Of a stretch of 64,000 nucleotides of DNA, positions 1-64,000 are shown piece after piece. Source of the stretch: an uncultured Gammaproteobacteria bacterium (GTDB taxonomy: Bacteria; Pseudomonadota; Gammaproteobacteria; UBA9214); contig CAVPAE010000001.1 of assembly GCA_963701455.1 (NCBI GenBank), positions 15,549 to 79,548 of the forward strand, in the 5' to 3' direction. Within the stretch, counting starts at the first letter, position 1. Every line of letters starts with the position of its first letter. A model generated the notes under the pieces. It had not been told where the DNA came from. It worked only from the letters and a program-made list of their open reading frames with translations, and did not search any database. The translations under genes and the position numbers were made by a program.

Positions 1-1
1 C

Positions 2-685
2 GACGCCGCCCGCATGCAGAAGCGCATTCATCACTACCGGGTTATCGAGCAGCATGCCGATGTCCCGTGGATACGCCAGACGACAGTGTTCACCTGCGGA
101 CCGGCGGCGCTGATGATGGCGATGCGCGCCATCAGCGCTGATTACACACCCTCGCTGCACGAGGAACTGCAGATCTGGCGCGAGGCCACCACCATCTTCA
201 TGACCTCGGGCCACGGCGGCTGCCATCCGCTGGGCCTCGCGCTGGCGGCTCGGCAGCGCGGCTTCCGGGCCGAGACCTGGATCAACCAGCACCAGCCGCT
301 GTTCGTTGACGGCGTGCGCGATGCCAACAAGAAACGCGTCATCGGCATGGTGCACGCAGACTACCTGCAGCAGACGGAAAAACAGGGCATCGGGATTCAT
401 TACGGCGACGTCGCCCAGGAAACCCTGATACAGGCCCTCGACAACGGCGCTATCCCGATCGTGCTGATCAGCACCTGGCGCCTCGACGGCAAGAAAGCGC
501 CGCACTGGGTGACGGTCAGCGGTTACGACAGCGAATGCCTGTACGTGCACGACCCCGACCCGGAAGAAATCAGCCAGACGCCGCTGGACTGCCAGTACCT
601 CCCCATCGCCCGCGAGGACTTTGCCCGCATTTCCTGCTTCGGCCGCAGCCGGTTGCGCACCGCGGTAATCGTGTCGCGCGGCTGA
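2..685 (+). CDS. Peptidase C39-like domain protein, 5'-truncated by the window edge (probably the C-terminal part of a GNAT acetyltransferase-C39 fusion)
   Basis: Frame is open from position 2 (DAARMQKRI...). QTTVFTCGPAALMMAM has the catalytic Q..C; PHWVTVSG and VHDPD supply His/Asp. The GGCHPLGLALAA...GF motif is typical of the GNAT-C39 family. Confidence 0.8.
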   Translation, partial: DAARMQKRIHHYRVIEQHADVPWIRQTTVFTCGPAALMMAMRAISADYTPSLHEELQIWREATTIFMTSGHGGCHPLGLALAARQRGFRAETWINQHQPLFVDGVRDANKKRVIGMVHADYLQQTEKQGIGIHYGDVAQETLIQALDNGAIPIVLISTWRLDGKKAPHWVTVSGYDSECLYVHDPDPEEISQTPLDCQYLPIAREDFARISCFGRSRLRTAVIVSRG

Positions 686-811
686 TTACGGGTCGTAGCT
701 GTCGCCGGGTTGCTGTTGCAGCAGTTGCTCCTCGCGGCGCATTTGGAGCGGCCGGCGGATACCGGTATTCGGCGGAGTCTATATGGCGTGTTTTGCCAGG
801 ATTACCCGGAG

Positions 812-1099
812 TTACTGCGGGACATCGTCACTGCCCGTCCCGGCATCAATATCAGTGCTTGCCTCGGGTTCCGCCGGTGCAGTGTAGTCTTCTACAACCG
901 GTTCCTGGGCATAGTTGCCGCCACGGGAGAGAATACAGCCGGTGACGTAGTCCTCCAGCTGTTCCGGAGGGATCCCGTATTCCTCTGCCTCCTGCCGGCA
1001 TTCCGCATCAACGTTCGCCAGAACCGGCAAGCTCAAAACCGCCACGCCGGCGCCAGCCAGCAGGGATACCAGTAACGGGGTGCCTTGTATTTTTTTCAT
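812..1099 (-). CDS. Small exported acidic hypothetical protein (95 aa)
   Basis: ATG at 1099 with GGAGA upstream. Signal peptide MKKIQGTPLLVSLLAGAGVAVLSLPVLA, two Cys and an acidic tail. Start shortened from the track ORF 812..1354. Confidence 0.65.
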   Translation of the reverse strand: MKKIQGTPLLVSLLAGAGVAVLSLPVLANVDAECRQEAEEYGIPPEQLEDYVTGCILSRGGNYAQEPVVEDYTAPAEPEASTDIDAGTGSDDVPQ

Positions 1100-1319
1100 A
1101 TTTCCATCTCCACGCAGGGCGGCCAGATGCCCTGCAGACATAAAAGACAACCGGTCGCGATTCTGACCGAAGCGGTAGCGGCGATCCTGCAACGGGACAG
1201 ACAGCCCGTACAGGAAGAAAAATCTGCCTACACAAGACTTATAAAATGAGTTGGAACGCCACACAAGTAAAATATAAGCACCCTCCCGGTGATTATTTCT
1301 TATCGATCGGTGTCCCCGG

Positions 1320-1934
1320 TTAGATACGCTGCATGGTCCTGGCGCGGATGGCATCCTCCATGTCGATTTCCTCCAGGTAGGTACTCATCCGGTTCAGCGA
1401 CTGTTCGATCTCGGGCAGGATAACGTTTTCCAGCGCCCGCGCCCGGCGCTCCGTCGACCGGTATGCCGTCAGCAGACGATAGAGATTGCCGGAAATTCCA
1501 GCCAGTTCAGCCCCCAGCGCGAAAAGCTCGCGGAATGCCTCACGGCACATGTCCGCCTCGGCGGAGGGATAGGCCGCTACCGGTGCTGAGGCCGATGCCG
1601 CTTCCGGCATGGCCGCGGCTGTTTCCAGCAAGGTTACACCCATCAGGTTGCGGCGGGATGTCTCGATGCGCACGGTATCCAGCGGCAGCGACGGATAGAC
1701 ACTCAGCCCCTGCAGACCGTGGCGTTGTACTGCGGCCTGCAGCTGCTCACGTGCTGCGCGGGTTGTTTCCCGGATTGCCTTGCTCAGGACCTCGTAGCGA
1801 TCGAGCTGCCGCAGCAGTTCAGCAGCCAGCAGCAGGCGTTTTTCGTCGAGGAAGTCATAGGCCTCTTCCACCACACCCTGCTCGGCCCGGAGTTCCAGTA
1901 CCGCTGCCCGGGTGGGCGCCTGTTCCGCATCCAT
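1320..1934 (-). CDS. ntpD: A/V-type ATP synthase subunit D
   Basis: PTRAAVLEL...LDEKRLLL at the N-terminus and TERRARALENVILPEI at the C-terminus; last gene of the operon, TGATG overlap with subunit B. Confidence 0.93.
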   Translation of the reverse strand: MDAEQAPTRAAVLELRAEQGVVEEAYDFLDEKRLLLAAELLRQLDRYEVLSKAIRETTRAAREQLQAAVQRHGLQGLSVYPSLPLDTVRIETSRRNLMGVTLLETAAAMPEAASASAPVAAYPSAEADMCREAFRELFALGAELAGISGNLYRLLTAYRSTERRARALENVILPEIEQSLNRMSTYLEEIDMEDAIRARTMQRI

Positions 1935-3322
1935 CAGGGCGACTCCGCAGGATTGATGTATTGCCTGATCTGCCGGTCGTTGAGCCGGTGCAGTTCCGAC
2001 GCAGGCAGACTGCGCAACAGTTGCCAGGCAATCGCCATACTCTCCTCCAGCGTCCTGGCACTGGCCTGGTTCACCAGTTCCCGCTCGAAAATATCACCAA
2101 AATCGAGAAACTGCCGGTCGGTTTCTGCCAGGCCTTCGCGGCCAACGACACTCGCCAGCACCCGCACGTGAACCGCACGGGCGTAGGCGGCATACAACTG
2201 GTTCGAAAGATCCGGATGGTCGGCATCGGTGTAGCCTTTGCCGGTGCCGTCTTTCATCAGCCGTGACAGGGACGGCAGCACCTTGACCGGCGGATAGATG
2301 CCGGCACGGTCGAGGTCACGATCGAGCACGATCTGGCCCTCGGTGATGTAGCCGGTCAGATCGGGAACGGGATGGGTGATGTCATCGGAGGGCATGGTCA
2401 GTATCGGCAGCTGGGTCAGCGAGCCCGGCCGCCCTTCCAGGCTGCCGGCGCGCTCGTAGAGCGTCGCCAGGTCCGAGTAGAGATAGCCCGGGAAGCCCTT
2501 GCGGCTGGGAACCTCGCCGTGGCTGGCCGAGACCTCGCGCAGTGCCTCGCAGTAATTCGTCATGTCCGTCATGATGACCAGCACATGCTTGCCCTCCATG
2601 AAGGCAAGGTATTCCGCGGCAGTCAGGGCATAGCGGGGCGTCAGCAGGCGCTGGGTACTGGAGTCGGAGGCCAGGTTGAGGAACAGCACGGCGTGTTCCA
2701 GCGCCCCGCTGTCTTCCATGGCACTGCGGAAATACTCCGCGGTATCGTAGGGCACGCCGATGGCGACAAACACCATGGCGAACTCTCCTGCGGCAGTGTC
2801 GCGGATATGCGCCTGGCGCGAAATCTGAATGGCCAGGCGGTCGTGTGGCAGGCCGGCACCCGAAAAAATCGGCAGCTTCTGCCCGCGCACCAGGCTGTTC
2901 ATGAGATCAATGGTGGATACGCCGGTTTCTATAAAGTCTTTCGGCGTGGCGCGCGCGGCAGGACTGATCGCCATGCCATCGATGCGCAGGCTCTTTTCCG
3001 CCGAGACCGGTGGCCCGCCGTCGATCGCACGCCCCACCCCGTCGAATACCCGGCCGAGAATTTCCGGCCCCACAGAAAAATGCAGCGGTTCGCCCATGAA
3101 GCGCACCCGGGTATCCGACAACCCCAGCCCGGCCGTGGACTCCAGCACTTCGACGGTCACGATCTCCTCGTCCAGCGCCACCACCCGACCCAGCCGCACG
3201 TGTCCCTCGCTGTCCTCGACCTCGACTGCCTCGTTCAGGCCCGCATTGACCGTGCGCCGCAGAAACAGCAGCGGCCCTTCCAGCCGGGTCACGGCATCGA
3301 TGACTTCTATCTCAGTCCGCAT
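1934..3322 (-). CDS. ntpB: A/V-type ATP synthase subunit B
   Basis: LVRGQKLPIFSGAGLPH, TDMTNYCEALREVS, PSRKGFPGYLYSDLATLYERAG, THPVPDLTGYITEGQIVL, PSLSRLMK. Confidence 0.97.
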   Translation of the reverse strand: MRTEIEVIDAVTRLEGPLLFLRRTVNAGLNEAVEVEDSEGHVRLGRVVALDEEIVTVEVLESTAGLGLSDTRVRFMGEPLHFSVGPEILGRVFDGVGRAIDGGPPVSAEKSLRIDGMAISPAARATPKDFIETGVSTIDLMNSLVRGQKLPIFSGAGLPHDRLAIQISRQAHIRDTAAGEFAMVFVAIGVPYDTAEYFRSAMEDSGALEHAVLFLNLASDSSTQRLLTPRYALTAAEYLAFMEGKHVLVIMTDMTNYCEALREVSASHGEVPSRKGFPGYLYSDLATLYERAGSLEGRPGSLTQLPILTMPSDDITHPVPDLTGYITEGQIVLDRDLDRAGIYPPVKVLPSLSRLMKDGTGKGYTDADHPDLSNQLYAAYARAVHVRVLASVVGREGLAETDRQFLDFGDIFERELVNQASARTLEESMAIAWQLLRSLPASELHRLNDRQIRQYINPAESP

Positions 3323-5087
3323 CGCGCGCTGCCTGCGTGGTCAAGCGGGTGCATTCGACTTCCAGTTCGTGCCGCAACGCATCGAATTTGTCGAGTTCGT
3401 CATCACCGATCTCCTCTCCCATACGGCGCAGACGCCGCATCACCGGCAGTGTATTGATCGCCTCCACGCTCACCTTGAGGGCAACGGCCTTCTCCGACTG
3501 GTCGATGAAATGGCTGATCAGCTTCATCATCGCGATCTGGCGGGCCGGCATACAAAAACGGTCCAGTTCCGAGAACGCAGACTGGCGCAGGAATGCCTCG
3601 TTGATCAGCTCCGCGCACAGCAGGACATGCTGCTGCCGCGGCGGCAGGGCATCCTTGCCGACGATGCGCGCCATGCGTTCCAGGTGTGCCTGTTCCTCCA
3701 GCAGCCCCAGGAAACGCCGCCGCTGCTCCAGCCAGTCGGGATTGCCGTGCTGGTTCCAGAAGTGACTCAGCACCTCGATGTCCTGCGAGTAGGATTGCAG
3801 GGGGTGAACCGCGGGGTAGAAGCGTGCCTGTGCACGCGTGGCATCCAGCGCCCAGAAACAGCGCACATAGCGCCGGGTATGCGTGGTCACCGGCTCGGAA
3901 AAATCCGCCGACGGCGGGCTGACCGCACCGATGATACTGAGCGAACCGACCTCGCCGCTGAGGGTGCGCACATGTGCCGCTCGCTCATAAAAGTCTGCCT
4001 GGCGGCTGCTGAGGTAAGCCGGGTAGCCCGCCTCGCCTGGCAACTCGCCCAGGCGCCCCGACACCTCGCGCAAGGCTTCCGCCCAGCGACTGGTGGAATC
4101 CGCCATCAGCGCAACGCGCATGCCCTGGTCACGGAAATACTCGCCCACCGTTACCGCGGTATAGATGCTGGCCTCGCGTGCGGAAACCGGCATGTTCGAG
4201 GTGTTGGCTATGATGACCGTCCGTTCCATGAGCGGGCGGCCGGTACGCGGGTCCTCCAGCGCAGGAAACTCGTGCAGCACCCCGGCCATTTCATTGCCGC
4301 GTTCACCGCAGCCCACGTAGATAATGATGTCGGCATCGCACCACTTGGCGAGGGTCTCCTGCAGCACGGTTTTACCGGTGCCGAAACCGCCCGGCATGGC
4401 CGCGCGACCGCCACAGGCAAGCGGAAAAATGCTGTCGAGTACCCGCTGCCCCGTGAACAGCGGCCCTTCCACGGCAGTGCGCGCCGCGACAGGTCGCGGC
4501 CGCCTGACCGGCCAGCGATGACTCATGGCAATTTCGTGAGTCGCGCCCTGCGCGTCGCGCAGCACGCACACGGGTAAACGCTCCGGGTAGCTTCCCGGCT
4601 CCGCAACCCTGACAACCTCCCCCTGCACACCCGGCGGTACCAGGCAGCGCTGTGGACGCGCGTCGCTGCGGGAGACGCTGCCGAAGACAGCACCTCCCGC
4701 CAGTCGTTCACCAGCAGCCACCGTTGGCCTGAAGTCGAAAGTCTGCCCGTGGTCCCGTGAGGCGACGCCGGGTTCTACATAGGTCACCTGTCGGGCAAGC
4801 GGGCGCAGCAGGCCATCGAAGATATTGCCCAGCAGGCCGGGCCCCAGTCGCACCGACAACTGCGACCCGGTAGCCGTCAGTACATCGCCGGGGCGCAGAC
4901 CGGTAGTGTCCTCGTAGACCTGGATAACCACTTCGTCCCCGGCAATGCGAATCACTTCCCCCAGCAGACGCTGATGACCCACCAGCGTGGCCTCGTTGAC
5001 ATGAAACGCACCGCGGGTCCGCGCACGCAGCACCGGACCGCTGATCCAGGTGATGGTTGCCTCTGCCATAGGGGTATCCGGACTCAT
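3312..5087 (-). CDS. ntpA: A/V-type ATP synthase subunit A (catalytic)
   Basis: Walker A GGFGTGKT, VGCGERGNEM, ANTSNMPVSAREASIYT, ADSTSRWAEALREVSGRLGELPGEAGYPAYL; the non-homologous region typical of A/V subunit A is present. Confidence 0.97.
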   Translation of the reverse strand: MSPDTPMAEATITWISGPVLRARTRGAFHVNEATLVGHQRLLGEVIRIAGDEVVIQVYEDTTGLRPGDVLTATGSQLSVRLGPGLLGNIFDGLLRPLARQVTYVEPGVASRDHGQTFDFRPTVAAGERLAGGAVFGSVSRSDARPQRCLVPPGVQGEVVRVAEPGSYPERLPVCVLRDAQGATHEIAMSHRWPVRRPRPVAARTAVEGPLFTGQRVLDSIFPLACGGRAAMPGGFGTGKTVLQETLAKWCDADIIIYVGCGERGNEMAGVLHEFPALEDPRTGRPLMERTVIIANTSNMPVSAREASIYTAVTVGEYFRDQGMRVALMADSTSRWAEALREVSGRLGELPGEAGYPAYLSSRQADFYERAAHVRTLSGEVGSLSIIGAVSPPSADFSEPVTTHTRRYVRCFWALDATRAQARFYPAVHPLQSYSQDIEVLSHFWNQHGNPDWLEQRRRFLGLLEEQAHLERMARIVGKDALPPRQQHVLLCAELINEAFLRQSAFSELDRFCMPARQIAMMKLISHFIDQSEKAVALKVSVEAINTLPVMRRLRRMGEEIGDDELDKFDALRHELEVECTRLTTQAARDAD

Positions 5088-5096
5088 GGGCAGCGC

Positions 5097-5759
5097 CTAA
5101 TTCCCGGCGAGCCGCGCTTTGTCCGCATGCTTGCGGCGGCATTCGTTCAGGGTTGCCAGCATCATTGCCTGGATACGGGTGCGCGCCCGCAACAACCCTG
5201 CATGGGTAGCATCGATACAGGTCGGACCGGCACAGATGCGCAACCCTGCCTTAATCTGTGGCTGCGCCACAAACACCGGCGGCGCGCCCAGGTCTTTCTC
5301 CAGCCGCTTGCCCAGTGCCGTGCGCTCCTGCTCCGGCCAGTCCGCGGGATGCTCGATATTCCAGTGCCGGTCGAGCAGCATTGCCAGGGCCTGCTCGACC
5401 AGGTTGTCTATCCAGAGTGTGCGGCTGTCCTGTCGTTGCCAGCGCTGCAGCAGGCCTTCACCCAGTGGCGCCCATGCACGGGTCAGCAGCGCCTCGTCGG
5501 CACGATGGCGGTGCAGTCGCAGGTGTGTCTGCCGTTTTGCCAGCGCCGATGCCAGTTGTTGCCGGGCCTCCTCACGCGTGGCCAGCAGCTTGTTATGCAG
5601 CCGCTCGCGCGCCTCGCGATGGGCCTGCCGCAGCAACTGCCGCGCCTGGTCGCGGGCTGCGTCCAGCAACACCCTGCAGCGCTCATCACGGTTGCGTTCA
5701 ACAACCTGCAGCAGGTTCTGCAGCTGTGCGTCGACGACGCCTGGCGTTTGATTATTCAC
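5097..5759 (-). CDS. ntpE: A/V-type ATP synthase subunit E (peripheral stalk)
   Basis: Helical R/A/Q-rich N-terminus, C-terminal IKAGLRICAGPTCIDAT, and operon position between F and A. Confidence 0.75.
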   Translation of the reverse strand: MNNQTPGVVDAQLQNLLQVVERNRDERCRVLLDAARDQARQLLRQAHREARERLHNKLLATREEARQQLASALAKRQTHLRLHRHRADEALLTRAWAPLGEGLLQRWQRQDSRTLWIDNLVEQALAMLLDRHWNIEHPADWPEQERTALGKRLEKDLGAPPVFVAQPQIKAGLRICAGPTCIDATHAGLLRARTRIQAMMLATLNECRRKHADKARLAGN

Positions 5760-6052
5760 TCGAGCACACCCAGCTGGCGTCGCATCCGGAGCGCCATGTC
5801 ATCCGAACCGGCCAGCCCGTGTACATCCGGCACCACGACCACCGGCGGTGTATCCCGGGCAAGCAGCCGCTGCAGCTGTGCCTCGGGAAGCCAGCGCGCA
5901 ACCCCGGCACTGAGCAGTACCAGCGGAGCATCCTCGCAGGCTGTCGCCAGTACCGCGTCCAGTTCGTCCCGGCCAGGCACACGCACCCGCAGTCCCGCCA
6001 GGCGGTAACCGCAGGCACTGACTTCATCACCAATAAATACCGGGACTGACAT
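5756..6052 (-). CDS. ntpF: A/V-type ATP synthase subunit F
   Basis: VFIGDEVSACGYRLAGL N-terminus and VVVVPD; 98 aa. Confidence 0.88.
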   Translation of the reverse strand: MSVPVFIGDEVSACGYRLAGLRVRVPGRDELDAVLATACEDAPLVLLSAGVARWLPEAQLQRLLARDTPPVVVVPDVHGLAGSDDMALRMRRQLGVLE

Positions 6053-6068
6053 CGTGAGCCGCTACTGG

Positions 6069-6413
6069 CTAGAGAATCCGGTTCAGGATAAGGATCGAAA
6101 CGATCAGGCCATAAATGGCGATACCTTCCGCCAGCCCGACCATAATAAGCGCCCGGCCAAGCAGTTCGGGCTTTTCAGCCAGCGCCCCGATTGCCGCACT
6201 GCCCACGCCGGCAACGGCAATACCGGCACCGAGCGAAGACAGGCCGGTTGCGAGGGCTGCCGCGACAAAACCCCACTGCACCGCACCCGCGGGCAGCAGC
6301 ACCTCCGCCCCGGCAGCGCTGGCGGGAGACCACCACAACATTAGCGTGGCAGCAATACCCAGCAGTAATGCACCGATCGACCAAACAGTCAGACTTCTGA
6401 TACCCAGCATCAC
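6069..6413 (-). CDS. ntpK: A/V-type ATP synthase proteolipid subunit K/c with an N-terminal hydrophobic extension
   Basis: GLSSLGAGIAVAGVGSAAIGALAEKPELLGRALIMVGLAEGIAIYGLIVSILIL: one hairpin with the conserved Glu. Confidence 0.93.
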   Translation of the reverse strand: MMLGIRSLTVWSIGALLLGIAATLMLWWSPASAAGAEVLLPAGAVQWGFVAAALATGLSSLGAGIAVAGVGSAAIGALAEKPELLGRALIMVGLAEGIAIYGLIVSILILNRIL

Positions 6414-8248
6414 GTTACTCTCCTGATTCCGACAGTTGCAGCAGGTGCGGCCAGCGGGCGGAACATCCGCCCGGAACCGCGCAAAAAGCGAATAAAGAAC
6501 TCAAACAGGATCAAGCGGGTAGTCTGGATTGTCACCACCAGACCTTCAAGCATTATAACCACCAGGTTGCCCAGCAACAGGATCAGGAAAGCGGCGACCG
6601 GGCTGGCCGTCGCGTCCGCCATGATGATGAACGCCAGGGACAGGCCGCCATGGGCAAGGGCAAACGCGCCGACGCGTACGAAAGACACCGTATTGATCAG
6701 CAGCTGCAGGATATTTTCAAGCAGCGTACCGGCCGCGGCCAGCAGGGTCGGCCCGAAGCGCGCATGCGGCTGCAGCAGGCTGCCGCAGAAATACCACGCC
6801 AGGGCGAAGCCGGCGACCGGCACAGCGCCGGGCTGGAAGAAACTGGCAATCAGGGCAAGGTAAAGCACAAGGACGGCGGCTTCGACCTGAAACCACTGGC
6901 GAATTTCTCCACGCCAGTACGACTCCACGGCATTCAGCAGCAGGCCGAGCAGCAGGATGACAACGCCGCCCGCCAGCGGCACCAGCAGTACCGGCAGCGG
7001 ATCCTCGACCGGGTGCAGCCACAGGGCAGGCAGGATATCCTCGCGGCCGAACACGCTGCCGAACACCAGCCCGAATACCATCGCGGCAAAACCATTGGCA
7101 ATGAGGATGCGCGCTACCGGCCAGCGTCGCTGCAGCACCACCCCGGCCAGCAGCAGCACCAGTCCGTGTCCCACATCACCGAACATGTAGCCGAATAGCA
7201 GGGGCGCCAGCACGGCCAGCAGCCGGCTGGGGTCCGCCTCGTCGCGTGACGGTGTGCCCAGCATGCGTGCGAACAATTCGAATGGCTGTGCCCACCAGGG
7301 ATTCTGCATCACCATGGGGGCATCGGCATCGCGTGGAGGTAACGGGAAATGCAGCACCGCATCGACCCCGGCCGACTGCAAGGCAGCGGTCAGCCGGCCA
7401 TCGCCGAGATCGCTGGTCCAGCCGGTAACCCAGGCAAAGTTTTCCGACACCGGCAAGGTACTCACATGGGTAATAAACCAGTCCAGCCGGTAGATGTCAC
7501 CCAGCGCCTCGGGCAGGTGGTGCGCCGCAGCCAGCTGGTCGATTTCCCCCCGGGTCTGCTGCAACCCGGCATTGATGGCCGCATTGCGGCGCAAAATCTG
7601 TTGCAGGGCCGAACGGCGCGTGCCCTGCAGCGTCGGCGGAATCTCGACGACCCTGGCCTTGTGCGCCGCCAACTCCGTTCCCAGCGCGTCCAGGTCAGCC
7701 GGCTGGCCGACGGCCAGCAGGAAGTCATGGTCATCGGTGCTGACCCGGGAGGTCAGCAGGTTGCCCGGCAGGTGTTCGATACGACTGTGCCCCGGCACTG
7801 CGAAAATCCGCGTTGCCAGTGTCCCGGCCGGCCGGGCAAGCAGGGCAAAATCCAGTGTCTCGCCCCGGGCATGTCCCAGCATCGACTCCAGCAGTTGTAA
7901 TTCCGTCTGTTCGTTGATTAATGACTCAAGGGAAAGAATCAACGGACGCGCGGCGGTTTCCCAGTCACGCAACCGCTGCAGGGCGGCATCCAGCACTACG
8001 ACAGGCTTGCCAGGTGCCGTCGCTGGCCGCAACCGGGTCTGCGGCCAGTACGGTTGATAGCGACGTGCCAGCCGGTTGAATTCTTCCATTCGCTCCTGCA
8101 GGTTTTGCAGACTGAAGGCGCTATGCGTGCTGCTGTGTGTTTCCAGTTCGATGCTGCCCGTTGCCGCCAGGGTCTCGACGGCCAGGGTCAGGTGTTCCCT
8201 GGTGGTCAGCAACTCGAACCAGCGAGCCCGTGCGGGACGCATGCTCAT
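6410..8248 (-). CDS. ntpI: A/V-type ATP synthase subunit I/a
   Basis: True start MSMRP at 8248 (ATGA overlap with subunit C). FGYMFGDVGHG and NTVSFVRVGAFALAH (essential Arg), LEGLVVTIQTTRLILFEFF. Confidence 0.95.
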   Translation of the reverse strand: MSMRPARARWFELLTTREHLTLAVETLAATGSIELETHSSTHSAFSLQNLQERMEEFNRLARRYQPYWPQTRLRPATAPGKPVVVLDAALQRLRDWETAARPLILSLESLINEQTELQLLESMLGHARGETLDFALLARPAGTLATRIFAVPGHSRIEHLPGNLLTSRVSTDDHDFLLAVGQPADLDALGTELAAHKARVVEIPPTLQGTRRSALQQILRRNAAINAGLQQTRGEIDQLAAAHHLPEALGDIYRLDWFITHVSTLPVSENFAWVTGWTSDLGDGRLTAALQSAGVDAVLHFPLPPRDADAPMVMQNPWWAQPFELFARMLGTPSRDEADPSRLLAVLAPLLFGYMFGDVGHGLVLLLAGVVLQRRWPVARILIANGFAAMVFGLVFGSVFGREDILPALWLHPVEDPLPVLLVPLAGGVVILLLGLLLNAVESYWRGEIRQWFQVEAAVLVLYLALIASFFQPGAVPVAGFALAWYFCGSLLQPHARFGPTLLAAAGTLLENILQLLINTVSFVRVGAFALAHGGLSLAFIIMADATASPVAAFLILLLGNLVVIMLEGLVVTIQTTRLILFEFFIRFLRGSGRMFRPLAAPAATVGIRRVT

Positions 8249-9015
8249 GCGCGTCCTTCCACGGTCTCTGCAAACAGCGCCCGCTGCAGCAGTTCCCCCC
8301 GCAACTGCTGCAGGTCCAGCGCGACCAGCCCCAGGTGCGCACAGGCAGCTGCCGGTTCGAAACTGTAACGCCGGAAGACATAGCCCAGGCCTGCAACCAG
8401 CTGCTGCCGTGGCAACCCGCTCGCTGCCGCAGGCCCTCCGCCAGGTTGCTGCAGGTACTGGCGCAACAAGCGGCCGAGATGTGCGAGTCCCGCGGCAAAG
8501 CGCTGTGACGCCGGCCACTGGCGCCGCCACCTTTCCAGCCAGGCTTTATGCAGCGGATCGCCGCGCTGCCAGGCAACGGCCAGGTAGTCGCAGTCGGAGT
8601 TATGCAGTGCTTCAAATCTCGAAGCCAGGTTTTCGGATGTAAAAGGACGCAGTTCGGCATCCTCGAGCAACCATGCCGTTGCGGCCTCTCCACGCAACAG
8701 GTACTGCAGCGCGGGCAGGTCCGGCAGGCGTTTTACCGGGCGCACCACGGCACCCCAGTTCCCGGGCAACCAGCCGGCCACCTCGTCAGTGTAACGACGA
8801 AAATGCTGTCGCAGTGACAGCTCCAGGGTATGGCTGGTCTGGGTCGCCTGCAGTCCCAGCACCCAGGGACGCAGCGTGGTTTGCTGTGCCTGCTGCAGGA
8901 AATTGGCAAGGTCACCCGTGCTGGCCAGGCGTCGCCATAGCTGTTCCGTCGGACGCATGCCGTGGCGCGCCTGCAGGCGCGACTGCGCGTAGGCAAAGCG
9001 CGCGCCGTGGCTCAT
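8245..9015 (-). CDS. ntpC: A/V-type ATP synthase subunit C/d-like
   Basis: FAYAQSRLQARHG resembles the AhaC/NtpC N-terminus; coupled to both neighbours by ATGA overlaps. Confidence 0.7.
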   Translation of the reverse strand: MSHGARFAYAQSRLQARHGMRPTEQLWRRLASTGDLANFLQQAQQTTLRPWVLGLQATQTSHTLELSLRQHFRRYTDEVAGWLPGNWGAVVRPVKRLPDLPALQYLLRGEAATAWLLEDAELRPFTSENLASRFEALHNSDCDYLAVAWQRGDPLHKAWLERWRRQWPASQRFAAGLAHLGRLLRQYLQQPGGGPAAASGLPRQQLVAGLGYVFRRYSFEPAAACAHLGLVALDLQQLRGELLQRALFAETVEGRA

Positions 9016-9395
9016 CCTTTCGCGTCTCCGCCATTACCGCCACGGGAGACACCCCCGGTCAGACAGATGGCAATTTCTTCAATGCACTCGGCAAGCCCGG
9101 TCTCGTCAATCCGGTAACTTTCCTCCTGCCTCTCCCGGGTCTGACTTTCAGCTCTCTCCAGCTGCTTGATCTCCTCGGCCACCTGCTGGAGACAGCGCGT
9201 CTGCATGAGTGAGATCCGGATATCCGTGCGGCTGGCAATACGGCTGGTCTGTAATTGCGCCGCTTGCAGAATATTGCCGGCCTCTGCTTCGCACTCCGCC
9301 ACCGCACGCTCGGCGTCGCGCTCCGCCTGGAGCACCCGGTTCATTGCCTGTTCCGCCCGTCCGGTTGCCGAATCGCTGGAATTGTTGTTTGCCAT
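9012..9395 (-). CDS. A/V-type ATP synthase subunit G/H-like (stalk)
   Basis: AMNRVLQAERDAERAVAECEAEAGNIL coiled coil; first gene of the operon. Confidence 0.65.
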   Translation of the reverse strand: MANNNSSDSATGRAEQAMNRVLQAERDAERAVAECEAEAGNILQAAQLQTSRIASRTDIRISLMQTRCLQQVAEEIKQLERAESQTRERQEESYRIDETGLAECIEEIAICLTGGVSRGGNGGDAKG

Positions 9396-9590
9396 GCTAT
9401 GGGTGTCCTGTTGAGGTTACAAAACTGCAGGCCAGCCCCGCGCCGTTCAAGGGGTGCGTATCGGCAACTGTCTCACCGCGACTCCAGAGTGGAATCGTCT
9501 CCGACAACCTGCCGGGAATGAAAGGCACGTTTGCATACCGGAAACGGCCGACTTCGGATTCCCCATCCAGACCGGACCTGCGATAACACG

Positions 9591-9616
9591 ATTATATTAA
9601 CCTTTTATGAACATGA
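9591..9616 (-). promoter_or_regulatory. Putative promoter of the A/V-ATPase operon: perfect -10 with adjacent 11-bp-period repeats
   Basis: Minus strand reads TGTTCATAAAAGGTTAATATAAT, with TATAAT at 9591-9596. Plus-strand units TATTAACCTTT (9595) and TATGAACATGA (9606). Confidence 0.45.
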
Positions 9617-9654
9617 AGTTTTGCCGACTCGGGGAGCCGTTCCAGGTTCCGGAC

Positions 9655-11010
9655 TCAGAGCAGGAACACGGTCGCCAGCCCCAGGAAGCTCATGAACCCC
9701 ACCACATCCGTGACCGTGGTCAGCACCACCGCTCCCGCCAGGGCCGGGTCTATGCCCAGACGGTCCATGACAAGCGGGATGGTAATCCCGGAAAAGGCGG
9801 CCACCATCAGGTTGACCACCATGGCTGCGGACAGCACCAGGCCGATGCCGGGATCGCCAAACCAGGCATAGGCTATAAACCCCACTACCAGGGCCCAGAG
9901 CATGCCATTGAGGAAAGCAATGGCCAGTTCCTTGCGTGCCAGCCACAGGCGATTGGCAACGCTCACCCGGCCCATTGCCAGGCCCCGGATCACCAGGGTC
10001 AGGGTCTGGCTGCCGGCGATACCGCCCATGCTGGCAACGATCGGCATCAGCACCGCCAGGGCGACCAGCTGGGCCAGCGTCGCCTCGAACAGGCCGATCA
10101 CCCAGGAGGCGAGAAACGCCGTACCCAGGTTGATGCCCAGCCACAGGGCACGGCGCCTGGCGCTCGGCAGCACCGGGGCGAAGAGGTCCTCTTCTTCGTC
10201 CAGGCCGGCCATGTTCATCAGCTGATGCTCTGCCTCGGTGCGGATCACGTCCACCACGTCGTCAATCGTGATGCGTCCTATCAGGTAACCAGCAGCATCG
10301 ACCACCGCCACAGAGACCAGGTCCCGGCGTTCGAACAGCTGCGCCACCTCGGTCTCGGGCATGTCCACCGGCACATAATCGGCATCCTCGACCATCACCT
10401 CGGCGACGCTGAGCTCCGGCTGGTTGATCAGCAGGCTGGAGATCGGCAGTTTGCCGATGTAGATGCCTTCACGGTCCAGCACCATCAGGCCGTCAGTATT
10501 GTCCGGGAGCGACTCGCGGCGACGCAGGTAGCGCAGCACCACTTCCAGGCTGACATCGGCACGCACCGCCACAGCACTCACATCCATCAACCGGCCGGCG
10601 CTGTCCTCCGGATAGGCCAGCGTGGCTTCCAGGCGCTCGCGCCCTTCCGGGTCCAGGGACTCCCGGATTGCGTCGCCATATTCCTCCGGGATGCTCTCAA
10701 CCAGGTCAACCAGATCGTCCAGTTCCAGAGCGCCCACCGCCGTGGCCACATCGTGCGGATCCATCTGCTCGATCAGGCTGTCCCTGGCCACGTCGTCCAG
10801 GTGTGAAATCACCTCACCGGCAGTTTCCTCCGGCATGAAATTCCAGAGGTGTTCGCGGTCGGGTTCCGGTATCGAGGCCACCAGGTTGGCACTGTCCGCC
10901 GGATGCAGATCGGCGAGCGCATCACGCAGGCGATCATCATCGCCCGCGTCGATGGCCGACATCACCTCCTCGACCAGTTGTTCCTTGTCTATGACTGCCG
11001 TCTCGTTCAT
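9655..11010 (-). CDS. mgtE: Magnesium transporter MgtE
   Basis: MgtE N domain (LADLHPADSA), CBS pair (YPEDSAGRLM; GRITIDDVVDVI), TM region with PIVASMGGIAGSQT and DPALAGAVVLTTVTDVVGF. Start taken at MNETAV. Confidence 0.96.
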   Translation of the reverse strand: MNETAVIDKEQLVEEVMSAIDAGDDDRLRDALADLHPADSANLVASIPEPDREHLWNFMPEETAGEVISHLDDVARDSLIEQMDPHDVATAVGALELDDLVDLVESIPEEYGDAIRESLDPEGRERLEATLAYPEDSAGRLMDVSAVAVRADVSLEVVLRYLRRRESLPDNTDGLMVLDREGIYIGKLPISSLLINQPELSVAEVMVEDADYVPVDMPETEVAQLFERRDLVSVAVVDAAGYLIGRITIDDVVDVIRTEAEHQLMNMAGLDEEEDLFAPVLPSARRRALWLGINLGTAFLASWVIGLFEATLAQLVALAVLMPIVASMGGIAGSQTLTLVIRGLAMGRVSVANRLWLARKELAIAFLNGMLWALVVGFIAYAWFGDPGIGLVLSAAMVVNLMVAAFSGITIPLVMDRLGIDPALAGAVVLTTVTDVVGFMSFLGLATVFLL

Positions 11011-11387
11011 TGCTGCTTCTCTGGTGATATACCCGGGTGCCCGGGCGTGGCGGATCCCGCGAAGCAGGCAATTTGACATACAAATTGCTCAGGGGGAACA
11101 GGAACTGCACAGTCGTTCTGGAGAAGTGTCCAGCGATAACGAAGTCGGCCCGATCAATGGCGGTGAGAGATAATCCAGGACATGCGAGAACCACAGGATG
11201 CTGCCTGTAGTCTGTTGCTGCCGAATCGGGGTGATACGAGGTGGGGAGGGTTAACCCCGGGGATTTATACAGCGCCCGAGACAGAAATGCCGTCTAGCTT
11301 ACTGGAACTTCCCTGACAGATTTTACCGTTATTCCCGGGGACGCAATTTCAGCGGACAGCAGACTGGGATAGGCAGGGACGCTGGAT

Positions 11388-11810
11388 TCAGGGCAGCAGC
11401 GCCATGGCCAGCGGCGTCGGTGCCGACTGCATGGCCAGGAGATCGTCGGAGTATTCCTCTATGTCCTCACTGATGCGGTCCAGCTCGTTTTTCGCACTTT
11501 CATAGCGTGCCTTTTTATAACTGGCATAGAGCAATCCACCCGGCATGATGACCGTGATGAGCGCATCGCCGCCATCCATTTGCTTGTCAGCAACGAGTTG
11601 CGTGAGCTCCTGCTTGCGCTGTATCAGTCGACTGCGCAGCAGCCTGACATCTTCAACAAGCGCATCGCGATCAACGTACGGCAGTTGAACGGTGAGTTGT
11701 GCTGGCGCCGCTCCGGAGACCTGCAGCTGTTCCGCAGATGCAGGCTGCACCAGGGATGCAGTGCTAATGGTCGCGATCAGGGCAAACAGTTTTCCCGAAA
11801 AATTGCTCAT
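11388..11810 (-). CDS. Exported hypothetical protein (140 aa)
   Basis: ATG at 11810 with GGAG; signal peptide MSNFSGKLFALIATISTASLVQPASA; coiled coil plus hydrophobic DALITVIMPGGLLYA segment. Confidence 0.65.
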   Translation of the reverse strand: MSNFSGKLFALIATISTASLVQPASAEQLQVSGAAPAQLTVQLPYVDRDALVEDVRLLRSRLIQRKQELTQLVADKQMDGGDALITVIMPGGLLYASYKKARYESAKNELDRISEDIEEYSDDLLAMQSAPTPLAMALLP

Positions 11811-12007
11811 AAACACTCCACTGGCGTGCGGCCATGTTTTGGCTGCTGGGATAAATTCGTACAATTTTATCACATTTCAGAAGGGTATTTTTATAGGGAA
11901 TACAAATACCGGCATAGAATCATGCGTTTAGATGCGAATAGAAGCAGGAATCACGGGAAAAGTATTGCGAATCAACTTGCGCAGGCAACTCCATGCCAAG
12001 CATATTT

Positions 12008-12092
12008 CGTCATTGCGAGCAAAGCGAAGCAATCTCCAACTATTGCTCCCATAGATGGAGATTGCTTCGTCACTCCGTTCCTCGCAATGACG
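12008..12092. repeat. Extragenic palindromic (REP/MITE-like) element
   Basis: Perfect arms CGTCATTGCGAG (12008-12019 / 12081-12092) and CGAAGCAATCTCCA (12025-12038 / 12056-12069), separated by an internal loop. Confidence 0.8.
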
Positions 12093-12194
12093 AGTAAATA
12101 TAAAACTGCGCAAAGTCCGCGCCACAAAGCCATGCGATTTGCCTGGTGGCCTGTTTACAATTTCAAGACAGGTTCTGGTCAAACAGCTTCTCTC

Positions 12195-12228
12195 TGAACC
12201 TGTCCTGCGTACGCACAGGACAGGTTCA
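12195..12228. terminator. Stem-loop downstream of cysC (possible terminator)
   Basis: 13-bp perfect inverted repeat TGAACCTGTCCTG / CAGGACAGGTTCA with an 8-nt loop; no clear U-tract. Confidence 0.45.
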
Positions 12229-12282
12229 TTGCTGCAACTGCAGCGCATGTTGTTACCGTCAGGAAAATTCTCATTACAGCCT

Positions 12283-12984
12283 TCAGGCAATTTCACCTGC
12301 CTTCCGACTGAGCAGGACTTCATCTTCCAGTGCGGGGCAGATGCCCTGCTCTATCAAATAGGCAATCACCTCATCCGCAAGTGCATCAGGCGTTTTTTCG
12401 GCTGCAGAGACAACCAGCTCCGCTGACACGGGAGATTCGTATGGGTCATCAACACCGGTGAAGCCCTTTATCTCTCCCGCCCGTGCCTTTTTGTACAAAC
12501 CCTTGGGGTCCCGCGACTCGCAGACTTCTATCGGGGTATCAACGAAGACCTCGATGAACTCTCCCGGAAGCAGGTTGTTCCGCACCCGGTCACGATCAAT
12601 ACGGTAGGGACTGATGAAGGCTGTCAGCCCGATGATGCCGGCCTCGGAGAAGAGTTGTGCAACCGCACCAATGCGCCGGATATTCTCTTCCCGGTCAATT
12701 GCCGAAAACCCGAGACCAAAACGCTGCGCGAACTCCTCGCTGTGGGCTTCCTTGAGCATCGACGATCCGGCATTGAGGGTATGACGGACATTGTCCCCGT
12801 CCAGAACCGCACTGTGCATACCCAACTGGTGAAGTTTATGATCCAGGGCATTGGCGATCGTGCTTTTGCCCGAACCACTCAGGCCGGTGAACCAGATCAC
12901 GCAGCCTTTATGTCCGTTGAGGGACTCCCGGCTGCTGCGGTTTACCTGATGTTCATGCCAGGTCACATTCGTGTCGTTAGTCAT
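12283..12984 (-). CDS. cysC: Adenylyl-sulfate (APS) kinase
   Basis: [61 protein letters not shown]. Confidence 0.96.
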
Positions 12985-13197
12985 TCACTGCTCCAGTTAT
13001 GTAAAAAATCATTCTGTTTCTGGCAACCTGTATTTATACATTCAGGCTAACCTGTTTGCATATCGTCCTTAAGTCCATGCAGACAGGAACAACCTTGTTG
13101 CCGGGACTGGCCGCACATTTCATTCATGCTGGTTCCCGGGATTTTCCAGGGCTTTCACTTAACACCTGGATCCGGGGCATGTCACATCAAAACCCAT

Positions 13198-13580
13198 TCA
13201 CGCGGCAGTACCGCCGGAAGCTGCGGCATCCATACCCTGCCGAGTCGCGGCGCTGACTTCCATTTCGAGTTCCTGCAACAACGCCATGGCATCACTACCT
13301 GTGCTGACATGTGACGGGTGCACAAATACAATCCGTGTTTGATCGTCTTGCCGGCAAAGCGAGACATGCAGCGGGCGCAAAGCAAGCATGACGGGATCGA
13401 GGTTACTGATAGGGTTGGCATACCAGGGGCTGCAGAACACCATGGCACGAACTCCCTGCAGCCCGTTGCGATTGCAGTCATCACCCCAGCGACCCGAATA
13501 ACGCGCCAGGACCTTCCCCATATTCGGCTTAAATATGAGACATCTTTTATGCTTTACAATGTCTTATGTATTTATTTACA
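13198..13580 (-). pseudogene. Degenerate DUF302-like protein
   Basis: IFKPNMGKVLARYSGRWGDDCNRNGLQGVRAMVFCSPWYAN..SNLDPVMLALRPLH resembles DUF302-type proteins of sulfur oxidisers. In-frame TAA at 13564-13566, no start or signal peptide, and the usual LCP motif reads LRP. Confidence 0.55.
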
Positions 13581-13764
13581 GGTTGTTTCCAGGTCTTGCG
13601 GAACCTCCCTGGCAAGTATACCCAATGGGCTGGACTCCTCCTTGCGCAAGCCGGTAAAGCTGCTGCTGGACGTTTGTAAACTGACCCGCAGCATACCAAA
13701 TTACGGGTTGCAGTGATGCAGACGGCAGCCTGCCCACCGGCAACCCGGAGTCAGATCATGCAAA

Positions 13765-14082
13765 CTAGGTGATTGTGGCGCTGGCCGAATCGCTGTCGCC
13801 CGTGTTGTCCTTCCAGCTCATCTCGATCTCCTCACCCGGAGCACCACCCGTGAAGGTGAAGGACAGGAACGGGTTCATCGCGATGGTCGGCCCCCACTCG
13901 GCCGTCATCACCGGTTCGCCCTGGTAACTGCAGCTGATCTCCCGAATGTAGTGACTCGGCACCAGTTCGCCGCTCTCCTTGTCTTTGCGTCGACCGGTCT
14001 CCATCGGGTGTTTGATCAGCGCCTTGACGGTGGTTTCCCCGTTCTCTGCTTTGGCTTTCAACTTTATGCTATTGCTGGCCAT
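13765..14082 (-). CDS. soxZ: Sulfur carrier SoxZ
   Basis: VKALIKHPMETGRRKD...VPSHYI, AMNPFLSF, WKDNTG. Confidence 0.95.
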   Translation of the reverse strand: MASNSIKLKAKAENGETTVKALIKHPMETGRRKDKESGELVPSHYIREISCSYQGEPVMTAEWGPTIAMNPFLSFTFTGGAPGEEIEMSWKDNTGDSDSASATIT

Positions 14083-14137
14083 GGTGTGCTATACCTCGAG
14101 ATAATTTATACCTGTATTCGTTACACGATGCCGGTTA

Positions 14138-14611
14138 TCACCCACAGCCGCCAATCGTGACCTTGACGGGCGTCCGCGCACTGTAGAGCTTGTCACCCGA
14201 TTTCACCACCGCAATGATGTCGGCCGACTCGGCCACCTTGACCCGTATGGAAAGTTCCGGCTTCATACGCTTGCCCAGTTGAAAGACACCGCACAGGGGG
14301 CTGGGATTTTTCTCCACCAGTATCGCAATCGATTGCACACCGGACAGCGTGGTTGTCACCGCAACCGGTACGACGGCACCGTTCTCGGGGTTAGAAGGCA
14401 CATCAAGGATGACTTCGGCGGATTCCGTCACTGCATCGCTGCCCATGCCTTCCTTCAGGGCAGCACCGATGGTATCGGCCTTGAATGCTGACTCGTTCCA
14501 GGCTGCAAACACCGCCCTGGGCATCAGCAGACCAGCACCCACCGCCATGCCGACCGTCCCGGCCGCCAGCGAGGCCTTCAGGAAAAGCCTGCGTCTCATC
14601 TCTGTATTCAT
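14138..14611 (-). CDS. soxY: Sulfur carrier SoxY
   Basis: Tat motif RRRLFLK, PENGAVVPV, ILVEKNPSP, C-terminal VKVTIGGCG. ATG at 14611 follows AAGGAG. Confidence 0.95.
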   Translation of the reverse strand: MNTEMRRRLFLKASLAAGTVGMAVGAGLLMPRAVFAAWNESAFKADTIGAALKEGMGSDAVTESAEVILDVPSNPENGAVVPVAVTTTLSGVQSIAILVEKNPSPLCGVFQLGKRMKPELSIRVKVAESADIIAVVKSGDKLYSARTPVKVTIGGCG

Positions 14612-14634
14612 CAATTCCACTCCTTAAACAACGA

Positions 14635-14652
14635 GGTCCGCATATGCGGACC
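14635..14652. promoter_or_regulatory. 18-bp perfect palindrome between fccB and soxY
   Basis: GGTCCGCATATGCGGACC; could be an mRNA-stabilising hairpin or an operator. Confidence 0.4.
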
Positions 14653-14683
14653 CCGTATACTTATTGCCAGTCATCTACCGGCT

Positions 14684-15961
14684 TCAGCCAAAGGTATCGC
14701 TGGTAATGTTATTGAACCAGCTGTGGGCGTACTGCACTTCGCGCGCGCGATCTTCCGGCGAGCTGTCCATCGGCGTCAGGCCACCGGACCCCTCGACCTT
14801 GGCGACCTTGCCGTCCACCAGATTGTAAACCATGGCGACCGAGATACCGTCATCCGGAGCCACAATGCTGTAGCAGGTATTCACCCAGGAGGGCGTCCCC
14901 GGTTCACGGCCGTTGACGAGATCCACTACCGCCGCTGCCACGACCTTTGCCTCGGAGTTGGCGGCATAGCCTGACTTCGGCAACGGATCCTGGATAGCGG
15001 CATCGCCGATCACGTGGATACCCTTGTGGATGGTCGACTCGAAGGTCTTGCCGGTAACCGGGCACCAGCCACTGTCGTCGGTCAAACCGGCCACCTTGGC
15101 AATCGTACCGGCTACCTGTGCCGGGATAATATTGGCAACAGCCGGCTTGTATTCCTCGAATTCCGTGGCCACCGTGCCGGTCTTGGCATCGACGCTCTTG
15201 ACGCCGCCACCGGTATCGACTGCCTTGACCCATTCAATCATGCCCTTGTAATGCCGGTCCCAGGCCTGGGTGAACAGTCCCTGTTTGGAGAACTTGTCCT
15301 TCTTGTCAAGAATAAGGATCTTGGACTTCGGCTTGTGGGCCTTGAGATAACTCGCAATCTGGCAGGCACGCTCGTACGGGCCGGGCGGACAGCGGAATGG
15401 ATTCGGTGGCGGCGCAATCAACACCATCCCGCCGTCATCCATGGCTTCCAGCTGTTTGCGCAGCAGCGCTGTCTGGGTACCTGCCTTCCAGGCATGCGGC
15501 ATCTTCTCGGCGGCAGCCGTGTCATAACCTTTGATATTGTCAACAAAGGAAATACCCGGGGCAACGATACAGCGGTCATAACTGAAGCTCTTGCCACCCT
15601 CGGTGGTAACCTTCTGTGCCTTGGCATCGATAGCGGTAACGGTATCGTGCACCACCGTGACACCGTGCTTGCGCAGACCGTCATAGCCGAACTTGAGTGT
15701 ATCCAGCTTGCGCCCGCCTCCCAGCACCTCGTTACTCATGTAACAGGTGTAGTAATCCTTGTTCGGTTCGATCAGTGTCACCTCGACCGAGGCATCAGCC
15801 CGGCGGATGTACTTGGCGGCAGTAGCGCCAGCGGTTCCGCCACCGACAATTACGACCTGCTTCTTGCCGCCGGCTGCGGCTATCATGGGGAAACCGATCG
15901 CACTGGCAGCCGTGGCACTACCTGCGATCTTGAGGAAATTTCTGCGATTAATCTTGTTCAT
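14684..15961 (-). CDS. fccB: Flavocytochrome c sulfide dehydrogenase, flavoprotein subunit (FccB/SoxF)
   Basis: Tat signal [21 protein letters not shown] motif, [38 protein letters not shown]. Confidence 0.95.
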
Positions 15962-15976
15962 GATACTGTGTCTCCC

Positions 15977-16555
15977 CTACTGTTGACTGGCAAAGAACTG
16001 CAACAAGGCTTCAAGCTCGTCATCACTGAGCTTGTCTACCTTCTTCTTCATCTTCTTGACCATCTCCCTTGATCCCGCCTGGAAGTCCGCCATGGAATAC
16101 TGCAGGTAGGGGAGCCATTGACTGGCCAGGATACCGGAATCATCATCGGCGAGAGTACCGTATTTATCATGGCATTTTTCACAGTTTGCTCCATACAGTT
16201 TCTTACCAGCTGCCACCTTGGCGGCATCCGTCTCCTGTCTGGTTATTGCAATCGGCTGTTTTGCGAAAACACTGGCCATGAGCTTGAACTCTTCCTCACT
16301 GTAGCCCTTGGCAATACGACCCATGACCGTGCTGGGGCGCTCACCACTCTTGAAGGCCTTCATGGAATCGACCATGTATACCTCTGACATTCCGGCGATG
16401 GATGGTGTGGCGGGTCCTGTGCTGGCGCCATCGGTACCATGACAACCGGCACAGGTATCTGCCAGCATGGTTGCGGTAGGTGCAGCTGACGATTGTGCGG
16501 CACCCAGCAACAGACCGGATCCCAATAGCACTGCGAGTGTTTTCCTTGCAGACAT
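15977..16555 (-). CDS. fccA: Flavocytochrome c sulfide dehydrogenase, diheme cytochrome subunit
   Basis: Signal peptide; CAGCH and CEKCH heme motifs; directly upstream of fccB. Start taken at MSARKTL. Confidence 0.92.
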   Translation of the reverse strand: MSARKTLAVLLGSGLLLGAAQSSAAPTATMLADTCAGCHGTDGASTGPATPSIAGMSEVYMVDSMKAFKSGERPSTVMGRIAKGYSEEEFKLMASVFAKQPIAITRQETDAAKVAAGKKLYGANCEKCHDKYGTLADDDSGILASQWLPYLQYSMADFQAGSREMVKKMKKKVDKLSDDELEALLQFFASQQ

Positions 16556-16786
16556 TAGAGTGACTCCTCTCTTATTAATTAGTGACAACATATCAGAAGA
16601 CTTCAAAAGGGTGACAAGGTCAGATCTTCCTGCTTCCCCCGGAGAAATTCTGTTGCAGGTCAAGCCTGCGTATTAATCTGCCTGCTATCTTGCCCCCTGT
16701 CGAGGATCAGGCTTGCTGACAGTTGTATAGCAAACTATAGTTCGGTATTCATGCCTTTTCCATCGGCATAACCGAATCCTACCCTA

Positions 16787-19303
16787 CTATAATGACCAGT
16801 GGAACCCGTCTCTCCTGTCAGAACAGCTGCGGTGTTTTTTGTTAATGATTATCTTTTGCAATCGCAGCGCATTCAGCACAACAAACAGGGAACTGAATGA
16901 CATTCCCAGTGCGGCACCCCATGGCGGGATCCAACCGGCGGCGGCAAACGGCACCGCAAATAGATTATAGGCCCCCGCCCAGACAAAATTTTGCATGATA
17001 TTGCGACGCGTCCGACGGGCAAGCCGCCGTGCAGCGACCAGCGCGCCCGCATCATCCCCCAGTATCAGAAAGTCGCTGCTTGCATTCGCCAGATCCGTAG
17101 CATCGGAAAATGAAATCGATACATCAGCGGCGGCCAGCGTGGGGGCATCATTGATGCCATCACCAAACATGGCCAGCTGTTGTCCCGGTGCCTGCTGTGC
17201 CCGCGTCCAGTCCAGTTTGTCGGCCGGTGACAACCCGCCGTGTGCCTCTTCTATACCCAGCTGCCTTGCCAGTCTCAGCACACTGTCTGGCGCATCACCG
17301 CTGAGTATCACCAGCCGCCGCACGCCGCTGTCTTTCAGGCCGGCAAGCATCGTATCGATACCCGGCCGTAGCGGGTCTTCAAATGTCAGCACGGCCTGTA
17401 CGCCCTCGGGACTGGCCAGCACGGAGACCAGTTGGCCGCGCGCGCGGCCGGCTGCAATGATGGCCCTGCTGTGTTCGTCATAGGCCATGTCAGGTGCCGC
17501 AAAGTCTGGTTTTCCGAAGCGCCACTCACGCCCCTCGATCAAGGCGCAGATGCCGGCACCGGGCACGTTTTCCACCGCTGTGGTGACAATTCGCGGGACC
17601 GGCACGACCTGACGCAGTGCGCCCGATACCGGGTGCGCAGACTCGGCCGCGAGGGCGGATGCATAGCGCAGGCACGTCTGTTCATCCAGGCCAGCGGTCG
17701 GCATCACTGCGGCAACGGCAGGCCGCCCTGCCGTCAGGGTACCGGTCTTGTCGAACACAAACAGATCGCTGCGCGCCAGGGCATCCAGTGCCCGCATCCG
17801 CAGCGGCAACACACCCATGTCGATAAAGCGACCGGCACTGACCGCCAGCGCTACCGGTGTCGCCAGCGCCAATGCACAGGGACAGGTCACGATGAGAACG
17901 GCAATGGTGCTGGGCAGCCAGTTGCCCGGGTCCGTTAACAGCCAGTAGGCGGCGGTTGCCGTTGCAATCAGCAGCAGCACAATGACAAAACCACTCGCAA
18001 CCTGTTCCGCCAGCAGCGCATAGCGGGGCCGCTGTTCCAGACCCCGCTCCACCAACTGCCGGATTTCGCTGACAGCCGAATGTTGTACCGTTTGGGTCAC
18101 CCGGATCGTCAGCGGTTGTTCACCATTCACCGAGCCGGCAACCACTGCATCACCCGGCCGCTTCAGTACCGGCCCGGCTTCACCCGTCAGCAGGGATTCA
18201 TCGAAGCTGCTGGTGCCGGTAACCAGGGCCCCGTCCACCGGCAGGGTTTCTCCGGGCAACAGCCGGATAAGGTCACCCACTGCCAGTTCATCAACCGGAA
18301 TGTCAACTGCCGCACCCGCCGCATCCAGCCTGGATGCTGTCCGTGGAGTGATACGCGTCAGCCGCTCCAGCCGGTCGGCTGCACTGAGTTTGCCGCGCAA
18401 TTCCCAGCGCCGCGCCAGCAGCAGAAAGAAAATAAACATGGCGATGGAATCGAAGTACACCTCGCCGTGCCCGGTCACCGTGGCATACAGGCTGCCGATG
18501 AATGCGGCAGACAAACCCAGTACCACGGGGACATCCATGCCGAGGCGTCGATGCCTGAGATCGTTCCAGGCAGCGGCGAAAAACTCCTGGCCGGGATAGG
18601 CAAGCAACATTATCGAGAGCAGCAGGCTGGTCCAGCGGCCCAGCGTGATCCACAGGGGCAGCGCACCCGCCGGACCGGCATCGTCCATGACATAGGTGGC
18701 CAGTGAAAAATTCATCACCAGCATGCCGATGGCGCCGGCGAAAATCAGGCGCTCGGTACTGCGCCGGCGTCGCAGCCGGTTGAGTTGTTCGCTGCGCGTG
18801 GCGTCAAAGGGATAGGCAATGTAGCCAATATCGGTGATGGCACGCAGGATCTCGCTGAGCCGGATGGTGTGCGGGTCCCAGCGCACGCGGGCCCGCTGCG
18901 TGGTGTCATCGATATGCACGTCGAGCACGCCGGGCAGGCTGCGTAAATGCCGCTCATTCAGCCACAGACAGGCAGGACAGCGGATGTTATCCAGCAGCAG
19001 CGCCGCCTCCCGGGCATCACCGACGTGAATAACAAAGTCCTGCTGGATTTCCGGCCGATCGAACAGTTCCACCTGCTTGAGGAAGTCCGGCACAAACTCG
19101 CGGTTGGCGGATACGGCCGGATCGGTACGGTGCCGGTAGTAGTCGTCCAGGCCGGCATCAACGATGGCCTTGCAGACGGCATGGCAACCATGGCAGCAGA
19201 ATTCACGCGGCTCGCCCAGGACCTCGATGACAGGGATCGGCGCGCAGGCCGGGAGTGGCAGGCCGCAATGAAAACAGCGGGGTTCCGCAGCATCCGTCGA
19301 CAT
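16787..19303 (-). CDS. ccoI: Heavy-metal P1B-type ATPase, CcoI/FixI type
   Basis: N-terminal CFHCG...FCCHGC, CPAC HMA domain, TGE, CPCALALATP, DKTGTLT, GDGINDAP. Confidence 0.9.
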   Translation of the reverse strand: MSTDAAEPRCFHCGLPLPACAPIPVIEVLGEPREFCCHGCHAVCKAIVDAGLDDYYRHRTDPAVSANREFVPDFLKQVELFDRPEIQQDFVIHVGDAREAALLLDNIRCPACLWLNERHLRSLPGVLDVHIDDTTQRARVRWDPHTIRLSEILRAITDIGYIAYPFDATRSEQLNRLRRRRSTERLIFAGAIGMLVMNFSLATYVMDDAGPAGALPLWITLGRWTSLLLSIMLLAYPGQEFFAAAWNDLRHRRLGMDVPVVLGLSAAFIGSLYATVTGHGEVYFDSIAMFIFFLLLARRWELRGKLSAADRLERLTRITPRTASRLDAAGAAVDIPVDELAVGDLIRLLPGETLPVDGALVTGTSSFDESLLTGEAGPVLKRPGDAVVAGSVNGEQPLTIRVTQTVQHSAVSEIRQLVERGLEQRPRYALLAEQVASGFVIVLLLIATATAAYWLLTDPGNWLPSTIAVLIVTCPCALALATPVALAVSAGRFIDMGVLPLRMRALDALARSDLFVFDKTGTLTAGRPAVAAVMPTAGLDEQTCLRYASALAAESAHPVSGALRQVVPVPRIVTTAVENVPGAGICALIEGREWRFGKPDFAAPDMAYDEHSRAIIAAGRARGQLVSVLASPEGVQAVLTFEDPLRPGIDTMLAGLKDSGVRRLVILSGDAPDSVLRLARQLGIEEAHGGLSPADKLDWTRAQQAPGQQLAMFGDGINDAPTLAAADVSISFSDATDLANASSDFLILGDDAGALVAARRLARRTRRNIMQNFVWAGAYNLFAVPFAAAGWIPPWGAALGMSFSSLFVVLNALRLQKIIINKKHRSCSDRRDGFHWSL

Positions 19304-19414
19304 GCTTTAGCGTCCAGGCTGCAGGAGCGGGCCGCGTCCGCAATAGCAAGGGTGGCAAGACCTTTCGCGGACGCGGTCCGCTCCTGCAGGATGATTGATA
19401 TCAATAATCGGGCG

Positions 19415-20087
19415 TTATTCCGCCGGCACGGCGGCACCGTAGTAGCCGGCCAGCGCCTTGATTTCCGCCTCGGTGAGGGCCTCGGCAATACTGCGCATGC
19501 GCGCGTAGATATCATTGCTGCGATCGCCTTCCTTGAACTCGGTCATGGTGTAGACCAGGTATTCCGGGTACTGCCCGGCCAGCGCCGGGTGATCGAACTG
19601 TCCACCACGGCCACGTCGGCCATGACAGGAGGCACAGGCCTTGATCAGCCGCTGCGGATCGCCCTCATAGACAAGGCGCAAAATGGCCGGATCCCTGTTG
19701 CGGTCGGCGGCAGGCGGTAACGGTTCCTGCGCTGCAAACCAGACGGCCAGATCCGCCATCTGCTGGTCATCAAGGTCACGCGTTTGCTTGACCATATCCC
19801 GGTCATCCCGGTTTTCATCCTGGTAGTCCTTGAGCTGCTTGTAGATATAGCTGGGACGTAAGCCGGCAATGTTTGCGTCTTCGGGGTCCTCCGAAACACC
19901 GTTATCGCCATGGCATTTGGCACACTTGCTTTCCTTTGCAAGCGCCTCGCCCCGCGCCGGATCCGCCGCTTGCAACAGCCGTACGGTCTCCACGTCAAAG
20001 GCTACTTGCGATGACGGTTCAGCACCCGCAGTCGGGAGCAGCAGCGTCATTCCGATGAATCCAGCAAGTAAACGCGATCATGATCAT
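19415..20087 (-). CDS. Diheme cytochrome c4/c553 (signal-peptide region apparently frameshifted)
   Basis: CAKCH and CASCH. Track ORF starts at 20050; the upstream ATGs at 20087/20081 are one base out of frame with the segment SRLLAGFIGMTLLLPTAGA. Confidence 0.85.
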
Positions 20088-21706
20088 ATGCTCCATGGGA
20101 CAGTACCGTAAGTATCCATGAGGAAAAACTGTGCAATGGGATAGCCGTAGCTGGCTACCAGATACACCACCACCAGCAGCACCCAGAAACCGAAGCTGTT
20201 CATCAGCGGCGGCATGCGCTGTATGGCGTGCAGCGGCTCGGCATATTCGACCTCGAGACTGGCCTCGGCCTGCGCATTGCCATGGGTCTTGAACAGGTTG
20301 TAGACCAGCATCAGCGCCGAGATGAAGAGGATGACGCCACCGACGATCATGGCGGATTCGGCCGGGAGCCATGCCTGCACGAAGGACTCGTCATAGGGCG
20401 TCGAAGAGATACGCCGCGGCTGGCCAGCGAGGCCCAGCTGGTGCCAGGGCAGTGTCAGGATGAGCATGCCAATAAACCACAGCCACAGTTGCTTCACTGC
20501 CATGCCGGTGGAATACAACTGCCGACCGGTCATCTTCGGCCACAAAGTGTAGGCAATCGCAAAGTACATAATCACCGTGGTACCCGCAAAGATCAGGTGA
20601 AAATGGCCAGTCACCCACTGGGTGTTGTGCACCATGGCGTTCATGGAATAGCTGGCATTGATCATGCCGCCAAAGCCACCGAAGGTGAGCATCAACATCG
20701 CCAGCAGGGCTGCCAGCACCATGGGATTACCCCAGGGCAGCGCACCGATCCAGCCAAACAATCCCTTGCCACCGCGCAGCCTGCCGGCAATTTCCAGCGA
20801 GGCAATGATGGTAAAACCGGTAATCAGGGTCGGCACTGCGACCATGAAGGTGCCGGTCATATGCAGGAATTTCCAGCCAGCCGCCTGAAACGGGTCCATG
20901 TAGAGATGGTGAAACCCGATGGGTACCGAAAACACCAGCAACAGGATAAACGCCACGCGTCCCATCTGGTCACTGAACAATCGACCGCCGGCCGCCTTCG
21001 GCAACAGGGTGTACAGCGCGATATAGGCCGGAAACAACCAGAAGTAGACAATCGCATGCAGGGTCCAGGAGAACAGGGTGCGCGCCAGTCCGACATCGAC
21101 CGTATCAATAAAACCCAGTGACCAGGGGAGCAGCTGAAACAGCACTTCCGCAGCAACGCCGAGACTGGTAATGAACCAGAGAATGGCATTCGCCGTAGTG
21201 CCATACATGGCCAGCGGTACGGTTTCGCCGGGATGCGCCTTTTTCCACGTGGTCATCATCATGACCATTTCCAGACACCATACCCAGGAACCCACTACCA
21301 GCAGGGTGGCACCGATATAGAACGCCGGATGCGCCATTAACGGCGGGTAGAAGGTATACAGCACCGAGGCATTACCGGTCAGCAGTGGCCCGGCCGCCAG
21401 CAGCACACCGGTCACGGACAGCCAGAAACCGAACCAGGCCAGCGGTTTGTTCCACATATCCTGCTTGAGACTGGAGGTCGCGGTGAAATAGCCATACCCC
21501 ATCACCAGGAATGTGGTCAGCACAAAGGCCATCAGCACTCCGTGGGTCGACACGGAGCCAAAATACAGTTCCGGTGACTTCAGCCCCGGAATCAGATCGA
21601 TCCTTTCGATGACCTGGTAGACACCCAGCAGTGCCGCCACGACAAAAGCGCTGAAACCCACCCACATACTCGCCAGACTTATGCCGGCAGCATTGGTTCG
21701 GCTCAT
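20084..21706 (-). CDS. cbaA: B-family (ba3-type) heme-copper oxygen reductase subunit I
   Basis: STHGVLM, WTLHAIVYFW (His-Tyr cross-link motif in helix VI), GFHHLY, WVTGHFH, PRR; 540 aa. Confidence 0.92.
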   Translation of the reverse strand: MSRTNAAGISLASMWVGFSAFVVAALLGVYQVIERIDLIPGLKSPELYFGSVSTHGVLMAFVLTTFLVMGYGYFTATSSLKQDMWNKPLAWFGFWLSVTGVLLAAGPLLTGNASVLYTFYPPLMAHPAFYIGATLLVVGSWVWCLEMVMMMTTWKKAHPGETVPLAMYGTTANAILWFITSLGVAAEVLFQLLPWSLGFIDTVDVGLARTLFSWTLHAIVYFWLFPAYIALYTLLPKAAGGRLFSDQMGRVAFILLLVFSVPIGFHHLYMDPFQAAGWKFLHMTGTFMVAVPTLITGFTIIASLEIAGRLRGGKGLFGWIGALPWGNPMVLAALLAMLMLTFGGFGGMINASYSMNAMVHNTQWVTGHFHLIFAGTTVIMYFAIAYTLWPKMTGRQLYSTGMAVKQLWLWFIGMLILTLPWHQLGLAGQPRRISSTPYDESFVQAWLPAESAMIVGGVILFISALMLVYNLFKTHGNAQAEASLEVEYAEPLHAIQRMPPLMNSFGFWVLLVVVYLVASYGYPIAQFFLMDTYGTVPWSI

Positions 21707-22227
21707 GATGATTCTCCCCTGGCGGATTTCGGCACCACGACCAGCCGTGACCACATGGAGTCGTGTCCGAGACCGCAGTATTCGTTACACAGCAGGGAGA
21801 ACTCACCGGTGCGGGGAAAGCTCGTCTTCACCTCGGAGATATAGCCCGGCACGATCATGGTTGTCATATTGGTAAAGGGCACATGGACGCCGTGCAGCAC
21901 ATCAGCGCTGGCGATGCGGAAGGTCACCGGCGTGTCGGCCGGCACCTCGATGCGCGGTGGATAGAAGCCATAGCGGGCCGCTACCAGGGTAACGGTCAAG
22001 CTGCCATCCGCGTTGGTTTTTACCCCAAGCTTGTCCTCTGCAAACTCTTCCGTCAGGTGCAGTCGCGAGGAGTCAATGGTTTCAACATTGCTCGGCGGGT
22101 GGATGTTACTGGCCACGGCATAAAAACCCAGTATGCCAGCCATAAAGAACGCCAGGAACAGGGATATCCAGATCCACTTTCGTTCCAGTGAGTCTTCGCA
22201 GATATTTTTCAGGGGATCACCAAACAT
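21703..22227 (-). CDS. cbaB: ba3-type oxidase subunit II (CuA)
   Basis: Single TM helix; DVLHGVH and CNEYCGLGHDSM CuA ligands. Confidence 0.92.
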   Translation of the reverse strand: MFGDPLKNICEDSLERKWIWISLFLAFFMAGILGFYAVASNIHPPSNVETIDSSRLHLTEEFAEDKLGVKTNADGSLTVTLVAARYGFYPPRIEVPADTPVTFRIASADVLHGVHVPFTNMTTMIVPGYISEVKTSFPRTGEFSLLCNEYCGLGHDSMWSRLVVVPKSARGESS

Positions 22228-22238
22228 ACCCGCGCCTC

Positions 22239-22394
22239 CTAGTTGACCGGTCCCTGTTCAAGAAACATGAAGAAAAACATGTACGCCCACCCTGCAAAGA
22301 TCAGTGCACCGACCAGCAGCATCAGCGCGAAGGTCCCGGTCGGCGGGCTGTTGAGGATTTTTTGTTCCTCTTCGGGTGTTAGTTGAGTCATCAT
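22239..22394 (-). CDS. cbaD: ba3-type oxidase small subunit IIa
   Basis: 51 aa with one TM helix, PTGTFALMLLVGALIFAGWAYMFF; GGAGA RBS; directly upstream of cbaB. Confidence 0.75.
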   Translation of the reverse strand: MMTQLTPEEEQKILNSPPTGTFALMLLVGALIFAGWAYMFFFMFLEQGPVN

Positions 22395-22721
22395 CTTTCT
22401 CCTTGACTGGCTTACATGGGCATTACGCACACAGGCACATGCCCGTCACCGGGCAGATGCAGAAATACAAAGACACAGGAACCTGAACGCTAAGCGACGG
22501 ATTCTTTCTTGGTTTTCTCCGGGACACCTGTCACCTTTATATCCGTCCCGGTCCCTCAGGCGATTGCCCGGGAGATAATCCACATTTTTTGTGTCGATTT
22601 CAAGTCACTGACAGTAATATCCTGTTTGCCTGTCACGCATCAGGGCGAAGCCTGTTCGGCGGATGCTGACTATTACACTGGAAGCGCCGGTCACGTCAAT
22701 CTGATGGACCCGGTTCAGGAC

Positions 22722-22735
22722 TTGACCTGAATCAA
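22722..22735. promoter_or_regulatory. FNR/ANR-type binding site between the divergent cba and nap operons
   Basis: TTGAC-CTGA-ATCAA versus consensus TTGAT-N4-ATCAA; about 120 nt upstream of napD. Confidence 0.7.
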
Positions 22736-22857
22736 GGCACTCTATTGCTGATACTGATACAAGCTTTTAAAAGGCACCTGGAGCCACGGCGTTTAAATCC
22801 TGGTGCCACCGTATAAACCACATCATTTCAGACTGTGACCGGGGGCAGTTACCGCAC

Positions 22858-23175
22858 ATGAATATCTCAGGCATCCTCGTCATTGTTTCCCCGCAACGGG
22901 TCGAGTCAATGGTCGACCAGCTGAACGGGCTGGACGGTATCGACGTTCATCACATCGATGCGGCAAGCGGCCGCATTGTCATCACCCAGGAAGCCGAATC
23001 CATCAAGGATGAGGTTGATGGCCTGAAGCGCATTCGCGCCCTGCCCGGCATCATCCTGGCTGAAATGTCCTACCACAACTTTGAAGATGACACCGAACTG
23101 CTGCAGGGCATCCCGGTGGACCTCGACGAGGAAGACCTCAACAGCGTCAGGGTGCCTGAATACTTGAATCAATAG
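22858..23175 (+). CDS. napD: NapD chaperone
   Basis: [10 protein letters not shown]...GRIVITQE...[12 protein letters not shown]; directly upstream of napA. Confidence 0.88.
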
Positions 23176-23221
23176 CGGGCCATACACACTTCAGAACCAA
23201 ACATTACTTCAGGAGAGAGCA

Positions 23222-25966
23222 ATGGACGTCACACGCAGAGAGTTCATCAAGGCCAGTGCCGCGGCAGCCACCGCCACTGCCGCCGGCATCACCATTCCCG
23301 CCGCGACGCTGGCTGAAGCAAAAGAGGCCGAAGCCGGCGTGCAGTGGGACAAGGGCGTCTGCCGCTTCTGCGGTACCGGCTGCGGCATCATGGTCGGCAC
23401 CCGGGACGGACGCATCGTCGCCACCAAGGGTGACCCGGATGCACCGGTAAACAAGGGACTTAACTGCATCAAGGGATATTTCAACGGCAAGATCATCTAC
23501 GGCAAGGACCGTCTCACCCAGCCACTGATGCGCATGACGGACGGCAAGTTCGACAAGCAGGGCAAGTTCCAGGCCGTGAGCTGGGAACGCGCCTTCGACG
23601 AAATGGAAACACAGTTCAAGAAGACCTACCAGGAAATGGGACCGCATGGCGTCGCTATCTTTGGCTCCGGCCAGTACACCATCCCGGAAGGTTATGTCTC
23701 CGCCAAGCTGATGAAGGCCGGCTTCCGCAGCAACAACATCGATCCCAATGCACGTCACTGCATGGCCTCGGCCGTGGTGGGTTTTATCCAGACCTTCGGC
23801 ATCGACGAACCGGCCGGCAACTACGACGACATCGAACACACCGATACCGTTGTCACCTGGGGCGCCAACATGGCCGAGTGCCATCCGATCCTGTGGGCGC
23901 GCGTCTCCGACCGCCGGCTCACGGATGACAACGTCAAGTTGATCAACCTGACGACCATGAGCAACCAGACCTCTGACATCGCCGACACCGAGATCATCTT
24001 CAAACCGGGTACTGACCTTGCCATCCAGAACTACCTGCTGCGCGAGATCGTCAAGCGCGACGCCGTCAACCATGACTTCGTCAAAAAGCATTGCGTGTTT
24101 GCCACCGGTCCCTACGACATCGGTTACGGCATGCGCGCCACGGACAAGTATTGTTTTGATGCCGAAAAGGACATCCAGGCCAAGGAGTTGAAGGTCACAC
24201 TGGACAAGGACGAGGCCATCGCCCAGCGCAAAAAGGCCGGCGAAGTGGTGGAACAGAATAACACCAAGGTTCCGGTCAAGCACTGGCTGATCGGCTTTGA
24301 GGATTTCAAGAAAGGGGTGGAACCCTACACCCTGGACTTCGTGGCGCAACTGTCCAAGGGTGACCCGGACGAGGACCTGGAGTCCTACAAGGACAAACTC
24401 AAGCAACTGGCCGACCTGTATGTCGACCCGAACCGCAAGGTGGTCAGCTTCTGGACCATGGGTTTCAACCAGCACTACCGCGGCAGCTGGGTCAACGAGC
24501 AGAACTATGCCATCCACCTGCTGCTTGGCAAGCAGTGCATGCCGGGCAATGGCGCGTTCTCGCTCACCGGCCAGCCATCCGCCTGCGGGACCGCGCGCGA
24601 GGTGGGCACTTTCGCGCACCGGCTGCCGGCAGACCTCGTGGTCACCATCCCCGAACACCGGGCATTCAGCGAGAACCTCTGGAAACTGCCAGCCAACACC
24701 CTGAATCCCAAGGTCGGCAGCCACATCACCAAGATCATGCGCGACCTGGAGGATGGTTCGGTCAAGTGGGCCTGGGTACAGGTCAACAACCCCTTCCAGG
24801 CCACCGCCAACGCCAACCACTGGATTAAGGCGGCCCGCAAGATGGACAACTTCCTGGTGGTGTCCGACCCCTACCCCACGGTCTCGGCCAAGGTGGCGGA
24901 CCTCATCCTGCCAACGGCCATGATCTTCGAGAAATGGGGCCTGTACGGAAATGCCGAGCGCCGCACCCAGGCCTGGCGGCAGCAGGTCGCACCACCCGGC
25001 GAAGCCATGGGCGATGTCTGGCAGGGACTGGAGTTCGCCAAGCGCTTCAAGCTCAAGGAAGTCTGGGGTGAACACAGCGTGCCGGGGCTGAAGGCCGAGG
25101 GCTTCGAGGACGGCAAGCTGCCCAGCGTGCTGGCCGAGGCAGAGAAGATGGGCTATTCACCCGAGGACTCCCTCTACGATGTACTGTTCGCCACCGCGGA
25201 GAACCGCAAGGTCAAGTGGCCCGACAATCCGGTGTCCAAGGGGCACGGCAACCACATTGCCGAAAAACTCGGCGATGGCTGGTTCCCGGAGAAGGCCCTG
25301 TTCAACGAGTACCGGCAGTTCGGCGTGGGACATGCCCATGACCTCGCGGAATTCGATGTCTATTATCGCGATGACGTGCGTGGCCTGAAGTGGCCGGTCG
25401 TCGATGGCAAGGAAACCCAGTGGCGCTTCAACGAGGAGTACGATTCCTACTGCGCGAAGGGCAGTGGTTTTGACTTCTACGGCAAGGCGCTCAAGGCATT
25501 GCCCAGTGGCGACCTCGACCAGGTCACCAACGCGGAGAAGACCAGTCTGGCCGGCAAGGCGAAGATCTTCTTCCGGCCCTACGCGGCACCGCCGGAGCAG
25601 CCGGATGATAACTACGACCTGTGGCTGAACACGGGCCGCGTACTGGAACACTGGCACACCGGCACCATGACGCGCCGGGTACCGGAGCTGCATCGTGCCG
25701 TGCCGACCGCCGTGATATTCATGCACCCGGATGATGCCGGCAAACGCGGACTGCAGCGCAATGATGTCGCCTGGCTGGAGTCGCGCCGCGGCAAGATCAA
25801 GGCCGTGGTGGAGACCCAGGGCCGCAACCGGCCACCCAAGGGAACCACCTTCGTGCCATTCTTCGACGAAGCCGTGTTTGTCAACAAACTGTGTCTTGAT
25901 GTGACCTGCCCGATGTCGAAGGAGACCGACTTCAAGAAGGCAGCAATCAAGGTCTACAAGGCCTGA
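23222..25966 (+). CDS. napA: Periplasmic nitrate reductase catalytic subunit (long form, 914 aa)
   Basis: Tat [14 protein letters not shown]...KGLNCIKG [4Fe-4S] motif, [38 protein letters not shown]. Confidence 0.97.
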
Positions 25967-26023
25967 TGGTGATGCCGCGGGGGGGCTGGTGGCAGGTTCG
26001 CCACCCCTCCGGGGGACAGGTCC

Positions 26024-26788
26024 ATGGGCAAGCAAGCAGCAATCACGCGACGTGACTTTTTCGCCAGGGTAGGTCAAGGGGCCGCCCTGGCGGCGACCGG
26101 GGGTCTTGTCTGGTCATACCTGTTAAAGCAGCAGGCGCAGGCGACACCGTTTGCCATTCGCCCGCCTGGAGCACTTGCTGAAGCAGACTTTAATGCGCGC
26201 TGCATCAAGTGCGGCCAGTGCGTAGCTGCCTGCCCCTATGACACCCTGAAGCTGGCGACGGCTGATTCCGGCGTCCCCATCGGGACTCCGTACTTTATTC
26301 CGCGCGAAATACCCTGCTATATGTGCGCGGACATCCCGTGCGTACCGGTCTGCCCAACCGGCGCACTCAACCACGCACTGGAAAACATCGACGATGCGCG
26401 CATGGGACTGGCTGTCATCGATATCGAGAACTGCCTGTCCTGGCAGGGCCTGCGCTGTGAAATCTGCTTCCGCGAATGCCCGGTGCAGGGCCAGGCAATC
26501 ACCGTCGAGCATCACCCGCGCCGCATCAGCAAACACGCAATGTTCGTACCCCTGGTACACAGCGACGCCTGCACCGGCTGCGGCATATGCGAGCAGGCCT
26601 GCCCGACCCAGAAGGCCGCGATACGGATACTGCAACCGGACCTGGTGCAGGGCCAGATCGGCGATCACTACCGCCTGGGGTGGACCATCGACAGCCCGAT
26701 CACCCAGGAATTCAAGGCCGGCACACAGACCCCGGGTGCCAGTGCACCGCCAACCGGGCTTGACTACCTGAACGAGGGGCCACTGTAA
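26024..26788 (+). CDS. napG: Ferredoxin-type protein NapG
   Basis: Tat-like RRDFF, RPPGA, CIKCGQCVAACP, CYMCADIPC, CLSWQGLRCEIC, CTGCGICE. Confidence 0.94.
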   Translation: MGKQAAITRRDFFARVGQGAALAATGGLVWSYLLKQQAQATPFAIRPPGALAEADFNARCIKCGQCVAACPYDTLKLATADSGVPIGTPYFIPREIPCYMCADIPCVPVCPTGALNHALENIDDARMGLAVIDIENCLSWQGLRCEICFRECPVQGQAITVEHHPRRISKHAMFVPLVHSDACTGCGICEQACPTQKAAIRILQPDLVQGQIGDHYRLGWTIDSPITQEFKAGTQTPGASAPPTGLDYLNEGPL

Positions 26789-27726
26789 TGGCGCCTGACA
26801 CACAGCCAAAGATGGGCCCGAATGGCCGGCCAGTCAGGGCCTTCGTCATGCCGGCCTCGTTCAGCGGCAAACTGCAGGTCTGGCATCTGCTGCTGCTGCG
26901 CCGCGTCGTGCAGCTCGGCATCCTGTTGCTGTTCCTCGGCACGGTACGCTGGGGCTGGGAAGTGGCCGGACGGCCGGTGCTGACAGGCAATCTCAGCAGT
27001 TCGGAACTGTTCGGGCTCATCCCCCTGGCAGATCCGTTTGCCACCCTGCAAATCCTGCTCACCGGCCAGCTGCCGCTACAGGAGGTATTGCTGGGTGCCG
27101 CCATTATCCTGACTGCATACACCCTGCTCGGCGGGCGCACATGGTGCTCCTGGGCATGCCCGGTCAACATGGTCACCGACCTGTCGGCCTGGCTGCGCCG
27201 CCGCCTGGGTATTTCTGACCTGTTCCGGATCAATCGCAGAACCCGTTACACGGTACTGGCACTGGCACTGGTCCTGTCGGTGCTGACCGGCGTGGCTGCA
27301 TTTGAATGGGTAAGCCCCATCAGCATGCTGCACCGGGAACTGATCTACGGCATCGGGCTCGGCTGGACAGCCGTGTTTGGTGTATTCCTGTTTGACCTGT
27401 TTGTCCTGCGCCACGGCTGGTGCGGACATCTCTGCCCGCTGGGCGCATTTTATGCTCTGGTCGGCAAGCTGGCTCTGCTACGCATCCGTTTCGACACACC
27501 GACCTGCACGCACTGCGGTGAGTGTGCCAGTTATTGCCCTGAACCCCAGGTACTGAACCTGAAGGAAGCGGCTGCAGCCGGCATGATCGCCTCCGGAGAA
27601 TGCACCAATTGCGGCCGCTGCATCACCGTATGCCCGGAAGGCACCCTGCAATTCGACCTGCGGCGCTTCCTCGATGTGCCGCAGCAACCAGACACAACCA
27701 AATCCCAACAAAGGAGAGCAGCATGA
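26788..27726 (+). CDS. napH: Quinol dehydrogenase membrane subunit NapH
   Basis: LRRVVQLGIL, GNLSSS, LADP, WCSWACP, WCGHLCPLG, CTHCGEC / CTNCGRC. Confidence 0.94.
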   Translation: MAPDTQPKMGPNGRPVRAFVMPASFSGKLQVWHLLLLRRVVQLGILLLFLGTVRWGWEVAGRPVLTGNLSSSELFGLIPLADPFATLQILLTGQLPLQEVLLGAAIILTAYTLLGGRTWCSWACPVNMVTDLSAWLRRRLGISDLFRINRRTRYTVLALALVLSVLTGVAAFEWVSPISMLHRELIYGIGLGWTAVFGVFLFDLFVLRHGWCGHLCPLGAFYALVGKLALLRIRFDTPTCTHCGECASYCPEPQVLNLKEAAAAGMIASGECTNCGRCITVCPEGTLQFDLRRFLDVPQQPDTTKSQQRRAA

Positions 27727-28184
27727 AAACACTAGCATTTTTCTCCACTCTCGGCCTGATGGTCACCGTTGCCGCATGCGCATCGAACGGTGGCGCCATC
27801 GACGAGCTCAACATGGGCCTCAGCAAGACCAGCGTGTTTGATACACCGACACCGGACACCTACACCTACAGCGATGGCAAGCCTGGTTATAACGACCCCC
27901 TGCCACGGGCCTGGGAGGATGCACCCCCACAAATTCCGCACCAGGTCACTGAATTCCTGCCGATCGTCGCCGCGGACAACCAGTGCCTGGACTGCCATGA
28001 TGTGCCCAAATATATTGACAAGCCCAAAAACATGGACAGGACAGTGAAAAGCAAGAGCCCGATGTCAGAAGATCACTATGCAAGCAGCGACATGGATGAG
28101 CTGGCGGGTGCACGCTTCAACTGTACGCAATGTCACGTACCCCAGTCGAACGCCGCACCGCTGGTTGAAAGCACCTATCGTTGA
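27723..28184 (+). CDS. napB: Diheme cytochrome NapB (possible lipoprotein)
   Basis: ATG at 27723 overlaps the napH stop. VAAC lipobox-like signal; RAWEDAPPQIPH, CLDCH, RFNCTQCHVPQ. Confidence 0.92.
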   Translation: MKTLAFFSTLGLMVTVAACASNGGAIDELNMGLSKTSVFDTPTPDTYTYSDGKPGYNDPLPRAWEDAPPQIPHQVTEFLPIVAADNQCLDCHDVPKYIDKPKNMDRTVKSKSPMSEDHYASSDMDELAGARFNCTQCHVPQSNAAPLVESTYR

Positions 28185-28714
28185 GCGAGGTGGACAGCGG
28201 GCGCAGGGCTTTTTTGCGCGGCACGTTGCTGACCCGCAGCGGGCGCAAGGCCGAAGCAGTACGGCAGCAACCACTGGGGCCACCGCCACCCTGGCACCAG
28301 GGACTGGCGCTGCATGAAGCCTGCCAGGGATGCACTCACCCCTGCGTGACGGCCTGCGAGCCGGGTATTATCAGGCTGCACCCGGCTGACCATGAACGAG
28401 CCGGCACGCCCTATCTTGATTTTGGAACCTCCGGTTGCACCTTCTGCAGGGCCTGCGTTTCAGCCTGTCCACTGGAGATCGAGGTTATTGAATCGGCCAG
28501 CCCCCGCATTGGGACCGCACGGCTGAACCGTGACATCTGCATCGCCTGGGACGATGTGATCTGCATGTCCTGCCATGGACGCTGTGATTACCAGGCCATC
28601 AGCACCGTTCACCAGCGCCGCGCGGAGGTTAACCCCGACCGCTGCACAGGTTGCGGCATGTGTGTGGCAGCCTGCCCGGTGGCTGCCCTGAGCATCGGAC
28701 AGGCAGTGATGTGA
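28181..28714 (+). CDS. napF: Ferredoxin-type protein NapF
   Basis: TTG start overlaps the napB stop; GRRAFLRG, PPPW and four Cys clusters (CTFCRAC, CTGCGMCVAACP). Confidence 0.85.
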   Translation: MSEVDSGRRAFLRGTLLTRSGRKAEAVRQQPLGPPPPWHQGLALHEACQGCTHPCVTACEPGIIRLHPADHERAGTPYLDFGTSGCTFCRACVSACPLEIEVIESASPRIGTARLNRDICIAWDDVICMSCHGRCDYQAISTVHQRRAEVNPDRCTGCGMCVAACPVAALSIGQAVM

Positions 28715-28932
28715 TCCGAACCCGCAGGGGCATACCTGTAACATCGGAAATTCGGTCCGCAACAGACCAGCCAAGAAAACCAGCGCAAGGAAGACAACTG
28801 TCTTTCTCATGCTACTTCCCCTGCATAATGCATGCAGATTGAATACGTGGTACCGAACGAAATTCCCACGACAAGACAGTGAATTCGACGGACAAAAGCA
28901 CGGCATCCTGCGCTTAAGCGATGCGTAAACAG

Positions 28933-29619
28933 TCAGCCGGGCCTTGCATCCGCCACGTTATCACGCAGGTATACAGGGACTGCTGCATCCGCGGCTACTG
29001 CTTTGCCGCGCAGAAAGTCATACAGGCCAAGCCGGGCAACATCGCCCGCGCGGGGTTCCAGATCCGGCAGCACCCGGATTACATCATCCCCGCAGCGCTG
29101 CACCAGGGCCTTGCCATGCGCCAGCCAGCCGCTGCCAGCACCGATCCAGCGGCCCGGCTCTGGCTGCGGCACACCTGACGGTGGGCAAACGATCTCGCTG
29201 CCCTGCAGGACCAGCGCCTCGCCGGCCTGCCGGTAACAGCCCCAGTAGACCTCGTCCTTGCGGGCATCCAGCGCTGCCAGTGCCTGTGTTTCCCCGGTCT
29301 CGCGCATGGCACCCAGTGCCAGTGCGGCCAGAGTGGAAACCGGAACCACCGGCAGGTCCGCGGCGAATGCGATCCCCTGCACAATGCTCGCCGCGATCCG
29401 CACCCCGGTAAATGCCCCGGGACCACGCCCGAAGGCAATGGCATCGAGCTGGCGCACACCGATGTCCGCCTCGGCCAGTACCGATTCGATCATCGGCAGG
29501 ATCAGGGCGGCGTGCTGGCGTGGCGCCAGTACATAGCGTTCCAGTACCTCGCCTCCCAGGCACAGGGCCGCGGAACAGGCCGCCGTGGAGGTTTCAATCG
29601 CCAGGATGCGTGTAGTCAT
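28933..29619 (-). CDS. tsaB: tRNA t6A biosynthesis protein TsaB
   Basis: ILAIETSTAACSAAL, FGRGPGAFTGVRIA, ALDARKDEVY, PVYLRDNVA. Confidence 0.96.
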   Translation of the reverse strand: MTTRILAIETSTAACSAALCLGGEVLERYVLAPRQHAALILPMIESVLAEADIGVRQLDAIAFGRGPGAFTGVRIAASIVQGIAFAADLPVVPVSTLAALALGAMRETGETQALAALDARKDEVYWGCYRQAGEALVLQGSEIVCPPSGVPQPEPGRWIGAGSGWLAHGKALVQRCGDDVIRVLPDLEPRAGDVARLGLYDFLRGKAVAADAAVPVYLRDNVADARPG

Positions 29620-29621
29620 GG

Positions 29622-31580
29622 TCAGGGGTGCTGTCGTGCGGCTTTCACGGCGCTGCCGTCCGTTGCCGGTTCTTCGAAAAATACCTGCACATCGTTGAGG
29701 CTATGGGTGCGCGGCATCGCCGGCAGGCTGTTGAGAAAAATGCGCCCGTAGGAACGGGTGCGCAGGCGCGGATCACAAACCACCAGCACGCCACGATCGG
29801 TGCAGTCCCGGATGAGGCGGCCGATTCCCTGCTTCAGGGCAATGACCGCCGCCGGCAGCTGGTGCTGCATGAACGGGTTCTCGCCCTGGTTGCGCAGCGC
29901 CTCGATGCGCGCCTGCAGTACCGGATCGCCCGGCGAACCAAAGGGCAGCTTGTCGATAATCACGCAGGAGAGGGCCTCGCCGCGCACATCCACGCCTTCC
30001 CAGAAGCTGCTCGTCCCGAGCAACACGGCGTTGCCGAGGTCGCGGAATCGTCCCAGCAGTTCCCGGCGCGGCGCCTCGCCCTGCACCAGCAGCGGATAGG
30101 GCAGCGTATCGCGCAGCTGCGCAGCCGCCGCCTGCAGCGCGGCGTGGCTGGTGAACAGCAGGAACGCCCTGCCCCGGCTTGCCGCCAGCACAGCACGCGC
30201 ACAGTCCACGAACGCATCGACGTAGGCCGGCTGGTTCGGGTCGGGCATGTCATCCGGGAGATACAGCAGCGCGTTGTTGCGGTAATCGAATGGACTCTCG
30301 AGCTGCAGCAGGCGGGCATCCTCCAGCCCCAGCTGGCTGGTGAAGTGGCTGAAGTTGTTATTGCCGATCGCGAGAGTCGCAGAGGTAAATACCCAGGCGC
30401 CGGCAAGTCCTTCCAGGCAGGCACTGAACGCCGGCGCGATGTTCAGGGGCGTCAGATTGAGGCGAAACGCGGTACGCTGCGTCTCGAACCAGTGAATATA
30501 CTCACCGGCCGCATGTGTCTGCAGCATTCCCAGGCGCTGTTGCAGCAGGCGCGCGCGCTGCCGGCAGCTGTCCAGTCCCTTGCCGCGCTCCGCGGCATAC
30601 TCCAGCCATTCGGCCAGCTGCTGCATTACCGTGGCCAGTTGCTGCAGCAGCTCCTGCAATTCGCCGGATTGTGCCACGGCCGACCAGGGCGCGCGGCGTT
30701 CGGACTGGCCCAGCGCCAGCCGCAGGCGCGGCACCAGTTGTTCCAGCTGCTCTGCCGCTGCCGGTAGGTCCTGCATATCGCCGGCCTCGCGCAGGTGTTC
30801 GGTGCGGACATCGCGAGCCAGATCCCGTAGCTGGTGACTGCTGAGGGTGGTACCGAAAAACAGGGATGCGACTTCGGGCAACTGGTGCGCCTCATCGATA
30901 ATGCAGGCATCCGCACCGGGCAGCAGTTCACCGAAGCCCTCCTCGCGCAGCACCATGTCCGCAAACAACAGGTGATGGTTGATAACCACCACGTCGGCTT
31001 CCAGCGCGGCGCGGCGCGCCTTGACCACGAAACATGACTGGAAGTAGTCGCATTCCTGCCCGACACAGTTCTCGACGGTCGAGGTAACGCGTGGCCAGAC
31101 AACCGAATCCTCCGCAACCACACCCAGTTCGGCAATATCGCCACTCTGCGTCCTGCCTGACCAGGCACGTACCTGCGCCAGTTCCTGCTGTTGCCTGCGG
31201 GACAGCTTGCGGCCGTCTCCGGATGCCGTCTCGAGGCGATGCCAGCAGAGGTAATTTGCACGTCCCTTGAGAAGTGCCACCCTGGCCGGCAGGTTGAATG
31301 CCTCGCGGATCACCGGCAGGTCCTTGCCGTAAAGCTGGTCCTGCAAATGCCGGGTGCCTGTGGAGATGATGACTTTCAGTCCGGACTGCAACGCAGGCAG
31401 CAGGTAGGCAAAGGTCTTGCCGATGCCGGTACCGGCCTCGACGACCAGGTGTTCGCGACCGGCAATGGCAGCCGCGACCGCCTCGGCCATTTGCTGCTGT
31501 TCCAGCCGCGGTGAAAACCCGGGCAGGCTCGCGGCCAGCGGCCCGCCACTGCCAAGCAGTTCAGCGATTCCGCTGCTCAC
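29622..31580 (-). CDS. yoaA: ATP-dependent DNA helicase YoaA (DinG family)
   Basis: EAGTGIGKT, LKGRANYLC, Fe-S cysteines, IIDEAHQL, TSATL, SFWEGVD, QGIGRLIRD. Confidence 0.93.
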   Translation of the reverse strand: MSSGIAELLGSGGPLAASLPGFSPRLEQQQMAEAVAAAIAGREHLVVEAGTGIGKTFAYLLPALQSGLKVIISTGTRHLQDQLYGKDLPVIREAFNLPARVALLKGRANYLCWHRLETASGDGRKLSRRQQQELAQVRAWSGRTQSGDIAELGVVAEDSVVWPRVTSTVENCVGQECDYFQSCFVVKARRAALEADVVVINHHLLFADMVLREEGFGELLPGADACIIDEAHQLPEVASLFFGTTLSSHQLRDLARDVRTEHLREAGDMQDLPAAAEQLEQLVPRLRLALGQSERRAPWSAVAQSGELQELLQQLATVMQQLAEWLEYAAERGKGLDSCRQRARLLQQRLGMLQTHAAGEYIHWFETQRTAFRLNLTPLNIAPAFSACLEGLAGAWVFTSATLAIGNNNFSHFTSQLGLEDARLLQLESPFDYRNNALLYLPDDMPDPNQPAYVDAFVDCARAVLAASRGRAFLLFTSHAALQAAAAQLRDTLPYPLLVQGEAPRRELLGRFRDLGNAVLLGTSSFWEGVDVRGEALSCVIIDKLPFGSPGDPVLQARIEALRNQGENPFMQHQLPAAVIALKQGIGRLIRDCTDRGVLVVCDPRLRTRSYGRIFLNSLPAMPRTHSLNDVQVFFEEPATDGSAVKAARQHP

Positions 31581-32101
31581 TAGCGGCCTTCAAGTTCCCG
31601 CGCGCGCCGTTCGGCCGCAGCGGCACCGGTCCCGTCGCCAAGCGCCTGGCGCGCCCTGGCTATCAACCGCCAGTTGCGTGACTGCTGTGCACGGTTGCCT
31701 GCGGCCAGACTGTTTGACTTGACCGCCAGCTGCTCTGCCTGTGCCGGTTCCTGCTGCGCCAGCCTGACGGTAGCGAGGTGGTACCAGAGCAGCGGATTGC
31801 GTGGTTCGATGCGAATGGCCCGCTCCAGCGAAGCGGCCGCCGCCTCCAGGTCACCGCCATTGGCTTGCTTCTCTGCCTGCCCCAGCAACGCGACCACCGC
31901 AGGTGAACTGGTCGTGACAGTTGGCGGGGCGGTTTGCGGCTGAATGCTGCCCGGCGCGACCGGTCGTAGCGGCTCGTCCGGCACCGCACCGCCCTGCTCG
32001 ACTACAGGCGGCGGGTATCGCGGCGGCGGCGCCGTACTGCAGCCATGCACTGACAGCAGCAACAGAACGACCGGGATAGCAGGCAGTCTGTATGACCTCA
32101 C
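31580..32101 (-). CDS. lpoP: TPR lipoprotein, LpoP-like PBP1B activator
   Basis: Lipobox VHGC, Pro-rich linker, TPR (AAASLERAIRIEPRNPLLWYHLA); overlaps the mrcB stop, the arrangement known for ponB-lpoP. Confidence 0.75.
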   Translation of the reverse strand: MRSYRLPAIPVVLLLLSVHGCSTAPPPRYPPPVVEQGGAVPDEPLRPVAPGSIQPQTAPPTVTTSSPAVVALLGQAEKQANGGDLEAAAASLERAIRIEPRNPLLWYHLATVRLAQQEPAQAEQLAVKSNSLAAGNRAQQSRNWRLIARARQALGDGTGAAAAERRARELEGR

Positions 32102-34422
32102 TGAAACAACTCCTTGAACCAGTCAACCGGGTTTGGCAGGGCCTGATCGCCCCGTGCGCAGGGCGCATTCTCGTACGGTGCGCTGCCGACGATAAACGGT
32201 AATTGTACGGCATCCTCGCAACCGGCATCAGCCAGCAGGCCGGTTGCCGGGTCAATGTCGCGGTACTCGATATTCTCGGCAACGGGCTGGCTCATGCCCG
32301 GGTCACCCAGATGCCTGAACAGGTCGCGCCAGATGCGCAAGGCTCCGCTGGAACCGGTCAGGCCGGTTGACGCATTATCGTCGCGCCCGATCCAGACCAC
32401 ACCCAGGCGGTCACCGCTGAAACCGGCAAACCAGCTGTCGCGCATATCATCCGTGGTGCCGGTCTTGCCGGCGATATCCCAGGTTTCAGGCAGGACCTGG
32501 TACAGCGCGCGCCCGGTCCCTTCACGGGTAACATAACGCATTGCCGTGTTGACCAGGTAGACAGGCGCCGGCTCCACCACGGCGCGCACGCTCAGGGAGT
32601 AGCGCTGCAACGGGGTCTTGTCCGCCGCCAGCACGGCATTGATGGCACGCAACGGGGTAAGAAAACCGCCGCTGGCAAACGTCTGGTACAGCCCCGCCAC
32701 CTGCAATGGCGACATTTCCACCGCGCCCAGCACCAGCGAGGGGTAGGGATTCAGCCGCTGTTCCACGCCGAGGCGCCGCAGGGTCGCAACGATGGATTCG
32801 ATGCCGAGGTCAAGGCCCAGCCGTGCCGTACTGATATTGTAGGAATGCGCCAGGGCCTGGTAGAGGGGCACCTCGCCATGGCTCATCCTGTCGTAGTTCC
32901 CGGGCTTCCAGACCGTGCCGTTGCGCGCAGTATAGGTCAGCGGACTGTCATCCAGCAGCGTCGCCAGGGTATAGCGTTCCGGTTTTTCCAGCGCCGTCAG
33001 GTAAACGGCGGGCTTCAGCAGCGAGCCCACCTGGCGATGCGCATCCAGCGCCCGGTTGAAACCGGCAAATTTCGGCTCACGTCCACCGGCCAGCGCCAGC
33101 ACCTCACCACCCTGCACCGAGGTTACAACCGCGGCCCCCTCCAGCTTGCTGCCCTCGATTCCGCGGCCTTTTTCCAGGCCCTGCAATCCGGATGCCAGGG
33201 TCTGCTCCAGCTGCCACTGCAACTGCGGATCCAGCGTGGTGAAAATGCTCAGACCTTCCGAGGTGATGTCCTCGTCGCGGTAATCACGCTGCAACTGGCG
33301 GCGCACCAGGTCGAGAAATGCCGGAAACGTGTTAATCGCCTTGCGCCCCTGACTACTGACCTCCAGCGGCCTGCCCCTGGCGCGTTCGGCTGCTGCGCGC
33401 TCGATCAGCCCAAGGTCCGCCATCACATCCAGGGCGAGGTTGCGGCGTGCCCGGGCACGCTCCGGGTGACGCCGCGGGTTGTAGTAGGACGGGCCCTTGA
33501 CCAGGCCGACCAGCAGTGCGTACTGCTCGACGTTCAATTCGGCCAGTGGTTTCTCGAAGTAGAAGTGGCTGGCCAGGCCAAAGCCGTGCACGGCACGGTT
33601 GCCGTCCTGGCCGAGGTAGACCTCGTTCAGGTAGGCCTCGAGAATCTCGTCCTTCTCGTAATGCCATTCCAGCAGCAGCGCCATGATGGCCTCATTGAGC
33701 TTGCGGGTCAGGGAACGCTCGCTGCTCAGAAAGAAATTCTTCACCAGTTGCTGGGTCAGGGTGCTGCCGCCCTGGACCACACCGCGGGCCTGCACATTCG
33801 CCCAGAGGGCCCGCAGGATCGCCAGCGGTGCCACGCCATGGTGCTTGTAGAAACCCCGGTCCTCGATTGCGATCAGGGCATCGGTCAGGCTCACGGGGAC
33901 ATCATCCAGCTTTAACAGCACCCGGTCTTCATTGTGAGCCGGATAAAAGCTGCCGACCAGCACCGGATCCAGCCGGGCGAGACTCGCCGGGCGACCCGAA
34001 CCGGCATCGGTCAGGGCGCTGACCTTGTTGCCGGAAAAGCTGACCCGGATACTGGCGCTGTCCTGCTGGCCGTCCCAGAAGGTGAATGGCCGGGTAATGA
34101 CGTGGAAAACATTGCGGTTTCTGGAGAACCTGCCCGGCTGTTGCGCCGTCTTGACAGGGCGGTAATACAGGGCACGCAGCTCGGTCTGGAACTGATCCGC
34201 CGTGAGTTCCCTGCCAACATACAGGTCCAGTGGCCGCGCATAAACGCGGGCTGGCAGTGACCAGCGTTTGCCGTCAAACTGCTGCCGCACCTGCAGGTCG
34301 AGATATACTACATAGCCTGCCAGCAGCAGGCACAGCAGCAGGATCAGCCGCATCCACGGGAAACGCTGTTTGACAACCTTGCGACGTGATTTCCTGCGCC
34401 CGCGCTTGCGCCCTCGTGCCAT
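32098..34422 (-). CDS. mrcB: Penicillin-binding protein 1B
   Basis: UB2H domain, GT motifs IEDRGF, QGGSTLTQQLVKN, RKLNEA; TP motifs GSLLK, SYN, KTGT. Confidence 0.96.
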   Translation of the reverse strand: MARGRKRGRRKSRRKVVKQRFPWMRLILLLCLLLAGYVVYLDLQVRQQFDGKRWSLPARVYARPLDLYVGRELTADQFQTELRALYYRPVKTAQQPGRFSRNRNVFHVITRPFTFWDGQQDSASIRVSFSGNKVSALTDAGSGRPASLARLDPVLVGSFYPAHNEDRVLLKLDDVPVSLTDALIAIEDRGFYKHHGVAPLAILRALWANVQARGVVQGGSTLTQQLVKNFFLSSERSLTRKLNEAIMALLLEWHYEKDEILEAYLNEVYLGQDGNRAVHGFGLASHFYFEKPLAELNVEQYALLVGLVKGPSYYNPRRHPERARARRNLALDVMADLGLIERAAAERARGRPLEVSSQGRKAINTFPAFLDLVRRQLQRDYRDEDITSEGLSIFTTLDPQLQWQLEQTLASGLQGLEKGRGIEGSKLEGAAVVTSVQGGEVLALAGGREPKFAGFNRALDAHRQVGSLLKPAVYLTALEKPERYTLATLLDDSPLTYTARNGTVWKPGNYDRMSHGEVPLYQALAHSYNISTARLGLDLGIESIVATLRRLGVEQRLNPYPSLVLGAVEMSPLQVAGLYQTFASGGFLTPLRAINAVLAADKTPLQRYSLSVRAVVEPAPVYLVNTAMRYVTREGTGRALYQVLPETWDIAGKTGTTDDMRDSWFAGFSGDRLGVVWIGRDDNASTGLTGSSGALRIWRDLFRHLGDPGMSQPVAENIEYRDIDPATGLLADAGCEDAVQLPFIVGSAPYENAPCARGDQALPNPVDWFKELFQ

Positions 34423-34500
34423 GAATCTGCCTTGCCCGACTGCTAGTCAGTGTTATGCATGCCCGCTACGCGGACAAGGGTTGCCTGTGCACAGCCCGGA

Positions 34501-35268
34501 TCAGGGAGAGACACTGCCAAATACCTTCTTGAGCAAATCCGAGGAACGGGCCATGGGATTTTCACGGATCCGTTTCTCCTCCACGGCAACCATGCTGAAC
34601 AGGCCATCCAGAGCCTGCTGTGTCACGTAACCATCGATATCGGTCGCATCGCCGGAAAGCATGCTGGTCAGGCCGCCGGCACTGGAAAGCATGCGCTTGT
34701 AGGCCGAAGTCACGCCGGTGCTCTCCGTGGTACGAGTGACAATCGGAAGCATACGCTCGGTCAGTGCGGTTTCGGTATGGGTGCGGAAATATTCTGTTGC
34801 CGCATCATCGGGTCCGCTCAGAATGGCGCGGGCGTCATCCAGCGTCATAGCCTGGATCGCATCACTGAAAATTGCGGCGGCCTCGGGCACTGCCTGCTCT
34901 GCAGCATGATTCATCGAGGCGACGAATTCATTGGCGAGCTGCTCCTGGCCCAGCGTACGCAGGCTCTTTTCAACCCAGGCAAGACTATCCGGCATCGGTA
35001 TCCTGACACTGGCATTATCGAGGTAGCCGCCATCCTTGCCGAGAGAGTCAACCGCATAACGCGTGCCTTCCTGCAGGGCCGCCTTGAGACCGGCCACGAC
35101 TTCATCGTTGCTGAGCGCATCCGTGGCTGCGGGAACAGCTGCCGAATCGGTATCGATCACTCCTTTCAGGGAATCGAGGTAATCTGACAGGCCGGCAGTC
35201 ACCGGACTGGTGATAATCAGGGACAATACGCCGGCCAGCGCCAGCAGTATTCTTGGTTTCAGGACCAT
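34501..35268 (-). CDS. DUF4197 family exported protein
   Basis: GLKAALQEG, VRIPMPDSL, SMNHAAEQA, DAATEYF, YVTQQALDGLF...EEKRIRENPMARSSDLLKKVFG. Confidence 0.9.
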   Translation of the reverse strand: MVLKPRILLALAGVLSLIITSPVTAGLSDYLDSLKGVIDTDSAAVPAATDALSNDEVVAGLKAALQEGTRYAVDSLGKDGGYLDNASVRIPMPDSLAWVEKSLRTLGQEQLANEFVASMNHAAEQAVPEAAAIFSDAIQAMTLDDARAILSGPDDAATEYFRTHTETALTERMLPIVTRTTESTGVTSAYKRMLSSAGGLTSMLSGDATDIDGYVTQQALDGLFSMVAVEEKRIRENPMARSSDLLKKVFGSVSP

Positions 35269-35365
35269 GTTTTCGTCACTCCTGTATCAGCAACGGGCAG
35301 CAATCTGCCCGGCGCATAATGTAACCGAATGCGCCCGCCATGTCCTGTGCACCCCACCGAACAGC

Positions 35366-35399
35366 AAAAAAAACCCCGGTCGACTTTGCCGACCGGGGT
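35366..35399 (-). terminator. Rho-independent terminator of the VPLPA-CTERM gene
   Basis: 10-bp stem ACCCCGGTCG / CGACCGGGGT followed on the minus strand by a T8 tract (A8 at 35366-35373). Confidence 0.85.
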
Positions 35400-35431
35400 G
35401 AATTTACGGAGCTGGTAAAAATCTGTAACGT

Positions 35432-36178
35432 TCAGCTGCGGCGTCGTGTCGCGACCCTGCCAAGCAGCAGCATGCCTGAGCCAAACAGCCAGAAAGCGGC
35501 GGGAACAGGAACTTCTGATGTAACCGGCCTGTCACCGTAGAAAAATGCGCTGCTGATGTTATGCTTCCCCTCAAATTCGCGATACTCTCTTTCAAAGTCG
35601 CGATGCTCTCTCACATGGTCGCCATGCTTTCTGTCGTAGCCGCGATGCTCTCTGTCGTAGCCGCGATGCCCTCTGTCGTAGCCGTCATGCTCTCTCTCGT
35701 AGCCGCCATATTCCATGTCAAAGCCCGCGACATGCGAGGCAAAACCGGGAATGAAATCTTCTAGGCTCATGCCAAGGACGGAAAATTGCAGCGGGTCCTG
35801 GCGGGCCTGTCCGGTCCCCATGATACGGACATCAAACTTGCCGGCCTCACTCATACCCTTGTTGAACTGCACCCTCCAGTTCTCCGGCAACAGAAAGTTG
35901 TCTTTGTAAGCTTCGTTCCCGGAATCAAAATTGAAACCGAACGAGGCGATTCCAAAGTTACCCCCGGCAATCCCACTGAGTGCGGACCGGGTTTCAACCA
36001 GGAAATCCAGCTGGCCGGGTTGATTGTCGGAAATCGTGACCAGCAGGTAGTCGATATTATCTTCGAGGGCATTTGACTGGTCCAGCATGTACTGAACGGA
36101 TGCAGCCTCGGTACGACCGACGACGAACAGCGTAAAAACCAGTAAAGCCCCAAGTATTGTTCTCATTTTCTGCATCAC
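35432..36178 (-). CDS. VPLPA-CTERM (PEP-CTERM-like) exosortase substrate
   Basis: Signal peptide ending TEA; C-terminal VPVPAAFWLFGSGMLLLGRVATRRRS (motif, TM helix, basic tail). Confidence 0.88.
   Translation of the reverse strand: MMQKMRTILGALLVFTLFVVGRTEAASVQYMLDQSNALEDNIDYLLVTISDNQPGQLDFLVETRSALSGIAGGNFGIASFGFNFDSGNEAYKDNFLLPENWRVQFNKGMSEAGKFDVRIMGTGQARQDPLQFSVLGMSLEDFIPGFASHVAGFDMEYGGYEREHDGYDRGHRGYDREHRGYDRKHGDHVREHRDFEREYREFEGKHNISSAFFYGDRPVTSEVPVPAAFWLFGSGMLLLGRVATRRRS
35558..35704 (-). repeat. Seven tandem 21-bp coding repeats
   Basis: Encode GYEREHD / GYDRGHR / GYDREHR / GYDRKHG / DHVREHR / DFEREYR / EFEGKHN. Confidence 0.9.
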
Positions 36179-36225
36179 ATTTACCCCTTGTGTCCTGCTA
36201 CCAGATTCAATCCTGCCCTGTCAGA

Positions 36226-36429
36226 TTATGACGTGGCACCATTTTGTTGCAGCTCGACAACTGCACCATCCTCGCCCTGCTCGAGCATGCGGCGCAGCAC
36301 AGACGATAGTTCGGGAAAGTTTCTGAAAGACAGGCGCTCGCTGGTACCAACCATTTCGACCAGACCGGCGAGTTCTCCAGTATTATCCTGGCCTTTTCTG
36401 TAAATCCTGACGATATAGCTATCCATCAC
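36226..36429 (-). CDS. Small hypothetical protein (67 aa)
   Basis: MMDSYIVRIYRK...LAGLVEMVG...SFRNFPELSSVL; GGGGAAG RBS-like sequence upstream; lies between the BTAD gene and the CTERM gene. Confidence 0.65.
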   Translation of the reverse strand: MMDSYIVRIYRKGQDNTGELAGLVEMVGTSERLSFRNFPELSSVLRRMLEQGEDGAVVELQQNGATS

Positions 36430-36699
36430 TTCCCCCGCGAATAGTTGTTATCTGCTTGTTATGTTGTTGTTCATGGCAACCATAGTCCGGGAGAACTTAC
36501 ATATGACTTACCGATTCGACTTTCGCGCACTGCATAGGCGAGTGCCACGAAAACACGAGCGCAAGCGCGACGGGTGGCGACACAGCCATGCGAGCGATTG
36601 TGTGTGTGGGGGGGGGTAACGTAACCGGCGAAAGCCGGGAGAGAATGGATAGCAGTTAGCGTGTCAGGCAGTTGAGCAAGCAACTACCGTGGAGGCAAT

Positions 36700-37650
36700 T
36701 CAGGCAGACTGCCTGGTCGATCGAGCGCGTTGCAACTTGTTGTTGAGGATTTCGGTTTCCGCTTCCGGCTGCAGACCCAGCGTAACAGCGAGCACCCGGC
36801 TACAACGACGGTAGGTGGCCATCCCTTCAGAATAACGCTGTAATTTCAGGTAGCACACCATCAGGCGCTGGTAGAAAGCCTCGATCAGGTCATCGACCTC
36901 CAGGCCTCTCTGGTAGCAGGTTATTGCCTTCTCCCAGAACCCGTGGCTTTCCCAGTAACGGCCGGTCTCCAGCAGGTTGTGAATATACTTGCTCCGCAAG
37001 CGCTCACGTAATGAAACAGACCACGAGGTCATGTCTTCACACGCAAGAAAGTGGTCCTGGTAAAGCGCCAGCAACTGTTCAGTCAACTGTTCGAGCGCCA
37101 GCGCATCCCTGCCAGCCGTATCCAGATTGCGAATACGATTCAGCCGTCCAAGCAGGCGTTCAAATGCCCAGACGTCTGTCCAGCAATAGCGGGAATCAAG
37201 CGACACCTTGCCTTCCCGCAGGATGATGACCCGGTCGTCGCCCAGGATCTTGCGCAAACGAAACAGGGTCGTATCAAAAGTACGCTTGGCATCATCACCA
37301 TCACTGTCCGGCCACAGGGCTGCGGTCAGCATGGAGAGACTGATGTCGCGCCCGCCACAGGCAATAACGGCCTTCAGTAGTTCCAGGGGGCGATGCGGCG
37401 TCTTGCGGCCAAACCTGGCGGGCTGCCCCTGCAGCAGCAGGGAGAAACGACCGAGCGTGTATATCCTGACGGTTTGCGAAACGGCATTGATTGACAACGG
37501 CTCTAGCGCACCCAGGGTATTGCGCGTGCTGCGTGGATCCACACCCTGTCTGTCAGTAGTGCGTCTGAAGTAGAGCAAATTGTCTGCATCAGGCAAGGGT
37601 AACTGCTCAATACCCTGCAACTCTGTCTGTTGTTCCATTGTTGTTCTCAT
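36700..37650 (-). CDS. SARP/AfsR-like transcriptional regulator (winged HTH + BTAD, no ATPase domain)
   Basis: VRIYTLGRFSL, LLKAVIA, LWPDSDGDDAKRTFDTTLFRLRKILG, WTDVWAFE, LYQDHFL, DDLIEAFYQRLMVCY, LGLQPEAET. Confidence 0.88.
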   Translation of the reverse strand: MRTTMEQQTELQGIEQLPLPDADNLLYFRRTTDRQGVDPRSTRNTLGALEPLSINAVSQTVRIYTLGRFSLLLQGQPARFGRKTPHRPLELLKAVIACGGRDISLSMLTAALWPDSDGDDAKRTFDTTLFRLRKILGDDRVIILREGKVSLDSRYCWTDVWAFERLLGRLNRIRNLDTAGRDALALEQLTEQLLALYQDHFLACEDMTSWSVSLRERLRSKYIHNLLETGRYWESHGFWEKAITCYQRGLEVDDLIEAFYQRLMVCYLKLQRYSEGMATYRRCSRVLAVTLGLQPEAETEILNNKLQRARSTRQSA

Positions 37651-37927
37651 CGGAAAAAACGGAACGGCTGTCCGTTAAACTTGATGCCTCTGCCTTATTG
37701 TTATCAGCCGCAAGATACCGGCCGCCAAATTTATGGCAATCTTAACAAAAACAGTGAATAAAATCACAACTCTCCCCCGGTCTGGAAACATTCGCACCCC
37801 CGGAAACCCGGCGGCACCTGTAAACACTGCAAGATCCTGATTCCGGGATGCACCCTAACATAATACAACAGATGAGATATCCTCCTTATCCATATGTTTA
37901 TGTAGGATTTATCTTATTATTCCAGCA

Positions 37928-38039
37928 GGCATTCCTGCCGCTTTCTGCACCCAGCCATATATGCGTGCGCCAGAGTAGGACACGCAAAACTGCGACAAGG
38001 TTCAGGAACAACAGTGCAACAGCGAACGGCAGGAATGCC
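37928..38039. other. Long imperfect inverted repeat (candidate structured RNA or MITE)
   Basis: 13-bp arms GGCATTCCTGCCG / CGGCAGGAATGCC, plus inner pairs TGCAC/GTGCA and GCGTG/CACGC. Confidence 0.45.
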
Positions 38040-38053
38040 ACCCGCCAGGGATT

Positions 38054-38524
38054 TCAACCCGGCCAGCGGGAAAACGGGTTGGCAATCAGGCTCGCATTGT
38101 AATAGCGAGGATCGGCGGTAACTTCCTCTCCAATCCATGCCGGCAGGACAACCGCCTGGTCCGCAGCGGCAAGCTCTACCTCGGCAATCACCAGCCCTGC
38201 ATTTTCACCCTCGAATTCATCGACTTCCCATAACAGCCCCTGGTGCTCGATCCGGTAACGGGTTTTTTCGATCAAGGGGCGCTCGCACAGTTCGTCCAGC
38301 ATCGCGCTGGCATCCTCTAACGGGATGGCATACTCATATTCGGCACGGCTGGCATTGATGGTCTTGCCCTTGATAGTGAGATAACCCTTGCCGGCAGCCA
38401 CGCGGACCCGAACAGTTCGCCCGGGTTCTGTGGAAAGATAGCCCTGGCGGTAATGGCTGCCCGGCCCCAGTCCGCGCCAGCTGTCATCCGCAACCAGGAA
38501 TTTACGCTCTATTTCGATAGCCAT
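38054..38524 (-). CDS. CYTH / triphosphate tunnel metalloenzyme
   Basis: EIERKFLV (ExExK), QGYL, RVRV, LTIKG, RAEYEYAI, IEKTRY, WEVDEF, AEVEL. Confidence 0.93.
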   Translation of the reverse strand: MAIEIERKFLVADDSWRGLGPGSHYRQGYLSTEPGRTVRVRVAAGKGYLTIKGKTINASRAEYEYAIPLEDASAMLDELCERPLIEKTRYRIEHQGLLWEVDEFEGENAGLVIAEVELAAADQAVVLPAWIGEEVTADPRYYNASLIANPFSRWPG

Positions 38525-38578
38525 ATTTGCAGTTCATCCCGTAAGACAGCTGCCGTCCCGCCGTCTGGTTGCGTTGTA

Positions 38579-39775
38579 TCAATGCCAAACACCATCATCT
38601 TTATCCGGCAAGTGTGGCGGATAATGCTTCATGATTACCTTGGTCACATACTCCAGGGCCTCTCTCACCGTATCCTCGATGTACCAGTTCTGAATAATCG
38701 GTATCCCCGCCTTGTCAGCCTCGCTCAGCAGCCATGATTGCAGTTCCCAGATATCGTCCAGCTTCTCCAGGTAGCGCGATTTCGAAAGGTTGCCGCTTTC
38801 GCGGTCACGCCGCTTCAACTGCTTGCGCAACAGTGACTTCTTCATGGTCGCAAGCTTGAGGGGAACCACGATGGCATTCGCGTTCCTGATATCGAGGTTC
38901 AATTCCGTCGGCACCACGTGAACACCCTCGACGATAAGGTGGTGGCGTTCCTTGATTGCACGGTTGATGGTGGCCTCCAGCGCCAGTTTCATTGCAGCGA
39001 ACTGCGACAGGAATCCGGCAATGACCAGGTTCTCTATTTCCAGGCGCTGACCTTCGATGGAACCCGGCAGGCCACGCCATGCCTCGAAGCTGGAGTACCC
39101 CAGGGTTGGCAGCATTTGCGGAGACAGGTAGGCGCGTATGATTTCCCGCATCATGTCGGTGGACTGGCTGCGGGAGATGTTCATGCGGTAGGCCAGTTCC
39201 GCTGACACGGTGCTCTTGCCGCTGCCCGTGGTACCCCCTACCAGGATGATCAGGGCATCACCGCTGTTTTCAAAGCGACGCCATGATAAATAACGCTCGG
39301 CCATTTCGGGTGAGCAATGCTCGTGCAGGCAGCGGTAAATCACACGGCGCAGGGCCTTGTGATCAATTTCCCGATGCCCGGTCTGCTGCAGACGCGCCTG
39401 GACCTTGCGCGCACCCTGCTGTGCGACCTCCTGTGAAATACCGCAGGCCTCCAGAGAATGCGCCAGGATCCCGGCGGAAAATGGCGTGCTGCGTGTCGGT
39501 GTGTGCACGATGATGCCCGGCTCCTGCTGCGGCTTGCTTGCATAGGCATGGCGCACCTCCCTGCCATAGCGAGCCTCCAGCAAATCGGCGACCCGTTCAC
39601 GCAAGCGGGTACTGGTGATCTCCTGCACATCCTGCAGTTCATTCCTGATGTTTTGCGCCAGTTCATAGGCCTCGGAAAAGGTCAGCCCGGCATTCACCAG
39701 TGACTGCACCATGATGCCGCGCAGGAACGGGGAGCGACTATCCTCGCCCCCTTTCAGAACCGTAATCTTCGCCAT
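38579..39775 (-). CDS. Tandem ATP-cone / 2-phosphoglycerate-kinase-like P-loop protein
   Basis: Two ATP-cone-like repeats (PFLRGIMVQSL; PFSAGILAHSL), GGTTGSGKST, STDMMREIIR, IVEGVHVVP. Confidence 0.82.
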   Translation of the reverse strand: MAKITVLKGGEDSRSPFLRGIMVQSLVNAGLTFSEAYELAQNIRNELQDVQEITSTRLRERVADLLEARYGREVRHAYASKPQQEPGIIVHTPTRSTPFSAGILAHSLEACGISQEVAQQGARKVQARLQQTGHREIDHKALRRVIYRCLHEHCSPEMAERYLSWRRFENSGDALIILVGGTTGSGKSTVSAELAYRMNISRSQSTDMMREIIRAYLSPQMLPTLGYSSFEAWRGLPGSIEGQRLEIENLVIAGFLSQFAAMKLALEATINRAIKERHHLIVEGVHVVPTELNLDIRNANAIVVPLKLATMKKSLLRKQLKRRDRESGNLSKSRYLEKLDDIWELQSWLLSEADKAGIPIIQNWYIEDTVREALEYVTKVIMKHYPPHLPDKDDGVWH

Positions 39776-39804
39776 GAACGTTCGGGTGCCGAATCCGGAA
39801 GTCG

Positions 39805-40629
39805 CTATTTTTCCGCGATCAGGAAGCAGACCCAGCCGGGGTCCGCGTCACCAACCGTTGCCGGTGAATAAACACCGGCGCCCTCACCGGTTTCCGGATC
39901 GGTCTCCTCCCAGTAAACCGTCACCCGGGAATACCCTGCCTCGGCAAGTATCTCGCGCAACTCCGGCAAGGTCCACATGCGCCATTCATAACTGAAGGCC
40001 CGCTTCAACCGGGAGCCATCGGGAAAGGCGAAGTGAATGTGGCACACCATCCGGCCATCAATGGGATTGTAGCTGGCATGCTCCCAGATATACTTGTAAC
40101 CCTTGTACTTGCGTTTTTCCTTGATTTCCCGGTAGGTATCGTAGCCACCAAAGGCATCGAGGAACAGGATGCCGTCATCGACCAGTGCCTCACGCACCTT
40201 GCTGAAATAGCTTCTCAGCTTTTCCCGGGTCATGAACAACTGGTAGCTGAAGTTCATGGCCAGCACCACATCGAAGGTCTCTGGCGTCTGCACCTCGCAA
40301 ACATCAGCCTCTATCAGGCTGACTCGCTCACGGGCCCCGGGCTTGAGGCGCGCCAGGTTGTGCTCCCTGGCCCAGCGGAGGACTTCCGGATCGAGATCGA
40401 CCCCGACGGCGGTGTTCTGCTTGCGGCGCCGGACCCATTCGCAGCACATGCTGGCCGTACCACAGAAATCTTCCCGCACATGCTGCGGCCGCCTGCCACG
40501 CAGCTTGCGAAACGTCTTGTTTACAAACCGGTATTCCTGATCAACGTCCTGGACGGACTTTTCATAAAGGACATGCCGGTCGGCAAGTTCCGCCATGGTT
40601 TTCTTTTTACGCTGCTGTTTATTTTTCAT
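39805..40629 (-). CDS. Class I SAM-dependent methyltransferase
   Basis: REDFCGTA motif I, GVDLD, EADV, FDVVLAMNFSY, DGILFLDAFGG. Confidence 0.88.
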   Translation of the reverse strand: MKNKQQRKKKTMAELADRHVLYEKSVQDVDQEYRFVNKTFRKLRGRRPQHVREDFCGTASMCCEWVRRRKQNTAVGVDLDPEVLRWAREHNLARLKPGARERVSLIEADVCEVQTPETFDVVLAMNFSYQLFMTREKLRSYFSKVREALVDDGILFLDAFGGYDTYREIKEKRKYKGYKYIWEHASYNPIDGRMVCHIHFAFPDGSRLKRAFSYEWRMWTLPELREILAEAGYSRVTVYWEETDPETGEGAGVYSPATVGDADPGWVCFLIAEK

Positions 40630-40884
40630 TTTCCGTCCACAGTCCCGGGGGTGTTATTCGGGGCCGGGATTATCGCACATCGTCCCCGCGCTTCGATACT
40701 GCGGACACCCCCCATGACAGCAAACCGTGGTTGGCATTATAATGCACTGGCAAAGCTGGATAATTCCTGCTGCCGCCAGGCCAACCACAATGACATATCC
40801 GGCGGGCAAGCAAGTACAGCAAACGCGGCAACCGCCGGGAAATCACACCATCCCGGCTCCAGGGAGAATGGGGGGGGGCAGAGT

Positions 40885-41922
40885 TTGAAGGATTTCCTGA
40901 ACATAAGATTTTCCGAATGGCGTGCAAACGCACACCGCAAACAGCAAGAGACGGCGAATACAGACGTCACGGATGTCCAGGACACCGTGGAGCGCGTGAT
41001 CGATGGCACGGACGGCAGGATCAGACTGGTATCCGGCTATCGGAACAAACTCCGGGATGTCATTCGTTCATCGCTGGCCTTCGCTGACGAGCTGGTCGAG
41101 AAGATTCCGGGCGGGATCGAGGTCAATCGCCATACCTTTGTCACCGACCCCTACGTCAATGCCTATTTTGCCAATGTGGCCGACATGCGGACCATCTTCA
41201 GCCACAGTTCCGAGATCAAGGATTTCATGGAAGGTTACGGCGACAACGACGCCATGGAGTGTTGCGCGCTACTGTGCATGCACATGTCCGAGAAGACGGT
41301 ACTGGGCATGGAAATGTCGGGTGAGATTCTGAAAAAGGATGTACGCCAGGTCGCGGTTAACTTTTCAGACCACAGAATCTATTCGCCAGCCCCGCGGGAA
41401 CCGGAAACCCGGCAGGGCCTGAAGCAATGCCTGTTTGACGGCCTGGTCACCAATGCCCTGGAACGCATTACCCGGATGCGGCTGACAAACTACCGGCTCA
41501 AGTCAGAACTGCAGATACTCAAGGGCAGGCAGCGTCGCGCTCAACAGGCCATGCAGAATTCCCCCGATGCCACCACATCCGCCGAGTATGAAGATACCTG
41601 CCGGCACCTGGAGCAGCTGGAAACAGAACTCTCGAAGACACCGCTTGCGACTCCCCAGGCCGCCATGGAGCAGGTGATCACGGTCTTTAAAAACCCGGAA
41701 GATTTTGTTCGGCTCAGGAAGTTTTCCCTCCGGCTGAACAAGATGGGGATTCTTATCGGGGATGACTCAAGGCAATCGTGCAACGAGATCGACCTGACGG
41801 AAGTCACGATCGGCGAGGCAGAACCACGGATTGTCACCCTCGCCAGGTTTCCGAAGTGCGAAATCCTGCCGCCGTCGACCCTGCCGGAAAGTAACGGTTT
41901 CTCGCCTGGCCAGGCAATGTAG
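40885..41922 (+). CDS. Conserved-looking hypothetical protein
   Basis: The coding-like part of track ORF 40033..41922 begins near TTG at 40885 (LKDFLNIRF...); the upstream part overlaps the methyltransferase on the opposite strand. Start is uncertain. Confidence 0.7.
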   Translation: MKDFLNIRFSEWRANAHRKQQETANTDVTDVQDTVERVIDGTDGRIRLVSGYRNKLRDVIRSSLAFADELVEKIPGGIEVNRHTFVTDPYVNAYFANVADMRTIFSHSSEIKDFMEGYGDNDAMECCALLCMHMSEKTVLGMEMSGEILKKDVRQVAVNFSDHRIYSPAPREPETRQGLKQCLFDGLVTNALERITRMRLTNYRLKSELQILKGRQRRAQQAMQNSPDATTSAEYEDTCRHLEQLETELSKTPLATPQAAMEQVITVFKNPEDFVRLRKFSLRLNKMGILIGDDSRQSCNEIDLTEVTIGEAEPRIVTLARFPKCEILPPSTLPESNGFSPGQAM

Positions 41923-41933
41923 GCCCGGGTCTG

Positions 41934-43194
41934 TCAGGCCGGTTCAACCTGCAGCTTGAGCACGGCACGGTCGGATGCCTCGGCCACGGTAAACCGGAAC
42001 CCGGCCTCGTCAAGAGACTCGCCCTCGCGCGGAATATGACGCAGGCGCGCCATCATCAAGCCACCGATGGTATGTGACTCGCCGATCGGCAGGCTCGCAC
42101 CCAGTATCTCGTTGACTTCTGATATCGGCAGGCGGGCATCCATCAGGTAGGTCTCCTCCCCCAGCATCTCGAAAACCCGCTTGCGCCGCGGCAGGTATTC
42201 CTCGAAGTCATAGCCGACATCGATTTCGCCGACCACTTCTTCCAGAATATCCTCCATGGTGATCATGCCAACGGCGGAGCCGAACTCGTCAACGACGATG
42301 GCCATGTGATCCTCGCGGTTACGCAGGACGGGCAGCAACTGGTCGATAGTCTGGAATGGAGATACGTAGTAGGCCGGCTCGATCAGTTCCTCCAGCGGGC
42401 GATCCGGCAGTTCGGCATCCATGAGATCCCAGGTCGTCAGGGTCACGACACCGACAATGTTGCTGATGTTCCGGCTGTACACCGGCAGGCGATTGTAGCC
42501 GCGCCGGCGCACCAGCGTAATGGCGCTGCGGGTATCGCGGTTGCGGTTCAGTGCCGTCATCTCGGCCACCGGAATCATGGCCTCGCCAACCGAGGTTTCC
42601 GCGAAGCGGATCACGCGTTTGATGCGCACGCTTGTCGAAGATATCGACATTGGCACCACGATCGGCCATCTCCACGACCATGCGCATCTGTTCCCGGGTA
42701 ATGAACACATTCTGCTCGGTCTTACCGCCACCGACCAGCCGCGCCCCAAGACGGGCAACACGCGAGAACACAAAGACTATGGGGTAAAACAGCGTGGAGA
42801 AGACGCGCAGGGGATAGACAATAATGGGCGCTATCTCGTTGGACTTTTGCTGGTAGACGCTCTTCGGAACGATTTCGCCCAGAATCAGGAACAACGGGGT
42901 AAACAGCAGCACCGCATACAGGTCTCCCATCTCACCGAAGAAGCTGATCATCAGCATGGTGCCCAGCGTCACCAGGACAACGGTCGATATATTGGTCCCC
43001 ACCAGGGTGGTTCCGAGCAGGACGTCCGGCGTCTGGAACAGCTTGAGTACCATTTTGGCGCCCCGATTGCCCTGGTTGGCCTTGTGATGCAGCTTGAGCT
43101 TGTCCGAGTTGACCAGCGCCATTTCCGACCCCGAGAAGAACCCCTTCAGGAGCAGCAGCACCACCATGACCAGGGCGATAATAATGTATTCCAT
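41934..43194 (-). pseudogene. CNNM/CorC (HlyC-type) transporter, subtype B, split by a +1 frameshift near 42630
   Basis: TM part (FFSGSEMALV, GTN, GEIVPKS) in 42319..43194 and CBS/CorC part (VVDEFGSAVGMITMEDILEE) in 41934..42773; total length 3x420+1 nt. Confidence 0.85.
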
Positions 43195-43208
43195 AACCGT
43201 GTCCTCGC

Positions 43209-44801
43209 TCAGTGGAGCGCCTTGTTCTCCCGATCCGACGGGGTCGTCATCATGCCCGTGTTCGGGTTCATTTGCGGCATAGGCCGGACCGGGACCTGAT
43301 CCGTTATCCGCCGGCAGCCTTTGCCGATCCCGGCGCCTGGCCCGGGCTCCGGTTCTCGATCGGCAGACACTGAGTCTTCAGCGCCAGTGGCGACAGGGCC
43401 CAGCGTCGCCGTCCCGTCTGATTCATCCATTCCCTGTTGGTCGATGGCCGCCTCCTCTGCACCCTCGCCACGACTGACCCGCACCCGGTCGATACGGTGC
43501 TCATCCATTTCCAGGATCGTAATGGTGATACCCTCGACCGTGACCTGGTCACCCACCTTCGGGAGCCGGTCCAGGTGGCGGAAAGCGACACCGCCAATCG
43601 TCGTCATGCGCGGGTCCTCGATACCGAAATTAGCGAGGTTATTGAAATCATTCAGCTTCATGTCGCCTCGCACTTCATAATAATTTTCGTCGCGCTCCTG
43701 GTAATGCTCCAGGCCCTCCACTTCGCCGGATATCTGGCCAAATATAAAGGTCAGCACATCCTTCATGGTGACAAAACCCTCGACGCCACCGAATTCGTTC
43801 AGGACGGCAGCGGCACGGGCATTTTTTGCCTGGAAGAAGTCGAACATCTCGTCGACTTTCTTGGTCAGCGGCACCACCACCGGGGGATGCATGATGTCGT
43901 CGGGGGCCATGGCTGAAAGATCGGTAGCGTCGATGATATGGCGCAGCACATCCTCGGCATGGACGAACCCGACCAGGTTATCGCGGTGCACGCGAAAAAC
44001 CGGCACCCTCGGATGCTTGAAAGTCCGGAAGTGTTCCACCATCTCCGGCACCGACATATCGGCATTGAGAAACGCCGTACGGGTGCGCGGTGTCATGATT
44101 TCAACGACCTCGGTATCACCCGCCTCCAGCAGGTTGTAGATCAGCGCGCGCTCGGTCGCGTTGAGTTCCCCCTCCCTGGCGACCTCCTCGACAAGGGTAC
44201 GGAATTCATCCAGATGCAGGATATTCTCGGCCGCCTTCTCCTCACCGACGATCAGCGTGGTAATGCGGTCCGCCACGCTGCGAAGTACCCATACCAGTGG
44301 CGCCACAATCCTGACCCACACATTCATGGGCGTGGCGACAACCCCGGTACTGATACGCACCGGATCCGAGACCGAGATGGTCTTCGGCGTCACCTCGCCG
44401 AACAGCAGCAGCAGGGGAACCATCACCAGCACACTGATCAGACCGGCGCGCTCCACACCATAGAGTGTCACCAGGATACCGGTCATGTTCGCGGCCGAGG
44501 CGATATTGACCAGTTCGTTGCCGCACAGGATGGAGATAATCAGGCGCCGGGGCTGGTCCAGCAGTGCGTGCAGTGTTTCCGAGTGGCGGTGCCGCTCGCG
44601 GCGCAATTTCTGCAGGTCAAGCCTGGAGAGCGAGAACAGCGCGGTTTCCGAACCCGAGAAAAATGCCGAGCCGCACAGCAGCAGCCCCTGCAGACACAGG
44701 CGGATGATCATATCGGTATCCGCCAGACGGGTGGTATCGAAGGCAAAGAATGCCTCCACCAGCGCCCACTGCTGCATCAACTCGTTGAGAACACTATCCA
44801 T
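43209..44801 (-). CDS. CNNM/CorC transporter, subtype A
   Basis: FFSGSETALFSL, GNELVN, GEVTPKT, MTPR, VLNEFGGVEGFVTMKD, CorC domain, acidic tail. Start taken at MDSVL (GAGG RBS). Confidence 0.9.
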   Translation of the reverse strand: MDSVLNELMQQWALVEAFFAFDTTRLADTDMIIRLCLQGLLLCGSAFFSGSETALFSLSRLDLQKLRRERHRHSETLHALLDQPRRLIISILCGNELVNIASAANMTGILVTLYGVERAGLISVLVMVPLLLLFGEVTPKTISVSDPVRISTGVVATPMNVWVRIVAPLVWVLRSVADRITTLIVGEEKAAENILHLDEFRTLVEEVAREGELNATERALIYNLLEAGDTEVVEIMTPRTRTAFLNADMSVPEMVEHFRTFKHPRVPVFRVHRDNLVGFVHAEDVLRHIIDATDLSAMAPDDIMHPPVVVPLTKKVDEMFDFFQAKNARAAAVLNEFGGVEGFVTMKDVLTFIFGQISGEVEGLEHYQERDENYYEVRGDMKLNDFNNLANFGIEDPRMTTIGGVAFRHLDRLPKVGDQVTVEGITITILEMDEHRIDRVRVSRGEGAEEAAIDQQGMDESDGTATLGPVATGAEDSVSADREPEPGPGAGIGKGCRRITDQVPVRPMPQMNPNTGMMTTPSDRENKALH

Positions 44802-44920
44802 TACCATCCGCCTCGACTGAACCTGCACGGCCCGGCCCGGTTTTGCCACGGGCCGAAATCCCGCTCCCGGAGACCCTGCCGCAGCACCTCTCCGACCCCG
44901 CCACAGTCCGGGGCGACACA

Positions 44921-44953
44921 TGTTACTCTAATATTAACCTAATACTATCCTAA
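44921..44953. promoter_or_regulatory. Three tandem 11-bp direct repeats in the divergent CNNM / ppk1 promoter
   Basis: TGTTACTCTAA TATTAACCTAA TACTATCCTAA. Confidence 0.6.
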
Positions 44954-45008
44954 CAGTCTGACCAAGCTGATATACTTCACAAGATAAATTCAAAGGAATC
45001 CTTTAACA

Positions 45009-47285
<2,277 letters not shown>

Positions 47286-47356
47286 CAAGGTAACTGCATG
47301 CAGAGCTACCCTGCGCAATCTCAACCACTGATCCGATTTCGAACAAGGAAACAACA

Positions 47357-47833
47357 ATGACGTCAAAGCAATCCAAACAGCCGATCCTGGTTCCGATCGA
47401 TTTCTCCCCCAATTCAGAATCCGCACTGCTGCAGGCGGCTGAACTTGCCGAAGCCCTGCAGGCACCAATCACCGTGCTTCACGTCGTGCATGACCTCACC
47501 AGAACCCCGGGTTACGACACCATGAAGGGCATGAAGAAGCAATTGCGCCGCATGGAGGATGTCGCCAGTGATATTGCGCAGGAGTACATGCAGGTTATTC
47601 AGAAAAAGTATCCGGATCTCGGCGCCCTGCACAGCGCTGAAACCCTGCTGGTCGTCGGTATCCCCGTCACGCGAATTCTGGAAGCGTCCGACAAAGTCGA
47701 TGCGCGCATGATCGTCATGGGCAGCCAGGGGCGTACCGGACTGTCGCACGTACTGCTGGGCTCGAAGGCCGAGCAGGTGGTCCGTCTGGCCAAGGTCCCG
47801 GTCATGATCGTCAAGGACAGACGCAAGAAATAA
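47357..47833 (+). CDS. Universal stress protein
   Basis: ILVPIDFSPNS, VLHVV, IVMGSQGRTGLSHVLLGSKAEQVVR. Confidence 0.93.
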   Translation: MTSKQSKQPILVPIDFSPNSESALLQAAELAEALQAPITVLHVVHDLTRTPGYDTMKGMKKQLRRMEDVASDIAQEYMQVIQKKYPDLGALHSAETLLVVGIPVTRILEASDKVDARMIVMGSQGRTGLSHVLLGSKAEQVVRLAKVPVMIVKDRRKK

Positions 47834-48082
47834 CCATATTCTTGCCGCACCAAAACAGGATTGATCAACGACTGCTACATCCTCCGTTCTGTGAGCAGGG
47901 CATGCCGGAAAAAAACACGTTCCCGGCACCCTGTCGCTGCAGGAGCAGGACAATCCAGCAAGGGTGTACTGCAGGAACATTCCCGTAACGAAGCGTTGAT
48001 CGGGATCGGTGGTAAAAAATTTCAGGCTGAAAATTCCAGCCGTACTGGCGCGGCACGACCCGCCTGATTGAAGGAGACCCTA

Positions 48083-49882
48083 ATGCATAACGACTTCAGC
48101 CTTGTTGCTGCCACGAAAAATGTACCCGGATTGCTGCTGCTGGCCTGTGCCGCCATGGCCGGACTGGTAGCCATGCCGGCGTTCGCCGAAACAGCGGATG
48201 CCCAGGTCATGGACTGGTGGACCATGAGCATGCAGCTGTTTGGCGGGCTGGCACTGTTCCTGTTCGGCATGGAGCAGATGGCGGACGCACTCAAGGCCGT
48301 CGCCGGTGAACGCATGAAGGTCATCCTGGCGAAACTCACCACCAACCGTTTCATGGGCGCGGCTACCGGCGCCTTCGTCACGGCTGTCATTCAGTCATCG
48401 TCGGTCACCACGGTACTGGTCGTGGGCTTCATCACCGCGGGTCTCATGTCCATGTCCCAGTCGGTGGGCGTCATCATGGGCGCCAACATCGGCACCACCA
48501 TCACGGCACAGATCGTCGCCTTCAAGGTTACCGAGCTGGCATTGCTGATGATCGCCGTGGGTTTCGGCATGCTGTTCACTTCCAAACAGGAAAAGATCAA
48601 GCAGTACGGTGGCATGATCATGGGTCTGGGTATGGTCTTCTTCGGCATGAGCGTCATGAGCGATGCCATGAAGCCATTGCGCAGCTACCAGCCGTTCCTT
48701 GACCTGATGACGAGCATGGAAAACCCGCTGGTCGGCATCCTCATCGCGGCGGCATTTACCGGGCTGGTCCAGTCCTCATCGGCCACAACGGGTATCGTCA
48801 TCGTCATGGCCAGCCAGGGCTTCATCACCCTGAATGCGGGTATCGCGCTTGCCTTCGGCGCCAATATCGGCACCTGCGTAACCGCGATGCTGGCCGCCAT
48901 CGGCAAGCCCCGGGAAGCGTTGCGAGCCGCCGTGGTACACGTGCTGTTCAATGTCTTCGGCGTGTTGCTGTGGGTCGGGTTTATTCCCTACCTGGCGGAA
49001 TTCGTCACCCTGATGTCTCCCGCCCATCCGGAACTGAGCGGCATTAACCGTCTGGCTGCGGAGGCACCGCGCCAGATCGCCAATGCCCATACCGTGTTCA
49101 ATATCGCGAACACCCTGATCTTCATCGGCTTCACCAGCCAGTTCGTGCGCCTGGTGGAAAAACTGGTTCCTGACAGGCCACTGGAAGATCTGCTCATTGC
49201 ACGACCCAAGTACCTGGACGAGGAACTCATCGCCACGCCGTCACTGGCGCTGGAACGCGCACGCATGGAAATCGGTCACATGGGAGGCCGCGTGCTGGAG
49301 ATGCTGGAGCGCATCATGCCGGCTATCACCACCGGCAACCGCAGCGCATTGAAACAGGTTGCCAAGATCGATGACGAGGTCGATATCCTGCATGGGCACG
49401 TCGTCACCTACCTGGGGCGCATCAGCCAGAAGGCCCTGACTGACGAACAGACCCGGGAACTGCTGCATCTCATGGGCGCCGTGAACGACCTGGAGAACAT
49501 CGGTGACATCATCGAAACCGACCTGGTACTGCTTGGGAACAAACGCATTGAGCAGGACGTATCCATCAGTGAATCCACCCGGGCCGTACTGGAGAACCTG
49601 CACGAGACGATCACGCTCACGGTTGAACTGGCGCTGAAGGCCGTGGCGGACTACGACGAGAAGGCCGCACAGGAAGTGATCGCCAGGAAAGGTGACATTA
49701 CCCAGCTTATGGAATCAGCCGCCATGCATGAAGCCAAGCGCCTGGTCGCCGAGGAACCCAACCGGCTTGCCGCCTATACGCTGGAAATGGATATCCTGGA
49801 GAAACTGAAACGCATCTATTATTTCGCCAAGCGCATGTCCAAGGCGATCATGCCCGCAGAACTGGCGGAGCGAGACAACTAA
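48083..49882 (+). CDS. Na+/Pi cotransporter family protein with PhoU-like C-terminal domains
   Basis: GGLALFLFGM, duplicated QSSS motifs, GANIGTT / GANIGTC, AHTVFN, DLENIGD. ATG at 48083 follows AAGGAG. Confidence 0.92.
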   Translation: MHNDFSLVAATKNVPGLLLLACAAMAGLVAMPAFAETADAQVMDWWTMSMQLFGGLALFLFGMEQMADALKAVAGERMKVILAKLTTNRFMGAATGAFVTAVIQSSSVTTVLVVGFITAGLMSMSQSVGVIMGANIGTTITAQIVAFKVTELALLMIAVGFGMLFTSKQEKIKQYGGMIMGLGMVFFGMSVMSDAMKPLRSYQPFLDLMTSMENPLVGILIAAAFTGLVQSSSATTGIVIVMASQGFITLNAGIALAFGANIGTCVTAMLAAIGKPREALRAAVVHVLFNVFGVLLWVGFIPYLAEFVTLMSPAHPELSGINRLAAEAPRQIANAHTVFNIANTLIFIGFTSQFVRLVEKLVPDRPLEDLLIARPKYLDEELIATPSLALERARMEIGHMGGRVLEMLERIMPAITTGNRSALKQVAKIDDEVDILHGHVVTYLGRISQKALTDEQTRELLHLMGAVNDLENIGDIIETDLVLLGNKRIEQDVSISESTRAVLENLHETITLTVELALKAVADYDEKAAQEVIARKGDITQLMESAAMHEAKRLVAEEPNRLAAYTLEMDILEKLKRIYYFAKRMSKAIMPAELAERDN

Positions 49883-50088
49883 GGGAAGCTTTGACTAATT
49901 CATCTTTCGTCATGGCGAGGCGATAAGATGGCCAGCGTAGATCCCGGAAAAACCAGAAATATTTACGCTATTCGCAACTTTTCCGTGTCCTTCCTGGATT
50001 CCGGCTACAGAGAATGCAGACACTCAGCGTGAGTTGTCAGCATCCGTTATTTTTAAAGTGGAAGCATACTAGCGCCATAACGGTCTGT

Positions 50089-50511
50089 TCAGGCAATATC
50101 GCTGCCGTCCGGCCGGGGGAAATTCTCCCGCAGGTAGGCAGCGAAATAGCGACACACATCCATGCTGGTGAGCACCCCGGCAAGCCTTTCCTTGCGAGTG
50201 ACGATGACCGCATCGATATGCCGCTCCGCCATGGCCTGCAGCACACGCTCGAGTGGCGCATTGATGTCGACGACGCAGGGATCCGGGACATAAACATCCC
50301 GGACCAGCAGATTTTCCGGCCGCACGTCTGCAGCCAGTCCCGCTGACATTTCCCTGTCGCTAATCAGGCCCACCGGCCGGTGTTCCTGGACGACAGGCAG
50401 GTGATGAAACCGGTGTGTTTCCAGCAACTCCCCGGCCTTTTCCAGGGGGGCATCCAGTTCCACCGCGTAGGGGAACGGTGTCATCAGTTGTTTCAGCAGT
50501 GGGACTTTCAT
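50089..50511 (-). CDS. Stand-alone CBS-pair protein
   Basis: LMTPFP, FHHLPVV..GLISDRE, IDAVIVT...GVLTSMDVC. Confidence 0.88.
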   Translation of the reverse strand: MKVPLLKQLMTPFPYAVELDAPLEKAGELLETHRFHHLPVVQEHRPVGLISDREMSAGLAADVRPENLLVRDVYVPDPCVVDINAPLERVLQAMAERHIDAVIVTRKERLAGVLTSMDVCRYFAAYLRENFPRPDGSDIA

Positions 50512-50590
50512 GGCTTGCCTGCCAGAACGGACTCGCACTGCGACAGTGGCGACGCGTTCCTGTAGCCAGCAGCAGGAGATGTCACCCGTC

Positions 50591-50866
50591 TCATTTTGAG
50601 GAAACCCTCAGGGGCTTCTTCTTTTTACCCAGCTTCTCTTCCACCTGCCAGCTGATCCGGATACTGATGCGATCGCGGTCTTCTTCCTGGGCAGCGGTCA
50701 CTTTCATGTGCAGCAGACCTTCCGGGCGCATCACGATCTTGTCGTCCCCGTCACTGAAAGACACCTTGCCTTTGGCGAGACCAGCGGAAATGGCCGCCAT
50801 GATTTCCTGTATCGAGGCCGCATCCTGCAACGATTCGTGCCTGAAACTCTTTTTACCCTGTCGCAT
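50591..50866 (-). CDS. Amphi-Trp domain protein (GAK-associated)
   Basis: 91 aa: FRHESLQD..SIQEIMAAISAGLAKGKVSFSD...ISIRISW; amphipathic helix, beta strands and terminal Trp; GAGGA RBS. Confidence 0.82.
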   Translation of the reverse strand: MRQGKKSFRHESLQDAASIQEIMAAISAGLAKGKVSFSDGDDKIVMRPEGLLHMKVTAAQEEDRDRISIRISWQVEEKLGKKKKPLRVSSK

Positions 50867-50909
50867 AAATGCATCCTCTGGTTGGCCCGGACTTGCCTCG
50901 CGGCCACGG

Positions 50910-52241
50910 TCAGCGCAGCAATGATTCCGGCTGGAATAACTTGATGTAGGGATAATCAGTACTGATCCCCATAACAACCCTGTCGGGATGGAAGATGGTT
51001 ACCGCGGCGCCCTGCCCCTTCAGGCCATCCCTGCGGCGCGTGTTGCGATCGATCGTGGCATCACATTCAAAGTTCAGCAAGCCCTTGCGCAGCATGATCC
51101 GCTGCCCGTGGTGCTGGTTGACGTGACCGTGCACGATCACCTGAATCCCCTTACTGTGTATCAACCGGGTCCCGCGCTGCGTCAGCGGTCTGTCCGCATC
51201 GCGATACTTGGTACGCACGATGTTCGCCACCGGCCCGTAGTAAAAATCATACAGGTCCTGCCGGAGCTGCTCCTGGAACAGCCGGTTGAGATGCTTGATG
51301 CCCTTGTCACTGATCAGCGCCGCACTGCGGTCATCCAGCCCGGCGTGGATGAACAGGAACGAGCGCTCCCGGTGAACGGCCTTCATCCGCCGGTAGAACC
51401 AGTGGAATTCCCCCTTGGGGTGAAGGAACAATTCCTGCCATTTCCGTGCAGCTGCATAGACCATGCGCAGGGACAGCCCGGCACGGGTGCAGTTTTTCTC
51501 GAACCCGTCATATTTCTTCTGCATGCGCTGCATTTCACGCTGCAGCTGCTGTTCATGCATGTCCCAGCGTGCCAGCTGCGGGAATTCCCTGAACCAGCGC
51601 TTGCGGGGAAACAGCTTGCGGCGGCAGGTGCGGCTGTCAGGAATACCTTGCAGCGCCTTTTTACCCTGCAGGTATTCGTCACAAATCTCCTTGAGGAACG
51701 GGACGGCCTTTGGTCCCATGCGAATGAAGAAATGCTCGGTCCGCGGATCCGGCTCCAGGTCCAGTGAGCGGATGCCGACGAGCATGCGGATATCATGGTT
51801 GCCGGCCAGCAGTTTCACTTCGGCTCCGGCATCCATCAGCATGCGAAGCATGCGCAGCAGGCGCAGGCTGCTGGGACCCTTGTCGAAGCAGTCGCCGCCG
51901 ATGAGAAAACACGCCTTGCGCCCGGCCCTGGTGAGCTTGAAGTCCTTGTCACGGGGTCCCGTCTTGCTGAAACCGCCCGATGCCACCAGTGATGCGATGA
52001 ATGCATCGGTGTCCGCGTGCAGGTCCGAGAAGAAGTACACTGTCCGCTTTGGCCAGCGCCACGGTTTCCCGTCTATCGCCTTGCGCAGCTCTTTGGCGAG
52101 CACTCCCCGGTGACTGCGCCCCTTGCGCACCGACTTGTATTTCCCCAGCAGCCACAACTGGCTTGCTTCCGGCAGCCGGGCATCTATCCATTTGAGTCCG
52201 TGATAACGGGGCAGGTCTGTATGCCGGGCAGCTGCTTTCAT
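50910..52241 (-). CDS. Calcineurin-like metallophosphoesterase
   Basis: SDLHAD, GGDCFDKG, AGNHD, FIHAG, VHGH. Confidence 0.88.
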   Translation of the reverse strand: MKAAARHTDLPRYHGLKWIDARLPEASQLWLLGKYKSVRKGRSHRGVLAKELRKAIDGKPWRWPKRTVYFFSDLHADTDAFIASLVASGGFSKTGPRDKDFKLTRAGRKACFLIGGDCFDKGPSSLRLLRMLRMLMDAGAEVKLLAGNHDIRMLVGIRSLDLEPDPRTEHFFIRMGPKAVPFLKEICDEYLQGKKALQGIPDSRTCRRKLFPRKRWFREFPQLARWDMHEQQLQREMQRMQKKYDGFEKNCTRAGLSLRMVYAAARKWQELFLHPKGEFHWFYRRMKAVHRERSFLFIHAGLDDRSAALISDKGIKHLNRLFQEQLRQDLYDFYYGPVANIVRTKYRDADRPLTQRGTRLIHSKGIQVIVHGHVNQHHGQRIMLRKGLLNFECDATIDRNTRRRDGLKGQGAAVTIFHPDRVVMGISTDYPYIKLFQPESLLR

Positions 52242-52245
52242 TGCA

Positions 52246-52950
52246 TCAATCCAGTTCCGCGGCGTCTTGCGCCCTTACCTTCCAGTCGCCGCCGACATGA
52301 CACCAGTTGCCGTCCGACCGGCATTCGATGAATACCGGGCGACCATGATACATGCTGAGTTGGGCGATTTGTTCGAACTCAAGTACCCCGAGGTGCCAGG
52401 CAGCGTGGCGCATGGCAGCGCCGTGACCGACAAACAGTTTCAGTCGCGGGATATCCGGCATCGCTGCTGTTACGGCAATACGCTGCCGCAGATGCGCGGC
52501 CACCCGCTCACCCGCCTCGGCGAGAGACTCCGCCCCCTGCAATGGCAGGCGGTAATGGCTGTCCGACTTCCAGCCTTCCGGCAGGTCGGGAAAACGCGGA
52601 TCACGCTGAATGATGTCCTCGATCTGCGCCACGCTGAGGTTGGCGGCAGCACCGACGCACCGCTCCGCGAGCGCGTCGAAACTTGTCAGCGCAAAACCGG
52701 CTGGCAACAGGTCCGCCAGCTCGTCCGCGATAATCCGTGCGGTCTGCCAGGCCCGGAGCATGCGGGAAGTGTCGATACCGGGCTCCGGCTGCCAGCCGTT
52801 CCGGACACACGCCTCGCGGAGCATCACCGCGGCCGCGCGCGCCTGCTGTTCACCCGCGGCATTCAGGGGAAACGGCTGATGGGCACTGGGGGTATTCGGT
52901 AACTGCGCGTAGTCACCGTGCCGAATCAGGGCGGCGATCAGCCTTGCCAT
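52246..52950 (-). CDS. Histidine phosphatase family protein
   Basis: LIRHGDY, RAWQTA, LAER, VGHGAA. Confidence 0.88.
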   Translation of the reverse strand: MARLIAALIRHGDYAQLPNTPSAHQPFPLNAAGEQQARAAAVMLREACVRNGWQPEPGIDTSRMLRAWQTARIIADELADLLPAGFALTSFDALAERCVGAAANLSVAQIEDIIQRDPRFPDLPEGWKSDSHYRLPLQGAESLAEAGERVAAHLRQRIAVTAAMPDIPRLKLFVGHGAAMRHAAWHLGVLEFEQIAQLSMYHGRPVFIECRSDGNWCHVGGDWKVRAQDAAELD

Positions 52951-52975
52951 GCCATTCTCACCTCCGGGACCTGTC

Positions 52976-53944
52976 TCAGCCTGCCTGCAACCGTGACACC
53001 AGTGCCGCGACCAGCGGCTTCAGCTCCGCCTGTCGCAGGCGCTGCTGCGCGACTTCCGGGGTCACCCACTCGCGGCCGCGATGCTGTTCTTCCCATTCCT
53101 GCTCCGGGATAATGCGGGTGACTTCCATGGGAAACACCTCGACCGTACAGGTCGCACCCCACTTTTCGTAGCGATAGCTGCCCAGCGCCTCCTCCGCGAC
53201 CTGCCCCTCGACGCCGGCTTCCTCCTCCGCCTCCCTGGCCGCCGATTCCTGCGGCGTCAGCCCCGGGTCCTGGATTCCCTTGGGAACCACCCAGTGCTTG
53301 CGCTGGCTTGACGACACGATCAGGATCTCCGGCCGGCCGTCCTGCAGGCGGTAGGGGATCACGGAAGACTGGGTGTAGTAATAGGCCGGCCGGTCACGGC
53401 GTTCCGGACCATCGGGAAACGGGAACGGGAATTTTTTCGGCAGCTCACCGGGACGGGTGATGCCAAGGAGTTCCGCGGAACCCGCGTGCAGGCCCTGCCA
53501 GTCATCCGGCATTGCCAGCCTGGCCAGCGTGGCGGTCGGCAACAGCTTGCCGTCCGCGGGATAGGGTATTGCTTCATGCGCCAGGTAAACCAGCAACTCC
53601 TCCAGTCCCGGATTGTGCCCCACCAGCATAACCCGCTGTGCATTGCCCGGGCAGTCGGCAAGCACTTGCAGCAGGTCACCCGTCATGGCCTCGTAGACCG
53701 CCTGTTCCCGGTGTATTTCCCGGGAACCGAGGCCCATCGCCTTGCAGGCCTTTTCGGCGGTAACAATGGCACGCTCCGCCGGCGAACTCACCACATGGTC
53801 GGGGCGCAGTCCCTGTTGCAGCAACCAGACACCGACCCGCTGCGCACCGCGTTTCCCCCGGTCTTTCAGCGGCCGCTGGAAATCATCGGTGCCGGCCTCC
53901 CAGTCGGACTTGCCATGGCGCAATATCAACAGTTCACGTGTCAT
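52976..53944 (-). CDS. SixA-like histidine phosphatase fused to a DIPP/Ap6A-type Nudix hydrolase
   Basis: RHGKSDW...SSPAERA..T...VGHNP, then EILIVSSSQRKHWVVPKG...SAAREAEEEAGVEG...EWEE. Confidence 0.85.
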   Translation of the reverse strand: MTRELLILRHGKSDWEAGTDDFQRPLKDRGKRGAQRVGVWLLQQGLRPDHVVSSPAERAIVTAEKACKAMGLGSREIHREQAVYEAMTGDLLQVLADCPGNAQRVMLVGHNPGLEELLVYLAHEAIPYPADGKLLPTATLARLAMPDDWQGLHAGSAELLGITRPGELPKKFPFPFPDGPERRDRPAYYYTQSSVIPYRLQDGRPEILIVSSSQRKHWVVPKGIQDPGLTPQESAAREAEEEAGVEGQVAEEALGSYRYEKWGATCTVEVFPMEVTRIIPEQEWEEQHRGREWVTPEVAQQRLRQAELKPLVAALVSRLQAG

Positions 53945-53963
53945 GCCGCCTCACCCCCGTGCG

Positions 53964-55059
53964 TTAATTCGAAACCAGCAGTTCATCCAGGCAGATTCTT
54001 GCAAGCGCGTCAAAATCGATCCTGCCGCTGACCTCGTAGACAGCCACGCCCTGCAGTGCATCCAGGTAGGCCTGCGCGTCGAACTCCGCGTCATCCCGGT
54101 GAAAGCTGCCGTCCGGGTACTGGTAAAACGGCCCGGGCGATTTCATGATCGCGGCCAGCAGGTCGCGGCGATTCTCCAGCGTTACCGGCTCGACCCTGAG
54201 CGCCGCGTCGCTGTCACGGTGCCAGTTCAGCACCAGGTAGCCCCCCAGCGGTGCCTCGGTGACAACCCGACCGGGACCATAGACCTGGTCCATGTGCACA
54301 TCGTACTTGTCCTCCAGGTGCCAGAGTTCCGCAGCCGGCATCGCCAGCAGTGCCGCGCGCTGGTCAGCCGGGATCAGCCCCTGCAACCGGGCATTGTGAA
54401 CGATGGTACCGGGATTGACGCGCGGCAGCTTGGGGATGCCCACCGCGCGGGTCTGCCCCGCATCCCTGCGCACGAACAGGCGATCATTGGTCAGGTAGCT
54501 GATCTCGTCATGCTCCAGCAGGTGCAGCATCAGGGTTGACTTGCCGCCACCGGAAAATCCCGCAATGCCGAAGCCGCTGCCGCGGTAGACCAGGCCGGCG
54601 GAATGACAGATCAGCCAGCCACGGTGCTGCAGCCAGTTCATGTACTGTGCATTGATGAAATTGATGACCTGGTTGTCGTATTCCAGGCAGGGACCGGCCG
54701 CGATCCGCTGCGTTTCACTCTGCAGGAACACCATGCCGGTACGCACCTTGCGCACCACCCGCCCGCCGGGCACGTCGAAATAGGAATCCTTGCGGCCGGT
54801 CTTGCCGGGTTCCCGCTGCCAGTCGACAAAATCGATACCGGTATCCGGCGCCTCGCGCTCAATGGCAATGACTTCCATGTCCGGCTGCTGCGCTGCCTGC
54901 CGGGACATGCGAGAAATACTGCCGCAGGCCGGCGATCACTGCCGCGGAGTTGGAACGCACCTGCAGCGTGCAATCCCCGATGGCCAGCGACAGCGTATCG
55001 GCACACAGCTGCGCATCGCCCTGCAGCAGGCCGGCGATCGATTTCACATCATGGCTCAT
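53964..55059 (-). pseudogene. HprK-related kinase B (GAK system), split by a +1 frameshift near 54900
   Basis: N-terminal 54859..55059 and C-terminal 53964..54908 join with one extra base (3x365+1 nt); CHSAGL, Walker A GFSGGGKST, TNDRLF, PKLPRVNPGT, EDKYDV. Confidence 0.82.
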
Positions 55060-55955
55060 GCCTTCCCCCTTTCCAGTTCGTTCAGTACATAGTCAACATA
55101 CAGACCGGCGGCATCGATACCAATCCCTTCGTGGGCACCACGAAAACCGCCAAACGCGGACACCTCGAACACAATCGGTCCCGCAGGGGTTTCCGCCACG
55201 TCCACCGTGGTGAAATCCATGTCGAACAATGCCTGGGCACGCTGCGCCAGGTCGACGATGTCATCCGCGGGTGTGCAGGCCGCGTAGCGGCCACCACTGT
55301 TAATCGTGGTATTCCAGGCCTCGCCCTGACTCACGCGGGCATAGCTCCCGAGGTAGTTGCCGCCGAGAAAGACCATGCCCATGTCCTGCCCCGGCAGTTC
55401 CACCATCTGCTGGATATACATCATCGGGTTGTCACGGTGGAAATCGCGCACCGCCTTCTCGATCCTGGCAGTCGCGTGCTTCGCCTTGATAACACACATA
55501 CCACGGGCCTTGGTGGAATACAGCGGTTTGAACACGGCACGGCCGAAATCGTGCACCGCCTCGATCGCGGCCCCGACATCCTCGGTCACGCGTGTGTGGG
55601 GCATGGGAATGCCGGCATTGCGCAGCGTGACCGTGCAGCTCAGGCGGTCAATCAAACGCAGGATATTCTCCGCCCGGCTGAATACCCGCACCCCGGCCTG
55701 TTCGGCCACCCGCAGCAGTTCCAGGCGATCCAGGGTATTCGGGCTGTAGCTGGCACTGATCTTCTTGACGATCAACGCATCCAGCCGGCACAGATCATGT
55801 TCCCCGTAGCGCAGACTGCCACTGTCCAGATCCAGGCAGACGCCTGCCATGTCGATCACCAGGCGATACCCGGTCAGCCGCTCGACCGCGTCTGCCAGGA
55901 CCTCGGTGGACCACTTCCCGGGAATGCCCACCACACCTATTTTTATATCAGCCAA
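55056..55955 (-). CDS. GAK system ATP-grasp enzyme (RimK-related)
   Basis: TTG start overlaps the upstream stop, with GGAGA RBS. KIGVVGIPGKWSTEVLAD, IDRLSCT, FKPLYSTKARG, YIQQMV, WNTTINSGG, TTVDV, FEVSAFGGF. Confidence 0.88.
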   Translation of the reverse strand: MADIKIGVVGIPGKWSTEVLADAVERLTGYRLVIDMAGVCLDLDSGSLRYGEHDLCRLDALIVKKISASYSPNTLDRLELLRVAEQAGVRVFSRAENILRLIDRLSCTVTLRNAGIPMPHTRVTEDVGAAIEAVHDFGRAVFKPLYSTKARGMCVIKAKHATARIEKAVRDFHRDNPMMYIQQMVELPGQDMGMVFLGGNYLGSYARVSQGEAWNTTINSGGRYAACTPADDIVDLAQRAQALFDMDFTTVDVAETPAGPIVFEVSAFGGFRGAHEGIGIDAAGLYVDYVLNELERGKA

Positions 55956-57594
55956 CGAAGATCTCCCTGACAGGGACCCGGAACGATTTTTCCTGGCCGG
56001 GCTCGGTCGCCAGTACCTGCTCCAGCAGGTAGCGGGAACGCATGAACATCGCACGCGCCAGGGATTTGTCGAGAATAAAGCGGGTCGAGGTTACAAAGGA
56101 ACGCGCCAGGCCCAGTGCCAGGCGAATCTCGAAAGTCCGGTCTCCGGACTTGTCCGCGAAATCCGCCGAGAATCGGTAGAAGTCGCGGCTCAGTTCCAGT
56201 ATCCGCCGGCGCAGCGGCAAATCGAGAATCTGCAGGCGGTAGTTGGAAACCATGAACACGGAAACATCCTGCACGTAGTCCATGTAGCGGGAACGGTGCA
56301 GGTCGATGAAGTTGATCCTTTTCTCAACGGGATCGTAGATGATGTTGTCCACGTTGAAGTCACCGTGGATATAGACCGAGAACGGCGCGGAAAGCTGTGC
56401 CTCACGCGCCAGCGCCTGCTTGACCAGGGAATTGAATGCCGTGACTCGCCGGCCACACAGGCGGATATCACCCTGCCTGAATTCCGGGTGGATGCTGTAG
56501 ACATCATCCAGCCGCCTGGCAAGCTGGCGCATGTAGTTTGCGCAGACAGGTTTTTTGGTATGGGTCTCACGCCAGACCGATTCCAGCGTCTGGTTCAGCC
56601 TGCCGAGGGTTTCCCGCAGCAGCCCGCGGGACTCGTGCAGCAGAATCTGCTCAAAGGTCAGCCCGGCAAGGTGTTCGATCAGCAGGGCCGCCGATTGCCG
56701 GCGCTTGTGATAGGAAAGTATCCGCGGCGCCAGCCCCGGATAAATCTCGTGCCAGTTTTCCAGCCCCTGGCGTTCTTCCTTGAGCTTGCGTTTCTGGCCG
56801 TCCTTGAAGATGGCCACATAGCCATCGTCGTCGCTGTTCTGGGTCGTGATCCCGGAGATGACGCTGCCCGAGCGGGTTTCGGCGATGGGTTCAATAACCA
56901 GGCTGTCACCGGCATCATCGACACCCAGGTGTTCCATCGAGGTCTGCAGCGAATGGTAGCGGTCGCTGTTGACAACATGCCCCAGATTGACGGAAATGAC
57001 CGCTTCGCTGATATTCAGCAGGGTGTCACCCATCTGCTCGATGCAATGCGAAACCAGCAATGCGGCAATCAGATCCTCGGTCGCCTTGCTGTTGCGCTTC
57101 AGGTCCCGGGTATATTGCTTGCGCAGCTTGCGGCAGGCCTGGTCGAGGCGGGGTTTGACGCGCCCGATCTTCAACGCCAGCGGCGTATCGCTGTTGCGAA
57201 TGGCGGGCTCGATACGGCCGATTGCCTGACTCATCCAGCCCAGCATCGGCCGGTAGGCCTGCGGGCGCAGGCAACGGCGGTCCTGCAGCTGTTCCAGCTG
57301 CTGAATGCAGTCACGGCACAATTCCGTCAGGCGTTCCAGGTCCGTGGCGATTGATTCAAGCGCCCGCAACGAAGCGACATCACTGTCGCCGGCCTTGCGC
57401 AGCCGGGAAATCCGCTCAAGACAGCTCTCGTGTATTCTCAGCTTGAGGTTGTAGGCATAGCCGCCGCGATCAAGAATACGCTTCGCCAGGGTGTTGGCGG
57501 GCTCCCTGAAATAGGTGCGCAGATTGGCAATCTGCGACCCGGACTCGGCCACCAGAAAACGCAGGTTTTCACGAATATTCCTGGGCAGGCGCAT
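55948..57594 (-). CDS. PhoU-like domain fused to an APH/choline-kinase-like phosphotransferase (GAK-associated)
   Basis: PhoU-like helical repeats (DLERLTELC; CIEQMGDTLLNISE), then ETRSGS, IFKDG..KLKEE, IHGDFNVDNI, IDLHRS. Confidence 0.85.
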   Translation of the reverse strand: MRLPRNIRENLRFLVAESGSQIANLRTYFREPANTLAKRILDRGGYAYNLKLRIHESCLERISRLRKAGDSDVASLRALESIATDLERLTELCRDCIQQLEQLQDRRCLRPQAYRPMLGWMSQAIGRIEPAIRNSDTPLALKIGRVKPRLDQACRKLRKQYTRDLKRNSKATEDLIAALLVSHCIEQMGDTLLNISEAVISVNLGHVVNSDRYHSLQTSMEHLGVDDAGDSLVIEPIAETRSGSVISGITTQNSDDDGYVAIFKDGQKRKLKEERQGLENWHEIYPGLAPRILSYHKRRQSAALLIEHLAGLTFEQILLHESRGLLRETLGRLNQTLESVWRETHTKKPVCANYMRQLARRLDDVYSIHPEFRQGDIRLCGRRVTAFNSLVKQALAREAQLSAPFSVYIHGDFNVDNIIYDPVEKRINFIDLHRSRYMDYVQDVSVFMVSNYRLQILDLPLRRRILELSRDFYRFSADFADKSGDRTFEIRLALGLARSFVTSTRFILDKSLARAMFMRSRYLLEQVLATEPGQEKSFRVPVREIFVG

Positions 57595-57596
57595 GG

Positions 57597-58067
57597 TCAG
57601 TCGATGACGCCCATGTAGACGCCGGGGGCAGTGCTGAACCGCTGGCCGAGGAATAGCGCCAGCGAACGCGGGTAGAGCGGCATCCCCGGCAGCGCAGCCA
57701 GCTGCGCCCAGACGACCTCGACCTGGTGCTTGTCGGGGTGTTCACCGTTCATCGGGGTATAGGTGTCCGGCACCTCGCAACGAAACAGGAACTCGACCAG
57801 GTGCCGGGTGCTGGGTGGCTCGGTATCACGCTTTTTGAAATAGTCAGCCACATGGATCAAATCGTGTATCCGCACCTGCGTGCCGATTTCCTCCTGGCAT
57901 TCGCGCAACAGCGCCTGCCGCAGTGTCTCCCCAGGGTCCTGCCCGCCGCCCGGCAAGGCGAACCGCTCGCCATCCGAATACCCCTGCTTGCGCAGCAGTA
58001 ATATGCGATCATCCCGCACAATCAGTGCACGGGCTGCATTGCGTATTACCGGAACAAGATTTTCCAT
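57597..58067 (-). CDS. Nudix hydrolase
   Basis: LPGGGQDPGETLRQALLRECQEEIG Nudix box. Confidence 0.92.
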   Translation of the reverse strand: MENLVPVIRNAARALIVRDDRILLLRKQGYSDGERFALPGGGQDPGETLRQALLRECQEEIGTQVRIHDLIHVADYFKKRDTEPPSTRHLVEFLFRCEVPDTYTPMNGEHPDKHQVEVVWAQLAALPGMPLYPRSLALFLGQRFSTAPGVYMGVID

Positions 58068-58223
58068 TGGCAGCTTCCGCTACTGGTTTCGGGCAGGGCC
58101 GTAGTATACCAGCGCGCCCGGTTGCAACCCGGTGGACAAGGGTTACGCCGGCTTGCCACAACAGATATTGTGGAACACACCGATATTTACAGGTATATAC
58201 AGGGAATATAACGCAAATCCGCC

Positions 58224-59426
58224 ATGCTATCTAACAAAAGCATCAGAATTACACGTACCGCCCAGCTACCTGATCCGGTACGTATCAGTCGCTACGCGAA
58301 GGCGCCGGAACTGGGGCCGCGCATGCTGTTATTCAGTGGCGGTTCCGCGCTCAACAAGGCCAGCAGGATTCTCAAGAACTATACCCACAACTCCATCCAC
58401 ATGGTGACGCCGTTTGACTCCGGCGGCAGTTCCGCGAAACTGCGGCGGGCCTTTGCCATGCCTTCAATTGGCGACCTGCGCAGCCGGCTGATGGCACTGG
58501 CGGATGAAAACATCACCGGACAACCGGAGGTGTACCGGCTGTTTACCTACCGGTTCCCCGCGCAGGGGAAACCAAACAAGCTGCTGGCGCGGCTGGATGC
58601 CATGATCGAGGGCCAGGATCCACTGGTACATGCGATTCCCAACCCCATGCGCCGCCTGATCCGCAACCAGCTGGGGTTCTTCCGTGAAGCCATGCCCGCC
58701 GACTTCGACCTGCGGGGCGCCAGTACCGGCAACCTGATTCTTGCCGGTGGTTACATCAACAACCACCAGCATCTCGACCCGATCATTTTCCTGTTTTCCA
58801 AACTCGTCGGCGTGCTGGGCACGGTGCGCGCAGTCGTGAATGACAACCTGCATCTCGGCGCCGAACTCGAGGACGGCAGCGAGATACTCGGCCAGCATTG
58901 CCTGACCGGCAAGGAAGTCGCACCCCTGGTATCACCGGTCAAACACCTGTTCCTGAGTGCCAGCCAGGACAGGCGGGAGCCGGCCAAAGCGGAGCTCCGC
59001 AAGAAAAACAGGAAGCTCATCAAACAGGCCGACCTGATCTGCTACCCGCCGGGAAGTTTCTACACCAGCCTGATCGCAAACCTGCTGCCGCAGGGTGTCA
59101 GCCCCGCGATTGCCGCCTGTGACAGCCCGAAGATCTATATCCCCAACCTTGGGCATGACCCGGAGCAAATCGGCATGACGCTGGAAGGCTCGGTGCATAC
59201 CCTGCTCGATTACCTGCACGCAGGCGTTCCGGATGACTGCCCGGACCGGGAACTGCTGAATTTTGTTCTTATCGACAGCAAGCGCGGGCATTACCCGGCG
59301 TGCGAATCGCTGCAGAGCGTGCGCAAACTCGGCATCCAGATCATCGACACCCGCTTGATCAGCAGTGACAGCGCACCCTATTACGATGCCGGGCTGCTGG
59401 TTGCCGCCCTGCTTTCGCTCACCTGA
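58224..59426 (+). CDS. GAK system CofD-like (YvcK/UPF0052 fold) protein
   Basis: FSGGSAL, VTPFDSGGSS, GDLRSRL, GASTGNLILAG, ADLICYPPGSFYTSLIANL, YIPN. Confidence 0.88.
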   Translation: MLSNKSIRITRTAQLPDPVRISRYAKAPELGPRMLLFSGGSALNKASRILKNYTHNSIHMVTPFDSGGSSAKLRRAFAMPSIGDLRSRLMALADENITGQPEVYRLFTYRFPAQGKPNKLLARLDAMIEGQDPLVHAIPNPMRRLIRNQLGFFREAMPADFDLRGASTGNLILAGGYINNHQHLDPIIFLFSKLVGVLGTVRAVVNDNLHLGAELEDGSEILGQHCLTGKEVAPLVSPVKHLFLSASQDRREPAKAELRKKNRKLIKQADLICYPPGSFYTSLIANLLPQGVSPAIAACDSPKIYIPNLGHDPEQIGMTLEGSVHTLLDYLHAGVPDDCPDRELLNFVLIDSKRGHYPACESLQSVRKLGIQIIDTRLISSDSAPYYDAGLLVAALLSLT

Positions 59427-59428
59427 TA

Positions 59429-60682
59429 TCAGGATTCCGCCGCGGCATCCTCATCTGTCGGCCGACGGATATTGGTCTTGTTGATGCTGCGGCTGGAAGC
59501 CTCGAGAATCGTCACCTCGAGGTCGTCGATAAGGAATTTTTCACCCGCCTCGGGAATACTCTCCGTGTGGTTCAGCACCCACAGGCTGACGGTATCGGTG
59601 GGCTTGCCAGGCAGTTCCATATCGAAATACTCCTCGACCAGGCGCAACTCGGCGCTGCCATCGGTGATGATTTCATCCCCGGAAACTTCCCTGAGGATTT
59701 GCGGCGTGATATCGCTTTCGTCGTAGATCTCACCCAGCAGTTCTTCCATCAGGTCCTCAAGTGTAACGATACCGCGCACTTCCCCGTATTCGTCCACCAC
59801 GATGGAGAAATGCCGGTTGCGCCGCCGCAGCATCGCAAGCAGGGCATCGATGTTATGGTACTGGGAAACGAACAGGGGCTTGTGCCCGATTTCCTCCAGG
59901 GTCACGTCCAGCCGGTCGTTCGCAATGGCATTCATCATATCCCGCATGTACAGAACCTTGACGATATTGTCCGGCTGATCCATGAACAGGGGAACACGTG
60001 AATAGGGTTCACTGATCAGCAGTGGCAGGGCGGTCGCAACGGACAGTTTGCAATCCAGGGCGAAGATCTTGCCCTTGGGCGTCATGACATCCCTGACCTT
60101 CAGGTCATTGAACCCGAAGACCCGCTCGATGATGTCACGCTCATGGTGGTGAATCTCGCCTTCGGCAACACCGTGGCCCAGCATGCCGATCAGCTCTGAT
60201 TCGGTAACCGTCGGTTCTTCCTGCCCGCCCGTGAGACGGTGCACCCAGGTCGTGAATTGTCCGAACAGCCAGACAAGGGGGTACATCAGCCGCATGAACA
60301 GCAACAGGGGCGTGGCGGCAACCAGGGAAATGCGCTCCGGGTAGCGGGTCGCCAGGCTTTTCGGGGTGATCTCGCCAAACACCAGGACAAACAGGGTCAA
60401 CAGGCCCACGGCGATACCGGGCCCGGCACTACCGAATTCCCGCGTGGCGATGACTGTCGCCATGGCGGAAGCCCCGATATTGACGAGGTTGTTGCCAATC
60501 AGGATGGTCGTCAGCATGCGCGACGGGTCTTTCTTGAGCTCGTACAGGGCAGCCGCCCCGGCGCGCCCTTCCCTGACCAGGGCTTCCACCCGCGCCCTGG
60601 ACAGTGCTACCAGTGCAGTCTCGGACCCTGAAAATGCTCCGGAAAGCACCAGCAGGACCAGCAGTGCGGCAAGCTCACCCAT
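59429..60682 (-). CDS. CNNM/CorC transporter, canonical subtype C
   Basis: FSGSETALV, GNNLVN, GEITPKS, YSRVPL, VVDEYGEVRGIVTLEDLMEE. Confidence 0.92.
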   Translation of the reverse strand: MGELAALLVLLVLSGAFSGSETALVALSRARVEALVREGRAGAAALYELKKDPSRMLTTILIGNNLVNIGASAMATVIATREFGSAGPGIAVGLLTLFVLVFGEITPKSLATRYPERISLVAATPLLLFMRLMYPLVWLFGQFTTWVHRLTGGQEEPTVTESELIGMLGHGVAEGEIHHHERDIIERVFGFNDLKVRDVMTPKGKIFALDCKLSVATALPLLISEPYSRVPLFMDQPDNIVKVLYMRDMMNAIANDRLDVTLEEIGHKPLFVSQYHNIDALLAMLRRRNRHFSIVVDEYGEVRGIVTLEDLMEELLGEIYDESDITPQILREVSGDEIITDGSAELRLVEEYFDMELPGKPTDTVSLWVLNHTESIPEAGEKFLIDDLEVTILEASSRSINKTNIRRPTDEDAAAES

Positions 60683-60724
60683 TAGCCTGATGCCTGGCAG
60701 ACAGGAAAATCATATCCGTGCATA

Positions 60725-61966
60725 CTACCACTGAACCCTCACTTCCTCGATTGCACGTTCCGAGCCGCGCTGGATAACAAAGGTAATCTTTTTGTACCGG
60801 ACACGGGTCCCGACAACCGGCACATCCCGCACCCGCTCCAGCAGGAACCCGGCCAGGGTTGCATATTTCCCTTCCGGCAGTTCGATATTCAGGGCTTCCG
60901 CGAGGGCCTCCGGCTCGATGCGGGCACTGGCCAGGTAATCCCGTTCTCCCAGCTTGCGCAGCCACCCGGTCGGGTTCTCCCGCACGTCGAACTCATCAGA
61001 AAGATCCGCGACGATTTCCTCGAGAATATCCTCAACCGTCACGATACCCTCGGCACCGCCGAATTCATCGACGACAACCGACAGCAAGTGGCGCTCGCGC
61101 TGCATATCCTGCAACAGGGTTTGAATGCTCTTGGAGCCGGGTACGTAGTCCACCGGCCGGATGTAGGCGGCTATGGGTTCCTGCGGATCAACGCCCAGCA
61201 GTTCCAGGGCATCGAGCATACCCACGATCCGGTCCACCCGTTTTGAGTAGACCGGCATCCGCTTGTGTGCCTTGGTCCTGGCAAGCCGCATGGCCTCGCC
61301 GCAGGATGCACCCTGCTCAATGCCGACCACGTCTATAAGCGGCATCATGATTTCAGCGACGGTTGTCTCCTCGAAGTCGAACAGCCTGCGGATCATCGCC
61401 TTCTCGCTCGTGTCGATATCCCCGCCCTCGGTTGACATCTGCATCAGGGCGAAAATTTCCTCGCGCAAGGTGAAGGGGTTATGGCTCCCCGTCCGGTCTC
61501 CCACCAGCTTCGCGAGCAGACGCGTCAACAGACTGAATACGATCAGGATCGGGTAGAACACCCAGGAAAAAAACTTCAGCAGAAAAATGACCCGCGGGGT
61601 TATGACATCCGCGCGTTGCTGGAAAACGCTCTTGGGCACGATTTCACCGAACACCCAGATCAGCGGCGCCACCAGCGCCACGGCCAGCCAGCTGCCGGAC
61701 TCACCGAACAATTGCAGCATCAGCGCCGTTGCCATGGTGGTGTTCGCCACCACGGCAATATTGGTACCGACCAGGGTAGTGGAAAGCAGCCACTCGGGCT
61801 TGTTGAGCATATCCAGCGCCAGCTTCGAACCCAGCGATCCTTTCGCCGCATCATGCCGCAGTTTCATGCGATCGGCGCTGACAACACCCATCTCGGACCC
61901 GGAAAAGAAACCCTCGGCAACGAGGCAGGCAACCATCAGGCCGAATGTCACCAGAATATCGTTCAC
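60725..61966 (-). CDS. CNNM/CorC transporter, subtype B
   Basis: FFSGSEMGVV, GTNIAV, GEIVPKS, VVDEFGGAEGIVTVEDILEE. Confidence 0.92.
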   Translation of the reverse strand: MNDILVTFGLMVACLVAEGFFSGSEMGVVSADRMKLRHDAAKGSLGSKLALDMLNKPEWLLSTTLVGTNIAVVANTTMATALMLQLFGESGSWLAVALVAPLIWVFGEIVPKSVFQQRADVITPRVIFLLKFFSWVFYPILIVFSLLTRLLAKLVGDRTGSHNPFTLREEIFALMQMSTEGGDIDTSEKAMIRRLFDFEETTVAEIMMPLIDVVGIEQGASCGEAMRLARTKAHKRMPVYSKRVDRIVGMLDALELLGVDPQEPIAAYIRPVDYVPGSKSIQTLLQDMQRERHLLSVVVDEFGGAEGIVTVEDILEEIVADLSDEFDVRENPTGWLRKLGERDYLASARIEPEALAEALNIELPEGKYATLAGFLLERVRDVPVVGTRVRYKKITFVIQRGSERAIEEVRVQW

Positions 61967-63339
61967 TGTCCAGACTCCCTGGTTGACGGGTCGCCGACGG
62001 GTTCAGCCGGGGCAGCGGCTTCCCGTCCGTCACCGGGAGTCAGCACCTCGGCCGCTGCAGAATCCTCGTTGGCCGCGTCTGTTCCCTTTTTCACGGACAG
62101 CATCATGATCCGGTTGCCCTCAACTGTTTCCACCAAAAATTCCAAATCATCAATCAGCAGTTTTTCGCCAACGACCGGCAGCTCACCGAACCGGTCCAGC
62201 ACCAGCCCGCCAACGGTTTCAGCTGAGTCCTCAGGCAGATGCTGCAGGAATTCCCGGTTAAACTGCTCTATTGGCATCCCCCCTTCGATGCGCGTACTGC
62301 CATCCGTCAACTTCCGGTATGGCATGACGGACACCGAATCAGAGGCGCTGGGAAGATCGCCGAAGATACATTCCAGCAGATCCTCCATGCTGACCAGTCC
62401 GGTCACGCCGCCATACTCATCGACGACCAGGGCGAGTGACAGCTTGCGCTTTCTGAACGTATGAAACAGTTCGGCCGCCAGTTTGGTTTCGGGCACGAAA
62501 TACGGGGAACGCAGCAACTGCCGCTTGCCCTCATCAAGCCGTGACAGCTCATCCGGCTCCAGTCCGAGCAGATCCCGCGCGTAGAGAATGCCGAGAATAT
62601 TGTTGCGATTTTCATGGAAGACCGGCACCTTGGTGCGCCGGGTGCGCCGCAGTTCCTGCAGCATGTCCTCCAGTGACCTGTCCGCAGACAGGAACAGCAC
62701 ATTCGACCGGGGCGTCATCACGTCCTCGACGGTCATGTCACCGAACTCGAAGATATGGTCGATGTAGCGCGCCTCGACCGGATTCAGCACCCCTTCCCCG
62801 ACCGCTTCCCGGGCCAGGGTCCGCACCATGTCCTCGGTCACGATATTTGCACGCGAACGTTCCTTGCCGACAATCAGGGTGGTCACCCAGTCCGCCACCT
62901 GCCGCACCAGCCAGCGCAGCGGGCTTATCAGGGAGGCAAACAGGGCGATGTATTTGCTCTGAAAGGCAGCGAAGGCGACATTGTTCCTGATAGCCAGGGT
63001 TTTCGGGGTGATCTCTCCCACCAGCAGCAGGATTGGCACCATGATGAACAGGTTCACAAACTTGTTCTCGGCACCCAGCAGCTGGATAACGATCGCTGCC
63101 GAAATCACGGATGCGGCCACGTTCACGAATTCATTGCCAATGAGAATGGTCACGATCAGGCGACGCGGCTGGCTCAACAGCCGTTCAATCTGCTTCAGGC
63201 CGGCGTGACCATCACGCCGCATCTGTTCCAGCTGGATCTTGCTTAGCGAAAACAGGCTCGTTTCGGCACTGGAGAAGAAACCCGAAAACCCCATCAGGAC
63301 CACGAACAACGTCACTTCAATCCACAATGTAATATCCAT
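61963..63339 (-). CDS. CNNM/CorC transporter, subtype A
   Basis: FFSSAETSLFSL, GNEFVN, GEITPKT, MTPR, VVDEYGGVTGLVSMED. Confidence 0.92.
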   Translation of the reverse strand: MDITLWIEVTLFVVLMGFSGFFSSAETSLFSLSKIQLEQMRRDGHAGLKQIERLLSQPRRLIVTILIGNEFVNVAASVISAAIVIQLLGAENKFVNLFIMVPILLLVGEITPKTLAIRNNVAFAAFQSKYIALFASLISPLRWLVRQVADWVTTLIVGKERSRANIVTEDMVRTLAREAVGEGVLNPVEARYIDHIFEFGDMTVEDVMTPRSNVLFLSADRSLEDMLQELRRTRRTKVPVFHENRNNILGILYARDLLGLEPDELSRLDEGKRQLLRSPYFVPETKLAAELFHTFRKRKLSLALVVDEYGGVTGLVSMEDLLECIFGDLPSASDSVSVMPYRKLTDGSTRIEGGMPIEQFNREFLQHLPEDSAETVGGLVLDRFGELPVVGEKLLIDDLEFLVETVEGNRIMMLSVKKGTDAANEDSAAAEVLTPGDGREAAAPAEPVGDPSTRESGQ

Positions 63340-63545
63340 CCACCCCCCGTTTCACGGATCTGGCTGTTTTTCTGACAATTTCTTGAGTATCAGGTGATAA
63401 TAGTGACAAAATACCGAAACATAAAAGCATAATTCAGTTAACAGACACCTCAGAGAGAGAAGCATTTCCGGGGTCGGTAGCGACACAGGCGGCGGCACTG
63501 ACACGTAAACTGCCGTTAGCGGACAGACGCGGGAATCATACCAAT

Positions 63546-64000
63546 ATGCAACTTGCATTTACAATAGATAATGATAAAAATATCAATGAGTTGATAGGTT
63601 TTCTGCAAGAAAACATTCACGCTGTTTCCTCCCCCTCGCAACAGTTGCAGCGGACCTGCTATGACACCTTTGACTGGCGGGTATTCGGCAGCAATGCGGT
63701 ACTGGAAGCGGAGATCAACGGCAGGCAGCACGAACTGCTGTGGCGTTCGCTCGATGACAGCGGGCAGCGCCTGCATGTCGCACTCACGCGTGCCCCCCGG
63801 TTTGTGCGGGACATTCCACCCGGTCAGCTGCGCGACAAGCTGGCACCGGTTCTGGAAATGCGCGAACTCCTGCCACTCGTCAATATCAGTTCGCGAATTC
63901 ATACCCTGCGGGTACTGGACAAGGTCGAGAAAACCGTGGCCCGTATCCTGATAGAAGAAAACGGAATCCGGCGCCGCAAAGGCGGCAAGGTCGTGCTGCA
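63546..64000 (+). CDS. CHAD-domain-family protein, N-terminal part (3'-truncated; absent from the ORF track)
   Basis: Open frame from ATG 63546 to the window end: MQLAFTID...CYDTFDWRVF...LAPVLEMRELLP...LRVLDKVEKTVAR, the N-terminal signature I recognise from CHAD-containing proteins. The CHAD domain itself lies beyond the window. Confidence 0.75.
   Translation, partial: MQLAFTIDNDKNINELIGFLQENIHAVSSPSQQLQRTCYDTFDWRVFGSNAVLEAEINGRQHELLWRSLDDSGQRLHVALTRAPRFVRDIPPGQLRDKLAPVLEMRELLPLVNISSRIHTLRVLDKVEKTVARILIEENGIRRRKGGKVVL

What the first reader, a model, noticed from the sequence alone, without database searches (positions are those of the whole stretch)
41934..63339. Five CNNM/CorC paralogues in two A-B tandem pairs with complementary motif changes: possible obligate heterodimers
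Seen: 43209..44801 and 61963..63339 share ETxLFSL and GNE (subtype A). 41934..43194 and 60725..61966 share SEMxxV and GTN (subtype B). Each A gene lies directly upstream of a B gene. 59429..60682 keeps the canonical GNN. Established: characterised CorB/CorC/CNNM proteins are homodimeric Mg2+ transporters whose membrane site uses conserved Ser, Asn and Glu residues. Inference: A and B are co-evolved halves of an asymmetric transporter, possibly with changed cation selectivity for polyP counter-ions.
Basis: partly seen in the sequence, partly recalled or inferred. Interest (0 to 1): 0.66.

Follow-up and report, generated by a model that had tools for sequence, protein, structure and literature searches.

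The report
Paired CorB/CNNM magnesium-transporter genes
Four of the five magnesium-exporter-like genes here form two copies of a fixed two-gene unit, in which a normal-looking subunit gene is followed by one with an altered ion site; the two genes are never found apart in hundreds of genomes and are sometimes fused, so this family, known only as identical-subunit dimers, probably also works as mixed dimers.

Summary

- A1+A2 and B1+B2 are separate, well-supported clades, so the pair was duplicated as a unit.
- In 250 class-level and 401 phylum-level genomes, A and B occur only together. There were 43 of 43 B genes with the matching A directly upstream, and every one of 80 species loci not cut by a contig end has B after A.
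- A is always upstream of B, and the gap is mostly -8 to +8 nt.
- Natural fusions exist with an A-like half, an extra membrane helix, then a B-like half.

Mapping onto the MtCorB and TpCorC structures:
- A keeps all Mg2+ ligands and adds an invariant Glu at a dimer-interface position.
- B replaces a ligand Ser by Lys or Glu, the ligand Asn by Thr, and the Na+-sensitivity Asn by Thr or Val. It also loses the acidity of the acidic helical bundle.

An obligate asymmetric heterodimer that exports divalent cations is the best reading, at about 0.6. It is inferred, not shown. The polyphosphate link is local (ppk1 and the GAK operon) and only modestly conserved. I found no paper describing such pairs.

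The parts
43209..44801 (-). A1: A-type CorB/CNNM gene (530 aa). It has all Mg2+ ligands plus GNE, a roughly 35-aa N-terminal extension and a roughly 85-aa low-complexity C-terminal tail.
   Evidence: Pfam. Clade A1 has SH-aLRT 100. The start is supported by orthologue N-termini.
41934..43194 (-). B1: B-type gene, broken in this assembly. The N-terminal piece is 42319..43194 (DUF21). The C-terminal piece is 41934..42773 (CBS + CorC_HlyC).
   Evidence: Orthologues are intact at 431-443 aa.
42625..42634 (-). Frameshift site in B1. There are 10 nt (AAGCGTGCGC) where orthologues have 9 nt, between the codons for FD and IKR.
43195..43208 (-). A1-B1 spacer of 14 nt with a GAGGA ribosome-binding site.
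61963..63339 (-). A2: A-type gene (458 aa) with GNE and a 40-aa acidic/Pro-rich C-terminal tail.
60725..61966 (-). B2: B-type gene (413 aa, GTG start). It has Glu at the ligand-Ser position, GTN and GEIVPK.
61963..61966 (-). GTGA stop/start overlap of A2 and B2, which implies translational coupling. A GGGAG motif lies 9 nt upstream.
59429..60682 (-). C: canonical CorB-type gene (417 aa) with SSETNNN..GEITPK. It lies 42 nt downstream of B2.
   Evidence: (E = 1e-63 to MtCorB).
45009..47285 (+). Context: ppk1 (polyphosphate kinase 1), divergent from A1-B1.
   Evidence: The arrangement is conserved in the genus and in one other family.
58224..59426 (+). Context: GAK-system CofD-like gene, convergent with C.
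   Evidence: (TIGR04357, 543 bits).
48068..49882 (+). Context: Na/Pi cotransporter fused to a PhoU-like domain.

Best explanation
A-B is a conserved two-gene module that most likely encodes the two different subunits of an asymmetric, heterodimeric CorB/CNNM-type divalent-cation (probably Mg2+) exporter. The window carries two anciently duplicated copies of it, A1-B1 and A2-B2, plus one ordinary homodimer-type CorB (C).

Shown:
- All five are full DUF21-CBS-CorC_HlyC proteins.
- A and B are distinct clades.
- They are strictly co-inherited in the order A then B, and mostly translationally coupled.
- Natural fusions exist with an A-like half, an extra TM helix, then a B-like half.

Inferred:
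- The subunits pair through the TM2/TM3, acidic-helical-bundle and CBS interfaces known from homodimeric CorB.
- A supplies a complete Mg2+ site (Ser, Ser, Asn, Gly carbonyl, Glu) plus an extra interface Glu.
- B supplies a remodelled site. The ligand Ser is Lys in B1 and Glu in B2, Asn is Thr, and the Na+-sensitivity Asn is lost. B also has a de-acidified helical bundle, which would favour A-B over A-A pairing.
- In this genome the modules probably move Mg2+ or other counter-ions in step with polyphosphate synthesis and breakdown, because pair 1 is divergent from ppk1 and pair 2 plus C abut the GAK operon.

B1 is frameshifted in this assembly, so pair 1 may be inactive here, or the frameshift may be an assembly error.
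For: Domains.

Clades: A1, A2, B1, B2, C, D and E are each one clade (SH-aLRT at least 97). A1+A2 has 99 and B1+B2 has 100.

Co-occurrence:
- In 250 class genomes, A-type and B-type occur in the same 8 genomes only, always adjacent.
- In 401 phylum genomes there are 44 B hits of at least 418 bits in 23 genomes, with a clear gap to 285 bits or less for other full-length CNNM genes (one partial hit at 331 bits). All 43 examined have the matching A immediately upstream, and the next-best hits (D-type) are single.
- In all 80 loci from 80 species of 5 or more phyla that were not cut by a contig end, A2 is followed by B2. In two of them the genes are fragmented.

Order and coupling: 89 of 89 pairs have A upstream on the same strand. 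About 61 of 73 A2-B2 gaps are -8 to +8 nt. The window has a GTGA overlap.

Fusions: P0245, P0246 and P0247 (882-941 aa) each have a hydrophobic linker helix between the modules. P0245's cluster has 15 members, including contigs of about 7 Mb. Their C halves fall inside the B superclade (99). Their N halves fall with A1/A2 (SH-aLRT 89-92).

Distant B representatives, one in an archaeal context, also have an upstream CNNM partner.

Site mapping: with ligand lists from PMC8242095 and PMC7875539.

Helical-bundle charge: A1 -7.1, A2 -4.2, C -6.8 and MtCorB -11, against B1 +2.6 and B2 -1.6.

Polyphosphate context.
Against: - No physical evidence of an A-B complex exists.
- Every characterised family member is a homodimer (PMC8242095, PMC7875539).
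- Both A and B keep the invariant GE-x-x-PK pi-helix motif and most ATP-site residues, so each could in principle work alone.
- The fused proteins belong to a sister lineage, not to the A1/A2-B1/B2 clades. Their N halves carry GNT rather than GNE, and one C half keeps the ligand Ser.
- The grouping of A with the fused N halves and the distant upstream partners is only moderately supported (SH-aLRT 89).
- I found no simple charge-swap pair between the A and B TM domains.
- The polyphosphate neighbourhood is not conserved in most of the 80 species, and the link with the GAK system is weak.
- B1 is broken here while A1 is intact.
Confidence: 0.6

Rival explanations
1. A and B are two independent homodimeric transporters with different substrates or coupling ions. 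They are kept in one operon only for co-regulation, for example one for Mg2+ and one for another counter-ion.
For: All solved and assayed CorB/CorC/CNNM proteins are homodimers. A and B each have the full three-domain architecture and the invariant Glu-Pro-Lys pi-helix motif. In Salmonella, paralogous CorC-domain exporters act redundantly rather than as one complex (PMC13691977).
Against: Co-regulation alone does not explain the following:
- There are no orphans among more than 130 loci.
- The gene order is fixed and the stop and start codons overlap.
- The pair was duplicated as a unit.
- Single-chain fusions exist that add a helix to keep both modules in the same topology.
- The acidic bundle has lost its acidity in B only.
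Confidence: 0.22
2. A-B is a hetero-oligomer in which only A transports. B is a non-transporting regulatory or scaffolding subunit, a pseudo-transporter whose cation site is filled by its own Lys, or altered by Glu or Gln.
For: B lacks two or three of the polar residues of the Mg2+ and Na+ sites: the ligand Ser is K, E or Q, the ligand Asn is T, and the Na+-sensitivity Asn is hydrophobic. B also has GEIVPK instead of GEITPK. A keeps every ligand. B keeps the CBS ATP-site residues, so it could still sense Mg-ATP.
Against: B keeps the invariant Glu111, Pro and Lys and the second ligand Ser (S25 in 82% of representatives). In B2, Glu in place of Ser could still bind a cation. Strong conservation of the B TM domain suggests the cavity is still used.
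Confidence: 0.15
3. The substrate is not Mg2+. The pair exports another cation, such as Ca2+, Mn2+, Co2+ or a polyamine, as PaeA does, and the polyphosphate context is incidental.
For: The family includes the polyamine exporter PaeA and members that affect Co2+ and Mn2+ tolerance. None of the window's proteins reaches any NCBIfam equivalog cut-off. The extra Glu in A and the Glu in B2 would suit a larger or differently coordinated cation. The polyphosphate context is weakly conserved.
Against: A retains the exact five-residue Mg2+ site of TpCorC, MtCorB and CNNM2/4. Recurrent neighbours elsewhere are phosphate transporters (Pit, DUF47/PhoU-like, Na/Pi) and CorA. Mg2+ and K+ are the measured polyphosphate counter-ions in Accumulibacter, many species of which carry the pair (PMC5148189).
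Confidence: 0.2

Closest known systems
MtCorB (Methanothermobacter thermautotrophicus CorB, PDB 7M1T/7M1U; PMC8242095)
   Same: It has the same DUF21-CBS pair-CorC_HlyC architecture. C aligns at E = 1e-63. The Mg2+ site is Ser21/Ser25/Ser71/Gly110/Glu111 with a pi-helix GE-x-x-PK motif and Mg-ATP-binding CBS residues. Its GST motif resembles B's GTN.
   Different: MtCorB is a single-gene homodimer whose acidic helical bundle carries -11 per protomer. Here there are two distinct, co-inherited subunits. A adds Glu72. B changes Ser21 to Lys or Glu, loses Asn75 and has a neutral or basic bundle.
TpCorC (Thermus parvatiensis, PDB 7CFF-7CFK; PMC7875539)
   Same: It is a Na+-dependent Mg2+ exporter with ligands Ser43, Ser47, Asn90, Gly129 and Glu130. 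A1, A2 and C keep all of them.
   Different: In TpCorC, Asn91 and Asn94 lie at the homodimer interface and Asn94 confers Na+ sensitivity. In A, position 91 is an invariant Glu. In B, position 94 is Thr or Val and Ser43 is Lys or Glu.
Salmonella CorB, CorC, MgpA and MgpB (PMC12421838, PMC13691977)
   Same: These are several CorC-domain paralogues in one genome that lower cellular Mg2+. corB and corC show epistasis, which hints that family members can act together.
   Different: Those genes are dispersed, largely redundant and not a fixed adjacent pair. CorC lacks a membrane domain. No A-type or B-type signature has been described for them.
Paired small transporters that form obligate heterodimers from adjacent paralogous genes, such as the paired SMR proteins EbrAB and YkkCD and heterodimeric Fluc channels (from my own knowledge, not checked here)
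   Same: Adjacent, co-inherited paralogues descended from a homodimeric ancestor, with asymmetric sites. Some lineages have fused versions with an extra linker helix.
   Different: These are unrelated folds and substrates. For them, heterodimerisation has been shown experimentally.

Membership tests
CNNM/CorB (HlyC/CorC) transporter family | N-terminal DUF21/CNNM transmembrane domain (PF01595) | tested here: met
   All five genes score 147-193 bits against a cut-off of 28.4. For B1 this is the N-terminal fragment.
CNNM/CorB (HlyC/CorC) transporter family | Cytosolic CBS pair followed by a CorC_HlyC domain (PF00571, PF03471) | tested here: met
   For B1 these lie in the second reading frame after the frameshift.
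CNNM/CorB (HlyC/CorC) transporter family | Pi-helix motif G-E-x-x-P-K in TM3, with invariant Glu and Pro | tested here: met
   GEVTPK (A1), GEITPK (A2, C) and GEIVPK (B1, B2).
CNNM/CorB (HlyC/CorC) transporter family | Canonical Mg2+ ligand set (TpCorC S43, S47, N90, G129, E130) | tested here: inconclusive
   Met in A1, A2 and C. Not met in B, where S43 is K (B1) or E (B2) and N90 is T.
CNNM/CorB (HlyC/CorC) transporter family | Homodimeric assembly | not testable with these tools
   No multimer modelling and no model coordinates were available. The genomic evidence points to heterodimers for A and B.
CNNM/CorB (HlyC/CorC) transporter family | Mg2+ efflux activity | not testable with these tools
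   This needs liposome or complementation assays.
NCBIfam equivalogs: CorC (NF011675), PaeA (NF052568), PRK11573 (NF008604), GldE (TIGR03520) | Whole-protein score above the curated cut-off | tested here: not met
   The best scores are 248 against 376 (GldE, A2), 233 against 475 (PRK11573, C), 169 against 500 (PaeA) and 139 against 379 (CorC).
Proposed paired (A then B) CorB class | A B-superclade gene lies immediately downstream of a canonical-like partner on the same strand | tested here: met
   Both pairs in the window show this. So do 43 of 43 loci in the phylum sample, the loci in the other 7 of the 8 class-sample genomes, every uncut locus among 80 species, and 4 distant representatives.

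The most novel reading that the evidence does not exclude
Prokaryotic CorB/CNNM transporters include an ancient class of obligate asymmetric heterodimers, spread across Bacteria and Archaea and not described in the literature I could search. An A-superclade subunit carries the canonical Mg2+ site. A B-superclade subunit has a built-in charged or polar residue (Glu, Gln or Lys) in place of a ligand Ser and lacks the Na+-sensitivity Asn. This changes the coupling ion or stoichiometry of Mg2+ export. The proteobacterial A(GNE)/B branch has been recruited, twice over in this genome, to release or take up polyphosphate counter-ions in polyphosphate-accumulating bacteria such as Accumulibacter.
Probability: 0.3. 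Interest if true: 0.8.

Novelty: new variant of a known kind. Interest (0 to 1): 0.64.

Why it matters
CorB/CNNM proteins are among the most widespread Mg2+ transporters, and human CNNM2 and CNNM4 are disease genes. Their transport mechanism and Na+ coupling are still debated, and only homodimer structures exist.

A natural class of heterodimers with one canonical and one remodelled half would give a built-in asymmetric mutant. It could be used to dissect which protomer binds what and how the dimer interface takes part in transport.

For environmental microbiology, it offers a candidate for a missing Mg2+ efflux route in polyphosphate-accumulating organisms. Phosphate release in these organisms is stoichiometrically tied to Mg2+ and K+ release, yet the two Accumulibacter genomics papers I checked name CorA or an unspecified magnesium transporter and mention no CNNM/CorC-type genes.

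Tried and rejected
No RNA evidence for co-transcription could be sought either.
- Riboswitch or leader RNA: an Rfam scan of the whole window found nothing, so there is no M-box.
- Promoter and terminator scans: not above the shuffle expectation.
- Conserved polyphosphate neighbourhood: within ±4 kb of A2-B2 in 80 species, almost none of this window's genes recur, apart from C (13), A1-B1 (6-8) and Na/Pi-PhoU (4). Clustering of neighbours gave only Pit (7), a DUF47/PhoU-like protein (5), Na/Pi (5) and CorA (2).
- GAK association: 3 of the 7 GAK-positive genomes among 401 carry pairs. Two of those are in one genus and the genes are not linked there. This is too weak to use.
- A degenerate ATP site in one subunit, as in heterodimeric ABC exporters: not found. 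The T/S-x-x-D and S/T-R motifs are kept in both.
- Pair-specific compensating charges in the TM domains (B1 Lys21 against B2 Glu21): no matching swap in A1 against A2.
- Folding an in-frame read-through A-B fusion with AlphaFold2: considered and dropped. The tool gives no coordinates or inter-chain error, and no A-A or B-B control can be made.
- Recent tandem duplication or chance adjacency: rejected. A and B share about 24% identity and the B clade spans domains of life.
- Literature on mycobacterial Rv1841c/Rv1842c, or on any CorB heterodimer: none in the library.
Full report
**What is there**

ORF listing and Pfam scans confirm five minus-strand genes with the complete CorB/CNNM architecture of a DUF21/CNNM membrane domain, a CBS pair and a CorC_HlyC domain.
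- A1: 43209..44801
- B1: 41934..43194
- C: 59429..60682
- B2: 60725..61966
- A2: 61963..63339

The genome (3.6 Mb, 12 contigs) has only seven such genes. The other two are a CorB-like gene D and a TlyC-like gene E on other contigs. A1 and A2 share 34% identity, B1 and B2 share 38%, and every other pair shares 23-33%. The A1 start at 44801 is the one conserved among orthologues.

The junctions fit co-translation.
- A2 and B2 overlap by GTGA, with GGGAG upstream.
- A1 and B1 are 14 nt apart, with GAGGA between them.
- B2 and C are 42 nt apart.

B1 is not one open frame. The stated span is 1261 nt and splits into 42319..43194 and 41934..42773. Between the codons for Phe-Asp and Ile-Lys-Arg the window has 10 nt where all 14 orthologues have 9. 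Orthologues in the same genus are intact at 431-443 aa.

**Are A and B real clades, and do they travel together?**

A maximum-likelihood tree of 109 sequences recovers A1, A2, B1, B2, C, D and E each as one clade (SH-aLRT at least 97). It joins A1 with A2 (99) and B1 with B2 (100). An ancestral A-B pair was therefore duplicated as a unit.

Class sample. In an even sample of 250 genomes of the class, A-type proteins appear in 8 genomes. A search with B2 finds B-type proteins in exactly the same 8. In every case B lies directly after the matching A.

Phylum sample. In 401 genomes of the phylum, a B profile gives 44 hits of at least 418 bits in 23 genomes. Apart from one partial hit at 331 bits, there is then a gap down to 285 bits or less for ordinary CorB genes. 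All 43 loci examined have the cognate A gene immediately upstream on the same strand, and the next-best, D-type hits are solitary.

Species scan. A scan of one genome per species with an A profile returned 80 loci. They come from:
- many Candidatus Accumulibacter species, Dechloromonas and Azonexus;
- Competibacteraceae, Sedimenticola, Chromatiaceae, Thiosymbion, Arenicellales and Woeseiaceae;
- Kiloniellaceae, Inquilinaceae, Magnetococcales and Desulfobacterales;
- Thermodesulfobacteriota, Rhodothermales and Acidobacteriota.

Every locus not cut by a contig end has B2 after A2. In two loci the genes are fragmented. Five loci carry A1-B1-A2-B2 as one block. Across 89 pairs, A is always upstream. 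About 61 of 73 A2-B2 spacings are between -8 and +8 nt.

**Beyond this lineage**

A B-type profile searched against 1.84 billion cluster representatives returns 150 best hits. They almost all carry the B signature.

Three of these hits are single polypeptides of 882-941 aa. Each has a canonical-like module, a new hydrophobic helix, then a B-like module. The extra helix is what is needed to give the second module the same membrane topology as the first. One fusion is a called gene on a 622-kb contig. Its 90% cluster has 15 members, 13 of them exactly 941 aa, including contigs of about 7 Mb. These are therefore real genes, not read-through artefacts.

In trees, the B-like halves fall inside a well-supported B superclade (99). 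The N-terminal halves group with A1/A2 at 89-92, which is moderate support only. Four distant B representatives that I could place on contigs, one next to archaeal RNA-polymerase genes, also have a CNNM gene abutting or overlapping their start. These upstream partners fall on the A side of the same branch. Earlier unchecked notes of this scan had suggested paired and fused CorB genes in other genomes. I treated them as leads and found the fusions and pairs independently.

**What differs between the subunits**

The two structural papers give the Mg2+ ligands.
- MtCorB: Ser21, Ser25, Ser71, the Gly110 carbonyl and Glu111.
- TpCorC: Ser43, Ser47, Asn90, Gly129 and Glu130.

They place TpCorC Asn91 and Asn94 at the dimer interface beside the Mg2+ site, with Asn94 needed for Na+ sensitivity.

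Column statistics over 209 sequences show the following.
- A keeps every ligand and Asn94. It has an invariant Glu at the Asn91 position, which gives the GNE motif.
- B has Lys (B1, 93%) or Glu (B2, 100%) at the first ligand Ser and Thr at the ligand Asn.
- B also has Thr or Val at the Asn94 position, Val instead of Thr in GEITPK, and Ile or Met after the TM1 Glu.
- Among 138 B-profile representatives, the first ligand position is Glu in 57%, Gln in 17%, Lys in 7% and Ser in only 9%.

GTN itself is not exotic, because the characterised MtCorB has GST. The ATP-contacting residues of the CBS pair are largely retained in both subunits.

The acidic helical bundle is a symmetric dimer contact in MtCorB. 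Its net charge is:

| Protein | Net charge of helical bundle |
|---|---|
| A1 | -7.1 |
| A2 | -4.2 |
| C | -6.8 |
| MtCorB | -11 |
| B1 | +2.6 |
| B2 | -1.6 |

The changes thus cluster at the ion site and at two known dimer contacts, and they go in opposite directions in A and B.

**Mechanism proposed**

The best-supported reading is an obligate A-B heterodimer derived from a homodimeric CorB. It would have one canonical and one remodelled half-site. The single interface Glu of A and the charge-complementary helical bundle would disfavour A-A pairing. The steps that are shown are family membership, clade structure, strict co-inheritance, coupling and the existence of fusions. The steps that are inferred are physical pairing, which protomer transports, the substrate and the coupling ion.

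**Link to polyphosphate**

The window also encodes the following polyphosphate-related proteins.
- PPK1, divergent from A1.
- A Na/Pi-PhoU transporter.
- A PhoU-kinase fusion.
- The GAK CofD-like protein, next to C.

The ppk1/A1-B1 arrangement is kept in three genomes of the genus and in one other family. The slot beside the GAK gene holds C alone, A2-B2 alone, or both, in different species of the genus.

Elsewhere, recurrent neighbours are phosphate transporters and CorA, but in only about 15-20% of loci. Most of this window's genes do not travel with the pair. The GAK association is weak.

Mg2+ and K+ are the measured polyphosphate counter-ions in Accumulibacter, and that paper names only CorA for magnesium. 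A dedicated exporter role is therefore plausible but unproven.

**Novelty**

Full-text searches found no description of heteromeric or paired prokaryotic CorB/CNNM transporters. None of the proteins reaches an NCBIfam equivalog cut-off. I therefore class this as a new variant of a known kind. The library is limited, so an undetected prior description cannot be excluded.

Noticed in passing
window 42625-42634 (B1): B1 has a net +1 nt frameshift that splits it into a DUF21 fragment and a CBS-CorC fragment. It does not lie in a homopolymer. A1 upstream is intact.
   Followed up: partly
L013, L014, L016 against window 58224-63339: The slot next to the GAK CofD-like gene differs within the genus. 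It holds C alone in G018 and G003, A2-B2 alone in G010, and C+B2+A2 in the window. The single and paired exporters seem interchangeable at this position.
   Followed up: partly
L099:3001-5826 (P0245); also P0246 and P0247: These are natural single-chain double CorB proteins (882-941 aa) with an extra transmembrane helix between the modules. In L099 the gene lies directly after an IS605 OrfB/TnpB-like gene.
   Followed up: partly
L100:329-2790: A CNNM pair with a 4-nt overlap lies beside archaeal RNA-polymerase subunit genes (Rpb5 and Rpb2 domains). The paired arrangement therefore also occurs in Archaea.
   Followed up: partly
L094:4140-6782 and L050:5417-5764: In one gammaproteobacterial MAG both A2 and B2 are split in two. 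In Ca. Accumulibacter contiguus, B2 breaks off after 116 aa. These are either joint decay or assembly errors.
   Followed up: no
window 43209-43460 and 61963-62090 (C-terminal tails of A1 and A2): A-type proteins end in 40-85 aa low-complexity acidic/Pro-rich tails, whereas B-type proteins stop right after the CorC_HlyC domain. In the fusions this tail region, plus a helix, forms the linker.
   Followed up: no
L013:291-2061: In genome G018, the orthologue of the window gene at 54603..55970 appears in three fragments. This suggests frequent frameshifts in that assembly.
   Followed up: no
window 40033-41922 (+): This 629-aa ORF next to B1 has no NCBIfam hit, but it is conserved beside the pair in genomes of the genus (47-54% identity in L012, L015 and L017).
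   Followed up: no

Follow-up and report, generated by a model that had tools for sequence, protein, structure and literature searches.

A hydrolase-rich proteobacterial form of the GAK system and a possible modification cycle on its amphi-Trp protein

Locus Identity and Gene Organization

The window, i.e., the whole 64,000-nucleotide stretch of DNA that was analyzed, carries a gene cluster that, judged by its protein family matches, is a copy of the GAK system in a proteobacterial, hydrolase-rich form. Based on sequence conservation and structural models, we propose, with a probability of about 0.4, that this system performs a phosphate-gated covalent modification cycle on Ser12 of its type-A amphi-Trp protein, while a pathway for a free small molecule is nearly as likely. 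Four genes exceed the NCBIfam cut-offs for the GAK system (TIGR04354, TIGR04355, TIGR04356, and TIGR04357). An earlier note on this DNA had proposed that the cluster makes and turns over an undescribed phosphorylated species; as a gene set, the cluster already bears the name "GAK system" in TIGRFAMs/NCBIfam, and the locus is a variant of this database-named family and not a new kind. No biochemistry or published function was found for any form of the system in the literature searched.

Open reading frame and domain searches revealed nine closely packed minus-strand genes with a divergent CofD-like gene, in agreement with every domain call and coordinate of the earlier note. Neighboring operon genes overlap by up to 8 nt or are separated by up to about 80 nt, and a scan found no terminator-like sites above shuffle expectation. 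The intergenic region of 156 nt between the Nudix and CofD-like genes (58068..58223) contains CTGT repeats about 10 nt apart, which are not conserved among relatives; several close relatives display a TTGACT...TACAAT promoter-like element in their place. The window contains all of the catalytic patterns searched (Nudix box; RHG and a second His; D-x-H/GD/GNHD/HGH; Brenner motif; P-loop; NDR), and most or all homologues share them. The searched motifs thus look intact, as the earlier note stated, although the frame of one gene, encoding the HprK-related kinase B (53964..55059, minus strand), is interrupted.

The N-terminal frame of kinase B opens with the ATG at 55059 and closes with a stop at 54859; the C-terminal ORF spans 54908-53964. 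Compared with the closest relative, locus L004, in which the 364-aa gene is intact, the +1 frameshift near 54893 corresponds to one inserted nucleotide. Because kinase B is frameshifted in the assembly, this copy of the operon may be inactive. A genuine shift in a decaying operon, as opposed to an assembly error, is a tentative reading for this genome. The extra base lies within a locally diverged stretch that is no homopolymer; every other locus examined, including L004 and that of the same-genus genome G367, has an intact kinase B gene; and a second apparent frameshift is found in a CNNM gene at 41934-43194. However, none of the other operon genes is truncated or lacks the searched motifs, and consensus indel errors would also yield two frameshifts in 64 kb of this 12-contig assembly.

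Conservation across Loci and Phyla

The order Nudix > PhoU-kinase > ATP-grasp > kinase B > SixA-Nudix > His-phosphatase > metallophosphoesterase > amphi-Trp recurs elsewhere: among 42 long loci from Gamma- and Alphaproteobacteria, 32-42 keep this eight-gene order together with the divergent CofD. The arrangement is conserved far beyond chance. The ninth gene of the operon encodes a CBS-pair protein (50089..50511, minus strand; PF00571, two repeats), for which there is no counterpart in 80 related loci (0/42 long loci) and which is missing between the amphi-Trp and Na/Pi genes of L004. By this comparison, it is a co-oriented local insertion outside the conserved system, contrary to the earlier proposal of a sensor belonging to the operon.

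In 45 long metagenomic loci from distant lineages, the order is d5 > amphi-Trp A > PhoU-kinase > ATP-grasp > kinase B > CofD > amphi-Trp B. The core common to the phyla comprises the type-A amphi-Trp protein, a PhoU-APH-fold kinase, a RimK/MptN-like ATP-grasp, a PEPCK/HprK-fold kinase B, and a CofD/YvcK-like protein, to which the distant loci add a 387-aa orphan protein with no counterpart in the proteobacterial loci. Conversely, the four hydrolase genes (five domains) occur in none of the 80 distant GAK loci, such that the hydrolase set and the orphan protein are mutually exclusive between lineages. Since they are missing from the distant loci, the "eraser" hydrolases look like a lineage-specific replacement and not a part of the core.

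The amphi-Trp Protein as a Putative Substrate

The amphi-Trp protein (91 aa; 50591..50866, minus strand; TIGR04354, 62 bits, cut-off 31) is the sole non-enzyme core part of the GAK system and is present as a single copy in this genome. It contains an N-terminal FRHESLQD motif, which includes Ser12, and a Lys-rich tail; F8, S12, G33, D39, P48, K55, A58, and W73 are its invariant residues. All 22 aligned proteobacterial sequences have Ser12, and among 28 motif-bearing copies from distant loci the residue is Ser in 27 and Thr in one, with 25 of these 28 genes located <200 nt upstream of the PhoU-kinase gene. Across phyla, the motif reads F-x-[H/Y/F]-x-[S/T]-L-Q-D, the [S/T] position being Ser or Thr throughout the copies examined. 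The AF2 model (pLDDT 84) displays one helix, four strands, and a low-confidence tail; the motif is well modeled and sits right before the helix. No fold match was found in the PDB, including the HPr structures there.

The protein had been suggested to act as a scaffold or a substrate. It looks more like a substrate: no copy examined lacks Ser or Thr in the motif, and the canonical operon places the gene directly upstream of that of the PhoU-kinase; the scaffold role fits less well. The invariant Ser could nevertheless be a binding residue and not the acceptor. The C-termini are not conserved, making a RimK- or LysX-style C-terminal ligation unlikely. The His of the motif was also considered as a target of SixA and ruled out, given that Tyr or Phe occupies this position in many sequences.

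Kinases, ATP-Grasp, and CofD-Like Protein

The PhoU-APH kinase (548 aa; 55948..57594, minus strand; PF01895 and PF01636) is a core gene in all phyla sampled. Its residues 22-204 match PhoU crystal structures with E ~1e-10 in a profile search, by which measure the PhoU domain is genuine, and its HGDFNVDN and IDL motifs are found in 71-72 of 72 homologues. In the proposed cycle, the PhoU domain would read the phosphate status and gate the fused kinase, and Ser12 would be phosphorylated by one or both kinases.

Kinase B matches TIGR04355 with 336.7 bits (cut-off 200), the match covering profile positions 52-349 only. Its P-loop, GFSGGGKST, is followed 18 residues later by N-D-R. In the AF2 model of the L004 protein (pLDDT 93.6), the full length resembles ATP-dependent PEPCK (~410-430 aligned columns, TM ~0.5, E 1e-7 to 1e-8), while the C-terminal domain resembles the catalytic domain of HprK/P (target-normalized TM 0.55-0.59). 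Targets of HprK-family kinases include Ser residues in HPr and in lasso-peptide precursors, as described in one report (PMC9266682). There is no HPr-like gene near the operon, as the earlier note stated, and the only one in the genome is on a different contig. Counting against a modification cycle, the PEPCK match together with the invariant basic residues in both domains (K90, R100, K104, K210, R213, K251, and K306) would suit a small anionic substrate.

The GAK ATP-grasp (299 aa; 55056..55955, minus strand) scores 454.7 bits against TIGR04356 (cut-off 300); its gene has a TTG start and overlaps the stop of the upstream gene by 8 nt. Its nearest solved relatives are LysX, ArgX, and RimK, the targets of which are small proteins, and this counts for the modification cycle. 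However, its best-scoring characterized family by sequence is MptN (150 bits, next best after TIGR04356), a small-molecule ligase, which counts against it; the RimK family (108) and LysX (97) follow, and the protein falls under every curated cut-off of the RimK/LysX/MptN/CofF families. The usual E-x-N is replaced by E-V-S in 80/80 close and 30/35 distant homologues; hence, its chemistry may differ from that of MptN and RimK.

The CofD-like protein (400 aa; 58224..59426, plus strand; TIGR04357, 543 bits, cut-off 340; PF01933) has the YvcK-type UPF0052 proteins as its nearest solved relatives and conserves FSGG[ST] in 47/47 homologues. YvcK-type proteins bind nucleotide-sugars. As an alternative to direct phosphorylation, the kinases may make a phosphorylated precursor, which the CofD-like protein would move from a nucleotide-activated donor to Ser12 as a phosphodiester. 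The ATP-grasp would then cap this phosphodiester with an amino acid, in the manner of CofF/MptN on cofactor tails.

The same enzymes could instead build a free metabolite, phosphorylated, possibly nucleotide-activated, and amino-acid-capped. This is a possible though slightly less favored reading, with a phospho-hydroxyacid conjugate like the F420/methanopterin tail and a nucleoside oligophosphate signal as candidate products. Breakdown of the metabolite would fall to the Nudix, His-phosphatase, and metallophosphoesterase enzymes, and amphi-Trp would only bind or relay it. The CofD and YvcK relationships, the MptN score, and the two-domain PEPCK-like fold of kinase B with its invariant basic residues are in line with such a pathway, as is the 57% identity of the ATP-grasp to one representative from the distant metagenomic loci, which is expected if a small substrate is fixed. 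However, it leaves unexplained a universal 90-aa non-enzymatic core protein with a Ser/Thr motif and the abutment of the amphi-Trp and PhoU-kinase genes; the operon has no visible nucleotidyltransferase for an activated donor, and, with E-V-S in place of E-x-N, the ATP-grasp may differ from MptN or RimK in its chemistry.

Hydrolases

The stand-alone Nudix hydrolase, operon gene 1 (156 aa; 57597..58067, minus strand; PF00293, 67.7 bits), contains the canonical Nudix box GX5EX7REUXEEXG, has MutT/NudI-type enzymes as its nearest solved relatives, and is found in 35/42 long proteobacterial loci. In the SixA-Nudix fusion (322 aa; 52976..53944, minus strand; PF00300 and PF00293), residues 5-147 have SixA 2rfl as a solved relative, whereas residues 193-320 are nearest to DIPP1/2/3, NUDT2, Ndx1, and Ddp1; its E-A-x-E-E-A-G is at least 90% conserved, with the GX5E glutamate replaced. 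SixA enzymes are protein phosphohistidine phosphatases (PMC7948535), and Nudix enzymes of the DIPP, NUDT2, Ndx1, and Ddp1 type cleave Ap(n)A, PP-InsP, and polyP (PMC8064635). The branch 1 His_Phos_1 protein (234 aa; 52246..52950, minus strand; PF00300, 59.9 bits) is weakly similar to CobC/dPGM, with conserved RHG and GHG, and has no sequence relative among solved structures. The metallophosphoesterase (443 aa; 50910..52241, minus strand; PF00149) is longer than its weak ApaH and CthPnkp phosphatase matches (264-286 aa); DLHAD, GNHD, and HGH are present in 59/59 homologues and GD-x-[FV]-D-[KR]-G in 41/59.

In the modification cycle, the DIPP-like Nudix and SixA domains, the His phosphatase, and the metallophosphoesterase would remove the group from Ser12 or destroy its donor in the proteobacterial lineage, a task that may fall to the orphan 387-aa protein elsewhere; such an exchangeable eraser role fits because the two sets are mutually exclusive. 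By sequence similarity, however, the relatives of most accessory enzymes act on small molecules (CofD/YvcK, MutT-like and DIPP/Ap4A-like Nudix, CobC/dPGM-like His phosphatase, and ApaH-like metallophosphoesterase). The DIPP-type relatives of the SixA-fused Nudix, with their known substrates, and the weak ApaH likeness also favor the free metabolite.

The broader idea of the earlier note, in which writer and eraser enzymes make and turn over a phosphorylated species, is partly supported: it appears to fit all findings, with the searched active-site motifs kept, but it is broad, and its five hydrolase domains are not core. Support for it comes from the DIPP/Ap4A-like Nudix, the weakly ApaH-like metallophosphoesterase, the genuine PhoU domain, and the recurring phosphate, polyphosphate, and magnesium neighbors.

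Genomic Neighborhood and Phosphate

On the plus strand, at lower coordinates than the operon, lie, by NCBIfam/Pfam matches, PPK1 (45009-47285), a universal stress protein (47357-47833), and a Na/Pi symporter with a PhoU domain (48068-49882), a trio which also flanks the operon in L004, L006, L014, L022, and others. Beyond the CofD-like gene are three tandem CNNM/CorC-type transporter genes (59429..63339, minus strand; PF01595, PF00571, and PF03471), such genes being present beside the GAK system in 21/58 loci, and the start of a gene for a protein with a CHAD domain, a family that binds polyphosphate granules (63546..63998, plus strand). This gene was recognized by its similarity to the N-terminus of neighbor cluster c10 (45% identity over 148 aa), the representative of which matches PF05235 CHAD with 208 bits. 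GAK neighbors in other phyla include a PhoR/PnpS-like kinase, PhoU, PstA, PhoH, and CorA; phosphate, polyphosphate, and magnesium genes thus recur beside the system in several phyla. Modified or unmodified amphi-Trp may act via its Lys-rich tail on polyphosphate granules or on phosphate/magnesium flux.

A more direct role in polyphosphate metabolism is improbable. The hydrolases would act on polyP or on phospho-enzyme intermediates of PPK1 or Ndk, with the DIPP-like Nudix and the metallophosphoesterase as conceivable, if improbable, endopolyphosphatases and SixA dephosphorylating a phospho-His enzyme; the GAK core would, at a stretch, tune granule turnover and the export of phosphate and magnesium. 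The operon does lie between ppk1, the Na/Pi-PhoU transporter, five CNNM genes, and the CHAD gene, and a CHAD and ParA-like gene pair is found at 13-15/58 loci in differing arrangements. CHAD domains bind polyP (PMC6537752), DIPP/Ddp1 cleave it (PMC8064635), phospho-His of Ndk is a SixA target (PMC12934123), and Lys-rich proteins are located on polyP granules (PMC9239181); the tail of amphi-Trp is Lys-rich as well. However, the hydrolases cannot define the core function because they are absent from the canonical GAK system of other phyla. No polyP gene lies within 10 kb of many proteobacterial copies, among them those of Terasakiella and Thalassospira, and the ATP-grasp and the CofD-like protein are left with no role.

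Comparison with Known Systems

Compared with the GAK system as defined by TIGR04354, TIGR04355, TIGR04356, TIGR04357, and TIGR04358 (XXXCH), the locus has 4/5 families together, along with the PhoU-kinase fusion, a constant partner in all lineages sampled. It differs in lacking the XXXCH protein, a second (type-B) amphi-Trp, and the orphan 387-aa protein, in its four hydrolase genes (five domains), and in its divergent CofD and the shift of amphi-Trp to the operon end.

HprK/P and ATP-dependent PEPCK belong to one P-loop fold superfamily, the fold of which is shared by the kinase B model, although kinase B has no sequence-level match to either family and no HPr gene nearby. The HprK motif is A-D-D-R; N-D-R of kinase B parallels it, with an invariant Asn in place of the first Asp. 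The ATP-grasp is similar over its full length to the RimK/LysX/MptN/CofF alpha-amino-acid ligases, but it scores below their curated cut-offs and carries E-V-S for E-x-N, and amphi-Trp, unlike the S6 and LysW substrates, has no conserved acidic C-terminus.

DIPP/Ddp1 Nudix enzymes and PPIP5K, an ATP-grasp kinase with a His-phosphatase, offer an analogy through the shared DIPP-like Nudix, histidine phosphatases, and ATP-grasp, and the eukaryotic inositol-pyrophosphate/polyphosphate enzymes are tied to phosphate homeostasis and polyP (PMC8064635, PMC13573052). The likeness is an analogy only: the GAK ATP-grasp is of the RimK type with no match to inositol-kinase families, no inositol phosphate genes were noted, and canonical GAK systems lack the hydrolases found here.

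The yvcI-yvcJ-yvcK-yvcL-crh operon of Bacillus subtilis encodes a Nudix enzyme, a P-loop RapZ-like protein, the CofD-like YvcK/GlmR, and the HPr-like Crh. No cell-wall or GlmS link is seen at the GAK locus, amphi-Trp has no PDB fold match (HPr included), and kinase B is not RapZ. By analogy, however, both systems combine a Nudix, a P-loop NTPase, a CofD-like protein, for which the GAK member is nearest to YvcK-type structures, and a small protein, which in B. subtilis is phosphorylated on Ser.

Organization of the Operon and Membership in the GAK System

The interval 50089-59426 of the window contains nine ORFs on the minus strand, all in the same orientation, and one divergent ORF on the plus strand. 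The minus-strand series consists of a Nudix protein (57597-58067; PF00293), a PhoU domain fused to an APH-fold kinase (PhoU-kinase, 55948-57594; PF01895 and PF01636), the GAK ATP-grasp protein (55056-55955; TIGR04356, 454.7 bits against a cut-off of 300, full profile 1-287), the HprK-related kinase B (53964-55059; TIGR04355, 336.7 bits against a cut-off of 200, profile positions 52-349 only), a SixA-type His phosphatase fused to a further Nudix domain (52976-53944; PF00300 and PF00293), a His phosphatase of the His_Phos_1 family (52246-52950; PF00300), a metallophosphoesterase (50910-52241; PF00149), an amphi-Trp protein (50591-50866; TIGR04354, 62.1 bits against a cut-off of 31), and a CBS pair (50089-50511; PF00571). 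The divergent CofD-like gene (58224-59426, plus strand; TIGR04357, 543.2 bits against a cut-off of 340) lies 156 nt from the operon. The ATP-grasp gene starts with TTG and overlaps the stop of the PhoU-kinase gene by 8 nt, the ATG of kinase B overlaps the ATP-grasp stop (ATGA), and the other intergenic gaps range from 2 to about 80 nt. Scanning the operon for internal terminators or promoters that would split it gave none above shuffle expectation.

This arrangement of packed genes with a divergent CofD-like gene, described in the earlier note, was borne out by ORF reading, and every one of the note's domain calls was confirmed in family scans. The catalytic motifs, which it had regarded as intact, are retained in most or all homologues for the patterns searched, and no HPr gene is nearby, the single HPr-like gene of the genome being located on contig 7. 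Four families of the GAK system, a name which stands for Grasp, Amphi-Trp, Kinase in TIGRFAMs/NCBIfam, score above cut-off in the window locus, i.e., ATP-grasp, kinase B, CofD-like, and amphi-Trp. The XXXCH domain protein of the same set (TIGR04358) gave no hits, either genome-wide or across the 80 proteobacterial loci; it is regarded as accessory since it occurs in only 11 of 45 canonical loci. The window locus is typical of a proteobacterial variant, itself undescribed, of this database-named, uncharacterized system. An anti-phage defence system was also considered and rejected, PADLOC giving only generic Nudix matches to PDC-S07.

The N-terminal residues of kinase B, approximately 50 in number, are encoded in a different frame, running from 55059 to a stop at 54859. 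DNA alignment with the closest relative of the locus (L004; 88% DNA identity, intact 364-aa gene) places one extra base near 54893. The extra base sits in a locally diverged stretch and not in a homopolymer. A genome of the same genus and the other loci examined have an unbroken kinase B gene, and all other operon genes of the window are full length. Genuine decay and assembly error are about equally plausible explanations. A second apparent frameshift is found in the window, where a CNNM/CorC gene (41934-43194, minus strand) is likewise divided between two overlapping frames, one encoding the CNNM domain (42319-43194, minus strand) and the other the CBS and CorC_HlyC domains (41934-42773, minus strand). 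The GAK operon may be inactivated in this assembly.

Conservation of the Gene Set in Proteobacteria

Species-representative genomes were scanned with an alignment of the ATP-grasp protein, which yielded at least 331 species with a relative, and 80 of these loci were taken for comparison. They derive mostly from gammaproteobacterial MAGs (Sedimenticola, tubeworm endosymbionts, Ectothiorhodospiraceae, and Thiotrichaceae), with Terasakiella and Thalassospira representing the Alphaproteobacteria, and they include three cultured strains: Catenovulum sediminis, Onishia taeanensis, and Terasakiella brassicae. Three loci labelled "Halobacteria archaeon" and "Ilumatobacteraceae" (L014, L016, and L079) carry ATP-grasp proteins 70-78% identical to gammaproteobacterial ones, and two of them (L014 and L016) have the same phosphate neighbours as gammaproteobacterial loci; all three are probably mis-binned contigs.

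Gene presence was counted in the 42 loci of at least 18 kb. PhoU-kinase, ATP-grasp, and kinase B occur in all 42, amphi-Trp in 40, SixA-Nudix, His phosphatase, and metallophosphoesterase in 38 each, Nudix in 35, and CofD-like in 32, and the gene order of the window is nearly always kept. Where genes have been lost, they are hydrolase genes; the PhoU-kinase, ATP-grasp, and kinase B genes are retained throughout, and amphi-Trp almost always (40/42). A role of the CBS protein as a sensor of the system, suggested by the earlier note, was rejected for want of conservation: none of the 42 long loci carries a counterpart of the CBS gene, and the closest relative (L004) has none at this position. Relative to that locus, the CBS-pair gene (50089-50511, minus strand) is an insertion. 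Unrelated CBS-pair genes are found in tubeworm-symbiont loci, near CNNM and CitMHS transporter genes.

The Canonical Operon of Distant Loci and the Hydrolases

The kinase B profile recovered 360 representative clusters at E < 1e-30 among 1.84 billion representatives, and kinase B is present in 7 of 400 evenly drawn Gammaproteobacteria (about 2%). An alignment of its most distant representatives, which are 30-40% identical to each other, was used to find a distant set of 80 metagenomic loci, in which the canonical operon reads [XXXCH] > d5 > amphi-Trp > PhoU-kinase > ATP-grasp > kinase B > CofD-like > second amphi-Trp. The d5 protein, an orphan of ~387 aa that matches no Pfam or NCBIfam family and contains the His-rich motifs HWHPE, PHPE, and DDCH, is the near-constant first gene of this operon (loci L088-L155).

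None of the 80 distant loci contains relatives of the window Nudix, SixA-Nudix, His phosphatase, or metallophosphoesterase, and neither d5 nor XXXCH is encoded in the proteobacterial loci; d5 and the proteobacterial hydrolase set are thus mutually exclusive. Because the two sets never co-occur between lineages, the five phosphohydrolase domains look like a lineage-specific replacement for d5, a swap that fits an exchangeable eraser function. The earlier note had read the operon as writer enzymes (kinases, a ligase, and a CofD-like transferase) opposed by eraser phosphohydrolases in an undescribed phospho-metabolite or modification cycle. The underlying observation holds, and this interpretation is supported in part. 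The five hydrolase domains are present and mostly kept in Proteobacteria; however, they are absent from 80/80 distant loci and so do not belong to the core, and the CBS protein falls outside the system.

The SixA-fused Nudix domain is best matched by DIPP1/2/3, NUDT2, Ndx1, and Ddp1 (E 2e-8 to 1e-4), enzymes that cleave the polyphosphate chains of Ap(n)A, of inositol pyrophosphates, and of polyP itself (PMC8064635). Its Nudix box retains the E-x2-E-E part, and the GX5E glutamate is Leu, His, or Met. The SixA domain scores 53.4 bits against TIGR00249 (cut-off 74.5), keeps RHG in 60/66 homologues and GH[NE]P in 61/66, and has the SixA structure 2rfl as its best solved match. The metallophosphoesterase is weakly ApaH-like, and the His phosphatase gave no significant sequence match in the PDB. 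Direct action of the system on polyP or on phospho-enzymes would accord with such matches, yet the hydrolases are absent from canonical operons and therefore cannot define the role of the core; this reading is considered unlikely.

Genomic Neighbourhood and the Link to Phosphate

One flank of the window operon carries ppk1, a universal stress protein gene, and a Na/Pi symporter gene with its own PhoU domain; the other carries three CNNM/CorC genes as well as the first part of a CHAD-domain gene (63546-63998, plus strand), which runs past the window end. Two further CNNM genes lie upstream of ppk1. These five CNNM/CorC-type paralogues in about 22 kb (41934-44921 and 59429-63339), around ppk1 and the GAK operon, are an unusual local expansion of putative magnesium transporters.

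Neighbours were counted in 58 proteobacterial loci, many of them related to each other: CNNM in 21, a CHAD-domain protein in 15, a ParA-like ATPase in 13 (next to CHAD wherever a CHAD gene was called), Usp in 12, Na/Pi-PhoU in 11, a further His phosphatase in 8, and PstS-like protein and PPK1 in 7 each. Neighbours of the distant loci include a PhoR/PnpS-like kinase (7 loci), PhoU, PstA, PhoH, and CorA. CHAD domains bind polyP (PMC6537752), and one paper links the assimilation of phosphate with magnesium homeostasis in the cytoplasm (PMC7980370). Since phosphate, polyphosphate, and magnesium genes recur beside both proteobacterial and distant loci, the phosphate link holds across phyla and arrangements, though many loci are inter-related and some copies are without such neighbours.

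The CHAD and ParA/MinD-like ATPase genes form a fixed pair that borders the GAK cluster in 13-15 of the 58 loci, the side and the orientation varying between loci (L005-L073). The pair could be dedicated to positioning polyphosphate granules. Further upstream, the same island contains genes for a CYTH-domain protein and for an ATP-cone P-loop kinase (38054-39775, minus strand); relatives of each lie close to the GAK cluster in no more than 1-2 other loci. A 629-aa ORF (40033-41922, plus strand) overlaps a methyltransferase gene on the opposite strand, matches no family, and lacks relatives in the 80 loci; it may be a shadow ORF. The divergent promoter region contains CTGT(A) repeats (58160-58215), in place of which several relatives have a TTGACT...TACAAT promoter-like element. 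A Pho box was rejected here, the CTGT repeats being about 10 nt apart and lacking an 11-nt period; across 38 related intergenic regions no similar element is conserved.

The Amphi-Trp Protein as a Candidate Acceptor

The amphi-Trp gene is present in a single copy in the genome, and the residues F8, S12, G33, D39, P48, K55, A58, and W73 are invariant in 22 proteobacterial sequences. Distant loci hold two types of the protein. Type A shares with the window protein the motif F-x-[H/Y/F]-x-[S/T]-[LIVYT]-[QEV]-D, whose hydroxyl position is Ser in 27 and Thr in one of 28 distant copies, and 25 of these 28 genes lie directly upstream of the PhoU-kinase gene; the type-B gene comes after CofD, and its product is without the motif. 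The AF2 model (pLDDT 84; about 95 in the motif region) has an extended N-terminal segment leading into a helix (residues 16-32) and four strands, with a Lys-rich C-terminal tail modelled at low confidence. Foldseek found no match for the fold among PDB structures, HPr structures included (best E = 1.5), and an HPr-like fold was accordingly rejected. RimK- or LysW-style ligation onto the C-terminus was rejected because the C-termini are not conserved, and His10 as a phospho-acceptor for SixA because the motif His is often Tyr or Phe.

Conservation of a hydroxyl residue across phyla, immediately ahead of a helix, is what one would expect of a phospho- or phosphodiester acceptor, and we take the E-S-L-x-D of amphi-Trp to resemble the D-S-L-D site of acyl carrier proteins. 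We propose, with a probability of roughly 0.4, that Ser12 is the covalent substrate of a phosphate-gated modification cycle.

Alternatively, the product could be a free small molecule, with amphi-Trp acting as a binder or relay. Among 137 diverse representatives of kinase B, positions conserved at ≥95% include the P-loop, H152, N191-D192-R193, and, in each of the two domains, many basic residues; this pattern leans toward a small anionic substrate, though a phospho-protein would still be compatible. The small-molecule reading is only somewhat less likely than modification of Ser12. Returning to modification of Ser12, a more elaborate version is highly speculative: amphi-Trp would act as a small carrier or signalling protein of a new kind. 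Its Ser12, a feature of all type-A copies that were examined, would carry phosphate, pyrophosphate, or an amino-acid-capped group in phosphodiester linkage, placed there by the CofD-like transferase from a nucleotide-activated donor through chemistry like the phosphopantetheinylation of acyl carrier protein. GAK would then be a bacterial phosphate-status pathway over polyphosphate granule turnover and phosphate/magnesium export. If so, the system would correspond in function to the inositol-pyrophosphate/SPX signalling of eukaryotes and might be the switch through which sulfur bacteria of sediments release phosphate.

Among the named carriers are tubeworm endosymbionts, Sedimenticola, and Thiotrichaceae MAGs; these lineages are sulfur oxidizers whose polyphosphate cycling affects sediment phosphorus. 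The system is widespread and named in RefSeq annotation, yet a full-text search for the GAK system, amphi-Trp, and the HprK-related kinase found no paper on it in the literature searched; the sole trace encountered is a proteomics table that lists an amphi-Trp protein among the most abundant Dissulfuribacter proteins. With a PhoU-kinase that is a constant member, and with phosphate, polyphosphate, and magnesium genes beside it in unrelated phyla, the system offers a concrete physiological handle, and Onishia taeanensis, Terasakiella brassicae, and Catenovulum sediminis are cultured carriers available for genetics.

Core Enzymes Compared with Known Systems

The PhoU domain of the PhoU-kinase scores 43 bits against PF01895 (gathering score 23.5), and its profile matches the crystal structures 1xwm and 4q25 at about 1e-10 over residues 18-219. 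The CofD-like protein matches the Pfam CofD family at 132 bits; its NCBIfam matches are restricted to the GAK-specific model and a YvcK-type model (115 bits, below the cut-off of 196), and its closest solved relatives are YvcK-type structures.

The ATP-grasp protein is the most conserved part of the system, being 57% identical to a distant-loci representative. Its best characterized families are, in order, MptN, RimK, and LysX, and its closest solved relatives are LysX, ArgX, and RimK. However, it falls below the cut-offs of all these ligase families (MptN 150/350 bits, RimK family 107.7/143.4, LysX 97/276), and their E-x-N metal motif is replaced by E-V-S in 80/80 close homologues and in the great majority of all copies.

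Kinase B has no Pfam family and no significant sequence match in the PDB. Its model (pLDDT 93.6, pTM 0.92) matches ATP-dependent PEP carboxykinase over the whole length (TM about 0.5, E 1e-7 to 1e-8) and the HprK/P catalytic domain with a target-normalized TM of 0.55-0.59. Kinase B thus differs from HPr kinase/phosphorylase both in sequence membership and in having no HPr/Crh substrate gene nearby, and the resemblance between the two lies in the fold.
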